Of a stretch of 64,000 nucleotides of DNA, positions 1 to 64,000 are shown in pieces. Under the pieces are notes generated by a model. It was given only the letters and a program-made list of their open reading frames with translations. It ran no database searches and was not told the origin of the DNA. The stretch is from positions 1,046,663-1,110,662 of the forward strand of contig CAVOGE010000007.1 of NCBI GenBank assembly GCA_963695195.1, in the 5' to 3' direction. The DNA comes from an uncultured Chloroflexia bacterium. GTDB taxonomy: Bacteria; Chloroflexota; Limnocylindria; QHBO01. The position numbers were made by a program, and so were the translations under genes. Every line of letters begins with the position of its first letter. The stretch's first letter is position 1.

Positions 1-1265
1 TAGCACGCCTTCTCGATCTCGAAGGCCGTACACAACCGTTCCTCAGCGTGCGTGAGGCCACCGTACCCGGACAGCAGGGCGGCGCGGGCCGCTGGCACCC
101 ACGAGTCAGGGAGCGGGCCGCCGCGGTCGCGGTGCGCGACTTGGGCTGCGTAGTCGAGCGACCGAAGCATCCCGGACAGGTCGCGGAGTGGCGATGCCGG
201 CGCTCGTCGCTCGGCGAGGGTTCGCGCGGGCTCGCCCTCGAAGTCGATCACCGTGAAGCCGGTGCCCGTCCGCAGTAACTGCCCCAGGTGGTAGTCGCCG
301 TGAATCCGGGTGGCCCGCGCCGTCTCGGCAGAGGCGATGGCCCAGAGGCGATGGCGGATGCCCCGCGCCACGGCCTGCAGCCGCTCGCTCGCCTCGCCGC
401 CCACCACTGCGAGCGCTGCGAGGAGCTGAGTCTCGGCGGAAACGTGCCAGGCGGTCAGCTCCGCGTCCCATGCGGGGCGCGAAGGGAATGCAGCCAGCTC
501 GGGGCGCGATGCGAGTGCTGCATGCAGCCGCGCCGTCAGGTCCCCGATCTGCCCGATCCCGGCCATCGCCGCCTCCTGCCGGTCTGCCGGGCCGGACAGG
601 CAGTCCAGGACCCATTCCCACGCGTCACCAGCGGAGGGAACGAGCTGCTGCAGCATGGCAACTGCGCACGGTTCTCCGTCGGCCGGCAGGTACATCGCCC
701 AGCCGTAGAGCAGCGGGGCATCGGCATAGCCGACCGCCGTCAGGAAGCTGCTGACCTCAACCTCCGGGTTCGCGCCGGGCTCCAGGTGGCGGTAGATCTT
801 CAGGATGAGCCGGTCGCCGAGGATGACCGAGGTGTTCGACTGCTCGACCCGCAGGCGCCGCTCGTCCAGGTCAGCGACTGCGCCGCCGCCGCCTCCGCCA
901 AGGAGCGCGGCCAGCGCAGCCGTCGGCTCGAATCTGAAGCTGCCGCGGTCCGCGCGAATCTCCCCGCCGGACGCGATCAGGCCGACTATCGACCGCCACA
1001 CGCCCTCGCCGTCGTGCGGTTCACGGAATCCGCCCTCACCGCTGACGGCCGGGACGAGGTAGTGGCTCGCCACGCCGTCGGAATCGGTCGCGGTGAGTAC
1101 CAGCAGCCAGGCGACTCCGTCTGGAAGGGGGGCCGCATCCGACACCTCCACACGATTCACCGCGCGCGACTTGCCGCGGAACCAGCGCTGCTCGGCCAGC
1201 CACCGCGCGGAGAACGACCCGGCCAGGCGGTGGCGTTGCGGGTCAGGACTCCGGCTGGGAGCCAT
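1..1265 (-). CDS. mak: Maltokinase (Mak/Pep2 family), 3' end runs off the window
   Basis: Not in the ORF track because it has no stop in the window. Hand translation from ATG 1265 gives MAPSRSPDPQRHRLAGSFSARWLAEQRWFRGKSR...VEQSNTSVILGDRLILKIYRHLEPGANPEVEV...AFEIEKAC, which are maltokinase motifs. Overlaps the treS stop. Confidence 0.88.
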   Translation of the reverse strand, partial: MAPSRSPDPQRHRLAGSFSARWLAEQRWFRGKSRAVNRVEVSDAAPLPDGVAWLLVLTATDSDGVASHYLVPAVSGEGGFREPHDGEGVWRSIVGLIASGGEIRADRGSFRFEPTAALAALLGGGGGGAVADLDERRLRVEQSNTSVILGDRLILKIYRHLEPGANPEVEVSSFLTAVGYADAPLLYGWAMYLPADGEPCAVAMLQQLVPSAGDAWEWVLDCLSGPADRQEAAMAGIGQIGDLTARLHAALASRPELAAFPSRPAWDAELTAWHVSAETQLLAALAVVGGEASERLQAVARGIRHRLWAIASAETARATRIHGDYHLGQLLRTGTGFTVIDFEGEPARTLAERRAPASPLRDLSGMLRSLDYAAQVAHRDRGGPLPDSWVPAARAALLSGYGGLTHAEERLCTAFEIEKAC

Positions 1266-2955
1266 CGGTCAGCAGGAACCAGTAGAACCCATGGGGGCCA
1301 AAGGTCAGCAGATAGGGGAGCTCGCCGATGGCCGGGAAGCGCACGTGCCCGACCAGCTCCACCGGCACGCGTCCGTCGTATCGGCGCAGGTCGAGCTCGA
1401 CGTACTGCGAGAAGCGCGACAGGTTGGCCACGCACAGGATCGTGACGCCATCGTATTCGCGCAGGTAGGCGATCACCTGTCGATTGTCGGGGTGCAGGAA
1501 CTCGATGGATCCTCGCCCGAAGGCGGGGTACCTGCGCCGGACCTCGATGACGCGTCGCATCCAGTGGAGGAGCGAGCCGGGAATCCGCTCCTGGGCCTCC
1601 ACGTTGAGTGCCTGGTAGCCGTACACCGGATCCACGATGACCGGCGAGTAGAGGGCCGCTGTGTCCGCGGTGGAGAAGCCGGCGTTGCGGTCGCCGGTCC
1701 ACTGCATCGGCGTTCGCACGCCGTTCCGATCACCGAGGTAGACGTTGTCGCCCATGGCGATCTCGTCCCCGTAGTAGATGACCGGCGTGCCTGGCATCGA
1801 CAGCAGGAGCATGTTGAGCAGCTCGATCCGCCGGCGGCTGTTGTCGACCAGCGGGGCCAGGCGGCGCCGAATGCCCAGGTTGATTCGCGCCCTCCGATCG
1901 GCGGCATATTCGCTCCACATGTAGTCGCGTTCTTCATCGGACACCATCTCGAGCGTCAACTCGTCGTGGTTGCGCAGGAAGAGCGCCCATTGGCAGTCGC
2001 CGGGGATGGCTGGCGTGCCCTCCATGATCTCGACGATCGGCGTGCGGTCCTCCTTGCGCAGGGCGATCCAGAGGCGGGGCATGAGCGGGAAATGGAACGC
2101 CATGTGGCACTCGTCGCCGTCGCCGAAGTACGGGCGTGTGTCCTCGGGCCGCTGGTTCGCCTCGGCGAGGAGCATCCGGTTGGGGTAGCGCTCGTCCATC
2201 GCCGCCCGCAACTTCTTGAGCACGGCGTGGGTCTCGGGCAGGTTCTCCGAACTCGTTCCATCGCGCTCGACCAGGTACGGCACGGCGTCCAGCCGCAACC
2301 CGTCGACGCCCATGTCGAGCCAGAACTGCATCACCCGCGTGATCGCCTTCACCACCTGCGGGTTGTCGTAGTTGAGATCGGGCTGGTGGCTGAAAAACCG
2401 ATGCCAGTAGTACTGCTGCGTCCCCTGGTCCCACGCCCAGTTCGAGGTCTCGGTATCGGTGAAGATGATCCGGGTGTCCGCATACCGATGATCGTCGTCG
2501 GACCAGACGTACCAGTCCCGCTTCGGGTTGTCGCGCGAGGAGCGCGACTCGATGAACCACGGGTGCTGATCACTGGTGTGGTTGACGACCAGCTCGGTGA
2601 TGATGCGCAGGCCGCGCTTGTGGGCCGCGCGGACGAAGGTTCGGAATTGGCGACGCGTCCCGTAGTCGGGGTGCACATCGGTGAAGTCGGCGATGTCGTA
2701 GCCGTCGTCGCGCAGCGGCGAGGGATAGAACGGCAGCAGCCAGACGGCGGTCACGCCCAGGCTCGCGATGTAGTCGAGCCGCTGGGTCAGGCCCTCGAAG
2801 TCGCCGATGCCGTCGTTCGAGGAATCCGCGAAGGCCTTGACGTGGAGCTGGTAGATGATCGCGTCCTTGTACCAGAGCGGATCGTCAGCCGACGAGCGCT
2901 TGGTGGGGGCCTGTGGATGCGGCCGCTCCGCCGGGCGTTTCACCGTCTGAGTCAC
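1243..2955 (-). CDS. treS: Trehalose synthase / maltose alpha-D-glucosyltransferase (GH13)
   Basis: WYKDAIIYQLHV, LPFYPSPLRDDGYDI, GVDGLRLDAVPYL, LLAEANQ, FLRNHDELTLEMV, NLGIRRRLAPL. Confidence 0.96.
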   Translation of the reverse strand: MTQTVKRPAERPHPQAPTKRSSADDPLWYKDAIIYQLHVKAFADSSNDGIGDFEGLTQRLDYIASLGVTAVWLLPFYPSPLRDDGYDIADFTDVHPDYGTRRQFRTFVRAAHKRGLRIITELVVNHTSDQHPWFIESRSSRDNPKRDWYVWSDDDHRYADTRIIFTDTETSNWAWDQGTQQYYWHRFFSHQPDLNYDNPQVVKAITRVMQFWLDMGVDGLRLDAVPYLVERDGTSSENLPETHAVLKKLRAAMDERYPNRMLLAEANQRPEDTRPYFGDGDECHMAFHFPLMPRLWIALRKEDRTPIVEIMEGTPAIPGDCQWALFLRNHDELTLEMVSDEERDYMWSEYAADRRARINLGIRRRLAPLVDNSRRRIELLNMLLLSMPGTPVIYYGDEIAMGDNVYLGDRNGVRTPMQWTGDRNAGFSTADTAALYSPVIVDPVYGYQALNVEAQERIPGSLLHWMRRVIEVRRRYPAFGRGSIEFLHPDNRQVIAYLREYDGVTILCVANLSRFSQYVELDLRRYDGRVPVELVGHVRFPAIGELPYLLTFGPHGFYWFLLTDGSQPES

Positions 2956-2975
2956 AGCCCAGAGGTTACCCGCCT

Positions 2976-5789
2976 TCAGCCGTTCTGGCGCGGCCCGGTT
3001 GCGTCGAGCACACCTGCGCGCCCGCTCGAGGAGTCGTGACGGCGCAACTGGATCGTACGAATCTCGGCGGGGCCGAGGATCAGGGTCAATACTTCGCCGC
3101 TGATCGCCAGTGGCTCACCGGGCTCACCGCGGAGGCTCGCCTCGCGCGCCTCGGTCAGGCCGCCGCGCACGACGACTTCGCGCGTTGCGGCAGACAGATT
3201 GACGATCCGCGCCTCCAGCCACCCGTCTCGGCGGCGCAGCGATGCCAGCGCAACCTGCTCGCCCTCCACGCTCACTGCGAGGTCACCGGCCCCGCGCGGC
3301 GGCCAGTTCACCCCAGGCGAGGCGCTGCCGGCGGCGGTCAGCAGGCCGTGCCTGTAGCGTTCCGCTGCATCGACAACCCCGCCATCGACCCAGCCACCGG
3401 CGTGGGGATAGAGACCGAATGTCATCCGCCAGGGGCCGCGCATCTGCGCATCCGGGATGGCGATCTCGGGACCGGCGGGATCTTGCCTGAAGGGATTGTC
3501 GTAGCGACTGATCCACCCCGTCGACCGGAGGATGGTGACCGCGAGCTCGCGCCCCTCATCGGTCAGCTCGTACTCGGACAGGTGGTCGAGCAGCACCGCC
3601 AGGCCCCCCGCATCGACCCAGCCATGCGCCGGGAAGGTTGCGAGCGGCTCCTCGCGGTAGCCGCCCTCGCCCGCTGTTCCCCGTTCTACCACCGCGAACT
3701 GGCCCTCGGCGCTCGACCGCTCGTCCCGCCGCGGAAGGGGAGCGTGGAAGCGGACGCGGTGATCTTCGCATTGGTTGTCGAAGGCCACCGTCACACGGAG
3801 AAATGGCTCACCCGCTCGCAGCTCGACTTCGGTGACGACCTCGGTTGCGGTGGTCTCGACGCTGCGGCCCGACCTGTCGGACAGGGAGCTTGCTGGCCAC
3901 TGGTAGGTTCGAACGATCCGCAGTCTCCCCAGCACAGGTCCCTGCTGCCCGACCATGACCGATACGCCCTCGGGCGTATCCGCGAGGCGATCGCCCGGCG
4001 GCGCCCCGTAGTTGTAGGAGTCACCGACGTCACCGCCGTTCACGATGCGCCCCACCCCGGCGGCCGCGACTCCACCGGCCGTCTGGAGTTCCATCTCTCC
4101 GTTTGGCGAAACCGTGACGGTGATGAGGCCGTTCGTCATCGAGCGCTCGGATACAAACACCGCACCGGATGAGTCGGCGGTACCCTCGATCGCCCGGACG
4201 GCAGTCCAGCCAAGCGGAGGGACCGGCACGGACGCGGCGAGCCTCCGACGCGGCAGAGCCACGATGTGCGCGCGCCACCTCTCCCCGGGAGCCGCACGCA
4301 TCGCGGCAGTCACCTCAGCACGCAGGCCGTCAACATCGAGTTGAGCGGGTTCGGGGTCGATGTCGACCGTGAACGTGATCGTGCGTCCGTCGATTCGGTA
4401 GCCGTTCCAGGCGTGATCGAAGATCTCGCGCCCGTGGAAACGGCGAAAGAGCTCATCGACCTGTTCGCCGCGCAGTTCTTCGTCGAAAAGGGTCCGCTTC
4501 TTACGCGCCAACTCCTGAGTCGGCAGGCGGGTGCCGTCAGGCAACTCAAAGGCCACGGAATCCCACTCCTCGGGGACGAAGAGGTCCGCCTCGACCAGAC
4601 CGACCCGCGGCGCAGGCGTGGGGTTCAGGACGGCGACTGCCTGCTGCGGTACGCCACGGGCGACTGCGACCGCTACGCGGCGGGCCAGCGTGCCGGCAAT
4701 CTGCTCCGCCTCTGCGAATCGCACGAGCACCTGGCGCACGACCGGGTCGCTGCTGCATCCGCAGATGGAGTCATGCGCCGAGTTCTCGATCACCTTTCCC
4801 CAGGCGAGACGCAGGAAGGCCGACGGCCATCCCTCAGGGGCGACGTGCAGGGCCGTCAGCGGCTCGGCGTAGCGCTCGAGAAGGGTCTCCGCCCGCCCGG
4901 CGGCCTGCTTGATGTCGATGCGGGCACTCGCCACCCCCATGAGAACGTTGGCGCGGGCTCCGGAGCGCATCTCTCCGCGCCAGATCGGATCGTGCACCGC
5001 CAGCGCTGGGGCCGAACCGATGTACTGCGCAAGGGTCGAGATCCGCATGGGTGGCGTCCCGGACAGCCCGTTGAAGCGGCTGACGAGCGCCACCAGATCC
5101 GGTGTCGGGGCGGTGTGGTCGGTGCCGTACATCGCCAACGCCGGGTCGCCGCCGAACCATGGGCGAGCCCAGTCCGTGAACCGCTCAGCCGCGGCGGCCA
5201 GCCCGTCTGGCACCGCGAACAGGGACGCGGCGTTGCCGTACCCGGCGGGGAGGTACTCGGCCCGCACCCAGGACCCGTCGGGCGCCTCCCAGCGGAAGAC
5301 GTGGCGGTCCACTGCGGCTGGGACGCCTCGCCACACGACGGCATCGGCCAGCCCGGCACGTCGGAGGATCTGGGGCATCTGCGCGACATGGCCGAACATG
5401 TCCGGCAGGTAGCCGACCCGCATCGGTCCGCCGAACGCCTCACCGCGCTCCCAGCCCCGCTCGAGGTTTCGCACCAGGGTCTCGCCGCTGACCAGGAACT
5501 CATCCATGAGGATCTGCCATGGCCCGATGGCCAGTCGCCCGCTCTCCACGTAACGGCGGATAAGGTCCGCCTGCTCGGGGCGGATCTCGAGGTAGTCATC
5601 GATCGTCGCAAGCTGCCCGTCCAGGGTGAATGCGAAGTCAGGCCCGGCTTCGAGCATCTCGAGCACACGGTCGACGACCTCGACGAGCTGCATCCGGAAC
5701 GACTGGAACGGCCGATACCACTCTCGGTCCCAATGCGTGTGCGGAACAAGGTGGATCGGAGAGTCACCGTCGCCGTTTCCGGATGTCAT
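2976..5789 (-). CDS. Alpha-mannosidase, GH38 (MngB-like)
   Basis: HLVPHTHWDREWY zinc motif, GYLPDMFGH, AHDSICGCSSD; 937 aa. Confidence 0.9.
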   Translation of the reverse strand: MTSGNGDGDSPIHLVPHTHWDREWYRPFQSFRMQLVEVVDRVLEMLEAGPDFAFTLDGQLATIDDYLEIRPEQADLIRRYVESGRLAIGPWQILMDEFLVSGETLVRNLERGWERGEAFGGPMRVGYLPDMFGHVAQMPQILRRAGLADAVVWRGVPAAVDRHVFRWEAPDGSWVRAEYLPAGYGNAASLFAVPDGLAAAAERFTDWARPWFGGDPALAMYGTDHTAPTPDLVALVSRFNGLSGTPPMRISTLAQYIGSAPALAVHDPIWRGEMRSGARANVLMGVASARIDIKQAAGRAETLLERYAEPLTALHVAPEGWPSAFLRLAWGKVIENSAHDSICGCSSDPVVRQVLVRFAEAEQIAGTLARRVAVAVARGVPQQAVAVLNPTPAPRVGLVEADLFVPEEWDSVAFELPDGTRLPTQELARKKRTLFDEELRGEQVDELFRRFHGREIFDHAWNGYRIDGRTITFTVDIDPEPAQLDVDGLRAEVTAAMRAAPGERWRAHIVALPRRRLAASVPVPPLGWTAVRAIEGTADSSGAVFVSERSMTNGLITVTVSPNGEMELQTAGGVAAAGVGRIVNGGDVGDSYNYGAPPGDRLADTPEGVSVMVGQQGPVLGRLRIVRTYQWPASSLSDRSGRSVETTATEVVTEVELRAGEPFLRVTVAFDNQCEDHRVRFHAPLPRRDERSSAEGQFAVVERGTAGEGGYREEPLATFPAHGWVDAGGLAVLLDHLSEYELTDEGRELAVTILRSTGWISRYDNPFRQDPAGPEIAIPDAQMRGPWRMTFGLYPHAGGWVDGGVVDAAERYRHGLLTAAGSASPGVNWPPRGAGDLAVSVEGEQVALASLRRRDGWLEARIVNLSAATREVVVRGGLTEAREASLRGEPGEPLAISGEVLTLILGPAEIRTIQLRRHDSSSGRAGVLDATGPRQNG

Positions 5790-5836
5790 GTGAGCTTGAG
5801 CCTAGTCGGTCTTGCCAGGCCCGCGCCAACGGACTC

Positions 5837-6730
5837 CTACTTCACAGAGCCCGCGAGCAGCCCCTGGACGAAGAAACGCTGGAGGCTGAGGAACACGATC
5901 AGCGGCACGACCATGATCACGAATGCCGCGGCCGCGAGCAGGCTCCACTCCGTCGCGTACGTGCCCAACAGCTGGGTGACCTTGACTGTCATCGGCTGAA
6001 TGGCGTTGCGTTGAGCGTAGACCAGCGCCATCAGCAGGTCGTTCCAGACCCACAGGAACTGGAAGATCCCGTACGCGGCGATCGCTGGAACTGACAGGGG
6101 CACCACGATCGTGCGGAAAATACCCACATTCGAGGCCCCGTCCATCCGTGCGGCCTCGATCAAGTCCCTCGGCAGGGTGATAAAGAAATTCCGCAGGAGG
6201 AATATACCGAACGGCAGGGCGTATGCGGTATGGGCGAGCCACACCGCGCCGTAGTTCGTCAGCAGGCCGGTCCCACTCTCGCGGAAGGCGGTGACAAGCG
6301 GGATGAAGCCGACCTGCACCGGCACCATCAGCATCGCGACGATGACGAGGAAGGTCGTGTCACGCAGTGGGAACTTCACCCAGGAGAGGGCATACGCGGC
6401 CATCGACGCGATGAGCAGCGGCAGCAGCGTCGACGGGATCGTGATGAACAGGCTGTTCAGGAACGCCCCTCCCATGCCCTCCGCGGAGAAGACCCGCTCG
6501 TAGTTTGCGAGCGTGAAGCGCGGCTCGAGCAGGACCGTCCACCATCCGGTGGCCCGCATGTCGGCGCTGGGGCGGAACGAGGTGATCAGCAGGCCGAGCG
6601 AGGGGACCAGCCAGACGAGGCCGATGAGCCCCAGGATGATGTGGGTCGGGCCCCGCCCAGCGATGCGCGCCAGGCGCCCGCTGATCGTAAGCGGCTTGCC
6701 GTCGGCAGTCGTATCACGGAGGGCTGTCAC
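5837..6730 (-). CDS. Carbohydrate ABC transporter permease (MalG-like)
   Basis: EAA loop LPRDLIEAARMDGAS, FLWVWNDLL. Probable GTG start at 6730 overlapping the upstream TAG. Confidence 0.92.
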   Translation of the reverse strand: MTALRDTTADGKPLTISGRLARIAGRGPTHIILGLIGLVWLVPSLGLLITSFRPSADMRATGWWTVLLEPRFTLANYERVFSAEGMGGAFLNSLFITIPSTLLPLLIASMAAYALSWVKFPLRDTTFLVIVAMLMVPVQVGFIPLVTAFRESGTGLLTNYGAVWLAHTAYALPFGIFLLRNFFITLPRDLIEAARMDGASNVGIFRTIVVPLSVPAIAAYGIFQFLWVWNDLLMALVYAQRNAIQPMTVKVTQLLGTYATEWSLLAAAAFVIMVVPLIVFLSLQRFFVQGLLAGSVK

Positions 6731-7674
6731 TACTGCACTGCCTCGGCTCGGAAGCGGCGGATATTGAAGATCATGACCGGCACCAGCAGCGCCAGCATCA
6801 CCGTGGCGATGGCGGCGCCGTAGCCCCACTGGCCCTGTTGGAATGCACCCTGGTACATCGAGAAGGCCATCACGCGGCTGGATACCCCCGGGCCACCATT
6901 GGTCATGACGTAGATGATGTCAAAGAGCTTGATCACGTTGACGACGAGCGTCACGGCCACAACCGAGATGGGGAGGCTCACCATCGGCACGATGATGCGC
7001 CAGAAGATCTGCGCCTCCGTCGCGCCATCGACCCGGGCCGCCTCGAGGACTTCGTTTGAGATGCCCTTGATCGCGGCTGACAGGATGACCGTGGCGAATC
7101 CGACGGACGCCCATATGCCAACCACGATGAGTGCCCAGTTGACCGTGTCGGGGTTGCCGAGCAGGGCGACCGGCCCCGCGTCCGCGACGCCGAGGATCGC
7201 GTTCAGCAGCCCGGTCTGCTGATCAGGGGCGTAGACAAAGCGCCAGATGATGGCGAGTGATGTTGCAGCGATTGCCTGTGGCAGGAAGACCACGCTTTTG
7301 ATGAGCGCCTCGTAGCGGACCCGGGTCGCCATCACGGCCAGGACCAGGCCCACGAGGACCGTCAGGGACACGTAGAAGACGATCCACAGCACGTTGTTCC
7401 ACAACGCGCCTGACGGCGGGAAGCCGAGGCGTAGGAAATTCGGGTCCTGCGTGAAGAGCCGCACCCAGTTGTCGAAGCCGACCCAGTCGGTGAATCCGCC
7501 GCCCCGTCCGCGGTTGAAGCTGAGCAGGATTGTGGAGACGGTGGGGTACGCGAGGAAGGCCACGAGCAGCAGAACAGCCGGCGAGAGGAAGACCATCGCC
7601 GCCCAGGGAATCCGCGCGCCCACCTTCGACGGGCCCCTCTTCGAGGGCATCGCGGGTGGATTCGCCGTCGTCAT
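6730..7674 (-). CDS. Carbohydrate ABC transporter permease (MalF-like)
   Basis: EVLEAARVDGATE, FDIIYVMTNGGPG, about 6 TM segments. Confidence 0.93.
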   Translation of the reverse strand: MTTANPPAMPSKRGPSKVGARIPWAAMVFLSPAVLLLVAFLAYPTVSTILLSFNRGRGGGFTDWVGFDNWVRLFTQDPNFLRLGFPPSGALWNNVLWIVFYVSLTVLVGLVLAVMATRVRYEALIKSVVFLPQAIAATSLAIIWRFVYAPDQQTGLLNAILGVADAGPVALLGNPDTVNWALIVVGIWASVGFATVILSAAIKGISNEVLEAARVDGATEAQIFWRIIVPMVSLPISVVAVTLVVNVIKLFDIIYVMTNGGPGVSSRVMAFSMYQGAFQQGQWGYGAAIATVMLALLVPVMIFNIRRFRAEAVQ

Positions 7675-7707
7675 GGGCAGCCGCTCCCTCCTTGTTGAGT
7701 CAGGAGT

Positions 7708-7740
7708 GTCGGGGGAAGGGCGACTCGCCCCTCCCCCGAC
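7708..7740 (-). terminator. Strong stem-loop between SBP and first permease (mRNA stabiliser or attenuator)
   Basis: GTCGGGGGAAGGGCGA-C-TCGCCCCTCCCCCGAC, near-perfect 16-bp inverted repeat just after the SBP stop. Confidence 0.6.
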
Positions 7741-7746
7741 CGAGTC

Positions 7747-9081
7747 TTACGAGGAGGCCCAGGCGGCCGCCGTCGCGGTCTGGAACTCCGCGAGGATCGG
7801 TCCCATCGCCTCGCCTCGCAGCGCGGACTGCAGGACGGCGCCGAGATCGGTGCCGGGGAGCAGGTCGGATCCGTCGAAGCGGACTGCCGTCGCGGTCGTA
7901 ACCTGCTTTGCCTCGTTCTGGATGAGGATCGTCGGGTAGACGCTCGTATCCACGGCCTTGATCGGCGAGATGATCGTCCCGCCGGCGGCCCACACCTGAC
8001 CGGCCTCGGCGGTCGTCAGGTATTCCATGAACGCAGCGACATCCTTGTCCTTGACCAGCGCCGCCATCACGTCGCCACCGTAGGTGACGAGTCCGGCGCC
8101 CTTGCCGTCGATGGTCGGGAAGTCGAACCAGTCGATGGCGGTGCCTTCATGGCCCTTGAGGGCCGGGTTGACGTCCGCGCCGGTGGCGATGCCGCCGACG
8201 AATCCGCCCTCGTAGAACAGCTCGGCCGACGGACTCGTGCCGAAGACCTTGGTGATGCCGTCGACGAAGGCGGTGGCGAGAGCGCCATCAACCCCACCGT
8301 CCATGTTGTCGGCGGTGTAGAGCTCGAGCATCTTGTCGATGGCGGTCTGCACCGACGGATCGGTCCAGTCGCCAGTGGGGCCGAAGAGCGTGTCATAGGC
8401 TTCCGGCCCGTTCAGCTTGAGGTAAATCATCTCGAAGATGTCGGTCAGGTTCCAGCTGTCGCCGGCGGCCACGGACCACGGCGTTGCTCCAGCGTCCTTG
8501 ATGTCGCTGGTCAGCGCCAGGAGGTCGTCCCAGGTCGCGGGGGGTGCGGTCACGCCCAATGCCGTGAATCGGTCGGGGCTGTACCACATCGTCGCCTTCG
8601 AGTTCAGCTTGACCATGACACCGTAGAGATCGCCGTCGACAACGCCGACGTCAAGGATGCCGGGCGCGTAGTTGTCCGCGATCGACGACTGCGCGATGCC
8701 GAGGTCCGCCATCGAGATGAGTGACCCGTCGCGGGCCAGACTGCGCAGCGTCCCGATACCCGGGATGATCGCCACGTCCGGCGGATTGCCGCCGGTGATG
8801 CGAGTCCGCAGCACGGTTGCGTAGTCGGTCCGGTTGGCCTCGTAGGTGGCCTCAATGCCGGTCTTTTCGGTAAACGCTGCGAGCACGGCCAAGAATGCCG
8901 TCTCTTCAGCGCCGCCCCACAGCGACGTGACGACGATCGATCCATCGCCTTCGGGGACGTCAGTACCGCCACCGCCACCGCTACTGCTAGCGCTGGGGCC
9001 GGGGGTCGTGCTCGCCGTCGAGCACGCGCCGAGCACGAGCGCCACGATCAGCGCCGGTGCGAGTAGATGAAACTTCCGCAT
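7747..9081 (-). CDS. Sugar ABC transporter substrate-binding lipoprotein (alpha-glucoside/AglE-like)
   Basis: Lipobox LGAC, Ser/Gly linker, GNPPDVAIIP, RFDGSDL; SD GAGGA upstream. Confidence 0.88.
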   Translation of the reverse strand: MRKFHLLAPALIVALVLGACSTASTTPGPSASSSGGGGGTDVPEGDGSIVVTSLWGGAEETAFLAVLAAFTEKTGIEATYEANRTDYATVLRTRITGGNPPDVAIIPGIGTLRSLARDGSLISMADLGIAQSSIADNYAPGILDVGVVDGDLYGVMVKLNSKATMWYSPDRFTALGVTAPPATWDDLLALTSDIKDAGATPWSVAAGDSWNLTDIFEMIYLKLNGPEAYDTLFGPTGDWTDPSVQTAIDKMLELYTADNMDGGVDGALATAFVDGITKVFGTSPSAELFYEGGFVGGIATGADVNPALKGHEGTAIDWFDFPTIDGKGAGLVTYGGDVMAALVKDKDVAAFMEYLTTAEAGQVWAAGGTIISPIKAVDTSVYPTILIQNEAKQVTTATAVRFDGSDLLPGTDLGAVLQSALRGEAMGPILAEFQTATAAAWASS

Positions 9082-9105
9082 GGGTTCCTCCTATGACCGC
9101 CGGCG

Positions 9106-9357
9106 CTACCCGACGAGTGCCTGCTTCGTCTCCGGGTCGAAGACATGCAGTTTGTCGAGCGGGACTCCCGACTCGATCTGGTCGCCAGCCCGAGCACGGG
9201 TTCCCCACACTTGGTGCGGGTATTGGCGAAGTTCATTGAGGTTGCGCGAGACGTGGGCGTAACGCCTGCCGTCGGAAATCTGCAGGCCGAACTCGTGGAC
9301 CGCGATCACGTCGGCACCGAAGTGCTTAGTGGACGGGGTCAAAGTGACTGTGGCTAT
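9106..9357 (-). pseudogene. Decayed MalK/MsiK-type sugar ABC ATPase remnant
   Basis: MalK-like N-terminus (ATA)ATVTLTPSTKHFGADVIAVHEFGLQISDG joined within about 85 codons to a TOBE-like tail LDKLHVFDPET. No Walker A/B; start appears to be ATG mutated to ATA. Confidence 0.7.
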
Positions 9358-9487
9358 CTCGCGCCCTCTGGGAGGCGGGTCGACCGTAACGGGGGCCTGA
9401 TTGGCCCAGCGGTTCCGCTCCGTCAGGTCGCCCATGATAGCCGCCGGGCAACCCCAAGGCAATTCCTCCCCGAGTTAATGGCTTTGG

Positions 9488-10567
9488 TCAGCGACCTCCG
9501 TGAGGAGTGTCCAGCCCCCACAGGTCGCCGACCGTGAAGCCGTTGGGGAACGGGTCATCGGGATCCACCTCGAACTGCGTCCGGCCAGTGATCCAGGCGC
9601 TGCCGGCGAGTTGCGGCACGACCGCCCGGTACGGTCCGACGGTCGTCTCGCGCAGCAGCCGGCCGGTCCACGCGGTGCCCATGATCCCCTCGTGGACGTA
9701 GTCCTGGCCGATCCCCAGCTTGCCCCGGGCGTGCAGGACGGCCATCCGGGCGCACGTGCCGGTGCCGCACGGGGATCGGTCCAGCACGCCGGTGAACGAC
9801 TCGGGGCGTGACCAGTCGAGCGTGCCGGAGCTGACCACCACGGTGTTCTTGCCGTGCGCGCCCGCGAGGGTGGGCGGCGCGGTCAGCTCGATGATGCTGA
9901 TCCCGGCGATCTCCGGGTGATCGGGGTGCGCCACCGGGATCTGCTCCCGTGCCGCCGCCTTGACCATCTCGCCGAGCCGCACGATGTCGCGCCCCTCGTC
10001 CGGAGTGAGCTGCAGTCCGAGCGCTGAGGCTTCGACGATCGCGTAGAACATCCCACCCCAGGCGACGTCCACCTTCACCCGGCCGATCCCCGGCACCTCC
10101 ACCGGCGCGTTCAGCTCGATGGCGAAGGCGGGCACGTTTTCGAAGGTGATGGAGGTCGCCTTGCCGTCGCGCACGTCCGCGCGCACCCGGATCAACCCCG
10201 CGGGCGCCTCCAGCGTCAGCTGGGTGATCGGCTCGGTGACCGGGACCAGCCCCTCGGCGATGAGCACGGTCGCGGTGCAGATCGTGTTGGAGCCGCTCAT
10301 GGCCGGGTATTCGGCCTGCTCCATGATCACGAAGCCGGCATCGGCCTGCAGATCGGTGGGAGGCAGGATCACGTTGGCGCAGAGTGCCGGGTAGCCGCGC
10401 GGCTCGCGCAGCATCAGTTGCCGCAGCCGATCCCCGTGCTCGGCCAGGTGGTTGCGCTTCTCGAGCATGGTCGCGCCGGGCACGTCGTGGACGCCGCCGA
10501 TGATCACGCGACCGGGCTCGCCGCCGGCATGGGCGTCGACGGCGGTAATGATCGGATCAAGCCTCAT
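9488..10567 (-). CDS. Proline racemase superfamily protein (Ser/Cys dyad)
   Basis: DAHAGGEPGRV, LMLREPRG, YPAMSGSNTIC, DVAWGGMFY, DRSPCGTGT. Confidence 0.9.
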   Translation of the reverse strand: MRLDPIITAVDAHAGGEPGRVIIGGVHDVPGATMLEKRNHLAEHGDRLRQLMLREPRGYPALCANVILPPTDLQADAGFVIMEQAEYPAMSGSNTICTATVLIAEGLVPVTEPITQLTLEAPAGLIRVRADVRDGKATSITFENVPAFAIELNAPVEVPGIGRVKVDVAWGGMFYAIVEASALGLQLTPDEGRDIVRLGEMVKAAAREQIPVAHPDHPEIAGISIIELTAPPTLAGAHGKNTVVVSSGTLDWSRPESFTGVLDRSPCGTGTCARMAVLHARGKLGIGQDYVHEGIMGTAWTGRLLRETTVGPYRAVVPQLAGSAWITGRTQFEVDPDDPFPNGFTVGDLWGLDTPHGGR

Positions 10568-10612
10568 ATCGGCATGGTGCCATGGCCGCCAGGGTTTGGC
10601 TGGCCTGACCCT

Positions 10613-10824
10613 TCAACCCCGGCGCTCACCCCCGCGCTTGAAGTTGCCGGTCACGCGAGCCATCAGCTGCTGCGCGTCGTCCTCGTCGAGATTCGTTACT
10701 CGCGCGAGGAACTGCGTCGCGACAGCTCCCTCAGCGTGACTGCCGCCTTGGAGCGGTAGGTCACGTGGATCTCCGACCCGCGGACGACGTACGCGAAGGG
10801 TCGGTCGGCAAGTCCATCGGGCAT
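10613..10824 (-). CDS. Small hypothetical protein (about 70 aa) interrupted by a -1 frameshift
   Basis: MPDGLADRPFAYVVRGSEIHVTYRSKAAVTLR continues in another frame as GAVATQFLARVTNLDEDDAQQLMARVTGNFKRGGERRG*. One extra base in the C-run at 10728-10730 restores a single ORF. Confidence 0.6.
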
Positions 10825-10854
10825 GCCGCGAGTGTGACGCGTAGCATCGGCCAC

Positions 10855-11874
10855 GTGTCCGAACTGAGCGACCTGCTGGATGCTGCCGAGGCACTCGCGG
10901 CGCGGGGCGAGCCGATGGCGCTGGCCACCATCGTCACGACCCGCGGCTCAACGTACCGGCGGGCCGGCGCCCGGCTGCTGATCCCGGCGGATGGCGAGCC
11001 GATCGGCAATATCAGCGGCGGCTGCCTTGAGGGCGATGTGGCGCGTGTCGGTCGCGAGGTGTTGGCCTCCGGTGTTCCGCGCCTGGTCGAATTCGACCTC
11101 ACCGCCGAGGATGACGCGGTGTGGGGCTACGGCTTGGGCTGCAACGGGGCCATGGAGCTGTTCATCGAGCCCACGCCGGGGGCGCTCGAGACCGTGGCGG
11201 CACTGCGGAGCCGGTCCGGTCAGTGCCTGGTGACTCCGCTCACCGGGCCGGACGCCGGCGCTCACCGCTTCGAGACCGATGGCGCCGCGGCCGCGGCGCT
11301 GCGCGACGGTTCACCGCGCGTAGCGGAGGCCTCCGGCGAGCGGGTCTTCTTCGAGCCGATGCTCCCGCCGTTTCGCCTGGTCGTCTGCGGAGCCGGTCAC
11401 GACGCCATCCCGCTGGTCCGCCAGGCAGCCGAGCTTGGCTGGCGGGTGATGGTGGCCGATGTCCGACGCGCGCTGCTGAACGCCGATCGATTCCCCGGGG
11501 CCGCAGAGTTCTGTGCGGCCGATCCGGCCGAGGCAGCCGCCGCGCTGGCGCCTGACCAGCGGACCGCGGTGGTGCTGATGGGCCACAACTACCTGCGCGA
11601 CATCGCCTACCTGGGCGCACTGCTGGATTCGCCGCTCGCCTACCTGGGAGTCCTGGGCCCGCGGGGGCGCACCGAGCAGATGCTCGGCGAGCTGGGTCGT
11701 CCCGAGGTGATGGATCGCCTCCACGCGCCGGCGGGCCTGGATATCGGCGCGGAGGGGCCGGACGAGGTGGCGCACGCCATCGTCGTGGAGATCCTGGCGG
11801 TCACTCGGCGGCGGACAGGAGGTCCGCTCCGGGAACGAGGCGCCCCCATTCACGGCGGGGAGCCGCCGGTCTAG
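10855..11874 (+). CDS. XdhC/CoxI family xanthine dehydrogenase maturation factor
   Basis: LATIVTTRGSTYRRAGARL, GNISGGCLEGD, GLGCNG, GAGHDA, YLGVLGPRGR, HAPAGLDIGAEGPDEVA; TAGCAT-N7-GTG leaderless start. Confidence 0.9.
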   Translation: MSELSDLLDAAEALAARGEPMALATIVTTRGSTYRRAGARLLIPADGEPIGNISGGCLEGDVARVGREVLASGVPRLVEFDLTAEDDAVWGYGLGCNGAMELFIEPTPGALETVAALRSRSGQCLVTPLTGPDAGAHRFETDGAAAAALRDGSPRVAEASGERVFFEPMLPPFRLVVCGAGHDAIPLVRQAAELGWRVMVADVRRALLNADRFPGAAEFCAADPAEAAAALAPDQRTAVVLMGHNYLRDIAYLGALLDSPLAYLGVLGPRGRTEQMLGELGRPEVMDRLHAPAGLDIGAEGPDEVAHAIVVEILAVTRRRTGGPLRERGAPIHGGEPPV

Positions 11875-14800
11875 GCGACCGGGACCGCGACCGCCTCTTC
11901 GAGGCGCTGCAGGAAGGCGGGCGCTCCGAGCCGCGTGAAGATCTCGCGTGCCTCGGTCGCCGCGGCGGCCACGTCGGGACTGTTCCCGCCGACGAACCGC
12001 ACGTAGTCAAGCTGGCACAGAGCGAGATCGAACCACGCTTCGAGATCGTGCCATTGGCGGATTGCGTCGCGGTACCCGGCTGCCGCCTCATCGGCCTGGC
12101 CAGACAATGCCGCGATGCCGGCGTCCATGACGCGCACGTGGGCGTTGATGCCGCGGCCATGGCTTCCCACGGAGCGGAGGAGGTCGGCGGCACCGCGCGC
12201 CTGCGCTGCGTCGCCCGCCCACAGCGCCGCCCGGGCAGCCCCGTGCGACTCGGTGGTGACCCACCCGCCGTCCGTCGCCGCGGCCGCCGAGAACTCGGCG
12301 CACGCATCGGCGAAGTGTCCCTCCACCAGGGCGACCCATCCCTTGAGCGAATGGAGCGTTGCGGCGACGTTTGGCTCGTCCGAGGTCTGCGCGAATGCTT
12401 CGACGCGGGCCAGCTGTTCGGCGTAGGGGCGCCCGCGGAGCGCGTTCAGGACAGCGTGGTTGACATCGTTCTGCGCTTGGTCCGACGAATCGAGCTCGAG
12501 GGCCGAAAGGTCGGCGATGATCGCCTCGGCGCGGTCCCACTCACCGGCGTGGACGGCGGTGTCGACGATGTTGGCGCCCATCGAGGTCATGTGTTCCAGC
12601 GCACCGCTGCGCTTCGCCTCCTCGAACCCCTCCGACAGGATCCGCAACGCTCCCCTCGGATCTTCAGCCCAGAGCACGCTGCCCAGGTTGTTGCGCGCAC
12701 GGAAGGCCGCGTATGACAACCCGTAGGAGATGCTCATCTCGAGAACGCCGCGCAGGCTGGCGATCGATTCGCGCAGGCGTCCGCCAATGCCGAGGGCAGT
12801 GGCCCTCGTGTTCAGCAGATCAGCGATTTCGGGGACCATGTCGAGTCGCTCGGCGAGTGGCAGGGCGCGGTCGGCCCACTCCACGGCCGGGGTCGTGTCA
12901 CCGTGCATCATGTAGGCGCGAGATAGCGCTGCCCACACCGCCACGATGCTCGCGTCATGCTCGAGGTCTGAAAGCGCGGGCAATGCGGAGGTGATTTCCT
13001 CGATCGCCGCGGCCGGCTGTGCACCCGAGGCCAGCAACAGGCCCAGGCCGGCGATGGCCAACGCCTCGCTCGGCTTGTCGCCTGCCTCCCGAGCAGTGGC
13101 CATCGCCCGCCGGTGGTAGCCGTCCGCGGCTTCATAGCGTCCAGCCGCGCGAGCCGCCTCGCCGGCGCGTCGCAGGAGCAGCGACTGCTGGTCCGCGCCT
13201 GGGGTCACCTCCAGCGCGAGCTCGAAGAAGCGCACCGCCTGCTCGTGCGAGCCGAGCGCCGTTGCCCGCTCGGCGGCCCGGCGCAGCAGATCGGCGGCAT
13301 GGACGCGGATCGGCTCGGCATCATCGTCTTCAGGCGCGCTGCGGTACGCGTCAAGGTAGTGCGCAGCGGTCGCATCCACGATCTCCTCGTCGTCCAGCGA
13401 CTCGAAGTACCCACCTGCTGCAAGATGCACGACCTTGCGATCGCGCTTGGTCAGCGTCCCGTAGGCGACCTCGCGAACCAGGCCCTGCACGAAGCCGTAC
13501 TGCCCGCGCTCCGGGGACTTGGGGTCCATGTCAAGCACCAGCAGTTCGCGCTTGACGAGCGTGCGCAGACGAGCTTCAAGGTCGTCGGTCTGCCCGGTGA
13601 CGGCGGCCAGTGCACCGACGGTGAAGGTCTGGCCCAGGATGGAGGCGTACTGGAGCAGCGAGCGGTCGGTGGCATCGAGCGAGTCCATACGGGCCGCAAT
13701 CAGCGCCTGCAGCGTGGCGGGGACCGCCAGCGCACTGAGGTCGCCGGTCGGCTGGTAGGCCCCGTCCTTCAGTTCCAGGCGCCCGTCCTGCAGCAGCATG
13801 CGCACCGTCTCGACGGCGTACAGCGGAATCCCCTCGGCGCGCGTCACGATCTGCTCGACGGTCGGCGCGGGAAGCCCCGGTACCAGGCTGGCCAGGATCG
13901 CCCGGATCACCTCGTCGGGGAGCGCCTCAAGCGCGAGGCTGGTGAAGTTGCGCTGGCCCGCGCCCCAGGTCGGGCGCCGGTCGAGGAGCTCTGGCCTCGC
14001 CAGCGTGATGATGTAGATCGCGTGGCCGCGGCTCCATTCGAGCAGGTGGTCGATGAAGTCGAGCTGACCCGCATCGGCCCAGTGGAGGTCCTCGAAGACC
14101 ATCACGACCGTGCCCTCGCCGGCGACGCGCTCGAAGAAGGTCCGCCACGCGGCGAACAGTTCTTCGCTGCCGCCCGTATCGGTCTCGGTGATGCCGAGCA
14201 ACTGCCCGAGCTTGGGCTCCATCCAGCGACGCTCCGCCTCGTCGGGGACGTAGGTTTCGAGCGTGCTGGCCAGCTTCGCCCGGGTGCTGGCCGCATCCTC
14301 GAGCTCAACCACGCCGATGCGGCCGCGGACCATCTCGCCGAGCGCCCAGAAGCTGATCCCCTCGCCGTAGGCCGGGGACCGGCCCTGGTGCCAGAGCACC
14401 GTCGCCGCGATGCCGTCGATGTACTTGAGGAACTCCCACGCCAGCCGGCTCTTGCCGATCCCCGCCTGGCCGATGATCGAGACCAGCCGGGCCCGCTTCT
14501 CGCGCGGCGCCGCGTGGAAGAGCTCCTTCACCAGCCGCAGCTCGGAGTCGCGGCCCATGAAGGGCGCCTCGAGCTGCTCGCCGCGACCCACGCCGCCGCG
14601 CTGCGCGACGACCCGCAGGGCCCGATACGCCGGCACCGGGCTGGCCTTCCCCTTCAGCTCCTGCTCGCCGGCCGGCTCAAAGACGATCGCCCTTTCCGTG
14701 GCGCGGAAGGTCGCCTCACCGACGAGGACGGTTCCCGGCGCCGCGACGGACTGCAATCGCGAGGCCGTGTTGACGAGGTCGCCGGCGACCATCCCCTGGT

Positions 14801-15368
14801 TTGATGCGCCAAGCGTGACCGCCGCCTCCCCGGTGAGAACGCCGACCCGGGCGCTCAGCTTCTGGTCATCGCTGCCCAGGCGGCTCACCGCATCCACCAG
14901 GTCGAGCGCCGCGCGAACAGCGCGCTCGGCATCGTCCTCATGGGCCACCGGCGTCCCCCAGACCGCCATCACCGCGTCGCCGATGAACTTCTCGACCGAC
15001 CCGCCGTAGTTGGTGATGATCTCCTGCGCCACGCCGAAGTACTCGGTCAGCTGTTCTCGCACCGCTTCCGCGTCGCGTGACTCGGACATCGTGGTGAAGC
15101 CGACCAGGTCGGCGAACATGACCGATACGAGCTTGCGTTCGGCCACGCTGCTCGCCTGGCCGATCTCCGGTGCCGCGGCGCCGTTGGTGGTCGCCGTCGC
15201 CACGGGCGTACCAGCCGCTTGCAGGCCAACGCCGCATTCAGGGCAGAACTTGGGCGATCCCTCGTACGCAACGCCGCACGCTGGACATGCCTGCTGCATG
15301 CGAGCGCCGCATTCTGCGCAGAACTTCTGGTTTGGGCTCGCGGCGGCGCCGCAGGACGGGCACGACAT
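11871..15368 (-). CDS. Double zinc ribbon - class III adenylate/guanylate cyclase - AAA ATPase - TPR protein
   Basis: Four CxxC pairs; FADLVGFT, VEKFIGDAVMAVWG, GDLVNTASRLQ; Walker A GQAGIGKS, Walker B VFEDLHWAD; helical C-terminus. Confidence 0.92.
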   Translation of the reverse strand: MSCPSCGAAASPNQKFCAECGARMQQACPACGVAYEGSPKFCPECGVGLQAAGTPVATATTNGAAAPEIGQASSVAERKLVSVMFADLVGFTTMSESRDAEAVREQLTEYFGVAQEIITNYGGSVEKFIGDAVMAVWGTPVAHEDDAERAVRAALDLVDAVSRLGSDDQKLSARVGVLTGEAAVTLGASNQGMVAGDLVNTASRLQSVAAPGTVLVGEATFRATERAIVFEPAGEQELKGKASPVPAYRALRVVAQRGGVGRGEQLEAPFMGRDSELRLVKELFHAAPREKRARLVSIIGQAGIGKSRLAWEFLKYIDGIAATVLWHQGRSPAYGEGISFWALGEMVRGRIGVVELEDAASTRAKLASTLETYVPDEAERRWMEPKLGQLLGITETDTGGSEELFAAWRTFFERVAGEGTVVMVFEDLHWADAGQLDFIDHLLEWSRGHAIYIITLARPELLDRRPTWGAGQRNFTSLALEALPDEVIRAILASLVPGLPAPTVEQIVTRAEGIPLYAVETVRMLLQDGRLELKDGAYQPTGDLSALAVPATLQALIAARMDSLDATDRSLLQYASILGQTFTVGALAAVTGQTDDLEARLRTLVKRELLVLDMDPKSPERGQYGFVQGLVREVAYGTLTKRDRKVVHLAAGGYFESLDDEEIVDATAAHYLDAYRSAPEDDDAEPIRVHAADLLRRAAERATALGSHEQAVRFFELALEVTPGADQQSLLLRRAGEAARAAGRYEAADGYHRRAMATAREAGDKPSEALAIAGLGLLLASGAQPAAAIEEITSALPALSDLEHDASIVAVWAALSRAYMMHGDTTPAVEWADRALPLAERLDMVPEIADLLNTRATALGIGGRLRESIASLRGVLEMSISYGLSYAAFRARNNLGSVLWAEDPRGALRILSEGFEEAKRSGALEHMTSMGANIVDTAVHAGEWDRAEAIIADLSALELDSSDQAQNDVNHAVLNALRGRPYAEQLARVEAFAQTSDEPNVAATLHSLKGWVALVEGHFADACAEFSAAAATDGGWVTTESHGAARAALWAGDAAQARGAADLLRSVGSHGRGINAHVRVMDAGIAALSGQADEAAAGYRDAIRQWHDLEAWFDLALCQLDYVRFVGGNSPDVAAAATEAREIFTRLGAPAFLQRLEEAVAVPVA

Positions 15369-15424
15369 TGGGGCGACAGCGTATCGCGTGCGGGCGGCGA
15401 TGACCAGCCTGTCGCTGCAGGCTT

Positions 15425-16453
15425 CTACCCGCCGATGTAGCTCATCTCCACCTTGACCAGGCCGGTCGTCTCCGCCGAGCGAATTTCCGAGTACCGGTCC
15501 GTCCGTGCCACCCAGAGGGAGCGCAGGTGCGCCTCGAGGTCGGCGTCCGAGGCGTCGGCACGCACGAGCGCGCGCAGGTCATGCCCCGCAGTGGCGAAGA
15601 GGCACGTGAAGAGCTGCCCGTCGGCCGAGACCCGGGCACGGGAGCATGCCCCACAGAACGGCCGGCTCACCGATGCGATCACGCCGATCTCGCCCGCGCC
15701 ATCGGTGTAGCGGTAGCGCTCCGCCACCTCGCCCGGATGCGTGGGAGCCATCGGTTCGAGCGGAAACTCGGCCCCCACGGTCTCGAGGATCTCGGCCGCG
15801 GTCACCACCTCGTCGAGCCGCCAGCCGTTGGAGTGGCCGACGTCCATGTACTCGATGAACCGCAGCACGCGCCCTGTCCCCCGGAAGCGACGCGCCATGG
15901 GGAGCACCGCATGCTCGTTCCACCCGCGCTTCACCACCATGTTCACCTTGATCGGGCCCAGGCCGGCCGTCTCCGCGGCGTCGATGCCGGCCAGGACGCG
16001 CGCCACCGGCACGCCGGCATCGTTCATGCGCATGAAGGTGTCGTCGTCATCAGCGTCGAGGCTGACGGTGACCCGACGCAGGCCAGCTTCCGCCAGGGCG
16101 CTGGCGTGCTCACCCAGCAGGACGCCGTTGGTGGTGAGCGTCAGGTCACGGACACCGGAGATGGCGGCCAGCCGCGCGACCAGGTCCGGCAGGTCGCGAC
16201 GCACGAGCGGCTCGCCGCCGGTGAGCCGCACCTTCTCGACCCCCAGCCGCGTGAATACCGCCACCAGCCGCGCGATCTCCTCGAAGGTGAGCAGCTCGGC
16301 GCGCGGCAGAAAGGCATGGTCACGCCCGAAGAACTCGCGTGGCATGCAGTAGACGCAGCGGAAGTTGCATCGGTCGGTGACACTGATCCGCAGGTCGTGC
16401 AGCGGGCGTCCCAGGGTGTCGCGTGGGGCAGGGGGCAGATCAAGCTCGGGCAT
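15425..16453 (-). CDS. moaA: GTP 3',8-cyclase MoaA
   Basis: LRISVTDRCNFRCVYCMP, RLTGGEPL, FCGACSRARVSADG, C-terminal MSYIGG. Confidence 0.96.
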   Translation of the reverse strand: MPELDLPPAPRDTLGRPLHDLRISVTDRCNFRCVYCMPREFFGRDHAFLPRAELLTFEEIARLVAVFTRLGVEKVRLTGGEPLVRRDLPDLVARLAAISGVRDLTLTTNGVLLGEHASALAEAGLRRVTVSLDADDDDTFMRMNDAGVPVARVLAGIDAAETAGLGPIKVNMVVKRGWNEHAVLPMARRFRGTGRVLRFIEYMDVGHSNGWRLDEVVTAAEILETVGAEFPLEPMAPTHPGEVAERYRYTDGAGEIGVIASVSRPFCGACSRARVSADGQLFTCLFATAGHDLRALVRADASDADLEAHLRSLWVARTDRYSEIRSAETTGLVKVEMSYIGG

Positions 16454-16510
16454 GGGCGCAGATCGTGACAGTCCGCGTGCCGATTGCCAAACGACGTCGC
16501 TTCCCGGAGG

Positions 16511-17335
16511 TCAGTTCTGCAGGCACGCGTTGGCGTAGTAGATCGGGATGTCGAGTGCCGCGTGCAACGCGACGGGCAGCAGCAACGAGCCGGTGCGCAG
16601 GGTGATCGCCCCGAGAGCCAGGCCCGCGGCAGCGGTGGCTGCCATCACCGGCAGCGGTGAGCCGGCAAAGTCGCCGCCCACGCCGTGGGCCAGGCCGAAG
16701 GCGGCCGCCTGGACCGCCATCGCCAGGAATGGTCCGCGCCAGCGCATGAGCCAATGGAGCAGGGCTCCGCGGAACACCGTCTCTTCCATCAGGGCATTGG
16801 CCATCGCGAAGACCAGGGCCGGGGCCACGGCCGCCAGATCGCCCAGGGCGACAGGCAGCGGCCCGAAGAATGGCTCTGCCACTGCTGGACCGATGAAGGT
16901 TGCCGCGAAGCCGACCGCCCCAAGGGCACCCGCGGCCAGCCCAAGCTCTCTCCGCGATACCCGCCGCAGGCCGATCTCCGCGGCCGTCGAGCCGAGCAGC
17001 CAGACGGTCAACGCCACAGAAGCCAGAACAAGCACCGCACCGGCAGCCCGGTACATGGCGAAGGGGGCGAGCAGATCCGCGCAGGTGCTGCCGTCCCGCG
17101 CGCTCGCCGGCAGTTCGACGCCACTCCACGCCATGCCCAGGACGACCAGCAGGGCGGCCGCGTAGGCGAACCGCTCGGATGCATGCGCTGCGGTGCCGAT
17201 CCGGGCTCTCCACAGACTCGCCAGGAATCCGAGCAGTAACAGGACGAGCATGGGCGGCCGCAGCGCTTCGATTGCCGCCCCTGCCAGCAGCAGGACGAAC
17301 GGGACGCCAGCGAGTACTGCTCGAGTGCGCCTCAT
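16511..17335 (-). CDS. CPBP (CAAX/Abi) family intramembrane metalloprotease
   Basis: EETVFRG, FGLAH, HAALD motifs; multi-TM; start uncertain. Confidence 0.82.
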   Translation of the reverse strand: MRRTRAVLAGVPFVLLLAGAAIEALRPPMLVLLLLGFLASLWRARIGTAAHASERFAYAAALLVVLGMAWSGVELPASARDGSTCADLLAPFAMYRAAGAVLVLASVALTVWLLGSTAAEIGLRRVSRRELGLAAGALGAVGFAATFIGPAVAEPFFGPLPVALGDLAAVAPALVFAMANALMEETVFRGALLHWLMRWRGPFLAMAVQAAAFGLAHGVGGDFAGSPLPVMAATAAAGLALGAITLRTGSLLLPVALHAALDIPIYYANACLQN

Positions 17336-17421
17336 GCCAGATGGTGCGTGGGCCATGACGCGGTTGGGGCTGATGGCCGAGGATACGTCGCTTCCGCTCT
17401 GAGCGTGGCAGGATGGCACCG

Positions 17422-18807
17422 ATGGCTCCCGATTCATCGGCCCTGCTTGCCAGCCTGCGCAGCACAGTTGGCCCGGACCACGTCCTGACCGACGCCGACC
17501 TGCGCGCCTCATACGAGACCGACTGGTCACGCCGCTGGCACGGCGACGCACTGGCGGTCGTTCGACCGGCGTCGGCCGACGAGATGGTCGCGGTGGTGCG
17601 CGCCTGCACAGCCGCGGGCGTCGCGATCATCCCGCAGGGAGGCAACACCGGCCTGGTCGGCGGCTCAGTCCCGCGCAGCGGCACCCCACGGCAGCAAGTG
17701 GTGGTCTCGACGCTCCGCCTCCGCGACCTCCTGCCGGTCGATGCGCTCGCCGGCGAGGTGACGGTCGGCGCCGGCGTGACCCTGGGCGCGCTGCAGGCCC
17801 ACGTTCGTCCGGCTGGGTTCGGCTTCGGGGTGGACCTCGGTGCGCGCGACTCCGCGACGATCGGTGGGATGGTCGCCACAAACGCGGGAGGCATCCACGT
17901 GCTTCGTCACGGCCCGATGCGAATGCAGATCGTCGGGATCGAGGCCGTCCTCGCCGACGGCAGCATCGTGCGGCGGCTGCCCGGCATGCTGAAGGACAAC
18001 TCCGGGTATCACCTGCCGTCGCTCCTCGCCGGCAGCGAGGGGACCCTGGCGATCATCACCCGGGTGCACCTGCGGCTTGTTCCGCTCCTCCCCCGACGGG
18101 CGGTCGCGCTGCTGGCCCTCGATGACACCGCGGCCGCCGTGGCACTGGCCGGCGCCTTCCGCAGCGGCCTGCCCTCGCTCGCGGCCGCGGAGCTCTTCTT
18201 CGACGACGGGCTGGCCCTGGTGCTCCGGCGCGGGGGTGGGGAGTCGCCGTTCCGGGATCGATATCCCTCCTACCTGCTCCTGGAGGCCGAAGGCACCGTA
18301 GATCCGAGCGATGACCTGACGGCCGCCATCGACACCGCGGGCGAAGTCGTGCGCGACGCGGTGCTGGCATCGGATGGACCGGGCCGCGAGCGGCTCTGGC
18401 ACCTGCGCGAGGGCCATACCGAGGCGATCAACGCGGAGGGGATCCCCCACAAGCTCGACGTGGCGCTACCGCTCGGTCGCCTCGCCGAATTCGTGGACCG
18501 TGTCCGCGAGGGAGTGGGGGAGGCGGCACCGGGTGCCGCGTGCTACCTCTACGGGCATGTCTGCGATGGAAACCTGCATATCGGCGTCATCGGTCCTCCG
18601 CCGGAGGACGAGGCGGTGGACGCAGCCATACTGCGGCTGACGATCGAGATGGGCGGCACCATCAGCGCCGAGCACGGGATCGGTGTCGCCAAGGTGGACT
18701 GGCTGGAGGCCCACCGCGGTGCCGCCGACGTCGCGGCGATGCGCGCCATCAAGCGCGCGCTGGATCCTGCCGGGACCCTCAACCCGGGTGTCATCTTCCG
18801 CGACTGA
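17422..18807 (+). CDS. FAD-binding 2-hydroxyacid oxidoreductase (GlcD/D2HGDH family)
   Basis: PQGGNTGLVGG, TIGGMVATNAGG, KDNSGY, GSEGTL, GHVCDGNLH, ISAEHGIG, LNPG; start 17413 or 17422. Confidence 0.9.
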   Translation: MAPDSSALLASLRSTVGPDHVLTDADLRASYETDWSRRWHGDALAVVRPASADEMVAVVRACTAAGVAIIPQGGNTGLVGGSVPRSGTPRQQVVVSTLRLRDLLPVDALAGEVTVGAGVTLGALQAHVRPAGFGFGVDLGARDSATIGGMVATNAGGIHVLRHGPMRMQIVGIEAVLADGSIVRRLPGMLKDNSGYHLPSLLAGSEGTLAIITRVHLRLVPLLPRRAVALLALDDTAAAVALAGAFRSGLPSLAAAELFFDDGLALVLRRGGGESPFRDRYPSYLLLEAEGTVDPSDDLTAAIDTAGEVVRDAVLASDGPGRERLWHLREGHTEAINAEGIPHKLDVALPLGRLAEFVDRVREGVGEAAPGAACYLYGHVCDGNLHIGVIGPPPEDEAVDAAILRLTIEMGGTISAEHGIGVAKVDWLEAHRGAADVAAMRAIKRALDPAGTLNPGVIFRD

Positions 18808-18873
18808 GGTGCAACCGAGGGCGAATCGCGGTAGGGTGGCCCACCACACAGAAGACGACAGGGAGAACACGAG

Positions 18874-19122
18874 ATGGGCAAGTTCATGGATGTGCACAGC
18901 GGCTTTCACGGCGTCTCGCAGGAAGAACTGGTGAAGGCACACAACGGCGACCTGGCGATCGAGGCCGAGGAAGGCGTCCATTTCGAGACCGCATGGGGCG
19001 ACCCGGTCAGCGGGAAGGTCTTCTGCCTCTCAACGGGTCCCTCGAAGGAAGCCGTGCAGCGCATTCACGAGCGCAATGGAATCCCCACCGACGAGATCTA
19101 CGAGATCGCGCTCGAAGTCTGA
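18874..19122 (+). CDS. SCO4226-like / DUF4242 small metal-binding protein
   Basis: FMDVH, AHNGDLAIE, GKVFCLSTGPS, IHERNG..DEIYE; SD GGGAG. Confidence 0.82.
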   Translation: MGKFMDVHSGFHGVSQEELVKAHNGDLAIEAEEGVHFETAWGDPVSGKVFCLSTGPSKEAVQRIHERNGIPTDEIYEIALEV

Positions 19123-19124
19123 TC

Positions 19125-19877
19125 TCAGGGGAGGAGCAGCAGCTTCAGTCCGGCAAGCAGCAGCACGGCCGCGAGGGAGCGGCGCACCCAGGGCGCCGGC
19201 ATACGGCGGCTGCCCAGCTCCGAACCGATCACGCCGCCGATCGCCACCGCCACCAGCCAGAGCGGCAGCGCTGACGGAAGTGAGCCGACGCTGGCGTAGT
19301 TGCCGGCCAGACCGGAGATCGAGTTGGCCAGGATGAACGCGGCTGAGGTGCCGGCCGCGAAGCGGGTCCCGGCCCAGCCCGCGGCGAGCAGCAGTGGGGT
19401 CAGGAAGATCCCGCCACCGGTGCCGGTCAGTCCGGCCAGCAGGCCGATACCCGCGCCGCTCGTCACCGCGGCGGGCATCGGCGCACGGGGTGCGAACTCG
19501 TCGCGCGGCCGCGCCGCCGTCCAGCCGAAGCGCGCCGCCGCCACCAGCAGCACCGCGCCCACCAACGGCCGATAGATCTCGCCGGGGAGCGTCAGCGCGC
19601 CGCCGAGAAACGCCGCGGGGACAGACCCCGCAAGGAAGGGGATCAGCGAAATCGGTCGGACGAACCCGGCTCGCCAGAAACGGAGCGTGACGATGCTGGC
19701 TACGCCGATGTTGAGGACGAGGGCGGTCGGCTTCATCACGTCGGGCGCCACGCCGGTCAGCGCCATCGCGGCCAGGTACGCCGAAGCGCCCCCGTGGCCA
19801 ACCGAGCCGTAGAGGATTGCCGCCACCAGGAAGAGCGCGGCCAGCACCAGCGAATCCGGCGACAGCAGGTCGGTCAC
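19125..19877 (-). CDS. Sulfite exporter TauE/SafE family protein
   Basis: YGSVGHGGASAY, GLTGTGGGIFL; about 8 TM; TAGGAT-N6-GTG. Confidence 0.87.
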   Translation of the reverse strand: MTDLLSPDSLVLAALFLVAAILYGSVGHGGASAYLAAMALTGVAPDVMKPTALVLNIGVASIVTLRFWRAGFVRPISLIPFLAGSVPAAFLGGALTLPGEIYRPLVGAVLLVAAARFGWTAARPRDEFAPRAPMPAAVTSGAGIGLLAGLTGTGGGIFLTPLLLAAGWAGTRFAAGTSAAFILANSISGLAGNYASVGSLPSALPLWLVAVAIGGVIGSELGSRRMPAPWVRRSLAAVLLLAGLKLLLLP

Positions 19878-19894
19878 CGCCCGATCCTACGGCG

Positions 19895-21067
19895 TCACGG
19901 CTGCCAGATGCGCGTCTCCGGGCGGAAGATTGCCCACGCGAACCAGAACGGCGAATCGGCCACGACCGGGGCGAGTCGTCTGCCGGTCAGCGGACCCTCG
20001 GTCGCCATCCCGGTGAAGTCCCAGGTGCTGCCTGTCTGCAGGTCGCGCATGGTGCCGTCGCCGGCAGCCTCGAAGTCGAGCAGGTCGTCGTCAAGTTGCC
20101 GCACGAACGCGGCCGCCGAGCCGACTTCGTCGCCGCCGGCAACGGTGCTGCTGCCGAGCCCCGACACGACTCCCGGCGCGAAGATGATGACCAGCGGCAT
20201 ACCGCCGACCTCGTCGTTCACCACGCGTTCGGCCGCCAGGTCGGGGAATGGATAGGCGGCCGCCTCGTCTCCAAGCGTGACTGCGAGTACCCGCACCTTT
20301 GGCGAAAGGCGACCGTCCAATAGCGTCACGTCGTCGAGGAGAAACGGGCTGGTATCGATCCTGTCGTAGCCGATGTATGGGTTGCTCCCGTAGGAGCGAC
20401 TGTGGCCGGTCTCTCGCGACAGCACCGTGCCCTCGGGGTTGCGTCCTGCGAACTGCTGCCAGCCCATCAGCTGCGACGGCAGGAACTCCAGCTGGCTCCC
20501 CGTCAGCTCGCCGACGATCGCCTGGCCGATGGCCTGCTGCCACCAGCTCTCGGTGGCTCGATCGAACATGACCATGTCCGAGTGGCGCAGCATGCCGCTG
20601 ACGCCGAACTGGTGAAGCGTCCCGTCCAGCCGCCGGTCAAACACGATTGCGGTGTGGCACAGCGGACAGAAGGTGACCGCGATCGGGACGTCCCCCAAGG
20701 TGTCGTTGGCGATCTCGTGCCAGATCAGGATCTGGATCGGGTAGGCGCGTGCCTCGCCGTTGATCTCGACGGCGATCACCGGCTCCGCGGCTGCCAGCCA
20801 ATCGACGTCCGCCACCCGCTCGTACTGTCCGGCGTCGAGCGCCGGGATTCCGTCCTTGCCGGGGCCGCCGCTGATGATTTCGGCAAGTGGGACCGAGTGG
20901 AGGGAGAAGTCGGTCTTCCAGCCGTCGGTGCTGAAGCGTGGCATGTCGTCCTCCGTTGGTGCCGCGGTTGGAGAGCTGGAGGCTGCCTGGCGGCCGGCCG
21001 GACCGGCGCATGCGGCCAGCACGACACTTGCCGTGATCAGCGTTGCGACAAGAAGACCGCCATGCAC
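19895..21067 (-). CDS. DUF3179 domain lipoprotein
   Basis: Lipobox LAAC, GGPGKDGIPAL, ARAYP, WHEIAND, TFCPLC, FGVSG, FWFAW. Confidence 0.85.
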   Translation of the reverse strand: MHGGLLVATLITASVVLAACAGPAGRQAASSSPTAAPTEDDMPRFSTDGWKTDFSLHSVPLAEIISGGPGKDGIPALDAGQYERVADVDWLAAAEPVIAVEINGEARAYPIQILIWHEIANDTLGDVPIAVTFCPLCHTAIVFDRRLDGTLHQFGVSGMLRHSDMVMFDRATESWWQQAIGQAIVGELTGSQLEFLPSQLMGWQQFAGRNPEGTVLSRETGHSRSYGSNPYIGYDRIDTSPFLLDDVTLLDGRLSPKVRVLAVTLGDEAAAYPFPDLAAERVVNDEVGGMPLVIIFAPGVVSGLGSSTVAGGDEVGSAAAFVRQLDDDLLDFEAAGDGTMRDLQTGSTWDFTGMATEGPLTGRRLAPVVADSPFWFAWAIFRPETRIWQP

Positions 21068-21128
21068 CCGGCTACCGTGGCAGGTGCACGAGCCCCGCGC
21101 TGTAAGGCCGCTGACGCGGCCAACAGGA

Positions 21129-22478
21129 TCAGCCGCCGGCGGCCTCGATGAACAGGAAGCCCAGCACGCGGGCGACCGTCGGGAAGGCGTGGATCGTGTC
21201 GGCCAGGACGGTCAGGGGCGTCTGGAGCTTTACCGCCAGGACCGCTTCGTGGATCGCCTCGCTGGCGCCCGGTCCGGCAATGAAGGCGCCGATCAGGGTG
21301 CCCGCCGGGCGGTCGACCACGATCGTGACGTGCCCGGAGGCCTCGGCCGCGTAGCCCTTGGCGCTGGTCGCCAGGTCGGCGGTGAACTCCTTCGCATCGA
21401 TGCCTCGAGCCTGGGCCTCCTCGAGCAGCAGGCCGACCGAGCCGGTCTCCGGATCGGTGTAGACGGCCCGCGGGATGGCCCGGTAGTCGGGCGTGACGTC
21501 GTCGCCCAACGCGATCCGTGCTGCCATCTCTCCCTGGTAGTGGCTGACGTGGGTATGCATCTCCGGCCCCGCAGGGTCACCTGCCACGTAGACGTCCGGC
21601 GCGATCCGGAGTCGTGCGTCCGGCGCGAGTCGGCCCGACGAGGCATCCACCCCGATCGTCTCGAGGCCCAATCCGTCAAGCGGGAATGCGCGCCCGATCG
21701 CGAGCAGCACTGCTGCTCCCTCGACCGTGCCGCCATCCTCCAGCACGAACCGATGCCCCCCGTTGGTACCCTTGCCGGCCTCGGCGCGCACGGCTCGACC
21801 GCCGGTCCGGATCACCACCCCGTCGCGCTCGAGCCCGGCCGCCACCGCAGCCGAGGTGCGCGGGTGGTCGCGCGGCAGGATCCGATCGCCGGGTACGACC
21901 AGCGTCACCGGTACCCCAAATCGCGCGTACGCCTGGGCGAGTTCGACCCCGGTCGGTCCGGCCCCCAGGATGAGCAGGCTCTCAGGCAGCTCGCGGGCGC
22001 CAGTGGCATCGCGGTTGGTCCAGTACGGGACCTCGGCAAGGCCGGGCATGTCGGGGATCCTGCTGCCCGAACCGACAGCGACGATGACTGCGCCGGCCTC
22101 CAACTCGTGCTGCACGCCGTCGTGTTCCACGATCACGCGCCCATGCCCGTCGAGGCGGGCGCTGCCGCGCATGGTGATCGCGCCCGCCGCGTCGAGGTCG
22201 GTCTTGTGGCGCGAGTCATCGGGGTAGTCGCGGTCCTCGCGGCTGATCATCCAGTCGCGGCGAGCCGATGCCTTCGGCCACTGATAGTCACCGCCTGCCG
22301 CGTGCACCGCTGCTGAGTGGAGCAGCGACTTCGAGGGCATGCACGCGAAGAATGGGCAGGCGCCGCCAAACAGGTCGCGATCGATAACGGCGACGGATGC
22401 GCCGCGCTTGCGGCCGACAAAGGCCGCCGCCTCGCCGGCGGCGCCCGCGCCGATGATCACCAGGTCGTATTGGTCCAT
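21129..22478 (-). CDS. Pyridine nucleotide-disulfide oxidoreductase (dihydrolipoyl dehydrogenase-like, class I)
   Basis: YDLVIIGAGAAG, GGACPFFACMPSK redox disulfide, GAGPTGVE, IHAFPT. Confidence 0.88.
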   Translation of the reverse strand: MDQYDLVIIGAGAAGEAAAFVGRKRGASVAVIDRDLFGGACPFFACMPSKSLLHSAAVHAAGGDYQWPKASARRDWMISREDRDYPDDSRHKTDLDAAGAITMRGSARLDGHGRVIVEHDGVQHELEAGAVIVAVGSGSRIPDMPGLAEVPYWTNRDATGARELPESLLILGAGPTGVELAQAYARFGVPVTLVVPGDRILPRDHPRTSAAVAAGLERDGVVIRTGGRAVRAEAGKGTNGGHRFVLEDGGTVEGAAVLLAIGRAFPLDGLGLETIGVDASSGRLAPDARLRIAPDVYVAGDPAGPEMHTHVSHYQGEMAARIALGDDVTPDYRAIPRAVYTDPETGSVGLLLEEAQARGIDAKEFTADLATSAKGYAAEASGHVTIVVDRPAGTLIGAFIAGPGASEAIHEAVLAVKLQTPLTVLADTIHAFPTVARVLGFLFIEAAGG

Positions 22479-22598
22479 GAATGCTCCACTCGGGGGGTGT
22501 CCTGCCCAGTCTGCCGCGGCCGGGCTGTATGGCTGCTGACTATGGCGGGCTGGTGCCATGATACGGACGATGCAGGCTATCGCCGCGAGTCGGCCCTC

Positions 22599-23351
22599 AT
22601 GAAGCGCCTCTTTGGATCCGGCGCGTCGAAACGGCGGGACGCCTCGTTCCAGCCTCTCGCCGATGACGAGCTGCGCGCGGGGCTGCTCCGTGAGGTGGAC
22701 CTGTTCGCGGGCCTGTCCGAGGACGACCTGAAACAGGTGAGCGGCAGTCTGCCGATGGCGACATGCAAGCGGGGCGGGCTGGTCAGCTCCCCGGACGATG
22801 ACGACGAGCGGCTCTACATCGTCAAGAGCGGTCGGGTGCGGCTCTACCGGTTGACGGCCGATGGTCGCCAGCTGACCCTGGACATCCTGGACAAGGGTCG
22901 CGTGGTGGGCCGCATGAACTGGCTCGGTCAGCATCTCGCCGACACGTACGCGGAGGCGATCGAGGACGCACTCATCTGCAGCTTCACGCCGGCCGAGCTG
23001 CAGCAGCTGATCGACCGCCATCCCACCATCGGGCTCAACATCATCCGATACCTCTCGGAGCGTCTCGCCAGCTCGGAGCGCGAGCGCGAGATCATGGCCT
23101 ACCGCTCCGTTGAGCAGCGGCTCGCGGCCCGGCTGCTCGACCTGGCCGGGCGCTTTGGGCAGGAGACCGATGAGGGGCTGGCCATCGATGCGCGCCTGAC
23201 CCAGCAGGAGCTGGCCGACATGATCGGCACCAGCCGCGAGACCCTGGCGGTCACCGTCTCGAAGCTGCGGGAGCAGCGCGTCCTGGAGATGGCGAATCAG
23301 CGCGTGGTGATCCTGGACGGACCCGCGCTCGAGGCGCTGGCGGGCGACTGA
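22599..23351 (+). CDS. Crp/Fnr family transcriptional regulator
   Basis: cNMP-binding fold LYIVKSGRVRL; HTH LTQQELADMIGTSRET. Confidence 0.92.
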   Translation: MKRLFGSGASKRRDASFQPLADDELRAGLLREVDLFAGLSEDDLKQVSGSLPMATCKRGGLVSSPDDDDERLYIVKSGRVRLYRLTADGRQLTLDILDKGRVVGRMNWLGQHLADTYAEAIEDALICSFTPAELQQLIDRHPTIGLNIIRYLSERLASSEREREIMAYRSVEQRLAARLLDLAGRFGQETDEGLAIDARLTQQELADMIGTSRETLAVTVSKLREQRVLEMANQRVVILDGPALEALAGD

Positions 23352-23408
23352 CGGCCGCGTGTTGGGCTGCTTACAGCGACACCGCGGGGCAGGCCGCAGG
23401 ATTGCCGC

Positions 23409-24197
23409 ATGACGAGTCCGCTCATCCGACGCGAGCTGGCCGGGCTGGCGCCGCAGGCGATGCTGCCTGTCCCGGCGGTCGACGCAGCAACCATGCTCGC
23501 GGTCGATCGCATCGCCACCGACGAGATCGGCCTGAGTCTGCTGCAGATGATGGAGAACGCTGGACGCGAGCTGGCGAACCTGGGCCGCACGGCGGCCGGC
23601 GGCGATGCGGCGGGTCGGCGCGTGGTTGTGCTGGCCGGTACCGGCAACAACGCTGGCGGCGGTCTGGTGGCGGCGCGGCGACTTGCCGGATGGGGTGCGT
23701 CAGTGACGGTCCTGTTCGCGCAGCCCGTGCTGCGCCTGCGGCCGGGGCCCTGCGCCCAGCTGGACAGCGTCATGGCCTCGGGCAGCCGCCTGGCGGTGAT
23801 CGGCCACGATTTCACCCTGGCCGAGGCACGCCGCGAAGTGCGCGAGGCCGACGTCGTGCTCGATGCGCTGATCGGCTACTCGTTGAACCGCGCCCCCACC
23901 GAGCCGTACCAGCGCCTGATCGCCCTCGCCGCGGAGACGGAGGCCCCCGTTATCAGCCTCGACGTGCCGTCCGGGCTCGACGCCAGCACCGGGAAGACGC
24001 CCGGCGACGCGATCCACGCCGATGCCACGCTGGCCGTGGCGCTGCCCAAGCTCGGCACCCAGCTCGCGGAAGGTCCGCGCCTCACCGGCATTCCGTACCT
24101 GGCCGACATCGGCATTCCGGCTTCCGCCTTCCGACAGGTTGGGGTCGAGGTCGGGCCGATCTTCTCTGGCTCTAGCGTGGTTCAGCTGCCGAGCTGA
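23409..24197 (+). CDS. nnrE: NAD(P)H-hydrate epimerase (stand-alone YjeF_N)
   Basis: MMENAGR, GTGNNAGGG, DALIGYSL, SLDVPSG, LADIGIP. Confidence 0.85.
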   Translation: MTSPLIRRELAGLAPQAMLPVPAVDAATMLAVDRIATDEIGLSLLQMMENAGRELANLGRTAAGGDAAGRRVVVLAGTGNNAGGGLVAARRLAGWGASVTVLFAQPVLRLRPGPCAQLDSVMASGSRLAVIGHDFTLAEARREVREADVVLDALIGYSLNRAPTEPYQRLIALAAETEAPVISLDVPSGLDASTGKTPGDAIHADATLAVALPKLGTQLAEGPRLTGIPYLADIGIPASAFRQVGVEVGPIFSGSSVVQLPS

Positions 24198-24200
24198 GCC

Positions 24201-24425
24201 CTACGCGCCGCGCCGGCGTAGCAGGTCGATCACCAGGGCCGCGCTCCAGCTGAAATCGGGGCTCCCGTACCCGGTTCCGCCGAACGGGTCGAAGTACTCG
24301 TGAAAGCCCGAGCGCCTCACCAGCTCAAGGATGTCCTCCTCGATCTCGGAGGCCAGCTCGTCCTGCCCGTGTTGGCGAAGGCCGCGGGCCAGCAGCCAGT
24401 CTGCGTTGATCCAGACCGTTCCACA
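24201..24425 (-). pseudogene. C-terminal remnant of a GH63-like (glucosyl/mannosylglycerate hydrolase-like) glycosidase
   Basis: CGTVWINADWLLARGL...GFHEYFDPFGGTGYGSPDFSWSAALVIDLL matches the YWRGPVW...FxEYF...FSWTAA tail. Only about 75 codons, no start, abuts the hutI stop. Confidence 0.72.
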
Positions 24426-24429
24426 GTCC

Positions 24430-25617
24430 TCAGGCGCTGAGCTCGTGGCCCCCGATCCAGGTCCGGGACGGGCGCACCGAGCCCAGGTGCAGGGCGAAGG
24501 AGCCCTCGTGCTCGGCGTCCCAGGCGACGAGGTCGGCATCCGCGCCCTCGGTGATGATGCCGCGGCGGCCGTCCAGCCCAAGGGCCGCCGCGCCGCCTGA
24601 CGTTGCCGCGGTGACCGCTTCCCCAACCGTCATGCCGAGCAGGGTGGCGCCCAGGCCGACCACCAGCGGCATCGCTCCCCACGCGCCAAACGTGCCGGCA
24701 TTCGCGTCGCTGGCCAGGGCCACGGTGACACCGGCGTCGAGCAGCGCGCGGGCAGGCGGCATTCGATCGCGCATGACCAGCGCCGGCCCGGGCAGGAGCG
24801 TCGCCACTGTTCGGGAGGCGGCCAGCGTGGCCACGCCGGCGTCGTCGAGCTGCTCCAGGTGGTCCGCGCTCACCGCTCCGAGCCGGACCGCCAGCTCGGC
24901 GGCCCCGGTACGCGCCAACTGGTCAGCATGCATCCGGATTCCGAGGCCGGCGGCCGCAGCCGCGCGCAGGATCCGCTCCGCGTCGGCGAGCGAGAAGAAG
25001 CCGCGGTCGCAGAACACGTCGCAGAACTCCGCCAGGCCGGCTGCGGCCACGGCCGGGATCATCTCGTCGGCGACGACCGCGGTGTACTCAGCCGCTGACC
25101 CTGCCTCGGCCGGAACGGCGTGGGCTCCGAGAAGGGTCCGGACGACGCGGACGGGCAGCCGCTCTGCCGCCTCGCCGATCAGCCGCAGCGCACGCAGCTC
25201 CTCCGCGGTCGAGAGGCCATACCCGGACTTGCACTCGATGGTGGTCACCCCGCTCGCCAGCGAGGCACGCAGTCGCGCCGCAATCAGGGCGCGCAGATCG
25301 TCGTCCGACGCGGCTCGCGTGGCGGCCACGGTGCGCAGGATGCCGCCGCCGGAGTAGGTGGCGCCCTCCAACCGAGCAGCGACCTCATCGGAGCGTTCCC
25401 CGGCGAAGGCGGGGTGGGTGTGGGCATCGACCAGCCCCGGCGTGACCAGGGCGCTGCCGAGGTCGACTGTCAAGTCTGCCGGCGGCGTATCGGTCAGCGG
25501 ACCGACCCAGGCGAAGCGGCCATCCTGGACGAGAACCGCCCAGGGAGCCGGCCCGTCGTACGGCCGGGGCGTAAGCAGGCGGCCGCGGCCTGTGAGGAGC
25601 AGGGTGCCATCGGACAT
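24430..25617 (-). CDS. hutI: Imidazolonepropionase
   Basis: PGLVDAHTH, GGGILRTVAATR, GVTTIECKSGYGL, DVFCD, HADQL, SADHLE; TATGGT-N7-ATG. Confidence 0.87.
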   Translation of the reverse strand: MSDGTLLLTGRGRLLTPRPYDGPAPWAVLVQDGRFAWVGPLTDTPPADLTVDLGSALVTPGLVDAHTHPAFAGERSDEVAARLEGATYSGGGILRTVAATRAASDDDLRALIAARLRASLASGVTTIECKSGYGLSTAEELRALRLIGEAAERLPVRVVRTLLGAHAVPAEAGSAAEYTAVVADEMIPAVAAAGLAEFCDVFCDRGFFSLADAERILRAAAAAGLGIRMHADQLARTGAAELAVRLGAVSADHLEQLDDAGVATLAASRTVATLLPGPALVMRDRMPPARALLDAGVTVALASDANAGTFGAWGAMPLVVGLGATLLGMTVGEAVTAATSGGAAALGLDGRRGIITEGADADLVAWDAEHEGSFALHLGSVRPSRTWIGGHELSA

Positions 25618-25640
25618 CGGTCGAACCATACTCCGCCGCC

Positions 25641-26594
25641 TCAGCCGATCTCCGGCTCGGCCACAGCCCGGCGCCGAGGTTCCCCGCGGAGGCGCAGGGT
25701 GGCGAGCATGAGACCGACCAGGATCGTGCCTGCGCCCACCAGCTGGATTGCCGACGGGCGCTCGCTCAGCAGCACCATCGCCAGCAGGACCGATGCGACC
25801 GGTTGCAGGGTCAGCAGCAGGCTGGTGAGCGCCGAAGGCAACCGTGGCAGGGAAACGCTGATCAGCAGCCAGCCGACCACCTGCGACGAGATGGCCAGTG
25901 CCAGCAGCCAGCCGTGCGCCGGCCACGACGGGACCAGGTTCACTTCGCCGAGCGGAAGACCGATCGCCAGCGAGGCGATCGCACCCACCAGCGTGGCGTC
26001 GAAGAGCGGCCCCGCTGGCCGTCGCAGGTCGGCGTTCCCGCGGCGCAGCACCATCAGGAACCCGGCATAGGCGAGGCCGGTGAAGAGGCCGAGCAGTACG
26101 CCGAGGCCGGGATTGGCGCCGTATGCTCCCGTGCCGATCACACCCGAGATGAGGACCACGCCACCCAGGACAACCGGCAGGGCCAGCAGCGTGCGTTGTG
26201 GCGGCCGCTCGCCGAGGAGCAGCCACGCCAGGACCGCCACGATCACCACCTGGGTGTTGCCGAGCACGGTGGCCAGGCCGGCTCCGACCAGGCCGATGGT
26301 GTGATGCCACACCACCAGGTCGAGCGCGAAGAAGACACCGGCCAGCATCGCCAGCCATACCTGCGCCGCTGGCCGCGGGCCAAAGGCGCGACGCTCGGCA
26401 AGAGCGATCAGTCCGAGTGCAGGAAGCGCGTAGACGCAGCGAAAGATCGCCGCGGTGGCCGGCTCCACATCCGCGAGGCGCACCAGGACGCCGGAGAAGG
26501 CGATCGACATCGCCCCAAGCACGGCGGCCAGCACCGGCCGATGCGCCAGCGCGCCGAAGGGATTCCCGGTTCGTGCCCGGGCCGGTGCAGTCAC
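25641..26594 (-). CDS. DMT/EamA family transporter
   Basis: Two EamA repeats, about 10 TM, LLGERP / LLSERP. Confidence 0.88.
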   Translation of the reverse strand: MTAPARARTGNPFGALAHRPVLAAVLGAMSIAFSGVLVRLADVEPATAAIFRCVYALPALGLIALAERRAFGPRPAAQVWLAMLAGVFFALDLVVWHHTIGLVGAGLATVLGNTQVVIVAVLAWLLLGERPPQRTLLALPVVLGGVVLISGVIGTGAYGANPGLGVLLGLFTGLAYAGFLMVLRRGNADLRRPAGPLFDATLVGAIASLAIGLPLGEVNLVPSWPAHGWLLALAISSQVVGWLLISVSLPRLPSALTSLLLTLQPVASVLLAMVLLSERPSAIQLVGAGTILVGLMLATLRLRGEPRRRAVAEPEIG

Positions 26595-26669
26595 CGGCGC
26601 AGACTAGCCGAGCCGACCCGCTGCTGGAGGGCTTGCCCCAGACGCCACCGCGCGCGACACTTGCGCGGC

Positions 26670-29285
26670 ATGTCCGAGCTTCCAACCGGGACCATCACCT
26701 TTCTCTTTTCCGACATCGAGGGTTCCACGCGACTGGCCCAGGCCCTCGACGCGGGGTGGCCACCGCTGCTCGAGCGGCACCAGGAGATTGCCCGCGCCGT
26801 CTGGAGCGCCCACGGCGGCATCGAGGTGGGCACCGACGGAGACTCGTTCTTCGTCGTCTTCACCATGGCCAGCCAGGCGGTGGCTGCCGCGGCCGACGTG
26901 CAGCGCGTGCTGGCAAGCGAGCCGTGGCCGGCCGGCTCGGAGATCCGGGTCCGGATCGGCATGCACACCGGGGCCGGCCTGATCAGCGGCGGGACCTATG
27001 TCGGCCTCGATGTCCACCGGGCCGCTCGCGTCTCGGCGGCCGGCAACGGTGGACAGGTGCTGCTCACCGAGGCCACCCACGCGCTGCTGGGGGGCAACCT
27101 GCCGCCCGACACGGCGCTGAAGGATCACGGCGAGCACAAGCTCAAGGACCTTTCGCGCGCGGAGCGCATCTGGGAGCTCGTGATCGATGGGCTCCGCACC
27201 GACCTTGCGCCCCTGCGCACGCTCAACGCCATCCCCAACAACCTGCCTACCCAGCTCACCTCGTTCCTGGGACGGCAGCGAGAGCTGGCAGAAGCGCAAC
27301 GGCTGCTGGCGGAGGGCCGTCTGCTCACCCTCACCGGCCCAGGCGGCACCGGCAAGACCCGTCTCTCCCTGCAGATCGCGGCAGACTCCACGGACCGCTT
27401 CCCCGACGGGGTCTACTACGTTCCGCTCGGTCAGATCGCCATGTCAGAGCTGGTGATCCCCACCATCGCGCAGGCGGTGGGAGTGGTGGACCCGGGCTCC
27501 CGGCCGCTCGATCGGCTGGTCGAGCAGATCGGCGAGAAGTGCGTGCTGCTTGTGCTCGACAACTTCGAGCAGGTGATCGACGCCGCGGCCCAGGTGAACG
27601 AGCTATTGGCGCGCGCGCCGAAGATCTCGGTGCTGATCACCAGCAGAAGCCCGCTGCGGGTCTACGGCGAGCGCGAGTACCCGGTCCCTCCGCTCGGCGT
27701 GCCGGATCCCAAGCACCTGCCCAGCCTTGCCGGCCTGAGCCAGTTCGAGTCTGTCGCCCTGTTCATCGAGCGCGCCATGGCGGTCAGGCCGGACTTCGCG
27801 GTGAACAGCAGCAACGCGCCGGCGGTGGCCGAGATCTGCGCCCGGCTGGATGGGCTGCCGCTGGCCATCGAGCTGGCCGCGGCCCGCATTCGCCTGCTCA
27901 GCCCGCAGGCGATCATGGAGCGACTCGGGGATCGGATGAGTCTCCTGTCGAGCGGTGCCCGTGACCTGCCGGAGCGCCAGCAGACGCTGCGCGGCGCGAT
28001 CGCCTGGAGCCATGACCTGCTCGACGAGGTGGATCGCCGGGTGTTCGCCAGGTTCTCCGTGTTTGCCGGCGGCGCCACGCTGGACGCGGCGCAGACGGTC
28101 CTCTTCGATGTCGGCGAGGCCGGTGACGCGCTCGACGCGATCGGCTCGATGGTTGACAAGAGCCTGATCCGCCAGGAGACACAGCCGGACGGCGATCCTC
28201 GCTTCCGAATGCTCGAGACGATCCGCGAATTCGCCCTCGAGCAGCTGGTCGCCCGCGGCGAAGAGGAGGCGCTCCGCGAACGTCACGCGGCCTGCGTGCT
28301 CAGCTTTGCCGAGCGGGCCGCGGCTGAGGTATTCGGGTCCGATCAGGCCACCTGGCTCGACCGATTCGAGGCGGAGCATGACAACATCCGCGCGGCGCTG
28401 GCCTGGACATTCGCGCGCGACCGCGCCGAGACGGCGATGCCGCTGCTGGTGGCCTGTTGGCGCTTCTGGCAGATGCGCGGCTACCTGCAGGAGGCGCGCG
28501 AGCGGGCCAACCAGGTCCTCGAACTGCCAAGCGCGGCGCAGCATCCTGACGCACGCGCGGCAGCGCTCGAGGCGGCCGGTGGGATCGCCTACTGGCAGGC
28601 CGACCTCGAGGCGTCACGGCGCTGGTACCAGGAAGGGCTCGACCTGGCGCGCGCCAGTGGCGATGACCGGCGCATCGCCAACGCTCTCTACAACGTGTCG
28701 TTCACCTTTGCGCTGACCCGTAAGGACCAGGTGGCAGCCAAGCGCGTGGTCGAAGAGGTGCTGGAGATCAGCCGGCGGCTTGGCGACGAACCGCTGGTTG
28801 CCCGTTCGCTGTGGGCCCTGTCCAACACCATCTACTTCTTCGGTGAGACCGAGGGTCTCATGGAGGCGGTCGACGAGGCGCTCGCCATCTTCCGCCGCCT
28901 CGGGGAGCAGTACATGGTCGGCTGGACGCTCTACTCGGTGGCGCTCGGAACGCTGAGGAGTGATCCGGCCCGCGCCCAATCGGCCATGGCGGAGGGGCTG
29001 GAGATCTTCCGAGCAGCCAACGACGTCTCGGCCTACGGCCTCATCTTCGATGTCTGGGCGTCGCTGTACTGGCACCTCGAGGATTCGCGCCGGGCGATGA
29101 TCCTTGCCGGCTTTGCCGAGGCGATCGAGCGGCGAGCTGGCGGCGGCCTGGCCGCCATCAACCGCAGCCTGCTGGGCTTCGACACGGTCGAACTGCTGAA
29201 TGATCCCGCCCTGGCAGCAGCGTATGCCGAGGGGAGCCGGATGGACGTGGAGCAGGCGGCCGAGGTGGCGCTGAGCGGCGCCTAG
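26670..29285 (+). CDS. Class III cyclase domain - NB-ARC-like ATPase - TPR protein
   Basis: LPTGTITFLFSDIEGST, GDSFFVVF, VHRAARV; Walker A GPGGTGKT; LVLDNFEQ; LDGLPLAIELAAAR. Confidence 0.92.
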   Translation: MSELPTGTITFLFSDIEGSTRLAQALDAGWPPLLERHQEIARAVWSAHGGIEVGTDGDSFFVVFTMASQAVAAAADVQRVLASEPWPAGSEIRVRIGMHTGAGLISGGTYVGLDVHRAARVSAAGNGGQVLLTEATHALLGGNLPPDTALKDHGEHKLKDLSRAERIWELVIDGLRTDLAPLRTLNAIPNNLPTQLTSFLGRQRELAEAQRLLAEGRLLTLTGPGGTGKTRLSLQIAADSTDRFPDGVYYVPLGQIAMSELVIPTIAQAVGVVDPGSRPLDRLVEQIGEKCVLLVLDNFEQVIDAAAQVNELLARAPKISVLITSRSPLRVYGEREYPVPPLGVPDPKHLPSLAGLSQFESVALFIERAMAVRPDFAVNSSNAPAVAEICARLDGLPLAIELAAARIRLLSPQAIMERLGDRMSLLSSGARDLPERQQTLRGAIAWSHDLLDEVDRRVFARFSVFAGGATLDAAQTVLFDVGEAGDALDAIGSMVDKSLIRQETQPDGDPRFRMLETIREFALEQLVARGEEEALRERHAACVLSFAERAAAEVFGSDQATWLDRFEAEHDNIRAALAWTFARDRAETAMPLLVACWRFWQMRGYLQEARERANQVLELPSAAQHPDARAAALEAAGGIAYWQADLEASRRWYQEGLDLARASGDDRRIANALYNVSFTFALTRKDQVAAKRVVEEVLEISRRLGDEPLVARSLWALSNTIYFFGETEGLMEAVDEALAIFRRLGEQYMVGWTLYSVALGTLRSDPARAQSAMAEGLEIFRAANDVSAYGLIFDVWASLYWHLEDSRRAMILAGFAEAIERRAGGGLAAINRSLLGFDTVELLNDPALAAAYAEGSRMDVEQAAEVALSGA

Positions 29286-29287
29286 AG

Positions 29288-30091
29288 TCAGCTCGGGGCG
29301 GCCAGGTCCCTTCGCGGGAAGACGATCAGCGCGTACGCCACCGGCACCACGATCGCCGCCGCCAGCAGCCCGAAGTCGAACAGGTCCACCGTCCCGGTGA
29401 GGATGTTCCCGGGTTGGAAGTGGTGGAAGAGCGAGTACTGCTGAGTCCAGGCAACGTCTCGCCACAGGGAGCCCAGGATCTCCAGGAAGTAGTTGAGCAG
29501 CAGGTAGGCCATCGTCACACCCAGCGCCGGCGAGTGGCGGTCGAAGGTCACCGATGCGGCCAGCCCGAAGGCGGCGAATGCCCCCCACATGAGCAGGCCG
29601 TTCAGGAAGACGAGCGGTACCTGGATCAGGTCGAGCTCGTCGCTGAGCCCCTGGACAGCGACCCCCGTCACCTGCCCGGCAAGGAGCGCGATGATGACCA
29701 GCGAGATGAGGATCACCGCGGCCGCGGCAACCGTCAGGTAGACCGTGCGGCGCGAGAGCGGCCGCGCCAGCAGCACCTCCAGCGTCCCGCGCTCGCGCTC
29801 GCCGGCGATGGCCGCCACCGTGGATCCCACCGCGAAGACGCCCACGAACGCGATCGTCATCGGATGCTGGAGGCCCAGGGTGAGCGCGCCCGGCAGCGTG
29901 AAGAGGCTGCCCGAGCCGAAGTTCATCAGCTCGGCGGGGATGACGCCCGAGTCGACGAGGCCCTTGAACGCGTCGCCGAAGGCTACGTAGATGACCGGCA
30001 TGAGCATGCCCCAGCCGAACGATACGGCGATGATGGGGAGCAGCCGGGCTCGGTTCCAGCGGAGGGTCTGAACGAGGAGGCGGAGGTTCAT
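29288..30091 (-). CDS. ABC-2 type transporter permease
   Basis: IAGERERGTLEVLLARPLSR, FPRRDL; coupled to the ATPase. Confidence 0.87.
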   Translation of the reverse strand: MNLRLLVQTLRWNRARLLPIIAVSFGWGMLMPVIYVAFGDAFKGLVDSGVIPAELMNFGSGSLFTLPGALTLGLQHPMTIAFVGVFAVGSTVAAIAGERERGTLEVLLARPLSRRTVYLTVAAAAVILISLVIIALLAGQVTGVAVQGLSDELDLIQVPLVFLNGLLMWGAFAAFGLAASVTFDRHSPALGVTMAYLLLNYFLEILGSLWRDVAWTQQYSLFHHFQPGNILTGTVDLFDFGLLAAAIVVPVAYALIVFPRRDLAAPS

Positions 30092-31014
30092 CCGCGCACC
30101 TCCTCGCTGGCGTTGTCACCGGCGTAGTACTCGAGGAACGCCTCCTCGAGGCGGGCCGGCTCGATGGTCAGATCCACGAGCGAAGGCGAGGCGATGGCGC
30201 GCACGAAGCCCGATACATCCCCGAGCAGCGTCGCAGTCAGCCGGTCGCCATCGGTCTTGACGTCGGCGAGGCCGGGGATGCTCGACAGCTCTGGCGCGAC
30301 GCCGCGCCAGAGCATGCTCACCTTGCGCTTGCGCCGGGCGAGCAGGTCGTCCACGTTCTGGAGTGCCATCAGGTGGCCCGAGCGGATGATCGCCACGCGG
30401 TCGCAGATGCGCTCAACTTCGGGCAGGACGTGGCTGGAGAAGAAGGTCGTCCGACCCTGGTCGCGCAGGTCGTCCATCAGCGAATAGAACGCCTGCTGCA
30501 TCAACGGGTCGAGCCCCTCGGTCGGCTCGTCGAGGATCGCCAGCTCCGGATCGTGCTGCAGCGCCTGGATCACGCCGATCTTCTGGCGCATCCCCCGCGA
30601 GTAGTCGCGCACCTTGCGCCGCAGGACGGACGGGGGCATCTGCAGCCGCTCGCAAAGCTCCTCGCGTCGCACGGCGGGTGCACCCTGCAGGTCGTTCAGG
30701 TAGTCGAGCGCGGCGGCCCCGCTCATCGAGTCGTACAGCGCGATCCCGCCCGGCAGGTAGCCGGTACGTCGCCGGATCTCCACCGAGTGGTCGACGATGT
30801 CGAGCCCAAGCACACTGGCGGAGCCACTGGTCGGATGGAGGAAGCCCAACAAGGTGCGGATCATGGTCGACTTGCCCGAACCGTTGGGGCCGAGGAAGCC
30901 GAAGATCTCGCCGGGGCGGATTTCGAGCGAGAGATCGACCAGCGCCTGCACCGTGCCGTAGTGCTTCGTCAGGCCGGTCGTTCGGATCACGGCCGCCGGC
31001 TGCTGGTCCTCCAT
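30088..31014 (-). CDS. ABC transporter ATP-binding protein
   Basis: GPNGSGKS, YSRGMRQK, ILDEPTEGLDP; TAGATT-N7-ATG at 31014. Confidence 0.92.
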   Translation of the reverse strand: MEDQQPAAVIRTTGLTKHYGTVQALVDLSLEIRPGEIFGFLGPNGSGKSTMIRTLLGFLHPTSGSASVLGLDIVDHSVEIRRRTGYLPGGIALYDSMSGAAALDYLNDLQGAPAVRREELCERLQMPPSVLRRKVRDYSRGMRQKIGVIQALQHDPELAILDEPTEGLDPLMQQAFYSLMDDLRDQGRTTFFSSHVLPEVERICDRVAIIRSGHLMALQNVDDLLARRKRKVSMLWRGVAPELSSIPGLADVKTDGDRLTATLLGDVSGFVRAIASPSLVDLTIEPARLEEAFLEYYAGDNASEEVRG

Positions 31015-31050
31015 CGCGGGCAATCTACTACGCGCCGCCGCTGCGGGCGG

Positions 31051-32331
31051 TCAGCGGTTGACGCGCACGGCGCGCCACATCGCGCGGAAGTTCACGCGCT
31101 GCCCGTACAGGAGCACGCCGGCCGAGTAGATCCGCGCGGCGACCCACAGAGCGCCGAGCAGGAAGGCGACCATCAGGCCGCCGGCCACCAGCCACTCCCA
31201 CGGTTCCATGGAGCTCAGTAGCATCCGGATGGGGAGCATGTACGGGCTGAAGAACGGGACCAGTGACGCGATCTTCACCCACGACGCCTCCGGCGTGTTC
31301 AGACCGATGAAGGCGGCGAAATAGCCGACCATGCCGACCATGAGCATCGGCCCGGTCGCCATCTGGACGTCCTCCTGCCGGCTGGCCATCGAGCCTAGGC
31401 CGGCGTACAGGGTGGCGTACAGCAGGAAGCCGCCGACGAAGAAGACGCCGAACGGCGCGAGCACCCACAGGTTGATGCTCTCCAGCGTTGCCCCGGCGCC
31501 ATCGCCGAGCACCCGCTCCGCGATCACGCCCTGGAGCGCGAACCCGGCGCCCGCCGCCACGACCACCGCCGCGTACTGGGTGAGGCCAGCCGCGCTGTTG
31601 CCGAGCACCTTGCCGGCGAGGAGCTGCCGCGGCGTGGCCGCAGTGATGAGGAGCTCCATCACTCGGCTGCTCTTCTCTTCGGCAACGCTGACCGCGACCC
31701 ACTGGCCGTAGGTGAGCACGGCCATGAAGGTCAGGATCACCATGATCATGGCCAGCATGTAGGTGGCGCCGAAGTTCTCCTCGGGGCTCTGCGCGTTCGG
31801 GTCAACGGGGGTCACCTCGAATGGCGTCGGGGCGAAGATCCCGGCCGCAGCGGCCGGATCGATCCCGGCGCGCGCGAGGCGGTCGCCGATGCTCACCTGC
31901 GTGGCCGCCTGTCGTACGGCGAAGAGCCACTGGCTGCTCGGTCCGGCCTCTGTCAGCATGTCGAACGAGAGTTCGCCGTCGCCGGCTCGGCTGACGGTCA
32001 ACAGGCCCTCGAGGTCGCCGTCGCGAACGCGGCCGGCGGCCGCGGCCGCATCGCCCGCGCGAGTGATCTCCCAGCGTGTCCCGTCTCCCTCGCCGTCGAG
32101 AATGGCGCCCAGGGCGACCACGGCCTGCGACTCCGCCTCCGCATCGGTCGAGTAGACGGCCACCGCGGTGGTCTCGTCACCGGCGATGAGTCGCCCGGCG
32201 ATGGGCAGCATTGCGATTCCCAGCCCGACGAGCGCCAGGACAGCGGTGACGATGACGAAGGTCCTGCTTCGCACACGCTGGCGGTACTCGCGCCGCGCGA
32301 CCGTCCAGGCGTTGGGGAAGAGCCCGATCAT
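31051..32331 (-). CDS. ABC-2 permease (NatB/YhaP-like)
   Basis: VARREY, VAEEKSSRVMELL, GKVLG, RIYSAGVL. Confidence 0.88.
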   Translation of the reverse strand: MIGLFPNAWTVARREYRQRVRSRTFVIVTAVLALVGLGIAMLPIAGRLIAGDETTAVAVYSTDAEAESQAVVALGAILDGEGDGTRWEITRAGDAAAAAGRVRDGDLEGLLTVSRAGDGELSFDMLTEAGPSSQWLFAVRQAATQVSIGDRLARAGIDPAAAAGIFAPTPFEVTPVDPNAQSPEENFGATYMLAMIMVILTFMAVLTYGQWVAVSVAEEKSSRVMELLITAATPRQLLAGKVLGNSAAGLTQYAAVVVAAGAGFALQGVIAERVLGDGAGATLESINLWVLAPFGVFFVGGFLLYATLYAGLGSMASRQEDVQMATGPMLMVGMVGYFAAFIGLNTPEASWVKIASLVPFFSPYMLPIRMLLSSMEPWEWLVAGGLMVAFLLGALWVAARIYSAGVLLYGQRVNFRAMWRAVRVNR

Positions 32332-33284
32332 CGGTCTGCGCCTCGGCCGCTGCCAGCCAGGTGTCGCTCCTCCTCGACCGCGGCCGGGCGCCCGACGTGC
32401 TCGATGAAGACCTCTTCAAGCGACGGATCGGCGATCTCGAAGCGGGTCACTCGTTCGCCGCGCGCGATGGCGGCCGCCAGGATGCTGCGCGGGTCCGCCC
32501 CGTCGCGCACCTGGAGCTCGAGGTAGTCCTCTCCGCGGCGAATGAGCGTTACCCCGGACAGCTGCTGGACCCAATCGGCGCCGTCCGACTCCTCGGTGGC
32601 CAGCCGCACCACCTGGCGCCCCATGGCGCGTTTGACGTCGCGGACCGTGCCGCTGACGACGACCCGCCCGGCGTCGACGATGGCGATCGACTCGCACAGC
32701 TCCTCGACCGTCTCCATCTGGTGCGTGCTGAAGATGAGCGTCTTGCCGCGGTCACGCATCTCCAGGAAGGCCTCCTTGAGGAGCTGCACGTTGACCGGGT
32801 CAAGGCCGCTGAACGGCTCGTCCATGATCAGCACGTCGGGGTCGTGGAGGATGGCGGCGATGAACTGGATCTTCTGCTGGTTGCCCTTCGACAGCTCCTC
32901 CACGCGACGGTCCCGGTAGTGGGGGATGCGGAAGCGCTCCAGCCATTCACCAACCTCCGCGGTCGCCTCCTTATCCGGGACACCGTAGAGCGCGGCGAAG
33001 AAGCGGAGCACCTCGATCACCGGCATGCGCAGGTAGAGGCCGCGCTCCTCGGGCAGGTAGCCCCACGTGCGGCGCGGGAGATCGGTGTTGGGCCGGCCCT
33101 GCCAGCTGACGCTCCCGCTGTCGGGCCGCAGGATGTCGAGCACGATCCGCATGCAGGTGGTCTTGCCGGCGCCGTTGGCACCCAGCAGGCCGAAGATGCG
33201 GCCCGGTTCGACGATGAAGCTGGTTGCGTCGAGCGCAAGCACCGGGCCGAAGCGCTTCGAGACGGAATCCACCACAAGGCTCAT
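32328..33284 (-). CDS. ABC transporter ATP-binding protein (NatA/YhaQ-like)
   Basis: GANGAGKT, GYLPEERGLY, LSKGNQQK, MDEPFSGLDPVN, PSLEEVFI. Confidence 0.92.
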   Translation of the reverse strand: MSLVVDSVSKRFGPVLALDATSFIVEPGRIFGLLGANGAGKTTCMRIVLDILRPDSGSVSWQGRPNTDLPRRTWGYLPEERGLYLRMPVIEVLRFFAALYGVPDKEATAEVGEWLERFRIPHYRDRRVEELSKGNQQKIQFIAAILHDPDVLIMDEPFSGLDPVNVQLLKEAFLEMRDRGKTLIFSTHQMETVEELCESIAIVDAGRVVVSGTVRDVKRAMGRQVVRLATEESDGADWVQQLSGVTLIRRGEDYLELQVRDGADPRSILAAAIARGERVTRFEIADPSLEEVFIEHVGRPAAVEEERHLAGSGRGADR

Positions 33285-33397
33285 GGTTACCGTTAGCCTA
33301 GCCGACTGCACCGTGGCCCTCTGCTACACTTTGCCCCCGAACCGCCTCGCGCCGACCGCTGCGGCGGTTCTGCCGTGTAAGCCCACAGGAACACTTC

Positions 33398-34585
33398 ATG
33401 AAGATCGCTGTCCCACGCGAAACCGCGCCGGGTGAGACGCGGGTCGCGCTGACTCCCCAGGCCGCCGCCGCGCTCATCGCCGACGGGGTCGAGATCGTCG
33501 TCCAGGCGGGTGCCGGCGAGGCGTCGTCGATCCCCGATGCCGACTTCTCCGAGGCCGGCGCGACGATCGCGACCGACGCTGCCGCCCTCTACGGCCAGGC
33601 CGATCTCGTCCTCCGGGTCGGCCGGCCGACCGACGAGGAGATCGGGATGCTGCGGCGCGGCACGATCCTGATCGGTACCCTGGGCACACTCTCCAATCCG
33701 GAGCTGGCCCGACGCCTGGCCGATGCCGGCGTGAGCGCCATCAGCATGGACGCCATCCCGCGCATCACCCGCGCCCAGAGCATGGACACCCTGTCGAGCC
33801 AGGCGACAGTCGCCGGCTACAAGGCAGTCCTGCTGGCCGCCGATCGGCTCCCCAAATTCATGCCGCTGCTGACCACCGCCGCCGGAACGGTCCGTCCCGC
33901 GCGCGGGATCATCATGGGTGCCGGGGTCGCCGGCCTGATGGCGATCGGCACCGCCCGCCGGCTTGGCGCCGTGGTCGAGGCGACCGACGTGCGACCGGTC
34001 GTCAAGGAGCAGGTGCAGAGCCTGGGCGCCACCTTTATCGAGGTCGAGATGACCGACGAGGAGAAGGCGGGCGCCGAGACGGCCGGCGGATACGCCGGCG
34101 AGATGAGCGACGACTACAAACGGCGCCAGGCCGAGCTGATCGCCGAGCGGGTCAAGGAAGCCGATTTCGTGATCACCACCGCGCTCATCCCCGGACGCCC
34201 GGCCCCGCGCCTGATCACCGATGCGATGGTGGCTTCCATGAAGCCGGGCAGTGTGATCGTGGACATGGCCGCCGAGGCGGGCGGCAACGTCGAGGGCACC
34301 GTTGCCGGCGAAGAGGTGATCAGCCACGGGGTGCGGATCATCGGCCTGACGAACCTCCCGGCGATGATGCCCGGCAGCGCCACCCAGATGTACGCCAGGA
34401 ACATCCAGACGCTGCTCAAGCACCTGATCAAGGACGGAACCGTGACCCTCGACCTCACCGATGAGATCACCCGCGGCGCGACCATCACCCACGATGGGAA
34501 GGTCGTCAGCGAGCCGGTCGCCAAGGCGCTCGGCATCGAGGTGCCGCCGGCGCCGGAAGCACCCGCGAATGGGGGTGCCGCATGA
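33398..34585 (+). CDS. pntA: NAD(P) transhydrogenase subunit alpha part 1
   Basis: ETRVALTP, IPRITRAQSMD, GAGVAGL, ITTALIPGRPAP. Confidence 0.96.
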   Translation: MKIAVPRETAPGETRVALTPQAAAALIADGVEIVVQAGAGEASSIPDADFSEAGATIATDAAALYGQADLVLRVGRPTDEEIGMLRRGTILIGTLGTLSNPELARRLADAGVSAISMDAIPRITRAQSMDTLSSQATVAGYKAVLLAADRLPKFMPLLTTAAGTVRPARGIIMGAGVAGLMAIGTARRLGAVVEATDVRPVVKEQVQSLGATFIEVEMTDEEKAGAETAGGYAGEMSDDYKRRQAELIAERVKEADFVITTALIPGRPAPRLITDAMVASMKPGSVIVDMAAEAGGNVEGTVAGEEVISHGVRIIGLTNLPAMMPGSATQMYARNIQTLLKHLIKDGTVTLDLTDEITRGATITHDGKVVSEPVAKALGIEVPPAPEAPANGGAA

Positions 34586-34893
34586 CCGAGGCGATCTCGG
34601 CGGAGGTCCTCCTCCAGGCGCTCTTCGTCTTCGTGTTGACCGCCTTCGTCGGGTACGAGGTGGTCAGCAAGGTGCCGACCATGCTGCACACCCCGCTCAT
34701 GTCGGGCGCCAACGCGGTGCACGGCGTGATCGTGGTCGGCGCCATGCTGGTCGCCGCCAGCGCCGAGGGACCGCTGCGAATCGTGCTGGCCCTGTTTGGC
34801 GTGATCCTGGGCACCATCAACGTGGTCGGCGGCTTCGTGGTCACCGACCGGATGCTCGAGATGTTCAAGCGACGGCCCGGGGGCGAGTCGTGA
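34582..34893 (+). CDS. NAD(P) transhydrogenase subunit alpha part 2 (membrane)
   Basis: KVPTMLHTPLMSGANA, NVVGGFVVTDRMLEMF. Confidence 0.95.
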   Translation: MTEAISAEVLLQALFVFVLTAFVGYEVVSKVPTMLHTPLMSGANAVHGVIVVGAMLVAASAEGPLRIVLALFGVILGTINVVGGFVVTDRMLEMFKRRPGGES

Positions 34894-36305
34894 CCACCCT
34901 GGAGATCCTCACCTTCCTCGTCTACCTGGTCGGATCGGTCACCTTCATCCTCGGCCTGAAGTTCCTCGCCTCGCCGACCAGTGCACGCCGCGGCAACCGC
35001 CTGGCCGCGACCGGGATGGCCATCGTGGTGCTGTGGGTCTTCATCACCGAGTTCGTGCTGCGTGAGGGCGGCCTCTCGACCGTCTGGATCCTGGCCGTCG
35101 GCATCCCGGTCGGCACGGTGGCCGGCGTGGTCGGTGCGCGGCGCGTGCCGATGACCGCCATGCCGCAGATGGTCGCCATCTTCAACGGCGCCGGCGGCGG
35201 GGCGGCCGCCCTGGTGGCCGCAGCCGAGTTCCTGCATTTCGCCGGGGACGGCGGGGAGCTGCTGTCGGTCCCGTTCATGGTCGCGACGCTGCTCGGCGCG
35301 GTGATCGGCTCGGTCTCCTTCACCGGCTCGATCATCGCCTTCGGCAAGCTGCAGGGGATCGTCTCCGGCCGCCCCGTCACCTATCCGGGCGACAAGGTGG
35401 TCACCGGGCTGCTGGTTGCCGGCATCCTGGGGCTCGGCGTCGCACTGACCGTCGTCACCAACGACGTGACGCCGTTCCTCGTCTTCGTGGCGCTGGCCCT
35501 GGTGCTCGGCGTGGCGGCGGTGATGCCGATCGGTGGGGCCGACATGCCGGTGGTGGTCTCGCTGCTCAACTCGTACACCGGCATCGCGGTGGCGGCCACC
35601 GGCTTCGTGCTGGGCAACTACGCACTGCTCGTCGCAGGCACGCTGGTCGGCGCCTCGGGTGGGATCCTCACCCAGCTGATGTGCCGGGCCATGAACCGGT
35701 CGCTCTTCAACGTCCTGTTCGGCGCCTTCGGGACCGCAGGCGGGACCGCGGCAGCCGGCGCGGAGGGTGAGCAGGCGGCACGCGAGATCAGCGCCGATGA
35801 CGCCGCCGTGCTGATGGCCTACGGCAAGAAGGTGATCATCGTGCCCGGCTATGGCATGGCCGTGGCACAGGCACAGGGCCCGGTCCGGGAGCTGATGGAC
35901 CTGCTCATCGCAAAGGGCGTGGACGTCCAGTTCGCCATTCACCCGGTGGCCGGCCGCATGCCCGGGCACATGAACGTGCTCCTCGCCGAGGCCAACGTCC
36001 CGTATGAGCGTCTCAAGGAGATGGACGAGATCAACGACGACTTCGCCAACGCCGACGTGGCCCTGGTGATCGGCGCGAACGACGTCACCAACCCCGCCGC
36101 CCGGACCGATCAGAGCTCACCGATCTACGGGATGCCGATCCTCAACGTGGACCATGCGACCCATATCGTGGTGCTGAAGCGATCGATGGCGGCAGGCTTC
36201 GCCGGCATCGCCAACCCGCTCTACTCCGACCCCAAGACCGCCATGCTCTTCGGCGACGCCAAGGCGACGGTCCAGGCGCTGGTCTCAGGGGTCAAGCAGG
36301 CCTAA
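34890..36305 (+). CDS. pntB: NAD(P) transhydrogenase subunit beta
   Basis: MTAMPQMVA, IGGADMPVVVSLLNSY, VPGYGMAVAQAQ, HPVAGRMPGHMNVLLAEA; GTG start overlapping the upstream TGA. Confidence 0.96.
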   Translation: MTTLEILTFLVYLVGSVTFILGLKFLASPTSARRGNRLAATGMAIVVLWVFITEFVLREGGLSTVWILAVGIPVGTVAGVVGARRVPMTAMPQMVAIFNGAGGGAAALVAAAEFLHFAGDGGELLSVPFMVATLLGAVIGSVSFTGSIIAFGKLQGIVSGRPVTYPGDKVVTGLLVAGILGLGVALTVVTNDVTPFLVFVALALVLGVAAVMPIGGADMPVVVSLLNSYTGIAVAATGFVLGNYALLVAGTLVGASGGILTQLMCRAMNRSLFNVLFGAFGTAGGTAAAGAEGEQAAREISADDAAVLMAYGKKVIIVPGYGMAVAQAQGPVRELMDLLIAKGVDVQFAIHPVAGRMPGHMNVLLAEANVPYERLKEMDEINDDFANADVALVIGANDVTNPAARTDQSSPIYGMPILNVDHATHIVVLKRSMAAGFAGIANPLYSDPKTAMLFGDAKATVQALVSGVKQA

Positions 36306-36308
36306 CCC

Positions 36309-37970
36309 CTACTCGCCGCGTCGCAGGATCGCGGTGACCTCCTGGTCGCTCACGCCGTAGCGTCGCAGCGCGTGGCGCACCAGCTCGTGGCCGATCTCGC
36401 GCTCCGCGGTGACGATCCGCGCCACACCGAGCCGATGCAGCTCCGCCTCGTCCTGCGCGGAGTGCGCGCGCGCCACCACGTGGATGTTCGGGTTGCTCCG
36501 CAGCGCGTATTCGATCGCCTGTCGGGCCGCGAGCGCGTCGGGGACGGTGACCACCATCGTCCCGGCGTCCGACACCCGCAGCGCATCGAGGACCGAAGGC
36601 GTGCCGGCGTCCCCGTAGACCAGCGGCGCTCCGGCCGCCGACGCCGCGCGCACCATGTCGTAGTCCGCGTCCGCGGCCACCCACGGGAACTTCCTCCCCT
36701 CCAGGACGCGCGCCACCGTCTTGCCGACGTGACCGTAGCCGAGGATGACCACGTGCCGGTGCATTCCGGCGGCCGGTTCGGCCGGCCCGGGAAGCGGGGG
36801 TGCCGGGAAGCGCCGTTCGAGTCGATCGCCCAGCCGAGCGGCGAGGCTGGCCACCGGCGCGGCGATGACCACGGTCGCCACGATGGCGCCCATCGCCTGA
36901 CTGAAGGTCTCCTGGCCCAGCGCACCGAGCTGCAGTCCGGCGGTGGCGAGCACAAAACTGAACTCGCCGCCCTGGGCCACCAGGCCGGCGGCACGCAGGG
37001 CGGTCCGGGGACGCTGACGCCCCGCGAGCGAGATGACCGCAACGGCGACCCCCTTGCCGACCACGATCAGGGCGATCAACAGCAGGACCATCGGCCAGCC
37101 GGCGATCACAGCCGCGGGCTCCAGCAGGATGCCAACCGAGACGAAGAAGATCGTGGCGAACAGCTCGCGCAGGGGAACCACCTCCCCCAGCACGCTGGCC
37201 GCCAGGTCCGACTCGGCCAGCGCCATGCCCGCCACGAATGCGCCCAGCGCCACCGATACGCCCAGCTGGGCGGCGAGCGTGGCCGTGCCGATCGCCAGGA
37301 CCGCCACCGCGACGACGAACAGCTCGCGGGACCCGAGCGACGCGATCCGGGCCAGGATCCCGGGGAGGACGCGCGAGCCGACGATCAGCACGGCCGCCAC
37401 CACGGCCAGGGCCACAGCCGTAGAGCGCAGCGCCTCGAGCGCCGGGTCGGCGCCGCCTGCGGCGAGCGCGCCAAGGACCACCACCAGCACCACGGTGAGC
37501 AGGTCCTGCACGATCGACCAGGCCAGCGCCAGTTTTCCGTGCGCGGTGGTCTCAAGGTTCGCCTCGCCGGCCACCTTGACCAGCACGACCGATGAGCAGA
37601 CGCTGGCGACCGCCCCGAGGAAGAGCGATTCGAGGATGGGCCTCCCAATGGCGAGGGCGATGCCGGCGCCGAGGGCAATCGAGAAGCCGACCTGCAGCGG
37701 CGCTCCGACCAGCACCAGGCGACCGACCGATTGCAGCTTGGCGAGGGAGAATCGGACGCCGATGCTGAACATGAGCAGCGCCACGCCGATATCGGCCAGC
37801 GCCAGCACCTCTTCCCGGTTGGCCACGAAGCCTGGCGAGAAGGGCCCGACCACCAGCCCCGCCGCGATGTACCCGATCATCGGCGCCATCCGCAACCGGT
37901 GCGCCACGGCGCCCAGCAGCAGGGCGACGCCGAGCGCCGCCAGGAAGGTCAGGCCGAGGCCGCCGGTCAT
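36309..37970 (-). CDS. CPA2 cation:proton antiporter with RCK_N/TrkA-N domain (YbaL/KefB-like)
   Basis: IGVALLMFSIG, IVQDL, LGAFVAG, FFVSVG, GGEFSFVL; C-terminal GYGHVG...YGDA. Confidence 0.9.
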   Translation of the reverse strand: MTGGLGLTFLAALGVALLLGAVAHRLRMAPMIGYIAAGLVVGPFSPGFVANREEVLALADIGVALLMFSIGVRFSLAKLQSVGRLVLVGAPLQVGFSIALGAGIALAIGRPILESLFLGAVASVCSSVVLVKVAGEANLETTAHGKLALAWSIVQDLLTVVLVVVLGALAAGGADPALEALRSTAVALAVVAAVLIVGSRVLPGILARIASLGSRELFVVAVAVLAIGTATLAAQLGVSVALGAFVAGMALAESDLAASVLGEVVPLRELFATIFFVSVGILLEPAAVIAGWPMVLLLIALIVVGKGVAVAVISLAGRQRPRTALRAAGLVAQGGEFSFVLATAGLQLGALGQETFSQAMGAIVATVVIAAPVASLAARLGDRLERRFPAPPLPGPAEPAAGMHRHVVILGYGHVGKTVARVLEGRKFPWVAADADYDMVRAASAAGAPLVYGDAGTPSVLDALRVSDAGTMVVTVPDALAARQAIEYALRSNPNIHVVARAHSAQDEAELHRLGVARIVTAEREIGHELVRHALRRYGVSDQEVTAILRRGE

Positions 37971-38065
37971 CGGTCTTCGGGCTGCATGGACCGATGATAT
38001 CGGTCGCCCATCGGTATCCTTGCTCCCTGCGGGTCCATTCCGCACCACCAGGAGCAGTTGCACGC

Positions 38066-38716
38066 ATGAATCGCTGGGTGATCCTTGACGTCGGAGAGAC
38101 GCTGATCGACGAAACCCGGATCTGGTCGACGTGGGCCGATCAGCTTGGCATCCCGCGTCTCACGCTCATGGCGGCGCTCGGCGCCCAGATCGCCTGCGGC
38201 GGCCAGCACCATGACGTGTTTGCCTGGTTCGGCGTCTCCAACTGGCGGGACTGGGCGAGTTCCATGGAAGGCGCGTACGCCGGGTTCCAGCCCGCCGACC
38301 TGTATCCGGACGCCAAACGCTCGATGGCCGCCCTGCGCGACCGGGGGTACCGGCTGGCGATCATCGCCAACCAGCCCGCCCAGCGGACCGCCGAACTGCG
38401 CGCGCTGGGGGTCGAGGCCGAGGTGATGGCGATGAGCGCGGAGATGGGGCTCTCCAAGCCCGATCCGGCGTTCTTCGCCAGGGCCCTCGAGCTGATCGGT
38501 TCGCCACCGCCCGGCGAGGTCGCCTACGTCGGTGACCGCGTCGAGAATGACGTGATCCCGGCTGCTGCCGCGGGGATGCGGTCGGTCTGGATCCGCCGGG
38601 GGCCGTGGGGACTCATCCAGCAGCTGCCACCGGGGACAGCCCCTGCCCTGGTGGTGGATTCGCTCGACGAGCTGGTGGAGCGGATCGGCGAGGCGTGGGG
38701 CGAGGACCGACCCTGA
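38066..38716 (+). CDS. HAD-superfamily hydrolase (subfamily IA-like)
   Basis: ILDVGETL, IIANQ, KPDPAFF, YVGDRVENDV. Confidence 0.87.
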   Translation: MNRWVILDVGETLIDETRIWSTWADQLGIPRLTLMAALGAQIACGGQHHDVFAWFGVSNWRDWASSMEGAYAGFQPADLYPDAKRSMAALRDRGYRLAIIANQPAQRTAELRALGVEAEVMAMSAEMGLSKPDPAFFARALELIGSPPPGEVAYVGDRVENDVIPAAAAGMRSVWIRRGPWGLIQQLPPGTAPALVVDSLDELVERIGEAWGEDRP

Positions 38717-38717
38717 C

Positions 38718-39890
38718 CTAGTGCCGCTCCCCAATGCTGATGCTGCGCGCCAGTCGCTCTGCCGCGTTGATCAGGAGCCGCTCGGTATCGGCCATCGCCT
38801 CCTCGAGGGAGAGTGGCCGATCGATGATCGGCTGCACCACGTCGAAGAGGCCAGATCCGTCGAGTGCGGCTGCGCCGTGGCCGAGCGCCCCGCACAGCAG
38901 GACGACCGATGCGCCGGCGTGACGTGCCAGCGTGGCGACGCCCATGGCCGCCTTGCCGGCAAGCGTCTGCTCGTCCGCCCGCCCCTCGCCGGTGATCACC
39001 AGGTCGGCCCCGGCCAGCATATCGGCGAGACCGATCATCCCCGCCACCACGTCGATGCCGGGCTGCAGGGTCGCGGTCGTGAATCCGAGGAGGCCCGCCG
39101 CGGTGCCACCCGCCGCTCCGGCACCCGGGGTCTCGGCCACCGCGCGACCGGTTGATGCCTCGACGGCGCGTCCGAAGACGCTGAGCGCGGTGTCCAGCTC
39201 GGCGATCGCGTTCGCATCGGCGCCCTTCTGCGGCCCGTAGGTCGACGACGCCCCGGTCGGTCCGCACAGCGGGTTCGTCACGTCGGAGGCGATGACGATC
39301 TCCACCGAGGCGAGGCGCGGGTCGAGGCGCGAGGCATCCACCCGGGCCAGCTGGGCCAGCGCCGCTCCGCCGGGCGGCAGGTGGGCACCGTGGGCATCCT
39401 CGAAGCGCACGCCGAGCGCGGCGAGCAGCCCGGCTCCGCCGTCGTTGGTGGCCGACCCTCCCAGGCCGAGGAAGATCCGCTCGACCCCGGCATCCAGCGC
39501 GGCCCGGATCAGGTCCCCCGTCCCGCGCGTCGATGCGATGCGGACTGAGGCCGCTGTTCGCTCCGCCGGGGACAGGCGAGCCAGTCCCGAGGCGGTCGCC
39601 ATCTCGATGAACGCTGCTCGGCCCTCGTCGAACCGGAGCCAGCCCGCGACGACCGGGCGCCCCAGCGGGTCGCTCGCGGACGCGGATTGGCGCTGTGCGC
39701 GGCCTCCCAACGCGGCCTCCAGGGCAGCCAGCGTCCCTTCACCGCCGTCGGACATGGGGGCGCGCACGATGACGTCGTCCCCTCGCGCGCGCTGCCAGCC
39801 GAGGGCCATCGCCTCGGTGACCGCGACCGAGTCGAGGGCGCCGCCGAAGGAATCGGGCGCCACGACCACGCGGAGCACGCCCCCGCTCAT
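38718..39890 (-). CDS. glxK: Glycerate kinase (GlxK/GarK family)
   Basis: VVVAPDSFGG, PMSDGGEGT, GLGGSATNDGG, DVTNPLCG, YGPQKGA, GAGAAGG, ITGEG. Confidence 0.92.
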   Translation of the reverse strand: MSGGVLRVVVAPDSFGGALDSVAVTEAMALGWQRARGDDVIVRAPMSDGGEGTLAALEAALGGRAQRQSASASDPLGRPVVAGWLRFDEGRAAFIEMATASGLARLSPAERTAASVRIASTRGTGDLIRAALDAGVERIFLGLGGSATNDGGAGLLAALGVRFEDAHGAHLPPGGAALAQLARVDASRLDPRLASVEIVIASDVTNPLCGPTGASSTYGPQKGADANAIAELDTALSVFGRAVEASTGRAVAETPGAGAAGGTAAGLLGFTTATLQPGIDVVAGMIGLADMLAGADLVITGEGRADEQTLAGKAAMGVATLARHAGASVVLLCGALGHGAAALDGSGLFDVVQPIIDRPLSLEEAMADTERLLINAAERLARSISIGERH

Positions 39891-41830
39891 CGGCCGGGCA
39901 GCTGCTTGCGCCGCTCGAGGTAGGCAGGCACGGTGTTGATCGGGGGGCGCAGCTCATCGCCGATCTCGCGCACCTCGAGGTTGAACTGGTCAGGCCCGCG
40001 GTTGATCAGCTTCATGCCGCGCCCGACCTCGGTCAGCAGCTCGATGCGGTGTCGCTCCTCCAGCTTGCGGATCGCCGCCTGCAGGATCACGAAGGACATC
40101 TGCGACAGGTTGGCGAGTGGCTGGTTGCGGTGGACCCTCCGCTCGAGATCGACCTGGCCGATGCCGGAAAGGCCCACCGCGTCAAGGATGTCCACCAGCA
40201 ATCCTGTCTCGACCGCGTAGCCGGTGAAGAACGAGACCGACTCGAGCAGCGCCCGCCGCCCGGCGTACTCGCCCGAGAGCGGCTGGATCATCCCCGACAG
40301 CTCGGGGAAGAAGAGGTTGATGAGCGGGCGCGCCAGCAGCTCGGTGACGCGGCCGCCGCCCTCGGCGATCAGCTGGTCACCCTCCTTGATCGGCCGCTGG
40401 TAGAAGCCCTTGACGTACTGGATGCGCGGTTCGCGGAGGAGCGGTCCGAGCAGCCCGAAGACGAAGCGCGGCTGGATGTTGCGGATATCGGTATCGATCC
40501 AGGCCACGATGTCGCCGTCGAGCACGTGCAGGCTCTTCCAGAGCGCCTCGCCTTTGCCGGTATGAGAGCCGACCTCGGGGAGGATCTTGCTGTGGCGCAC
40601 GACCGGAACGCCGAGCTCGGCCGCGATCTCCGCCGTTCGATCGGTCGAGTCAGAGTCGATCACCACCATCTGATCAATCAGCGGCAGCTTGTCCATCAGC
40701 GGGCCCTTGATCCGGCGGATCACCTGTCCGATCGTCGCCTCCTCGTTGAGCGCGGGCAGCCCCAGGCTGATCGTCAGGCCGTGCCGCTCCTTGAGCTCCA
40801 CGAGCTTGGCGACGTCACGAAACTCGCTGGCGTGGAACGTGTTCTCGGCGAACCACCGATCGACCATGGTCGGCAGCGAGTGGCTGAGCTCGACGTATTC
40901 GTCGGCGGCCGCCAACGATCCCTCCGCCGCCCGCAGCTCGTCGAAGGTGGCGAAGTCAGGGCTGGCCTTGGTCTTGACCACGATCACCGTCGGCTTGGCC
41001 TTTGAGGCGACCGCCTCCGCCACGATCCCGAACAGGAAGCGCCCGTCGGGCTTCGCGTTCGCCGGCTGCGCCGATGCGCCCATCACGACCAGATCGTGCT
41101 GCGCCGCCTCGCGAACGATCGCCCGGCGCACCGAGGCAGCCTCGACCAGCTTGCCAGTCAGGCGGCGCCCCTTGCCATGCTCCTCAACGAAGGCATCCAG
41201 CGCGGCCTGCTGCCGCTTTCGTGCCCGATCCCCGATCTTTTCGGGCACCACGTGCAGAACCACCAGCCGGGCGCGAAACCGCTTCGCGAGGTCGCGCGCG
41301 ACACTCATCGCCAGCTCCGCATGCGGTCCGCCGCGGACCGGTACCAGGATCGACCGCACGTGCTCCAGGCCGCGCTGCTTGACCACGGCGATATCGCACG
41401 GCGATTCCCGCAGCACCGCATCGATCGTGGAGGTGAAGACCGGAGCATCAGCCTCGGTCTCGGGCGTGGCACGAGTGGCCCCGTGCGCCGCTGGCCCGCC
41501 CCAGCCGAAGATGATCAGGTCGGTGCCCTCCTCGCCGACCGCCTCGATGACGCCATCGGCCGCCCGCCGTCCGATTCGCACCATGGTCCGGATCTCGACC
41601 CCTTCCTCGTCGCCGAAGGTGAGAACGCGCTGAAGCAGCCGGCGCGAGGTCCGCGCCTGTATGGCGCCCTGCGACAGCGACACTCCCTCGGGGACCTCCA
41701 CGATCCCGAGCGCCGTGATCTCGGTGGTGCGTCCCGCTCGGATGCCGGCGCCGATGCGCACCAGGTCACCCGCGGTGCGCGGGTTGGCGAGGGGAAGCAG
41801 GATGCGATACGGACTGCGCCGGGCCGGCAT
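39887..41830 (-). CDS. gpgS: Tandem universal stress protein domains fused to glucosyl-3-phosphoglycerate synthase (GT81)
   Basis: N-terminal RILLPLANP...DLIIFGW...SPCDIAVVK and SILVPVRGGPHA...DLVVMGA...PTVIVVK (two USP domains). C-terminal LPALNEEATIG, GKGEALWKSL, IDTD, GGRVTEL, QPLSGEYA, RVHRNQPL. ATG at 41830. Confidence 0.88.
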   Translation of the reverse strand: MPARRSPYRILLPLANPRTAGDLVRIGAGIRAGRTTEITALGIVEVPEGVSLSQGAIQARTSRRLLQRVLTFGDEEGVEIRTMVRIGRRAADGVIEAVGEEGTDLIIFGWGGPAAHGATRATPETEADAPVFTSTIDAVLRESPCDIAVVKQRGLEHVRSILVPVRGGPHAELAMSVARDLAKRFRARLVVLHVVPEKIGDRARKRQQAALDAFVEEHGKGRRLTGKLVEAASVRRAIVREAAQHDLVVMGASAQPANAKPDGRFLFGIVAEAVASKAKPTVIVVKTKASPDFATFDELRAAEGSLAAADEYVELSHSLPTMVDRWFAENTFHASEFRDVAKLVELKERHGLTISLGLPALNEEATIGQVIRRIKGPLMDKLPLIDQMVVIDSDSTDRTAEIAAELGVPVVRHSKILPEVGSHTGKGEALWKSLHVLDGDIVAWIDTDIRNIQPRFVFGLLGPLLREPRIQYVKGFYQRPIKEGDQLIAEGGGRVTELLARPLINLFFPELSGMIQPLSGEYAGRRALLESVSFFTGYAVETGLLVDILDAVGLSGIGQVDLERRVHRNQPLANLSQMSFVILQAAIRKLEERHRIELLTEVGRGMKLINRGPDQFNLEVREIGDELRPPINTVPAYLERRKQLPGR

Positions 41831-43140
41831 CAGCCGCCGCTCCGCGTGGCCTGCAGCTCCGACCAGCGCTTGACCAGGTACGGCTTCAGTCCTTCGAAGG
41901 CGAGCGCCTGCGCGTCGATCACCCGCTCGGCCTGATCGGTCGTCATCTCGAGCGTCTCGGCGATGAAGCCTGCGGTTCGCGCAAAGTAGAGCGGCGTCAG
42001 GGCGGCCAGCAGGCGCTCCTGGTCGATTCCGGGACGATGGAAGGCGACCAGCGCGTCGTACAGGCAGCGGATCCACAGCTCAGCGGGGAAGCCGAAGGTG
42101 GCCGGCACGTCGCACTCGACGCCCATCACCCGCTCCAGCTGCTCGGGGCCGAGCATCTCGCTCCAGGTGTCGACGTGGGTCAGGCGGGCCGCCTCGAAGT
42201 TGTCGATCAGCTTGGCGTGGTTGACGCTGATCTCCTCCGGCGCCACGACCCGCTCGAAGCCGTATTCGGGGATCGGGTGCGAGCCGCGGACCTTCAGCCA
42301 GCGGTCCGCGTAATGCCCCGCCATCTTGAACAGCGTGCCGACCACCTGGCGGAACATCGGTCCGAGGTCCGATGCCGGGTCCTTTGCGTCGTGGATCTTG
42401 GCGCCGAGTCGTGCCTGACAGGCGGCGAACCCCTCGTTGATGGCCGAGTGGGTCATCCAGATGTCGATCCCGAAGCGGGCGGTCAGTTCGTCGAAGGTAT
42501 CGAGCTCCAGGTAGCGCTGCACCAGGTCGCCGCTGATCGCGAAGTCGCCGCCGATCGGCTGCCTGATGCGGGTCCCGTACAGCGCACGGGTGAGCGGGTA
42601 GGCGATGTTGTTGGTGATCGTGCCGTCGTACTTGTAGCGGGCGTACATCGGCGCCACGAAGTCGTAGCCACCCTTGAGGATCGGTCCGGCGAGCAGCTCG
42701 ACCCACTCCGGGACGATGCTGCGAAGGTCCGAGTCGACCATCACCATCGCCTTCACGTCCAGCTCGCGGGCGACCTCGAAGAGCGCCCGCACCGCGGTCC
42801 CCTTCCCGCTCGTCCCGTGATAGGTGAAGCTGATGCGCTGGAGCTTGTGGCGCGGTCGGACCAGGATCACCCGTTCGATGTACTCGGGGCTCTCCGTGCT
42901 GATCGCAACGCGCGGCGTGTCGTCTGGCGAGCCGCCGTCGGAGTTCACCAGGATCGGCTTGAGGTCGGGGAAGTACTGCACCATGCCCGCGGTGGCAGCA
43001 CGCACTACGTAGCCGATCGTCTCGGCATTCCCGAAGCTGGGGATGCCCACCATCAGGTCGGCGCTGCCAACGCGACGGACCTGGCTCAGGCCCTCGGCGT
43101 CCAGCGCGGACTGCGGCGTCGGGGTAGGAGGGGGGCTCAG
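41830..43140 (-). CDS. ggs: Glucosylglycerate synthase (Ggs)-type glycosyltransferase
   Basis: VGIPSFGNAETIG, VNSDGGSPD, GKGTA, DSDLRS, YDGTITN, RIRQPIGGDF, FGIDIW closely recall Thermotogae-type Ggs. Start is CTG 43140 (8 nt after AAGGAG) or GTG 43173. Confidence 0.8.
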   Translation of the reverse strand: MSPPPTPTPQSALDAEGLSQVRRVGSADLMVGIPSFGNAETIGYVVRAATAGMVQYFPDLKPILVNSDGGSPDDTPRVAISTESPEYIERVILVRPRHKLQRISFTYHGTSGKGTAVRALFEVARELDVKAMVMVDSDLRSIVPEWVELLAGPILKGGYDFVAPMYARYKYDGTITNNIAYPLTRALYGTRIRQPIGGDFAISGDLVQRYLELDTFDELTARFGIDIWMTHSAINEGFAACQARLGAKIHDAKDPASDLGPMFRQVVGTLFKMAGHYADRWLKVRGSHPIPEYGFERVVAPEEISVNHAKLIDNFEAARLTHVDTWSEMLGPEQLERVMGVECDVPATFGFPAELWIRCLYDALVAFHRPGIDQERLLAALTPLYFARTAGFIAETLEMTTDQAERVIDAQALAFEGLKPYLVKRWSELQATRSGG

Positions 43141-43201
43141 CGGCAGATCTCCTTCGTGCTCAAAGGGTAGCACGCAGCCGGCCGGTGACCCCGCCCCAAC
43201 C

Positions 43202-43231
43202 TTGCCCCGATCGAATGCGGACGACTACACT
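43202..43231 (+). promoter_or_regulatory. Sigma70-like promoter for the CBS-antiporter operon
   Basis: TTGCCC (43202-43207), 18-nt spacer, TACACT (43226-43231). Confidence 0.55.
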
Positions 43232-43236
43232 CACCG

Positions 43237-43320
43237 GGCACCGCGGAAGCGGGCGGGCCAGGGACAGGGCCCATATCCCCATCCCGAGGTGGAGACTGCG
43301 CGACATCGCGTGGTCTTCGT
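43237..43320 (+). ncRNA. Candidate cis-regulatory RNA / riboswitch (pseudoknot, possibly Na+-I/DUF1646-like) with downstream hairpin
   Basis: CCGC-GGAA-GCGG hairpin; GGGCC-AGGGACAG-GGCCC hairpin whose loop GGGA can pair with downstream TCCC; 12-bp hairpin at 43291-43318; lies upstream of ion-transport genes. Confidence 0.5.
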
Positions 43321-43340
43321 CGTCTGTTGTGGAGCGTGCC

Positions 43341-43880
43341 GTGAATCTGACCCCCGAAGAGATCACCCAGGGGACCTCGATCGGCGAGGTAGATCGGTTG
43401 CTGCGTGGCACCGATCCGATCCTCGTCGCGCCACCGACAGCCTGCAGCGACTCGCGGAGCTGGCGATCGAGACGCCGGGCTGCCGGGTCATATCGGTCGT
43501 CGACGACGAAGGGCCGACTGATCGGTCTGGTGCCGGTCCGGCTGCTGGTGAACGACATCTTCCTCAAGATCGTGCCCGAGGAGTTTCTCGGCGCCATCGG
43601 CGATGTTGAGGGCGCACTGGAGTACGCCCAGCACATTCGCGCGCGGGTCGCGGCGGACATCATGCTGCCGCCCACCTCGGTGCCACTCACCGCGACGGTG
43701 CGCGACGCGTTCGAGACGATGCACAAGGCGAGGCTCAACGGTCTGCCGATCCTCGACGAGGATGGGCGCGTGGTCAGCTACCTCGACCAACTGGAGCTCC
43801 TGCTGGTCTGGGTACGCGCGACCGGGCGGTCCGTCCTCCTGCGACCGGCCGAGACTGACGCGCCGGAGGGCACTACGTGA
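43341..43880 (+). CDS. CBS domain pair protein (with two compensating frameshifts)
   Basis: GRLIGLV, VAADIM, GLPILDEDGRVVSYL. The CBS1 core (DSLQRLAELAIETPGCRVISVVDDEG) lies in another frame between about 43427 and 43513. Confidence 0.82.
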   Translation: MNLTPEEITQGTSIGEVDRLLRGTDPILVAPPTACSDSRSWRSRRRAAGSYRSSTTKGRLIGLVPVRLLVNDIFLKIVPEEFLGAIGDVEGALEYAQHIRARVAADIMLPPTSVPLTATVRDAFETMHKARLNGLPILDEDGRVVSYLDQLELLLVWVRATGRSVLLRPAETDAPEGTT

Positions 43881-45151
43881 ACCTCGAGGTGATCGTCGGG
43901 ATCACCATCTTCCTGGTCACCTACGCCGTCATCGCCACCGAGCGGATCCACAAGACGATCGCGGCCCTGGCCGGCGGCGTGGCGATGATCCTGCTCGGGA
44001 TCATCAGCCAGGAGGTGGCGTTCGAGCACATCGACTTCAACGTCATCTTCCTGCTGACCGGGATGATGATCCTGGCGGGCATCATCCGGAAGACCGGGGT
44101 CTTTGGCTGGCTGGCGGTCCGCGCGGCTCGCTTCGCCGGGGGTGACGGCTATCGCCTGCTGGTCGTGCTGAGCGTGATCACCGCGGTCGCCTCCGCCTTC
44201 CTCGACAACGTGACGACGGTGGTGCTGGTCGGGCCGATCACCCTCTTCCTGGCCGCCCGGCTCGGGGTCAGCCCCATGCCGTACATCATCAGCGAGATCC
44301 TGGCCAGCAACATCGGTGGCGCGGCGACGCTGATCGGCGACCCGCCCAACATCCTGATCGGCAGCGCGGCGCGGCTGGACTTCGTCGCCTTCCTGTCGAA
44401 CATGACCCCGTTGGCGGTCGTCATCCTGGTCGTCTACCTGGTCGCCTGCCGATGGATCTTCCGCGGCCAGCTGAACATCGATCCGGAGATGCGCGACACG
44501 CTGCTGGCTCTCGACGAGCGGCAGATGATCACCGACCCGGTCCTGCTGCGCCGCTCCCTGATCATCCTGGGCGCGACGCTGGTCGGCTTCCTGCTGCACG
44601 GCCCGCTCGGGTACGAGCCCGCCACGGTGGCACTTGCCGGCGCCATCGTGCTGATGGTGGTGGCCCGCGAGGATCCGCACGAGGTCCTGCGTGACGTCGA
44701 GTGGCCGACCCTCTTCTTCTTCATCGGCCTGTTCATGCTGGTTGCCGGTGTGATCGAGATCGGCCTGATCGAGGCCGTGGCCGGCGCGATCATTGACCTA
44801 ACCGGTGGCGCACTGGCGCCGACCGCGGTTCTGCTGCTGTGGATCTCGGCGATCCTGTCCGGGATCGTCGACAACATCCCCTACACCGCGACCATGATCC
44901 CGGTCGTGACCGAGCTGGCCGGCTCCACCGGGCACGCCGGGGATGCGCTGTGGTGGTCGCTGGCGATCGGCGCCGATTTTGGCGGCAACGCCACCATCAT
45001 CGGTGCGTCGGCCAACGTGATCCTGGCCAGCCTCGCCGAGCGAGAGGGCCATCCGATCTCATTCACGACCTTCCTGCGCTACGGGCTGCCGGTGACGGTC
45101 GGTTCGATGGCCATCTCGACCGCCTACGTCTGGCTGCGCTACCTGATCTGA
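43877..45151 (+). CDS. ArsB/NhaD (IT superfamily) ion transporter
   Basis: FLDNVTTV, SNIGGAATLIGDPPNI, IVDNIP, GADFGGNATIIGASAN. Confidence 0.9.
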   Translation: MNLEVIVGITIFLVTYAVIATERIHKTIAALAGGVAMILLGIISQEVAFEHIDFNVIFLLTGMMILAGIIRKTGVFGWLAVRAARFAGGDGYRLLVVLSVITAVASAFLDNVTTVVLVGPITLFLAARLGVSPMPYIISEILASNIGGAATLIGDPPNILIGSAARLDFVAFLSNMTPLAVVILVVYLVACRWIFRGQLNIDPEMRDTLLALDERQMITDPVLLRRSLIILGATLVGFLLHGPLGYEPATVALAGAIVLMVVAREDPHEVLRDVEWPTLFFFIGLFMLVAGVIEIGLIEAVAGAIIDLTGGALAPTAVLLLWISAILSGIVDNIPYTATMIPVVTELAGSTGHAGDALWWSLAIGADFGGNATIIGASANVILASLAEREGHPISFTTFLRYGLPVTVGSMAISTAYVWLRYLI

Positions 45152-45155
45152 GCCG

Positions 45156-46337
45156 ATGGAGCATCTGGCGGAGACACTGACCCAGCTCTTCGTCGTGCTG
45201 TTGGCCGCCAAGGTCGGCGACGAGGTCTTCAAGCGCATCCGCCAGCCGACCCTGATCGGCGAGATCCTGGGCGGTGTGATCGTCGGCCCCGCCGTGCTGG
45301 GGATCTACCAGGTGACGCCCGAGACCGAGCTGTTCGCCGAGATCGGCGTGGTCCTGCTCCTCTTCCAGGTGGGCGTCGAGACCCGGCTCGGGGACCTGCT
45401 GCGCGTCGGCGGCACGGCGGCCTCGGTCGGGGTACTGGGCGTCGTGCTGCCGCTTTCCGGGGGGCTCGTCCTTGGAGCCGTGCTCGGCTACCCGATCGAG
45501 GTGAGCGTCTTCCTGGGTGCGGCCCTGACCGCGACCAGCGTCGGGATCACGGCTCGCGTGCTCGGCGACCTGGGCGCCCTGGCGAGCCGATCCGGTCGCG
45601 TGATCCTGGGGGCCGCGGTGATCGACGATGTGTTCGCCATGCTGATCCTGGCGTTCGCCAGCGGCCTTGCGGCCGGGAGCGTCTCCCCCGGTCAGCTCGC
45701 CACGCTGGTGGGCCTCGCCGTGGCGTTCATCGGGATCGTGCTGGTGGTCGGCACGAGGGTGCTCCGCAGGCGGCCGTCGCTGCTGACCGACCCGGAGTTC
45801 GCGGCCACTCCGTTCCTGCCGGGGATGATCCTCATGCTCGGCCTGGCTGCGCTCGCCGCGGTGATCGGCCTGGCCGCCATCATCGGCGCCTTCCTGGCCG
45901 GAATGGTGGTGGGGGAGTCGAGCGAGCGGCACGCCCTCGAGGAGGAGGTGGCGCCGTTGGCCGCCTTCTTCACCCCGTTCTTCTTCGGCTTCATCGGAGC
46001 GCAGGTGGACCTCGCCGCGCTGGCGAACCCGGCCACGATTGCGCTGATGGTGGGCCTCACTGCCCTGGCGGTCGCCACCAAGTTCGCCGGCGCGTTCGTC
46101 GGGGCGCTGCGGATGGGGCGGGCTCGCGCCACCCTCGTCGGCTGGGGCATGGTGCCGCGCGGCGAGGTGGGGATCGTGGTCGCCGGCCTGGGCCTGGCCG
46201 TCGGAGCGATCAGCGGCCAGCTGTACAGCGTCGTGGTGGGGATGGCCGTGCTGACGACGCTGCTCGTGCCGCCGCTCATGGCTCCCCTCGTGCGCGCCGC
46301 CGAGCCGAGCGCGGCGGCCTCTTCCCCGGGGGAATAG
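45156..46337 (+). CDS. CPA2 Na+(K+)/H+ antiporter (NapA/GerN-like)
   Basis: ATSVGITARVL, GAAVIDDV, IIGAFLAG, GMVPRGEVG. Confidence 0.9.
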   Translation: MEHLAETLTQLFVVLLAAKVGDEVFKRIRQPTLIGEILGGVIVGPAVLGIYQVTPETELFAEIGVVLLLFQVGVETRLGDLLRVGGTAASVGVLGVVLPLSGGLVLGAVLGYPIEVSVFLGAALTATSVGITARVLGDLGALASRSGRVILGAAVIDDVFAMLILAFASGLAAGSVSPGQLATLVGLAVAFIGIVLVVGTRVLRRRPSLLTDPEFAATPFLPGMILMLGLAALAAVIGLAAIIGAFLAGMVVGESSERHALEEEVAPLAAFFTPFFFGFIGAQVDLAALANPATIALMVGLTALAVATKFAGAFVGALRMGRARATLVGWGMVPRGEVGIVVAGLGLAVGAISGQLYSVVVGMAVLTTLLVPPLMAPLVRAAEPSAAASSPGE

Positions 46338-46338
46338 T

Positions 46339-46370
46339 CGAGGCCCCCTCCGCGGACGGAGGGGGCCTCG
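46339..46370. terminator. Hairpin between convergent genes (probable bidirectional terminator)
   Basis: CGAGGCCCCCTCCG-CGGA-CGGAGGGGGCCTCG, perfect 14-bp stem. Confidence 0.75.
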
Positions 46371-46393
46371 CTTCGGCAGTTGCGGGAGAGCGG

Positions 46394-47500
46394 TTACTCG
46401 CCGCCCGGGGTGATCGCCACGGTTGCCTTCGTCCAGCCGGTGCCGGTCGCGTCGCTCAGCCCCTCGAGGGCCTTCGCGGCGAGATCGGTCCGGTACGAAG
46501 CGGCATCCGGGGCAGCGGTGATGATGCCGGCCTCGAGCGCGGTGTCCACGGTCTGCGACCAGAGGTCCGCGTCGAGCATGCCGATGCCGTCGGGCGACGG
46601 CCAGATCAGCGCGTTGATCTCGTTCATCATCCACTTCTGGTGGCCGGCGCCGAGCGTGCTGCCGTTGTCGACCACGAACTGCTCACACGCAGCGGCGTTG
46701 TCGCGGCAGTAGATCCAGCCCTTGAACGAGGCGCGCAGGAACTTGACCGCGACATCCTCGTTGTTGCCCTCGGCCAGCCAGGATGCACGCGCCCAGACGG
46801 CGTCCTGCAGCATGGCCGTGCCGACCTCGTTGTAGTCGATGACGTTGATGTCACTCGGCTGGAAGAGCTCGCCGGTATCGGGGTTCGTCGTCTCCAGCAG
46901 CTGGGCGTACTCGTTGTAGATCATCGCCTCGGCGACGTCGACGCAGTCGGTGTCGGCCGCCTCGCAGCCGTCGTAGGCGGCGAGCAGCTCGGCCATGCTG
47001 AAGCCCTGCGTCACCTGGGTGAAGTCCTCGCCCGCGACGAGGCCCTCCTTCAGGGCGGAGGCGATCACCTCCAGCTCGTTGCCGAAGCCCCAGGCCCCGA
47101 CCTTCTTGCCGGCGAAGTCAGCGACCGAGGTGATGTTGCTTGATTTCCAGGAGACCGACAGCGTGCCTGCTCGCTGGAAGACCTGCGCGATGTTCACCAG
47201 GTCCGAACCCGCGTCGCTCTCACGAGCCTGGAGCACCTTCGGCACCCAGGAGAGGTTGAATTCCGGTCCATTTGGGGCGGATCCGACCACCTGCGGTGCG
47301 ATGTCGGCGGCACCGGGGACGATCTCGACCTCGATCCCCTCGGCCTCGTAGTAGCCCAGTTCCTGGGCGGCGTAGTAGCCGGCGAACTGCGCCTGCGGGA
47401 ACCACTGCAGCTGCAGCCGTACCTTGGCTGGCGCCGAACATCCGGCGAGCACCACGGCGGCGGCGAGCATGGCCACCGTTCCGATGCGGAATACCCTCAT
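46394..47500 (-). CDS. NMT1/THI5-like ABC substrate-binding lipoprotein (pyrimidine-type)
   Basis: Lipobox LAGC, LQLQWFPQAQFAGYY, AMIYNEY; SD AGGAG; ATG 47500. Confidence 0.88.
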   Translation of the reverse strand: MRVFRIGTVAMLAAAVVLAGCSAPAKVRLQLQWFPQAQFAGYYAAQELGYYEAEGIEVEIVPGAADIAPQVVGSAPNGPEFNLSWVPKVLQARESDAGSDLVNIAQVFQRAGTLSVSWKSSNITSVADFAGKKVGAWGFGNELEVIASALKEGLVAGEDFTQVTQGFSMAELLAAYDGCEAADTDCVDVAEAMIYNEYAQLLETTNPDTGELFQPSDINVIDYNEVGTAMLQDAVWARASWLAEGNNEDVAVKFLRASFKGWIYCRDNAAACEQFVVDNGSTLGAGHQKWMMNEINALIWPSPDGIGMLDADLWSQTVDTALEAGIITAAPDAASYRTDLAAKALEGLSDATGTGWTKATVAITPGGE

Positions 47501-47613
47501 TGCGACTCCTCGACTGATGCATGGGCCCGTGGGCGGGCCGCCTCTCTCCGAACCCGGTGATTCTACGGGCGTCGCGTCGCGCCGGATAGAGGCAACTGCG
47601 CGGGCCGTCGCGC

Positions 47614-48411
47614 CTATGCCACCCGCTCGCCGCGTACCGATGGGTGCCACGGGATGAGCACCCGCTCTGCCCCCAGCACCACGAGGTACATGGCGATCCC
47701 CACCGCCGAGACGACCACGATGGCGGCCCAGGTCACCTCGAACGCGAGGGTGCTGGCGCTCTCCACCACGACCCGGCCAAGAGCCACGTTCAGCCCGCCG
47801 AAATACTCTCCGACTACCGCGCCGATCAGGCTCAGCGTCGTGCCGATCTTGAGGCCGGTGAGGAAGAACGGCAGCGCATTGGGCACCCGCACCTTGACCA
47901 GCACGGCCATCTCTCCGGCGGCGTAGGAGCGCATCAGTTCCAGTGACGACGCGCTGACCGAGGTGAGGCCGCGGAGGACGTTGATCATGATCGGGAAGAA
48001 GACGAGCGCCGCCGAGATGGCCATCTTGGAGTAGACGCTCTGCGATCCGAACCACTGGTTGGCGAGCGGCGCGAAGGCCACGATCGGGATGGCGTTCACC
48101 GCGATGCCCACCGGCAGCACGATGTCCCGTGCACTCGGGTAGCGGGCAACCGCGAAGGCCACCACCAGGCCGAGCAGCGCGCCGGCGATCAGGCCGCCAC
48201 CGGCCTCCTGGAGGGTCGCCTGCGCCGCTGGCAGGATCTGGTACCCGGTGGTCCAGTTCTCGCCAAGCGCCCGCGCGATGGAGGACGGCGCGGGCAGGAT
48301 GAAGGCACGGATCGAGAGGCCCCGGATGGTGGCCTCCCAGAGCGCGATGCCGCCCACGAACACCACGATCGCCGGCGCGTTGTGACGCAGCAGCGCGAGA
48401 GCGCGGTTCAC
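47614..48411 (-). CDS. ABC permease (SsuC/TauC-like)
   Basis: ILPAPS, IPIVAFAPL, FFPI, LIGAVVGEY. Confidence 0.9.
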   Translation of the reverse strand: MNRALALLRHNAPAIVVFVGGIALWEATIRGLSIRAFILPAPSSIARALGENWTTGYQILPAAQATLQEAGGGLIAGALLGLVVAFAVARYPSARDIVLPVGIAVNAIPIVAFAPLANQWFGSQSVYSKMAISAALVFFPIMINVLRGLTSVSASSLELMRSYAAGEMAVLVKVRVPNALPFFLTGLKIGTTLSLIGAVVGEYFGGLNVALGRVVVESASTLAFEVTWAAIVVVSAVGIAMYLVVLGAERVLIPWHPSVRGERVA

Positions 48412-49250
48412 CCGATCAGCCCCTCTGCCTCGGCTCGCTCAATCGAGGCGAGGGAAACGTCAGGCGCTCCGCTGCCCTCGCCGCGTCGCAGCGCCTCGCG
48501 GACCTCGGTCACCATCTCGAAGTAGCGCCGGCTCTCGCGCGTCTCGAGGCCACGCGGGCGCGGCAGGTCGACCTCAACGATCTGCGTGATCCGTCCCGGG
48601 CGGGCGCTCATCACCACCACGCGGCTCGACAGGAAGACCGCTTCGGGTATCGAGTGCGTAACGAACACGACCGTGATGCCGGTCTGCTCCCAGATGCGAA
48701 GCACCTCGGAGTTCATGCGCTCGCGGGTCATCTCGTCGAGCGCGCCGAACGGCTCGTCCATCAGCAGAATTGCCGGCGAGAAGGTGAGCGCCCGTGCGAT
48801 GGCAACCCGCTGCTGCATCCCGCCCGACAGCTGGTACGGGTAGTGCCGCGCGAAGTCGGGCAGCTCCACCAGCTCGAGCATCTCCCGAACGCGGGCGTCG
48901 CGCTCTGCTCGCTCCTGCCCGGTCAGCTCCAGCGGCAGTCGCACGTTCTCCTCGACGGTGCGCCAGTCGAAGAGGACCGGCGCCTGGAAGACCATCCCGT
49001 AGTCGCGATCGAGACGCGCCTGCGGCGCGGGCTTGCCGTTCACGCTGACCGACCCCGCGGTCGGTTGCGTCAGGTCGCCGATCAGCCGCAGCAGCGTCGA
49101 CTTCCCGCAGCCGGACGGACCGATCAGCGATACGAACTCGCCGCGTCGCAGATCGAGGTCGATCCCCGTCAGGGCGGTCATGGTCGCCCCGCCCGACAGC
49201 GCGAAGTCCTTCTCGACCCCGGCAAGGCTGACCACGGGCTGGTCGCTCAT
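48408..49250 (-). CDS. ABC ATP-binding protein (SsuB/TauB-like)
   Basis: GPSGCGKST, LSGGMQQR, LMDEPFGALD, FVTHS; start 49250 (SD AGGAG) or 49265. Confidence 0.93.
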   Translation of the reverse strand: MSDQPVVSLAGVEKDFALSGGATMTALTGIDLDLRRGEFVSLIGPSGCGKSTLLRLIGDLTQPTAGSVSVNGKPAPQARLDRDYGMVFQAPVLFDWRTVEENVRLPLELTGQERAERDARVREMLELVELPDFARHYPYQLSGGMQQRVAIARALTFSPAILLMDEPFGALDEMTRERMNSEVLRIWEQTGITVVFVTHSIPEAVFLSSRVVVMSARPGRITQIVEVDLPRPRGLETRESRRYFEMVTEVREALRRGEGSGAPDVSLASIERAEAEGLIG

Positions 49251-49261
49251 CTGCTCTCCTG

Positions 49262-50158
49262 TCATCCGGCTGAGGCCTCCGGCCGGCCGCGCAGGACACG
49301 CAGCTCGACCAGGCGCACGAGGCTGTAGAAGCTCACGCCCAGCAGTGCGGCGACGAAGATGGCGCTCCACAGCTTGGACGGATTGGTCACGTACTGCTGG
49401 TTGAACTCGATGATCGACCAGCCGAGGCCCCCCTGGATGGCGCCCGGTCCCTCCCCGATGATCGCGCCCACGATGCTGGCGGTTGCGGTGATCTTGAGGG
49501 CCGTGAACAGGTAGGGGAGCGAGGCGGGCAGCCGCAGCTTCCACAGGATGGTGCGTCGAGAAGCTGCGAAGGAGCGCATCAGCTCCAGCGCCCGGGGATC
49601 GGGCGAACGCAGGCCGCGGATCATGGCGATCGTCACCGGGAAGAAGGTCAGGTAGGTGGCGATGATCACCACGCTCATCACGTTGTTGCCGAAGAAGAAG
49701 ACGATCATCGGCGCCAGGGCCACGATGGGGATGGTCTGGCTGGCCACGACGTACGGGACGAAGGCACGCTCGAGCAGCTGCGAGTGCACAAATGCCGCCG
49801 CCAGCGAGATGCCGAGCAGGCCCCCCAGCACGAAGCCGATTGCCGCCTCGCGCCACGTGTAGAGCGCCTTGATCGACAGGTGGACGAAGAGGGACTGGTC
49901 AGCGTTGCGCCGGTAGGGCCCGATCATGGTGTCCACGATGTCCCACAGATGCGGGAGGCCCTGGTCGTTGAGGACGTTGAACTTCAGCGGGGGCCGCCAC
50001 TCCCAGCCGAAGTAGCGCCACGGGTCGCCGCCGATGAACTTGGCCGCCTCCCACGCGACCAGCACCCCGAGCAGGAAGAGCAGATAGATCCGCGCCCGCC
50101 CAAACCTCGATCGGCCGGGAGGGCCCGCGGCCGGAATGACCTCAGGCGATCGCCGCAT
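49262..50158 (-). CDS. ABC permease (SsuC/TauC-like)
   Basis: SQTIPIVALAP, LTFFPV, LPYLFTALK, IVGAIIGE; start uncertain. Confidence 0.88.
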   Translation of the reverse strand: MRRSPEVIPAAGPPGRSRFGRARIYLLFLLGVLVAWEAAKFIGGDPWRYFGWEWRPPLKFNVLNDQGLPHLWDIVDTMIGPYRRNADQSLFVHLSIKALYTWREAAIGFVLGGLLGISLAAAFVHSQLLERAFVPYVVASQTIPIVALAPMIVFFFGNNVMSVVIIATYLTFFPVTIAMIRGLRSPDPRALELMRSFAASRRTILWKLRLPASLPYLFTALKITATASIVGAIIGEGPGAIQGGLGWSIIEFNQQYVTNPSKLWSAIFVAALLGVSFYSLVRLVELRVLRGRPEASAG

Positions 50159-51473
50159 CGGTCGCGTCGAGGGCTCGGTCGATGATCGCGAACCCTTCGC
50201 GCAGCTGCTCCTCGGTGATGCACAGCGGCGGGTTGGTGAAGACCTGGTTCCAGTGCAGCATGGTGTACAGACCGTCCGCCTTCAGCCGCGCGTCGAGTGC
50301 CTGCATCTCCGGCGAGGTGCCGTTGAAGGGCGCCATCGGCTCCATCGTCTCGCGCGAGCGCACCAGCTCGAAGATGCCGAAGAGGCCGATGCTGCGGACC
50401 GTCCCCACGCTCGGGTGCCGGGCCTGGAGGCCGGCCAGCAGCTCCTTCATGACCGGATCGAGGCGCGCGGCGTTGCCGACCAGGTCGTCGTCGCGCAGCA
50501 CGTTGACGGCCGCGATCGCCGCAGCGCAGCTGATCGGGTGGGACGAGTAGGTGAGCCCGCCGAAGTAGACCCGCTCGTTGAAGTGCTCGGCGATCCTGGG
50601 GCTCATCGCCACCGCGCCGAGCGGCATGTATGAGCTGGTCAGCCCCTTGGCCATCGTCAACAGGTCGGGCACGACGTTCCAGTGATCCACCGCGAACCAG
50701 CGTCCGGTGCGGCCGAAGCCAGCCATCACCTCGTCGGCGATCATCACGATGCCGTGCCTGGTGCACAGCTCGCGGATCCCCTGGAGGTAGCCGTCGGGCG
50801 GGATCAAGATCCCGTTGGTGCCGGTGACCGTCTCCATGATGAAGGCGGCGATGGTGTGCGGCCCCTCGTACTGCATCACCTCTTCGATGTAGGCGAGGTG
50901 CTCCTCGACCGGCTCGGCCTCGCTGCGCGCCCAGCGCCATGGGTCGAGCACGCGGATGATCCCCGGGATGCCCGGCTCGTTGGCCCAGCGTCGCGGGTCG
51001 CCGGTGACACTGATCGCCCCGGCGGTCGCGCCATGGTACGAGCGGTGGTAGGCCATCACCTTCTGACGTCCGGTGGAGATGCGGGCCATGCGCAGGGCGT
51101 TCTCGTTGGCCTCGGCGCCGCCCAGCGTGAAGAAGAACCGATTCAGGTCGCCCGGCGTGACCTCGGCGAGGAGCTGTCCGAGCCGGCCGCGGACCTCGGT
51201 GGCGAACTGCGGAGCGGCGAAGGCCAGCTTGTGGGCCTGCTCGGCGATGGCATCGGCCACGCGCTTGTCGCCATGGCCGATGTTGACGCTCATCAGCTGT
51301 GAATTGAAGTCGATGTAGCGCTTGCCGTCGGGGTCCCAGAAGTGGATCCCCTCGGCGCGGTCAACAACGATCGGGTTGATCTTTGCCTGGGCCGACCAGG
51401 AGAAGAAGGTGTACTCGCGGTTGAGGCGCAGGATCTCGTCGGTGGTGAGCCGATCGGTGGAGGTGACGGTCAT
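50142..51473 (-). CDS. Class III aminotransferase (probable beta-alanine/omega-amino acid transaminase, PydD-like)
   Basis: FFTLGGAEANE, SYHGAT, IADEVMAGFGRTG, MAKGLT, GLTYSSHP; pyrimidine-catabolism context. Confidence 0.87.
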   Translation of the reverse strand: MTVTSTDRLTTDEILRLNREYTFFSWSAQAKINPIVVDRAEGIHFWDPDGKRYIDFNSQLMSVNIGHGDKRVADAIAEQAHKLAFAAPQFATEVRGRLGQLLAEVTPGDLNRFFFTLGGAEANENALRMARISTGRQKVMAYHRSYHGATAGAISVTGDPRRWANEPGIPGIIRVLDPWRWARSEAEPVEEHLAYIEEVMQYEGPHTIAAFIMETVTGTNGILIPPDGYLQGIRELCTRHGIVMIADEVMAGFGRTGRWFAVDHWNVVPDLLTMAKGLTSSYMPLGAVAMSPRIAEHFNERVYFGGLTYSSHPISCAAAIAAVNVLRDDDLVGNAARLDPVMKELLAGLQARHPSVGTVRSIGLFGIFELVRSRETMEPMAPFNGTSPEMQALDARLKADGLYTMLHWNQVFTNPPLCITEEQLREGFAIIDRALDATDAAIA

Positions 51474-51491
51474 CGGTACCTCGAAGGCGCA

Positions 51492-51524
51492 CGGCTTGTG
51501 GGGGACCGATTACACCACAAGCCG
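51492..51524. promoter_or_regulatory. Inverted repeat over the aminotransferase/ABC operon promoter (candidate operator)
   Basis: CGGCTTGTGG-N13-CCACAAGCCG perfect 10-bp arms; the spacer contains TGTAAT on the minus strand. Confidence 0.4.
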
Positions 51525-51552
51525 CGTGTCGCAGAGGGGTAGCATCGGTCCG

Positions 51553-52155
51553 GTGAACCTGCTGGAGCGCGAATCGCTTCTCGGAAGGCTGCACACCGTG
51601 CTCTCGGAGAGTCGCCGCGGGCAGGGGAGGCTGGCGCTGATCGGCGGCGAGGCGGGGATCGGCAAGACGAGCCTGGTCGAGCAGCTCTGTGCTGACAGCG
51701 CCGGCCTGGTCCAGGTGCTGTGGGGGTCGTGCGACCCGGTCATGCCAGCCCGGCCGTTCGCACCGCTTCGCGATATCGCAGATGAGATCGGCGGCCCGCT
51801 GCGTGCGGCGCTGGATGCGGCTGATCGCGACCGGATCCTGGAGGCGTTCCTGGCAATGCTGCGACGACCCGCGGGACCGGTCCGCCTGATCGTCCTGGAC
51901 GATATGCATTGGGCCGACGAGGCCACGCTTGACCTGCTCAGGATCGTCGGACGGCGCGTGCGCAGCCTCCGCGTGCTCGTCATCGCGACCTACCGCGACG
52001 ACGAAGTGGGCAGCCGACACCCGCTCCGCCTGGCGCTCGGCGACATTCCGCCGGGCACGCTGGTCGAGCTTCGGGTGCCACCCCTCTCGCCCGCCGCCGT
52101 CGCCGAGCTGGCTCGAGGGGTGGAGATTGATCCGGCGGAGCTTCACCGCAACTGA
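51553..52155 (+). pseudogene. Truncated AAA-ATPase of a MalT/LAL (LuxR-type) regulator
   Basis: LLERES, GEAGIGKT, LDDMHWADEATLDLL. Stops at ELHRN*, where the family continues TGGNP; no TPR or HTH follows. Confidence 0.72.
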
Positions 52156-52199
52156 CCGGGGTCTTCCGCCCCTAGCGCCGATTCGGCCAATCGCACACG

Positions 52200-52230
52200 A
52201 GCCGGGCTGGGCCGTCCAGCCCGGCTTCTT
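52200..52230. terminator. Hairpin terminator between convergent genes
   Basis: AGCCGGGCTGG-GCCGT-CCAGCCCGGCT followed by TCTT. Confidence 0.65.
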
Positions 52231-52234
52231 GGTG

Positions 52235-53631
52235 TCAGCCAGAAGGTCGCGTTCGCGCGCGCAGGATGGCATCGGCGGTGCGGTCGATATCGGCCTCGGT
52301 GGTCGACCAGTTGCTGACGCTGATGCGCATGGCCCCCATCCCGTGCCAGGTGGTGGTGCCCATCCAGGCCTCACCGCCAGCCTGCACGCGTGCCACCACT
52401 TCGCGGGTGAACGCATCGGCATCGCCACCGTCGCCAGGCGTGAAGCGCACGAGCACCTGGTTCAGCACGACGTCATTCAGGATCTCGACCCCGTCAGCAG
52501 CGTCGAGCCGCTCCGCCATTCGTCGGGCCAGCTGGGAACAGCGCTCGACCATCTCGCGCACCCCGCTCCGGCCGAGGGAGCGGAGGGCCGCGTAGACGAT
52601 GAAGCCGCGCGCCCGGCGCGAGGAGTCAAGCACGTACTCCCAGTTGTCGCGGTGGGCGGCGTCCTGCATCAGGTACGCGGCTGTCGCCGACATCGCCGCG
52701 CGGTGTGCCTCGCGTCCCCGAACAGCGACGAACCCGCAGTCGTAGCCCGAGTTGAGCCACTTGTGCGCGTCGGTGGCCCACGAATCGGCGCGCTCGACGC
52801 CGGCGACGAGGTGGCGCAGCTCCGGACTTGCTGCAGCCCAGAGTCCAAACGCGCCATCGACATGGAGCCACGCGTTGGGGTGGCCGACAAGCGCGTCCGC
52901 CACCGCATTCGCCGGATCGAAGGCTCCGGTGTTCACGTTCCCCGCCTGGATGCAGACGATCGTCGGCATATCCGTGTCGAGCACCTCTGGCAACGCGTCC
53001 GCACGCATCCGCCCCTGCTCGTCGGTAGGGATCCTTGTCACCCGCTCACGACCGAGTCCGAGGTATTGCAGCCCGGCAAGCAGCGTGGAATGCACCTCAT
53101 CTCCCACGATGACCCGGATCTCCGGTGCGCCGTACAGGCCGCGCGCCTCCACGTCCCAGCCGACCCGCTCGAGCACGGTATGGCGACCGACCGCGAGGCC
53201 CACGGTGCTGCCCAACGCCGCCCCGGTGGGGAAGCCGAAACTCGCATCGGCGGGCAAGCCGAGCAGTTCGAGCATCCACGGTCCAGCCACCAGCTCGGCG
53301 GCCGCGGCCGCCGGCGACAGCGGGTGGAGGTTGGCCGCCTGCGACCACGCGCCCGTCAGCCAGTCGGCTCCCGCCGCGGCTGGCAGCGACCCCCCGATCA
53401 CGAAGCCAAAGTATCGCGGTCCCGCCGATGCCACCAGTCCCGGGTCGAAGTCGCGCGCCATCTCCTCGACGACCACCAAGGGGTCCTCCCCCCTTCAGGT
53501 AGCGGGCCGCCCAGCCGGGCCACCAGGCCGGCGTCATCGGTCTGTGCGCCGACATGGCGCTCGGGCAGCCCCAGGACGAATTCGATTCCCAGTTCCGCCG
53601 CCCGGCGCATGGCCCGTTCGCGCGATTCCAT
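52235..53631 (-). CDS. PLP-dependent group II decarboxylase, with a -1 frameshift near codon 47
   Basis: GPRYFGFVIGG, WLHVDGAFGLW, WATDAHKWL, MRISV. N-terminus MESRERAMRRAAELG...PLPEGG is in another frame; one more base in the C6 run 53488-53493 gives PEGGEDPLVVVEEM. Confidence 0.85.
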
Positions 53632-53633
53632 CG

Positions 53634-54236
53634 TCAGCCCGCGGGCGTCGCAGCGGCTGCGTGCAATGGCTCGCCGACCAGCTCGGCCAGCCGCTCGGCG
53701 ATCGCCCACCAGTCGAACGACTCGGTGACGTCGGACGCCCGCACCGTAAGCAGCCGCTCCCCGGGGATGTAGGTCGGGATGATCCGGTCCAGGATCGTCT
53801 CGATCTCGTCACGGAACGCGTCGTTGGTGGAGCGCACCCCGTCGGCCAGCAGCGCCACATCGGGCAGCAGGCGCACGAACAGGTCGTAGGTGCCGGCCCA
53901 CGAGCGGATGAGCGGCTCGACCTCGAACGGATCGGCGCCATCGGTCACCCGCAGGAAATACGCGAAGTTGTCGACCACGGACCGATCGGTCACGAGCACC
54001 TCGGCCTGATTTCGCAGCTCCAGCTCCTGCTGAATCTGCGCCATCAGCACCCAGAGCTGCGCCTCGGGCGTGGCCCCCTCATTGCGGCCCAGCGGGTTGA
54101 AGCGGATCACCTCGCGACCCACCTCGACGCTCCGCCCGGCCCGCCCGATCGTGCTGGCAAAGGCGTGCACCGCGTTCGTCTTGCGCACCGAATGCGAGCC
54201 GATGAAGGCGATCTTTGCGGCGTTCTTCCATGACAT
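53634..54236 (-). CDS. NadR/Ttd14-like P-loop protein (AAA_28)
   Basis: KIAFIGSHSVRKT (variant Walker A), EVGRE, VTDRSVVDNFAY, DGVRS. Confidence 0.7.
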   Translation of the reverse strand: MSWKNAAKIAFIGSHSVRKTNAVHAFASTIGRAGRSVEVGREVIRFNPLGRNEGATPEAQLWVLMAQIQQELELRNQAEVLVTDRSVVDNFAYFLRVTDGADPFEVEPLIRSWAGTYDLFVRLLPDVALLADGVRSTNDAFRDEIETILDRIIPTYIPGERLLTVRASDVTESFDWWAIAERLAELVGEPLHAAAATPAG

Positions 54237-54312
54237 CGGTCAGCGCATTGTGCACGTCGGGGGACTATGCGATAAGGCTCCGCCGGACTAGCCTGCAGCA
54301 AGGAGGTTTGCG

Positions 54313-54702
54313 ATGGTCCAGCCGATCGAGCGGATCCTGGTGCGTCACCTGGGGAGCCGTCTGTCGGTGCCACTCTTCCTGGTCGACTCCGAGGGCACGC
54401 TGGTCTACTACAACGAAGCCGCCGAGGGCGTCCTGGGTCGTCGCTTTGACGACGCCGGCGAGATGGGCTTTGCGGAGTGGACCTCGGCCTTCGCCGTGCG
54501 CGATGACAGCGGGAGTCCGCTGGATATCGATGAGTTGCCGCTGGTCAAGGCACTGCGCGAGCGTCGCCCCGCTCACGCCCGCTTTGACATCACGGGCCTG
54601 GATGGAGCGATGCGCACCCTGGAGGTCGCCGCCTTCCCGCTGCAGGGCCAGGGCGGCAGCCGGCTTGGTGCTGTCGCGCTCTTCTGGGAGACCTCAGCGT
54701 GA
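54313..54702 (+). CDS. Stand-alone PAS domain protein
   Basis: LFLVDSEGTLVYYNEAAEGVLG, ELPLVKAL, AFPL...GAVALFWE; SD AAGGAGG. Confidence 0.82.
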   Translation: MVQPIERILVRHLGSRLSVPLFLVDSEGTLVYYNEAAEGVLGRRFDDAGEMGFAEWTSAFAVRDDSGSPLDIDELPLVKALRERRPAHARFDITGLDGAMRTLEVAAFPLQGQGGSRLGAVALFWETSA

Positions 54703-54712
54703 CACGCCGGTG

Positions 54713-55540
54713 ATGGTCCGGCTGTGGGGAACGCGCGGATCGGTCGCAAGTCCAGGCCCCGACACGATCCGCTACGGCGGCAACACGGCCTGCGTCGAGG
54801 TCCGCACCGACGACGCGCTCCTCGTGCTCGACGCCGGGACCGGCATCCGTCGGCTCGGGACGGCGCTGCGCGAGCACCAAGGCCGAATCGACCTGTTGCT
54901 GACCCATCTGCACCTCGACCACCTGCAGGGGATCGGCTTCTTTGAGCCGTGCTTCCGGGCGGACATCGAGTTGCACATCTGGGGTCCGCCATCCACGACC
55001 ATGAATCTTCGGGAACGCCTGTCGCGATACCTGTCGCCGCCCCTCTTCCCGGTGCGCCTGCGCGATCTCGGCTCTCGAGTCTCGCTGCACGACGTGCCTG
55101 CCGAGCCCTTTACCGTCGGTTCGCTGACGATCAGCGCGGATGCGGTCATCCACCCCGACCCGACGGTCGGCTACCGCATCACCGGCGGGGGCCGGACGCT
55201 CGCCTACCTGCCGGATCACGAGCCCGCGCTGGGGGCCCCATCCTTCCCGCTGTCGCCGGGCTGGACCTCGGGGCACGGCGTGGCGGCTGGCGCTGACCTG
55301 CTGATCCACGATGCCCAGTACACCGCCGCCGAATATCCCGATCGGATCGGCTGGGGACACAGCTCGGTGGAGCACGCATGGGCCTTCGCCGTGCAGGCGG
55401 AGGCTCGCCGCCTCGTCACCTTCCACCACGATCCGAGCCATGCGGACGATCAGCTCGATCAACTGGTGGCCGACCTCCAGGCCCGCGATGGGCCGGAGGT
55501 GGTCGGTGGCGCAGAGGGGCTGGAGTTCACCCTCAACTGA
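54713..55540 (+). CDS. MBL-fold metallohydrolase (RNase Z / cNMP phosphodiesterase-like)
   Basis: WGTRGS, RYGGNTAC, LDAGTG, THLHLDHLQG, PDHE, IHDAQY, GWGHS, FHHDP. Confidence 0.88.
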   Translation: MVRLWGTRGSVASPGPDTIRYGGNTACVEVRTDDALLVLDAGTGIRRLGTALREHQGRIDLLLTHLHLDHLQGIGFFEPCFRADIELHIWGPPSTTMNLRERLSRYLSPPLFPVRLRDLGSRVSLHDVPAEPFTVGSLTISADAVIHPDPTVGYRITGGGRTLAYLPDHEPALGAPSFPLSPGWTSGHGVAAGADLLIHDAQYTAAEYPDRIGWGHSSVEHAWAFAVQAEARRLVTFHHDPSHADDQLDQLVADLQARDGPEVVGGAEGLEFTLN

Positions 55541-55630
55541 CCTTCGCCGCTGGCCCGCTGAGCGGTGTGATGCGCTGCTGCAGGTGTAATGTATCGGCTC
55601 CCTGACCCGACCGAACCCAGGAGGAAACGA

Positions 55631-56479
55631 ATGGCGCGAATCATCCGCGCGGCCCTGTTGCAGGCCGACTGGACCGGCGACAAGGAGTCGATGATCTCCA
55701 AGCATGAGAAGTACGCGCGCGAGGCAGCCAAGCAGGGCGCCAAGGTGATGTGCTTCCAGGAGCTCTTCTACGGTCCGTACTTCTGCCAGGTGCAGGACCC
55801 GCAGTACTTCTCCTACACCGAACACATCCCGGACGGTCCCACGACCAAGCGCATGCAGGAACTGGCGCGCGAGACCGGGATGGTGTTGATCGTACCGATG
55901 TACGAGGAGGACTCGGACACGGCCGGGATCTACTACAACACCGCCGCGGTGATCGACGCCGATGGCTCCTACCTGGGCAAGTACCGCAAGACCCACATCC
56001 CGCACGTCAAGGGCTTCTGGGAGAAGTTCTACTTCCGCCCCGGCAACACCGGCTACCCGGTCTTCGACACCGCCGTCGGCAAGGTGGGCGTCTACATCTG
56101 CTACGACCGCCATTTCCCCGAGGGCGCGCGGGCGCTGGGGCTCAACGGCGCCGAGCTGGTCTTCATTCCTTCGGCCACGTCGCGCGGGTTGAGCGAGTAC
56201 CTGTGGCGCGTCGAGCAGGTCTCGCATGCGCTCGCCAATGGGTACTACGTGGGGACGATCAACCGGGTCGGTATCGAGCCCCTTGGTGAAGACGACTTCT
56301 ACGGGCAGTCCTACTTCGTGGATCCCCGCGGCCAGTTCGTCGGCGAGGTGGGGGACGCCTACAAGGAGGAGCTGCTGGTCCGCGACCTCGATATGGACAC
56401 GATCACCGAGGTTCGGCAGCTCTGGCAGTTCTACCGTGATCGGCGTCCCGATGCCTACGCTGACCTGGTGCGCCCGTAG
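55631..56479 (+). CDS. pydC: Beta-ureidopropionase (nitrilase / CN-hydrolase family)
   Basis: Triad FQELF, KYRKTHIP, ICYDRHFPE; GFWEKFYFRPGN; SD GGAGG. Confidence 0.85.
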   Translation: MARIIRAALLQADWTGDKESMISKHEKYAREAAKQGAKVMCFQELFYGPYFCQVQDPQYFSYTEHIPDGPTTKRMQELARETGMVLIVPMYEEDSDTAGIYYNTAAVIDADGSYLGKYRKTHIPHVKGFWEKFYFRPGNTGYPVFDTAVGKVGVYICYDRHFPEGARALGLNGAELVFIPSATSRGLSEYLWRVEQVSHALANGYYVGTINRVGIEPLGEDDFYGQSYFVDPRGQFVGEVGDAYKEELLVRDLDMDTITEVRQLWQFYRDRRPDAYADLVRP

Positions 56480-56480
56480 G

Positions 56481-56691
56481 GTGGGCAGATACGGGCGCCC
56501 GTTACTACGTGACGTAGTTCAACAGCGCATCTGCCCGCATCAAGCACCGAATAGCACGTGAACTGCGTCATGCCACTACCTCTCGTAGTACGGCGACACG
56601 CGGAGGGCTCCGTACGCGCTGATGTACTACGTCACGTGGTGCGGCGACACGCGCCGAGCTCTCCACGTGCCGATGAACCACGTCACGTGGT
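56481..56691. repeat. REP-like palindromic repeat cluster (15-bp palindrome x4; 51-bp period)
   Basis: ACTACGTGACGTAGT 56504, ACTACCTCTCGTAGT 56575, ACTACGTCACGTGGT 56626, ACCACGTCACGTGGT 56677. The first copy caps a long hairpin 56481-56538. Confidence 0.75.
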
Positions 56692-56716
56692 AAGCCGTGG
56701 AGGACAGGGGACGTAG

Positions 56717-57709
56717 ATGGACTTCGGATTCACGCTCAAGCCCGATAACGACCTCGGACGCACCGTCGAGCTGACGAAGCGTGCCGAGGGAAATGGCTTC
56801 ACGTACGGCTGGATCTTCGACAGCCACGTGCTGTGGCGCGAGCCGTACGTCCCGCTGACGCTGATGGCCCAGGCCACGACGGCCATGCGCCTCGGCACCT
56901 GTGTCACGAATCCCGCCACGCGCGAGCCGAGCGTCACCGCCTCGACCCTGGCGGTGCTCGACGAGCTGAGCGGCGGGCGGATGGACCTGGGGATCGGTCG
57001 CGGAGACAGCGCGCGCAGGGTGCTCGGCAAGCCGCCGACCACCATGAAGACGCTCGAGGAGGCGATCGGCGTCATCCGCGACCTGGTCGAGGGCCGCACC
57101 GTCAACTTCGAGGGCACCGACCTGGTCCTCCCGTGGACCGGCAAGTGGAAGCTCCCCGTCTGGGTCGCCGGCTACGGACCGATGGCGCTGGCCATGACCG
57201 GCCGCATCGCCGACGGACTGATCCTCCAGCTGGCCGATCCCGACCTGATTCGGTTCTTCGTCGCGCAGGTCCGCGAGGCAGAGGCAGGCGCCGGCCGCTC
57301 ACCGGGCAGCGTTCGCGTGCAGTCGGCGGCCGCCGCGCACGTGGGCCCCCGCGAGGTCGGGCGTGAGCGGACCCGCTGGTTCCCCGCCCTGGTCAGCAAC
57401 CACGTGGTCGACCTCGTGAACAGGTACCCGCGCGAGCAGCTGCCCGAGGCGCTGACCGGCTACGTCACTGACCGCACGGGGTACGACTACCTCCACCACG
57501 CCGAGGTCGGCTCGAGCAACGCGGCCTTCGTCGGCGACGAGGTGATCGACCGGTTCTGCTTGCTGGGCGAACCCGACGAGCATGTCGCCAAGCTCCACGA
57601 GCTCGCCGACGCGGGCGTGGACCAGTTCAACTTCTACCTGATGAACGGCGACGAGGAAGACCAGCTGGACCGATACGGCCGCGACGTCATTCCCGCCATG
57701 AACCGATAG
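56717..57709 (+). CDS. LLM-class, Mer-like putative F420-dependent oxidoreductase (TIGR03842-like)
   Basis: MDFGFTL, WIFDSHVLWREP, GTCVTNPATR, GIGRGDSA, VAGYGP, ILQLADP, YDYLHH, DRFCLLG. Confidence 0.85.
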   Translation: MDFGFTLKPDNDLGRTVELTKRAEGNGFTYGWIFDSHVLWREPYVPLTLMAQATTAMRLGTCVTNPATREPSVTASTLAVLDELSGGRMDLGIGRGDSARRVLGKPPTTMKTLEEAIGVIRDLVEGRTVNFEGTDLVLPWTGKWKLPVWVAGYGPMALAMTGRIADGLILQLADPDLIRFFVAQVREAEAGAGRSPGSVRVQSAAAAHVGPREVGRERTRWFPALVSNHVVDLVNRYPREQLPEALTGYVTDRTGYDYLHHAEVGSSNAAFVGDEVIDRFCLLGEPDEHVAKLHELADAGVDQFNFYLMNGDEEDQLDRYGRDVIPAMNR

Positions 57710-57715
57710 GCGCGC

Positions 57716-57868
57716 GTGTCGCTGCGATTCGCCATCGGCGTGCGGGCGTTTATCGTCGTGGTGCTCGGTATCCTGTACTTCACCAGCGGCGACTCGTTCT
57801 ACCTGGCCCTCGCCGCGATCGCGGTGCTCGGTGGGGCGTGGACCATCTACAGAGCGATGCGGAGTTGA
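57716..57868 (+). CDS. 50-aa two-helix membrane protein (below the ORF-track cutoff)
   Basis: GTG..TGA gives MSLRFAIGVRAFIVVVLGILYFTSGDSFYLALAAIAVLGGAWTIYRAMRS; high GC3; exactly fills the gap between flanking genes. Confidence 0.65.
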   Translation: MSLRFAIGVRAFIVVVLGILYFTSGDSFYLALAAIAVLGGAWTIYRAMRS

Positions 57869-57872
57869 ACCC

Positions 57873-59058
57873 ATGACCTCGACACGAACCCGTCGGATCG
57901 ACCGAATCGGGGAGATCCATCGCGCCGTTCATGGCCTTCTTTACGGGGCCGTTCGCGAAGCTCAACGCCAATCCGGAAGTCGCCAACTTCGCGGTCGGTA
58001 ACCCGCAGGACTTCCCGATGCCCGAGTACGTCAGCGCGCTCGCCACGCACCTGGAGCCGCGCCGGCGTGACTGGTTCGCCTACAAGGACAGCGAGCCGAA
58101 GTCGCGCATCGCCGTCGCCCGCGGACTCAGCGCGCGGACCGGCATGAAGTGGGATCCGGCCGACGTGGCGATGACCAACGGGGGCTTCGCGGCGCTGGCG
58201 GTTGCCATGCGTGCGCTGGTCGAGCCCGGCGACGAGGTGATCTTCCTCTCGCCGCCGTGGTTCTTCTACGAGTTCATGGTCCTCGCCGCCGATGGCGTTC
58301 CGGTGCGCCTCCACCTGGCGCCGCCCGCCTTCGAGCCCGACATGGCGGAGATCGCCGCGGCCATCACCCCGCGCACCCGGGCGATCATCTTCAACTCGCC
58401 GCACAACCCGAGCGGGCGGGTGTACCCGCTCGAGACGCTCCAGGCGCTGGCAACGACCCTGACCGATGCCTCCGAACGCATCGGTCATCCGATCTTCCTG
58501 ATCTCCGACGAGCCCTACAACCGGATCCTGTTCGACGGCATCGCCTTCCATACGCCGGCCGAGGTGTACCCGCACACGGTGATCACCTATTCCTACGGGA
58601 AGCAGCTGCTGGCCCCCGGTCAGCGCATCGGCTACCTGACTGTGCCGCCGACCATGCCGGACCGCGAGGCATTCCGCGAGAGCATCTTCGTGGCGCAGTT
58701 CGCCACCGGCTACGCGTTCCCCAACGCGCTGCTGCAGCACGCCATCGAGGATCTCGAGAAGCTCTCCATTGACATCCCTGCCATGCAGGCTCGCCGGGAC
58801 CGGATGGTCAGCGGGTTGCGGGAGATCGGCTACGAGACGACGGTACCGGAGGGGACCTTCTACATCATGGCCCGCGCCCCGATCGCCGACGACGTCGCCT
58901 TCTGCGAGCTGCTGGGCAGGCATCGCGTCCTCGTCCTGCCCGGCACGGTGGTCGAGGTGCCCGGCTGGTTCCGGATCAGCCTGACCGCAACCGACGAGAT
59001 GGTGGAGCGGGGACTCCCCGGCTTCGCCGCCGCGTGGGCCGAGGCATCGGCCCCATGA
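57873..59058 (+). CDS. Class I/II (aspartate-type) aminotransferase; probable +1 indel near the 5' end
   Basis: NSPHNPSG, ISDEPY, YSYGKQLLAPGQRIGY, WFRISL. ATG 57873 is out of frame by one G in the G4 run at 57909-57912; in-frame ATG at 57931. Confidence 0.87.
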
Positions 59059-59474
59059 GGCCGGCCTTCGTCGCCGGCTTCGGACCGATCGTGAAGGACG
59101 GTGCCGCGAGCCGCGCCTTCTGGGCCGATGGACTCGGGATCAAGCTCGAGGAGTCATCACCCGGCTATTGGACCAACGACGATCTCGAAGGTGTCAGGGC
59201 CTTCGCCCTGTGGCCCTTGTCGCAGGCGGCCGAGTCGTGCTTCGGGACCGATGCATGGCCGACGGATCTCCCCGAGCCCCAGGCCTGGCTTGAGTTCGAC
59301 GTCGCGTCCGCCGACGACGTCGCGCCTGCTGCCGCCGAGATGGCGGAGCGCGGCTATCGGATCCTGGTCGATGCCAAGCTCGAGCCGTGGGGCCAGACGG
59401 TCAGCCACCTGCTCAGCCCCGAGGGGATCCTGGTCGGCATCGTCTACACCCCGTGGATGCACGAGAAGGCCTAG
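59055..59474 (+). CDS. VOC/glyoxalase family protein
   Basis: SRAFWADGLG, WLEFDV, EPWGQTV...SPEGILVG; ATGA overlap. Confidence 0.82.
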   Translation: MRPAFVAGFGPIVKDGAASRAFWADGLGIKLEESSPGYWTNDDLEGVRAFALWPLSQAAESCFGTDAWPTDLPEPQAWLEFDVASADDVAPAAAEMAERGYRILVDAKLEPWGQTVSHLLSPEGILVGIVYTPWMHEKA

Positions 59475-60115
59475 CCGGCGTACACCAACGACAGGATCAT
59501 CAGCCCCTGACCCAGGTGGTAGGGGACGCGGGTCAGCAGCCTGCCCTGGCGGATGGGCGTCACGAAGCGATTCCAGCCGAGCACGCCGTCCGACGCGTAC
59601 AGGAGCACCGCCCCGACTCGCGCGAGGATGAGGTCGGACTGCCCGGCGAACACGACCATCGCTGAGATGGTCGCGAGATAGGCCGCCACCGCGACGCCGA
59701 GTGCCGCGCCCCGTTTCCTGGCGGCGCCGAGCACGATCGGGATGCCCATGAACAGGCCGGCCAGCGCAACGAACACGAGGCCGGCGGCGACCGATTCTCC
59801 GGTGCCCTGGACCTGCAGCAGTCCCCCGATGTACGCCAGGTGAGCGAGCAGGAACGCCCCCAACCCGACCGCGAACCAGCGTGGCGGTGCGAGCAGCGCG
59901 ACGTCACCCGCTGCGGAAAGGGCGAGGGCGGCCACGAAGAAGGTGCGCTGCTCCGTGTTGACCGGCGCGACCATCACCGCCGCGGCAAGGAGCAGCAGGA
60001 TCACCGCCGGCTTGGTCACGAGCCCCACGCGCCGCCGGTCGCCCACGAGCGCGACCCAGTCCACCACGGCGATCAGGCCGGCCGCCGCCATCAGCCCTGC
60101 TGCGGTGGATGTCAT
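59471..60115 (-). CDS. Lysoplasmalogenase (YhhN/TMEM86 family)
   Basis: TKP, SAAGDVALL, GLGAFLLAHLAYI, YASDGVLGWNRF, YHLGQ. Confidence 0.87.
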   Translation of the reverse strand: MTSTAAGLMAAAGLIAVVDWVALVGDRRRVGLVTKPAVILLLLAAAVMVAPVNTEQRTFFVAALALSAAGDVALLAPPRWFAVGLGAFLLAHLAYIGGLLQVQGTGESVAAGLVFVALAGLFMGIPIVLGAARKRGAALGVAVAAYLATISAMVVFAGQSDLILARVGAVLLYASDGVLGWNRFVTPIRQGRLLTRVPYHLGQGLMILSLVYAG

Positions 60116-60153
60116 GCCGCGAATCGTAGCCGCGCCCGCCAGATGTGCACCGG
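60111..60153 (-). promoter_or_regulatory. Leaderless promoter, copy 1 of a 43-bp direct repeat
   Basis: Minus strand CCGGTGCACATCTG...TACGAT-N7-ATG; 37/43 identical to 60827-60869. Confidence 0.65.
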
Positions 60154-60159
60154 TCGCCG

Positions 60160-60831
60160 TCAAGCCTCAACAGGAAGGGGCGCCACCGAGTCAAGGAAGG
60201 CGGCGAACTCCGTGCCCGCTTCCCAACCGGCCGAGACCAGCTCGAGGTAGCGTCGCGAGGCGGCGACGGCCGCGAGGGCCTCATCGGTCAGGCTCCCGTC
60301 GCGCCAGGCGCTGTCGCGGGGATCGGTCGGGAAGCCGTGCTCGTCGGCCGATGCGCCCCGTGGGCCCGAGCGCGCAGGACCCCAGTGCTTCATGCGCAGG
60401 ATCCGCGCGCCGTCTCGATCCGTGTGGGCCGTCGAGTAGGAGTCCTGCAGGCAATGGAGCAGCCGGCCGAAGGTCGCCCAGCGCCGCGGGCCGTCCGGCA
60501 TCGCGAGGGCGCGCGAGTGGCAGTCGGCCATGAACGCGCGCATCTCTGCAACGCCACGCCGGGTCGTCGTCGAGGGCCAGGCGCGCAGTGCGTGGCGCCG
60601 CTGTGCGAACGGCAGTGCGGCGACCAGCAATCCGCGCAGCCCAAGATCCGGGGCTCGCACGCCGCGGATCAGGGCTCGCTGCTGGTCATCGGTCACTTGC
60701 AAGCCGGCCCAGGCGGCGCGGGTGATCGCCTCGTGTCCTTCTTCGCCGTTCAGCAGCGGAACGCGGACGGTCCAGGCGAGGGCGATGAGCAGTGGCAGAT
60801 GCTCGGCCCCCCACGCCGCGATGTCGGTCAT
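60160..60831 (-). CDS. Hypothetical protein with zinc phospholipase C / P1 nuclease / Het-C-like motifs
   Basis: GHEAIT, GVRAPD, RRHALR, FGRLLHCLQDSYSTAH. Confidence 0.6.
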   Translation of the reverse strand: MTDIAAWGAEHLPLLIALAWTVRVPLLNGEEGHEAITRAAWAGLQVTDDQQRALIRGVRAPDLGLRGLLVAALPFAQRRHALRAWPSTTTRRGVAEMRAFMADCHSRALAMPDGPRRWATFGRLLHCLQDSYSTAHTDRDGARILRMKHWGPARSGPRGASADEHGFPTDPRDSAWRDGSLTDEALAAVAASRRYLELVSAGWEAGTEFAAFLDSVAPLPVEA

Positions 60832-60869
60832 GCCTCGCATCGTAGCGACGCCTGTCAGATGTGCACCGG
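60827..60869 (-). promoter_or_regulatory. Leaderless promoter, copy 2 of the 43-bp direct repeat
   Basis: Same layout as copy 1, exactly 716 bp away, ungapped. Confidence 0.65.
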
Positions 60870-61017
60870 GGGACCGTAACGGGAGTCACGGTGGGTCCGC
60901 GTTCACCGCGCAGCGCAGATTCGTGCAGCGTCCGTGCTCAGCCCGGGGGCAGCCGGGCCCGAGTTCCGGCTGATTCCGCCCGACTGCTCGCCTAAGCGTC
61001 CCCCGGTGCAAGTCTGA
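60855..61017. repeat. MITE/REP-like element bounded by 20-bp inverted repeats
   Basis: TCAGATGTGCACCGGGGGAC (60855-60874) vs reverse complement of 60998-61017, TCAGACTTGCACCGGGGGAC; 18/20; no target duplication seen. Confidence 0.55.
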
Positions 61018-61024
61018 GCGGATT

Positions 61025-61100
61025 CCGCCGCGAGCCGCCCGCCGCGAGCCGCCCGCCGCGAGTCGCCCGCCGCGAGTCGCGCCCGCCGCGAGTCGCGCCC
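61025..61100. repeat. 14-bp minisatellite, 5 copies
   Basis: CCGCCGCGAG at 61025, 61039, 61053, 61067, 61083. Confidence 0.8.
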
Positions 61101-61204
61101 GCGCCGCTGTGGCAACCCATTCACGCACCTCCGTCGCGGCGCTACCATGGCGACGCTCTCGCGCCACGCACCGACTCGCTCCCCACAAGCCACCGGAGGA
61201 ACCG

Positions 61205-62596
61205 ATGCGCACCCTGATCAAGAACGGCACGATCATCAACGCCGACGCCACGACCCGGGCGGATGTCCTGGTGGACGGCGAGACGATCGCGCTCATCGGC
61301 TCGGACCTGGCGGCCGAGGCAGGAGCCACCGCCGACCGCACCATCGACGCCACCGGCAAGTGGGTGATCCCCGGCGCCATCGACGTGCACACGCACATGG
61401 AGCTGCCGTTCGGCGGGACCGCGGCCAAGGACACGTTCGAGACCGGGACGCGCGCCGCGGCATTCGGGGGCACGACGACCATCATCGACTTCGCCGTCCA
61501 GTCGCGTGGGACGGCACTTCGCGACGGGCTCGACGCCTGGCACGCCAAGGCCGATGGCAACGCCTGCATCGACTACGGCTTCCACATGATCATCAGCGAC
61601 GTCCGCGACGATGTTCTGACCGAGATGGACACGCTCGTCGACGAAGGCGTCACGACCTTCAAGCTGTTCACCGCCTACCCCGGCGTCTTCCTCTCCGATG
61701 ACGGGGCGATCTTCCGGGCGATGCAGCAGACCGCGGGGAACGGCGGGCTGATCATGATGCACGCCGAAAACGGCCTCGCCATCGACGTCGTCGCCGGGCA
61801 GACCTTTGGCGCGGGCAACACCGATCCCTACTACCACGGAACATCCCGCTCGCCGGTGCTGGAGGGCGAGGCCACCAACCGGGTGATTCGGCTGGCCGAG
61901 GTCGCCGGAGCGCCGGTCTACATCGTCCACCTCTCGGCGCGCGAGGCCCTCAACGAGGTGCGCCGGGCCCGCGATGAGGGGCTGCCCGTCTTCGCCGAGA
62001 CCTGCCCCCAGTACCTTTTCCTCTCGCTCGACGACATGGGCAACGGCTTCAACGGCGCCAAGTTCGTCTGCTCTCCGCCCCTGCGCCCGGCGGACCACCA
62101 GGAAGACCTGTGGCTCGGGCTCCTGAAGGACGACCTGCAAGTCGTCTCGACTGACCATTGCCCATTCGATTTCCACGGCCAGAAGGACCTGGGGGTCGGC
62201 GACTTCCGCAAGGTCCCGAACGGCCTGCCCGGCGTCGAGGACCGCGTGAACCTGATGCACTCGGGCGGAGTGGTCACCGGGCGACTGACGCCGAACCGAT
62301 GGGTGGAGGTCATCTCGGCGGCACCCGCCCGCATGTTCGGACTGCCGCAGAAGGGCGCCGTGGGGGTCGGCCTGGATGCCGACCTGGTCGTCTACGACCC
62401 GACGCGTCGCCACACCATCAGCGCCTCGACCCATCACATGAACGTGGACTACAGCTGCTACGAGGGGATGGAGGTCACCGGCGGGGCCGATCTCGTCCTA
62501 TCGCGCGGCAAGATCGTGGTGGATGGCGAGGAGTGGCTCGGCGCCCGGGGCGACGGCCGCTTCCTGAAGCGTCAACCAAGCCCATTCCTGAAGTAG
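61205..62596 (+). CDS. hydA: Dihydropyrimidinase (D-hydantoinase)
   Basis: PGAIDVHTHM, GGTTTIIDF, TFKLFTAYPG, MHAENG, AETCPQYL, FVCSPPLR, STDHCPF, PNGLPGVE; SD GGAGG. Confidence 0.94.
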   Translation: MRTLIKNGTIINADATTRADVLVDGETIALIGSDLAAEAGATADRTIDATGKWVIPGAIDVHTHMELPFGGTAAKDTFETGTRAAAFGGTTTIIDFAVQSRGTALRDGLDAWHAKADGNACIDYGFHMIISDVRDDVLTEMDTLVDEGVTTFKLFTAYPGVFLSDDGAIFRAMQQTAGNGGLIMMHAENGLAIDVVAGQTFGAGNTDPYYHGTSRSPVLEGEATNRVIRLAEVAGAPVYIVHLSAREALNEVRRARDEGLPVFAETCPQYLFLSLDDMGNGFNGAKFVCSPPLRPADHQEDLWLGLLKDDLQVVSTDHCPFDFHGQKDLGVGDFRKVPNGLPGVEDRVNLMHSGGVVTGRLTPNRWVEVISAAPARMFGLPQKGAVGVGLDADLVVYDPTRRHTISASTHHMNVDYSCYEGMEVTGGADLVLSRGKIVVDGEEWLGARGDGRFLKRQPSPFLK

Positions 62597-62645
62597 CTGC
62601 GGCTATGCTCCAGCCGGCAACGCCCGAGCATGAGGAACCAGACCG

Positions 62646-63269
62646 ATGAATCGCTCCCGCACCCTGGTCGCGGCAGGCCTGGCGGCCATCATCCTTGCCG
62701 CCTGTGGCTCGTCATCGGCGAGCCCGTCGGCGAGCCAGGCCGAGTCCGTGGCCCCCTCGCAATCCGCCGCCGAGTCCCCCGGCATCGGCCTTCCGTCCTT
62801 CAGCGCGGGCGTGGTCGCCGAGCTCGAGGCACTGATCCCCGACGAGATCGGCGGGGCGACCATGCAGAAGTTCAGCATGCGCGGCGACCAGTTCCTCACC
62901 TCCGGCCAGGAGGACGAGATCACCGCCAAGTTCCTGGCGGACCTGGGCGTGTCGCCGTCCGACGTGGCGATCGCGTTCGGGTTCGGCTTCGGTGCCGACT
63001 TCACCAGCGGCGCGGCGATGTTCGTCTTCCGTGCCGAGGGCGCGAGCGAGGATCGGCTGCTGCAGGTCTTCAAGGCGTCAATGGACGAGGACCGCGACGT
63101 CCCACTCGAGTGGACGACGGTGACGGTCGCGGGGCACGAGGTCGAGAGTGCGACCGACGCCGAGGCCGATGACCAGGCCATGTTCCTGTACGCCAAGGGC
63201 GAGCTGCTGTACTTCGTCAGCACCACCGACCCCGCCGCCGCCGAAGAGGTGATCGCCGGGCTTCCGTAG
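62646..63269 (+). CDS. Hypothetical lipoprotein
   Basis: Lipobox LAAC, Ser/Pro/Ala linker, acidic globular domain; SD GAGGA. Confidence 0.75.
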   Translation: MNRSRTLVAAGLAAIILAACGSSSASPSASQAESVAPSQSAAESPGIGLPSFSAGVVAELEALIPDEIGGATMQKFSMRGDQFLTSGQEDEITAKFLADLGVSPSDVAIAFGFGFGADFTSGAAMFVFRAEGASEDRLLQVFKASMDEDRDVPLEWTTVTVAGHEVESATDAEADDQAMFLYAKGELLYFVSTTDPAAAEEVIAGLP

Positions 63270-63276
63270 CCCGCCC

Positions 63277-64000
63277 GTGGTTGAAGCGACACCGCCACCG
63301 GCCGCCATCTTCCTGAACGAGGGGGCGAGCTCCGCTCGGACGAATCGGGTCCAGGCCGCCGTAGCACTGACGCGACGCGCGCTGGATGCCGACCTGCACA
63401 TCACCAGCACCCGCTCGGTGGAGGAGTTGCGCGCCTGGCTCGAAGAGCGGATCGCGGGATACACGACCGCCGTGATCGTCGGTGGCGACGGCTCGCTGGG
63501 CGTGGCCTACAACGTGATTGGCGCCCTGCCGGACGGGCAGCGCCCCGTGCTCGGCTACATTCCCGCGGGGTTCGGCAATGCCACGGCGCATCTGCTCAAC
63601 CTGCCGCGTCACCCTGCTGCGCTGGCTGCGCTGGTGGCGGTCGGCGAGTCGCGTCCAATTGACCTTGTTTCGGTGGACGGGCGGCTGGCGCTCTTCGCGG
63701 GGGCAGGCTGGGACGCCGTCGTGGCGGGGCGATACGCCGCGGGGGGCGCGAAACGGCTGCGCGGCTGGGGCGGCGCCGTGCTCGGTTCGCTGGGCGTGCT
63801 GCATCGGCGGTTTGCCGTGCGCGTCGAGGTGGATGGCACGGTCGTCCATGAAGGACCGATGGCCATGGTGGTGGCCGGCACGACTCCGTTCTACGGACGT
63901 GGGCTGCTCGTCAATCCCGGCGCCCGGACCGATGCCGGCCGGATGACGCTGCGCGTCTACCCAGGACCCGAGCCGCGGCTCGCGCTCGAGGCGGTGCGCT
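63277..64000 (+). CDS. Diacylglycerol kinase (YegS/DAGK) family protein, runs off the window
   Basis: Hand translation from GTG 63277 gives IFLNEGA, IVGGDGSL, LGYIPAGFGNA, GAGWDA, TPFYGRG. Confidence 0.85.
   Translation, partial: MVEATPPPAAIFLNEGASSARTNRVQAAVALTRRALDADLHITSTRSVEELRAWLEERIAGYTTAVIVGGDGSLGVAYNVIGALPDGQRPVLGYIPAGFGNATAHLLNLPRHPAALAALVAVGESRPIDLVSVDGRLALFAGAGWDAVVAGRYAAGGAKRLRGWGGAVLGSLGVLHRRFAVRVEVDGTVVHEGPMAMVVAGTTPFYGRGLLVNPGARTDAGRMTLRVYPGPEPRLALEAVR

Follow-up and report, generated by a model that had tools for sequence, protein, structure and literature searches.

How does a bacterium that carries the later genes of reductive pyrimidine breakdown reduce the pyrimidine ring when the usual enzyme for that step cannot be found? 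The window, our term for the whole 64,000-nucleotide stretch analysed here, comes from an uncultured Chloroflexia bacterium of soil or freshwater whose genome is 98% complete. The ring reductase of the Pyd pathway, PydA/PreTA, was not found in that genome. In a profile search for PreA, whose cut-off is 335, the best match reached 32.5 bits, and the sole PF01180 (DHO_dh-family) gene is the quinone PyrD. A preliminary description of this DNA had reported that the window holds no Fe-S flavoprotein dihydropyrimidine dehydrogenase; none was found there, nor in the whole genome. With the gene for the first step missing and an F420-type enzyme of the LLM class in place, that enzyme (hereafter LLM) probably performs the ring reduction. 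The relevant genes are the following.

46394..~47450, minus strand: NMT1/THI5-like substrate-binding protein (PF09084 NMT1, 94.5 bits; 5' end approximate)
47614..48411, minus strand: ABC permease 2 of the importer (BPD_transp_1, 69.6 bits)
48408..~49250, minus strand: ABC ATPase of the importer (ABC_tran, 120 bits; closest NCBIfam models are NitT/TauT-type ATPases)
49262..50158, minus strand: ABC permease 1 of the importer (BPD_transp_1, 94.4 bits)
50142..51473, minus strand: class III aminotransferase (NF004718, 561.2 bits, cut-off 472)
55589 or 55631 (two possible starts)..56479, plus strand: CN-hydrolase, beta-ureidopropionase-like, PydC role (Pfam CN_hydrolase, 224.7 bits)
56717..57709, plus strand: TIGR03842-family LLM-class oxidoreductase, 330 aa, candidate F420H2-dependent uracil/thymine reductase
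61205..62596, plus strand: dihydropyrimidinase / D-hydantoinase, PydB role (TIGR02033, 557.6 bits, cut-off 393.25)

The importer, aminotransferase, CN-hydrolase, dihydropyrimidinase and LLM had all been named in the preliminary description, and profile searches recovered each of them at or near the place it had been assigned. Its statement that LLM lies directly downstream of pydC was right about the order but not about the distance, since LLM starts 237 bp past the end of the CN-hydrolase gene. A strain-specific repeat is inserted ahead of the LLM gene, which is a new observation. The 553-aa ORF of the substrate-binding protein is over-extended, with the NMT1 domain occupying residues 222–453. 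The class III aminotransferase is likely the beta-alanine/beta-aminoisobutyrate transaminase of the pathway (PydD role). The best NCBIfam match of the CN-hydrolase is aguB (268 bits, under the cut-off of 410). Among solved chains it comes closest to N-carbamoylputrescine amidohydrolase (212 bits), followed by the beta-ureidopropionases of Drosophila (187 bits) and human (169 bits). The dihydropyrimidinase is 3.5 kb from LLM, with unrelated genes on both strands in between, and this spacing counts against reading LLM as the ring reductase. The cluster is broken here by MBL-fold, PLP decarboxylase, class I/II aminotransferase, glyoxalase and YhhN genes, which are present in 0–5 of 80 related loci.

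The preliminary description had suggested an HMM search with TIGR03842, and this profile matches LLM at 424.0 bits (cut-off 295.45), with residues 2–328 of 330 aligned to profile positions 1–329 of 329. A six-frame search of the genome gave 423.6 bits and a single copy over the cut-off. Pfam Bac_luciferase (PF00296) matches LLM at 212 bits. The TIGR03842 family is large and highly conserved, with at least 8000 close homologs and 400 cluster representatives at E-values up to 1e-30. When the PDB sequences were searched with LLM, Mer scored 129 bits and FMN luciferases at most 33 bits; each of the eleven solved sequences nearest to it belongs to an F420 enzyme (Mer first, followed by Fgd, fHMAD and Adf). 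AF2 produced a model with a pLDDT of 95 and a pTM of 0.93, for which the top Foldseek matches were Mer structures with F420 bound (TM 0.82–0.84), followed by Fgd and Adf. The modelled fold and the nearest relatives place LLM in the F420-dependent branch of the luciferase-like superfamily.

We examined gene neighborhoods at 80 related loci, 44 from Chloroflexota and 36 from other phyla (mostly Acidobacteriota); 41 of them, with at least 5 kb on either side of LLM, form the full-flank subset. A HydA homolog was found within 10 kb of LLM at 60 of the 80 loci and at 37 of the 41 full-flank loci, 30 of which had it within 1 kb. The corresponding counts for a CN-hydrolase homolog within 10 kb were 54 of 80 and 31 of 41, and both homologs occurred together near LLM at 31 full-flank loci. 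Neither was nearby at four of the 41, which counts against the reductase reading. Class III aminotransferase homologs were near LLM less often (20/80 loci; 16/41 full-flank), as were homologs of the ABC ATPase (17/80) and of the NMT1-type binding protein (12/80). LLM is co-located with pyrimidine genes far above chance, and the association with hydA and pydC that the preliminary description had proposed looking for is strong in both Chloroflexota and Acidobacteriota. Since LLM is bound to HydA and the CN-hydrolase more than to the aminotransferase, this pattern suggests an early step.

The same pattern bears on the main alternative, which is that LLM belongs to this catabolic module but catalyzes another redox step or acts on another substrate. 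It might, for example, use F420 to reduce or oxidize malonate semialdehyde or methylmalonate semialdehyde (PydE- or MmsA-like), or it might reduce a different N-heterocycle (the precursor of a hydantoin, say, or a pyrimidine with substituents), whose product the hydantoinase and the carbamoylase would then open. The structural neighbors of LLM do include the F420-using LLM alcohol and sugar dehydrogenases Adf, Fgd and fHMAD, TIGR02033 enzymes accept hydantoins besides dihydropyrimidines, and the CN-hydrolase is slightly closer to N-carbamoylputrescine amidohydrolase than to beta-ureidopropionase. In LLM-negative Chloroflexota, moreover, TIGR02033 is found within uric-acid-type clusters (OTCase, PALP, Xdh, AllG/H). 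However, the tie of LLM to HydA and the CN-hydrolase is much tighter than its tie to the aminotransferase, and with LLM at a downstream step the pathway would lack an entry enzyme, since the genome carries no DHO_dh-type reductase that could serve as one. We consider this alternative unlikely, and a cluster from another genome, described next, also speaks against it.

Our phylum sample comprised 201 Chloroflexota genomes, 31 LLM-positive and 170 LLM-negative. The TIGR02033 hydantoinase is present in all 31 LLM-positive genomes. PreA was found in five of the 201 and is rare whatever the LLM status, so an anti-correlation between LLM and preTA is not demonstrable in this phylum. Three LLM-negative genomes carry PreA. 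In two of them, G187 and G072, it abuts HydA, the position usually taken by LLM, and in the third, G044, only PreT stands between PreA and HydA. The cluster in G072 runs HydA-PreA-permease-CN-hydrolase-aminotransferase, without LLM, and its CN-hydrolase and aminotransferase are 60% and 45% identical, respectively, to the copies in the window. A PreA cluster that has the same CN-hydrolase and aminotransferase yet lacks LLM fits an either/or relation between PreA and LLM, and argues against another step for LLM in a shared module. On the other side, PreA-like genes are present in the LLM-positive genomes G065 and G074, and also in G244, which counts against the reductase reading. Among 50 further LLM-bearing genomes PreA was found in one, and the LLM gene of that genome has no HydA nearby. 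In a tree built from 75 hydantoinases the deep forks stayed open and the PreA-linked rows were long-branched, and the tree did not settle whether the LLM-linked and PreA-linked enzymes make up one orthologous group.

Mer, the F420-dependent methylene-H4MPT reductase, is the closest characterized relative of LLM, with 26–30% identity over the full length in the Foldseek alignments. LLM falls below both Mer models (NF002619, 157.7 bits against a cut-off of 276; TIGR03555, 143.8 against 348.7). A study of jMer (10.1101/2023.09.18.558202) names a non-prolyl cis-peptide 'backstop' after beta3 (Gly61-Val62), Asp96, a carboxamide after beta6 and the catalytic Glu6 where beta1 ends. In our alignment, Gly61-Val62 corresponds to C62-V63 of LLM, which lies inside a VTNP motif that is invariant or nearly so across the family; Asp96 corresponds to D97 and the beta6 carboxamide to Q171, and both counterparts are conserved. 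In sequence, the VTNP region at the place of the jMer cis-peptide is conserved, as are an Asp that follows beta4 and a carboxamide that follows beta6. Glu6 of Mer, as identified in that study, aligns with Thr6 of LLM. This substitution counts against the reductase reading, and no residue of LLM was assignable as the proton donor. Together with the scores below both Mer cut-offs, it also led us to reject LLM as a Mer (EC 1.5.98.2). Unlike Mer, LLM has a bacterial host and is flanked by genes of pyrimidine catabolism rather than C1 metabolism.

Two other identities were considered and rejected. LLM is not a PreA/PydA homolog, as neither PF01180 nor Fer4 matches the protein, and at most a functional analogy is proposed. 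RutA (TIGR03612, cut-off 498) was outside the 25 best of 27 families for LLM, the lowest of those 25 scoring 25.9 bits.

A reductase of this type would need a supply of F420. The preliminary description had asked whether the genome holds the F420 genes, and the answer is divided: cofC, cofD, cofE and an Fgd-family enzyme are present, but FO synthase and Fno were not found. The cofD-cofC-cofE genes lie 12.3 kb downstream, and seven proteins encoded in this genome pass the cut-offs for LLM families of the F420 type. The only candidate for reducing F420 is also matched at 344 bits by the FMN-type model TIGR03885, under its cut-off of 399. In the phylum sample, cofD is present in 31/31 LLM-positive genomes versus 96/170 LLM-negative ones; it is on the same contig and within 15 kb of LLM in 12 of the 31, two of these genomes being from a different family. 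A set of 50 LLM-bearing MAGs yielded cofD in 42. Profile searches for the two parts of FO synthase, cofG and cofH, gave no match in this genome. CofH was over its cut-off in none of the 13 genomes of this Chloroflexota family (G000 included) and in only two of the 31 LLM-positive genomes. That FO synthase was not found anywhere in the family (13 genomes searched) is a new observation, and it means that F420 would have to come from scavenged FO.

It is very improbable that LLM is an FMN monooxygenase or other non-F420 enzyme (attacking the ring as RutA does, or of unrelated function), with dihydropyrimidines arriving from outside or through an unrecognized reductase; its place beside the pyrimidine genes would then say nothing of a reductase role. 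In favor of such an enzyme, the LLM superfamily does consist mostly of FMN monooxygenases, RutA is itself an LLM with uracil as its substrate, no FO synthase was found, and it is by profiling that TIGR03842 has been assigned to F420. Against it, no FMN-type LLM model comes near its cut-off (RutA being outside the 25 best families, all at 25.9 bits or more), FMN luciferases trail Mer widely in the PDB search, cofD accompanies LLM in every LLM-positive genome of the sample, the partner enzymes require a reduced ring and are not RutB-F, and the synteny is kept across two phyla.

The reading that we consider probable is that the gene at 56717–57709 encodes an F420H2-dependent uracil/thymine reductase non-homologous to PreTA. 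The preliminary description had proposed this role, and those of its suggested checks that were run favored it or nearly did. The enzyme's substrate, its use of the cofactor and the direction of the reaction are what we infer. Pyrimidines would enter through the NMT1-type ABC system. F420H2 held in the LLM barrel would transfer a hydride onto C6 of the uracil or thymine ring, while protonation of C5 by an acid in the active site would complete the 5,6-dihydropyrimidine. The dihydropyrimidinase would then open the ring, the CN-hydrolase would release beta-alanine or beta-aminoisobutyrate plus NH3 and CO2, and the class III aminotransferase would take off the last nitrogen. Scavenged FO would be converted to F420 by CofC, CofD and CofE, and F420 would probably be re-reduced by the Fgd-family dehydrogenase of this genome.

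LLM would match PreT/PreA (PydA) and the DHO_dh-type, ferredoxin-dependent PydA variants in its proposed reaction, its pathway position and its site beside dihydropyrimidinase. The proteins themselves differ: PreA has the DHO_dh fold, carries FMN and 4Fe-4S clusters, works with a GltD-like PreT and depends on NAD(P)H, whereas LLM is a lone 330-aa barrel with no Fe-S motif, a presumed F420H2 donor and no homology to PreTA. RutA, too, has the LLM fold and begins a catabolic pathway by attacking uracil, but it cleaves the ring with FMNH2 and O2 and acts with RutB-F, whereas the partners of LLM need a ring that is reduced and intact.

Two systems in the literature serve as chemical precedents and can be likened to LLM by their descriptions. 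As described in one report (PMC10714638), SSGG-03002/NpsU, a putative F420/FMN oxidoreductase, is genetically required for reduction of the uracil-ring C5=C6 bond in mureidomycins. Unlike LLM, it tailors an antibiotic, acting on a nucleoside-peptide, and no in-vitro activity was obtained for it. In the second case (PMC12507026), bioinformatic analysis indicates that a putative F420 LLM (PF00296) replaces YgfK/UacX in uricolytic clusters of Chloroflexota. This 'yanthine reductase', as described there, resembles LLM as a presumed F420 user that takes the place of a DHO_dh-type/YgfK reductase in a reductive N-heterocycle pathway of Chloroflexota. Its cluster, as given in the same text, belongs to a purine pathway with SsnA, HyuA, YgeW, YgeY and YgeX; the window, unlike the uric-acid clusters, has the beta-ureidopropionase-like and aminotransferase genes of the pyrimidine route.

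Our literature search found no F420H2-dependent uracil/thymine reductase role for TIGR03842 in print, and no biochemical or genetic work on any of its members. We lean towards regarding TIGR03842 as a new, non-homologous class of F420H2-using dihydropyrimidine dehydrogenase in Chloroflexota and Acidobacteriota that live in soil and freshwater, with this Chloroflexota family making its F420 from scavenged FO. If this is true, a family without an assigned function would be given one, and a gap in pyrimidine catabolism would be filled for many uncultured soil bacteria. Reduction of a nucleobase C=C bond would join the known F420 reactions, and coenzyme F420 would gain a core catabolic job, the recovery of nitrogen and carbon from uracil and thymine. 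Such a role would also help to explain why cofC, cofD and cofE are retained in bacteria without FO synthase.

We built a map of the window from HMM scans, and every gene named in the preliminary description was recovered, so its gene list was right. The real arrangement is, however, looser than the compact cluster it implied. The region has a G+C content of about 69%.

Genes of the module and its surroundings (window coordinates, strand)
46394 to about 47450, minus: NMT1-type binding protein
47614-48411, minus: permease
48408 to about 49250, minus: ABC ATPase
49262-50158, minus: permease
50142-51473, minus: class III aminotransferase (NF004718, 561 bits, cut-off 472), in one operon with the four importer genes listed before it
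about 54716-55540, plus: MBL-fold protein
55589/55631-56479, plus: beta-ureidopropionase-like CN-hydrolase
56717-57709, plus: luciferase-like oxidoreductase, here LLM (TIGR03842, 424.0 bits, cut-off 295.45)
57931-59058, plus: class I/II aminotransferase
59034-59474, plus: glyoxalase-fold protein
59471-60163, minus: YhhN
between YhhN and dihydropyrimidinase: unassigned ORF
61205-62596, plus: dihydropyrimidinase, HydA (TIGR02033, 557.6 bits, cut-off 393)

The LLM thus passes as a TIGR03842 member. Between it and the class I/II aminotransferase, a 50-codon ORF (57716-57868, plus) encodes a strongly hydrophobic peptide that probably spans the membrane twice. AAA_16 domains usually stand at the head of large regulators; in the window, a short AAA_16 ATPase ORF (277 aa; 51322-52155, plus) adjoins a PLP decarboxylase gene (52235-53479, minus). 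Its product is similar to diaminobutyrate and aspartate-1-decarboxylases (PanP), and with a homolog near the LLM in 4 of 80 related loci a beta-alanine link is possible.

Relatives of the LLM were collected by a pattern scan with one genome per species. At least 598 were confirmed among the 600 matches listed, and the best 80 loci were kept (44 from Chloroflexota, 36 from other phyla, mostly Acidobacteriota). Neighbors were counted by tblastn with the window's proteins at a coverage of at least 60%, E below 1e-20 and within 10 kb of the LLM. In these best 80 of at least 598 loci, HydA was found in 60 and the CN-hydrolase in 54, followed by the class III aminotransferase (20), ABC ATPase (17), glyoxalase (5), PLP decarboxylase (4), class I/II aminotransferase (3) and MBL-fold protein (1); YhhN and AAA_16 were found in none. 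When the count was restricted to loci flanked by 5 kb or more on each side (41), HydA was present in 37 (within 1 kb of the LLM in 30), the CN-hydrolase in 31, and both together in 31. Four of the 41 (L053, L056, L070, L078) had neither. In genomes of 2-5 Mb, two single-copy genes would be expected to lie within 10 kb of each other by chance at most about 1% of the time. The proposed co-location with hydA and pydC is therefore borne out, in two phyla.

Three Chloroflexota genomes have PreA, of the usual first enzyme PreT/PreA (DPD), and no LLM. PreA adjoins the hydantoinase in two of them, G187 and G072, and only PreT intervenes in the third, G044. The G187 locus reads HydA-PreA-PreT with a uracil-type permease. 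The order in G072 is HydA-PreA-permease-CN-hydrolase-class III aminotransferase, and its CN-hydrolase and aminotransferase share 60% and 45% identity, respectively, with those of the window. This is the same module, with PreA occupying the position otherwise held by the LLM. The 16 hydantoinase loci sampled from genomes lacking both LLM and PreA had other contexts, of two kinds: uric-acid or purine-type loci with OTCase, PALP, SsnA-like amidohydrolase, Xdh and AllG/AllH (L114-L123), and neighborhoods without catabolic genes. Loci of the first kind correspond to clusters of the reductive uric-acid and oxamate type described in PMC12507026. A quick IQ-TREE hydantoinase tree of 75 rows (L071 and L079 left out for length or stop codons, L125 re-cut by hand) has open deep forks and is therefore silent on whether copies linked to the LLM and copies linked to PreA are orthologous.

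The window occupies C7:1046663-1110662 in its own genome, which is 2.11 Mb and 98% complete, and close homologs of its LLM have Chloroflexota or Candidatus Limnocylindria as source taxon. The absence of a DPD, first noted for the window, extends to this genome. Its one DHO_dh-family gene (C7:573135) is a quinone-dependent PyrD, and the PreA model matched only a ferredoxin-like stretch at 32.5 bits (cut-off 335). Four GltD-like (Fer4_20) genes were considered as PreT and rejected, none having a PreA partner. One is the NADPH-dependent glutamate synthase GltA (TIGR01316, over cut-off), and the other three are best matched, below cut-offs, by models of GltD-like NAD(P)-binding proteins; the PyrD gene is not near any of the four. 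A second TIGR02033-type hydantoinase (C7:1779185-1780546, 428 bits) was rejected as the LLM's partner because it belongs to an oxidative purine locus (L108, C7:1769751-1782831). Alongside urate oxidase and three xanthine-dehydrogenase (Xdh) subunits, this locus has genes for an amidohydrolase, malate synthase, a KamA-type aminomutase and another F420-type LLM, and its hydantoinase is probably an allantoinase.

The F420 genes on which the proposed cofactor depends were recovered in part. Downstream of the LLM, at a distance of 12.3 kb, an operon (C7:1116633-1118952) carries the tail genes cofD (307 bits), cofC (156) and cofE (251). There is one Fgd-family protein (TIGR03557, 321 bits, cut-off 210); the FMN-type model TIGR03885 gives it 344 bits, short of its cut-off of 399. 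The FO-synthase genes cofG and cofH gave no match in the genome at E up to 0.001, and no Fno was found. Seven proteins of the genome, the TIGR03842 LLM included, pass cut-offs of F420-type LLM families. A second LLM (TIGR03560-like, 216 bits, under its cut-off) precedes cofD-cofC-cofE at C7:1115155-1118952 (L012:7156-10953), about 4.5-8.3 kb past the window's end. The CofE is a short form without the nitroreductase domain, and a CarH-like regulator lies farther downstream (L012:15208-16119).

We then compared 201 Chloroflexota genomes of 80% completeness or more (tallies take in unpublished G131, G038 and G168, on which none of the conclusions rests). TIGR03842 occurs in 31 of them. TIGR02033 at E up to 1e-90 was found in 83 genomes and cofD in 127; both were present in 31/31 LLM-positive genomes, and cofD in 96/170 LLM-negative ones. 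PreA at E up to 1e-60 was found in five, two of them LLM-positive (G065, and G074 with a match below cut-off). CofH over cut-off was found in 24/201 genomes, in 2 of the 31 with the LLM, and, with the window's genome counted, in 0/13 from its own family. cofD shares a contig with the LLM and lies within 15 kb of it in 12 of the 31, two of these from a different family. A further 50 LLM-bearing genomes were reached via loci (36 non-Chloroflexota; unpublished G207 included). cofD was present in 42 and CofH over cut-off in 27, with none among their 14 Chloroflexota. PreA was found in one, G244, where the LLM has no HydA nearby. Across the phylum sample, 103 of the 127 cofD-positive genomes, all 13 of the window's family among them, have no CofH over cut-off; this pattern points to FO being widely scavenged, or made by a synthase not yet recognised. 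The PreA matches of two LLM-bearing Chloroflexota, G065 and G244 (G065:C8:33596-34792, G244:C1:3360212-3361399), lie inside open frames of about 900 aa, which points to a PreT-PreA fusion as in animal DPD. Both frames stand away from the hydantoinase.

A PDB sequence search with the LLM ranked Mer, the F420-dependent methylene-H4MPT reductase, first, with 129 bits over the full length, ahead of fHMAD, Fgd and Adf; no FMN luciferase scored above 33 bits. The AlphaFold2 model (43-row alignment) had a pLDDT of 95.0 and a pTM of 0.93, and Foldseek placed Mer-F420 complexes on top (TM 0.82-0.84), then Fgd and Adf. Residues of jMer, a Mer treated in 10.1101/2023.09.18.558202, were transferred via a HMMER alignment. 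The cis-peptide Gly61-Val62 corresponds to C62-V63 of the LLM, inside the family-conserved VTNP; Asp96 to D97, invariant in alignment A1 and nearly so in A2; and the beta6 carboxamide to Q171. In contrast, the catalytic Glu6 is Thr6 in the LLM. On this mapping, the LLM looks like an enzyme that has kept the F420 scaffold with a substrate chemistry unlike Mer's. By analogy with Mer Asp96, which contacts the pyrimidine ring of the pterin, D97 could bind that of uracil.

The best explanation, and one we consider fairly probable, is that the LLM would act as an F420H2-dependent uracil/thymine reductase. This reading draws on its tie to two ring-opening enzymes across two phyla, on its standing where PreA stands in classical clusters, on its restriction to cofD-positive genomes in the 201-genome sample, and on the lack of any other first-step candidate found in the window's genome. 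The chemistry is plausible. F420H2, an obligate hydride donor, has a potential near that of NAD(P)H. Genetics has also implicated a putative F420/FMN enzyme in reduction of the uracil C5=C6 bond (PMC10714638). A parallel proposal for a purine pathway in Chloroflexota appears in PMC12507026. We think a different step or substrate inside the same module rather unlikely, and a non-F420 or unrelated role very improbable. We found no published assignment of pyrimidine-reductase function to TIGR03842 in the full text of papers outside subscription journals and bioRxiv supplements. PMC3662644 and PMC13718301 name nitrogen-regulated hydantoinase genes in connection with M. smegmatis expression; any of these may or may not neighbour a TIGR03842 gene, and they carry no weight in the reading. 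A search for RNA data sets covering window 55500-59500 listed none.

The spacer between the CN-hydrolase and the LLM (window 56502-56693, C7:1103164-1103355) holds a MITE-like repeat, about 150-190 bp long and flanked by inverted 19-mers (TACCACGTSACGTAGTTCA). Other copies lie at C7:675297-675460, C7:1116263-1116420 and C7:1151672-1151866; of the four copies, one sits in the spacer ahead of the LLM, one in that ahead of cofD, one upstream of glpX and one past an acetyl-CoA-synthetase-like gene. The core palindrome, ACNACGTSACGTNGT, has 9 copies in the genome, every one inside these four sites. It was found in none of the best 80 of at least 598 related loci, and 13 other genomes of the family, one each from 13 other genera, yielded single palindromes only, in 2 genomes and with different variable bases. 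We rejected the palindromes as operators that the LLM shares with hydA or the aminotransferase, since they were not found upstream of either and mark a four-copy strain-specific repeat. The sole Rfam match of the repeat, mir-592, is unconvincing at 18.9 bits, far under the gathering score of 67. The repeat may represent mobile DNA, serve as a regulatory site or encode an RNA.

What is new from the window is this strain-specific insertion between the CN-hydrolase and the LLM, the counterpart in G072 with PreA instead of the LLM, the closeness of cofDCE to the module, and an FO-synthase gap that spans a whole Chloroflexota family.
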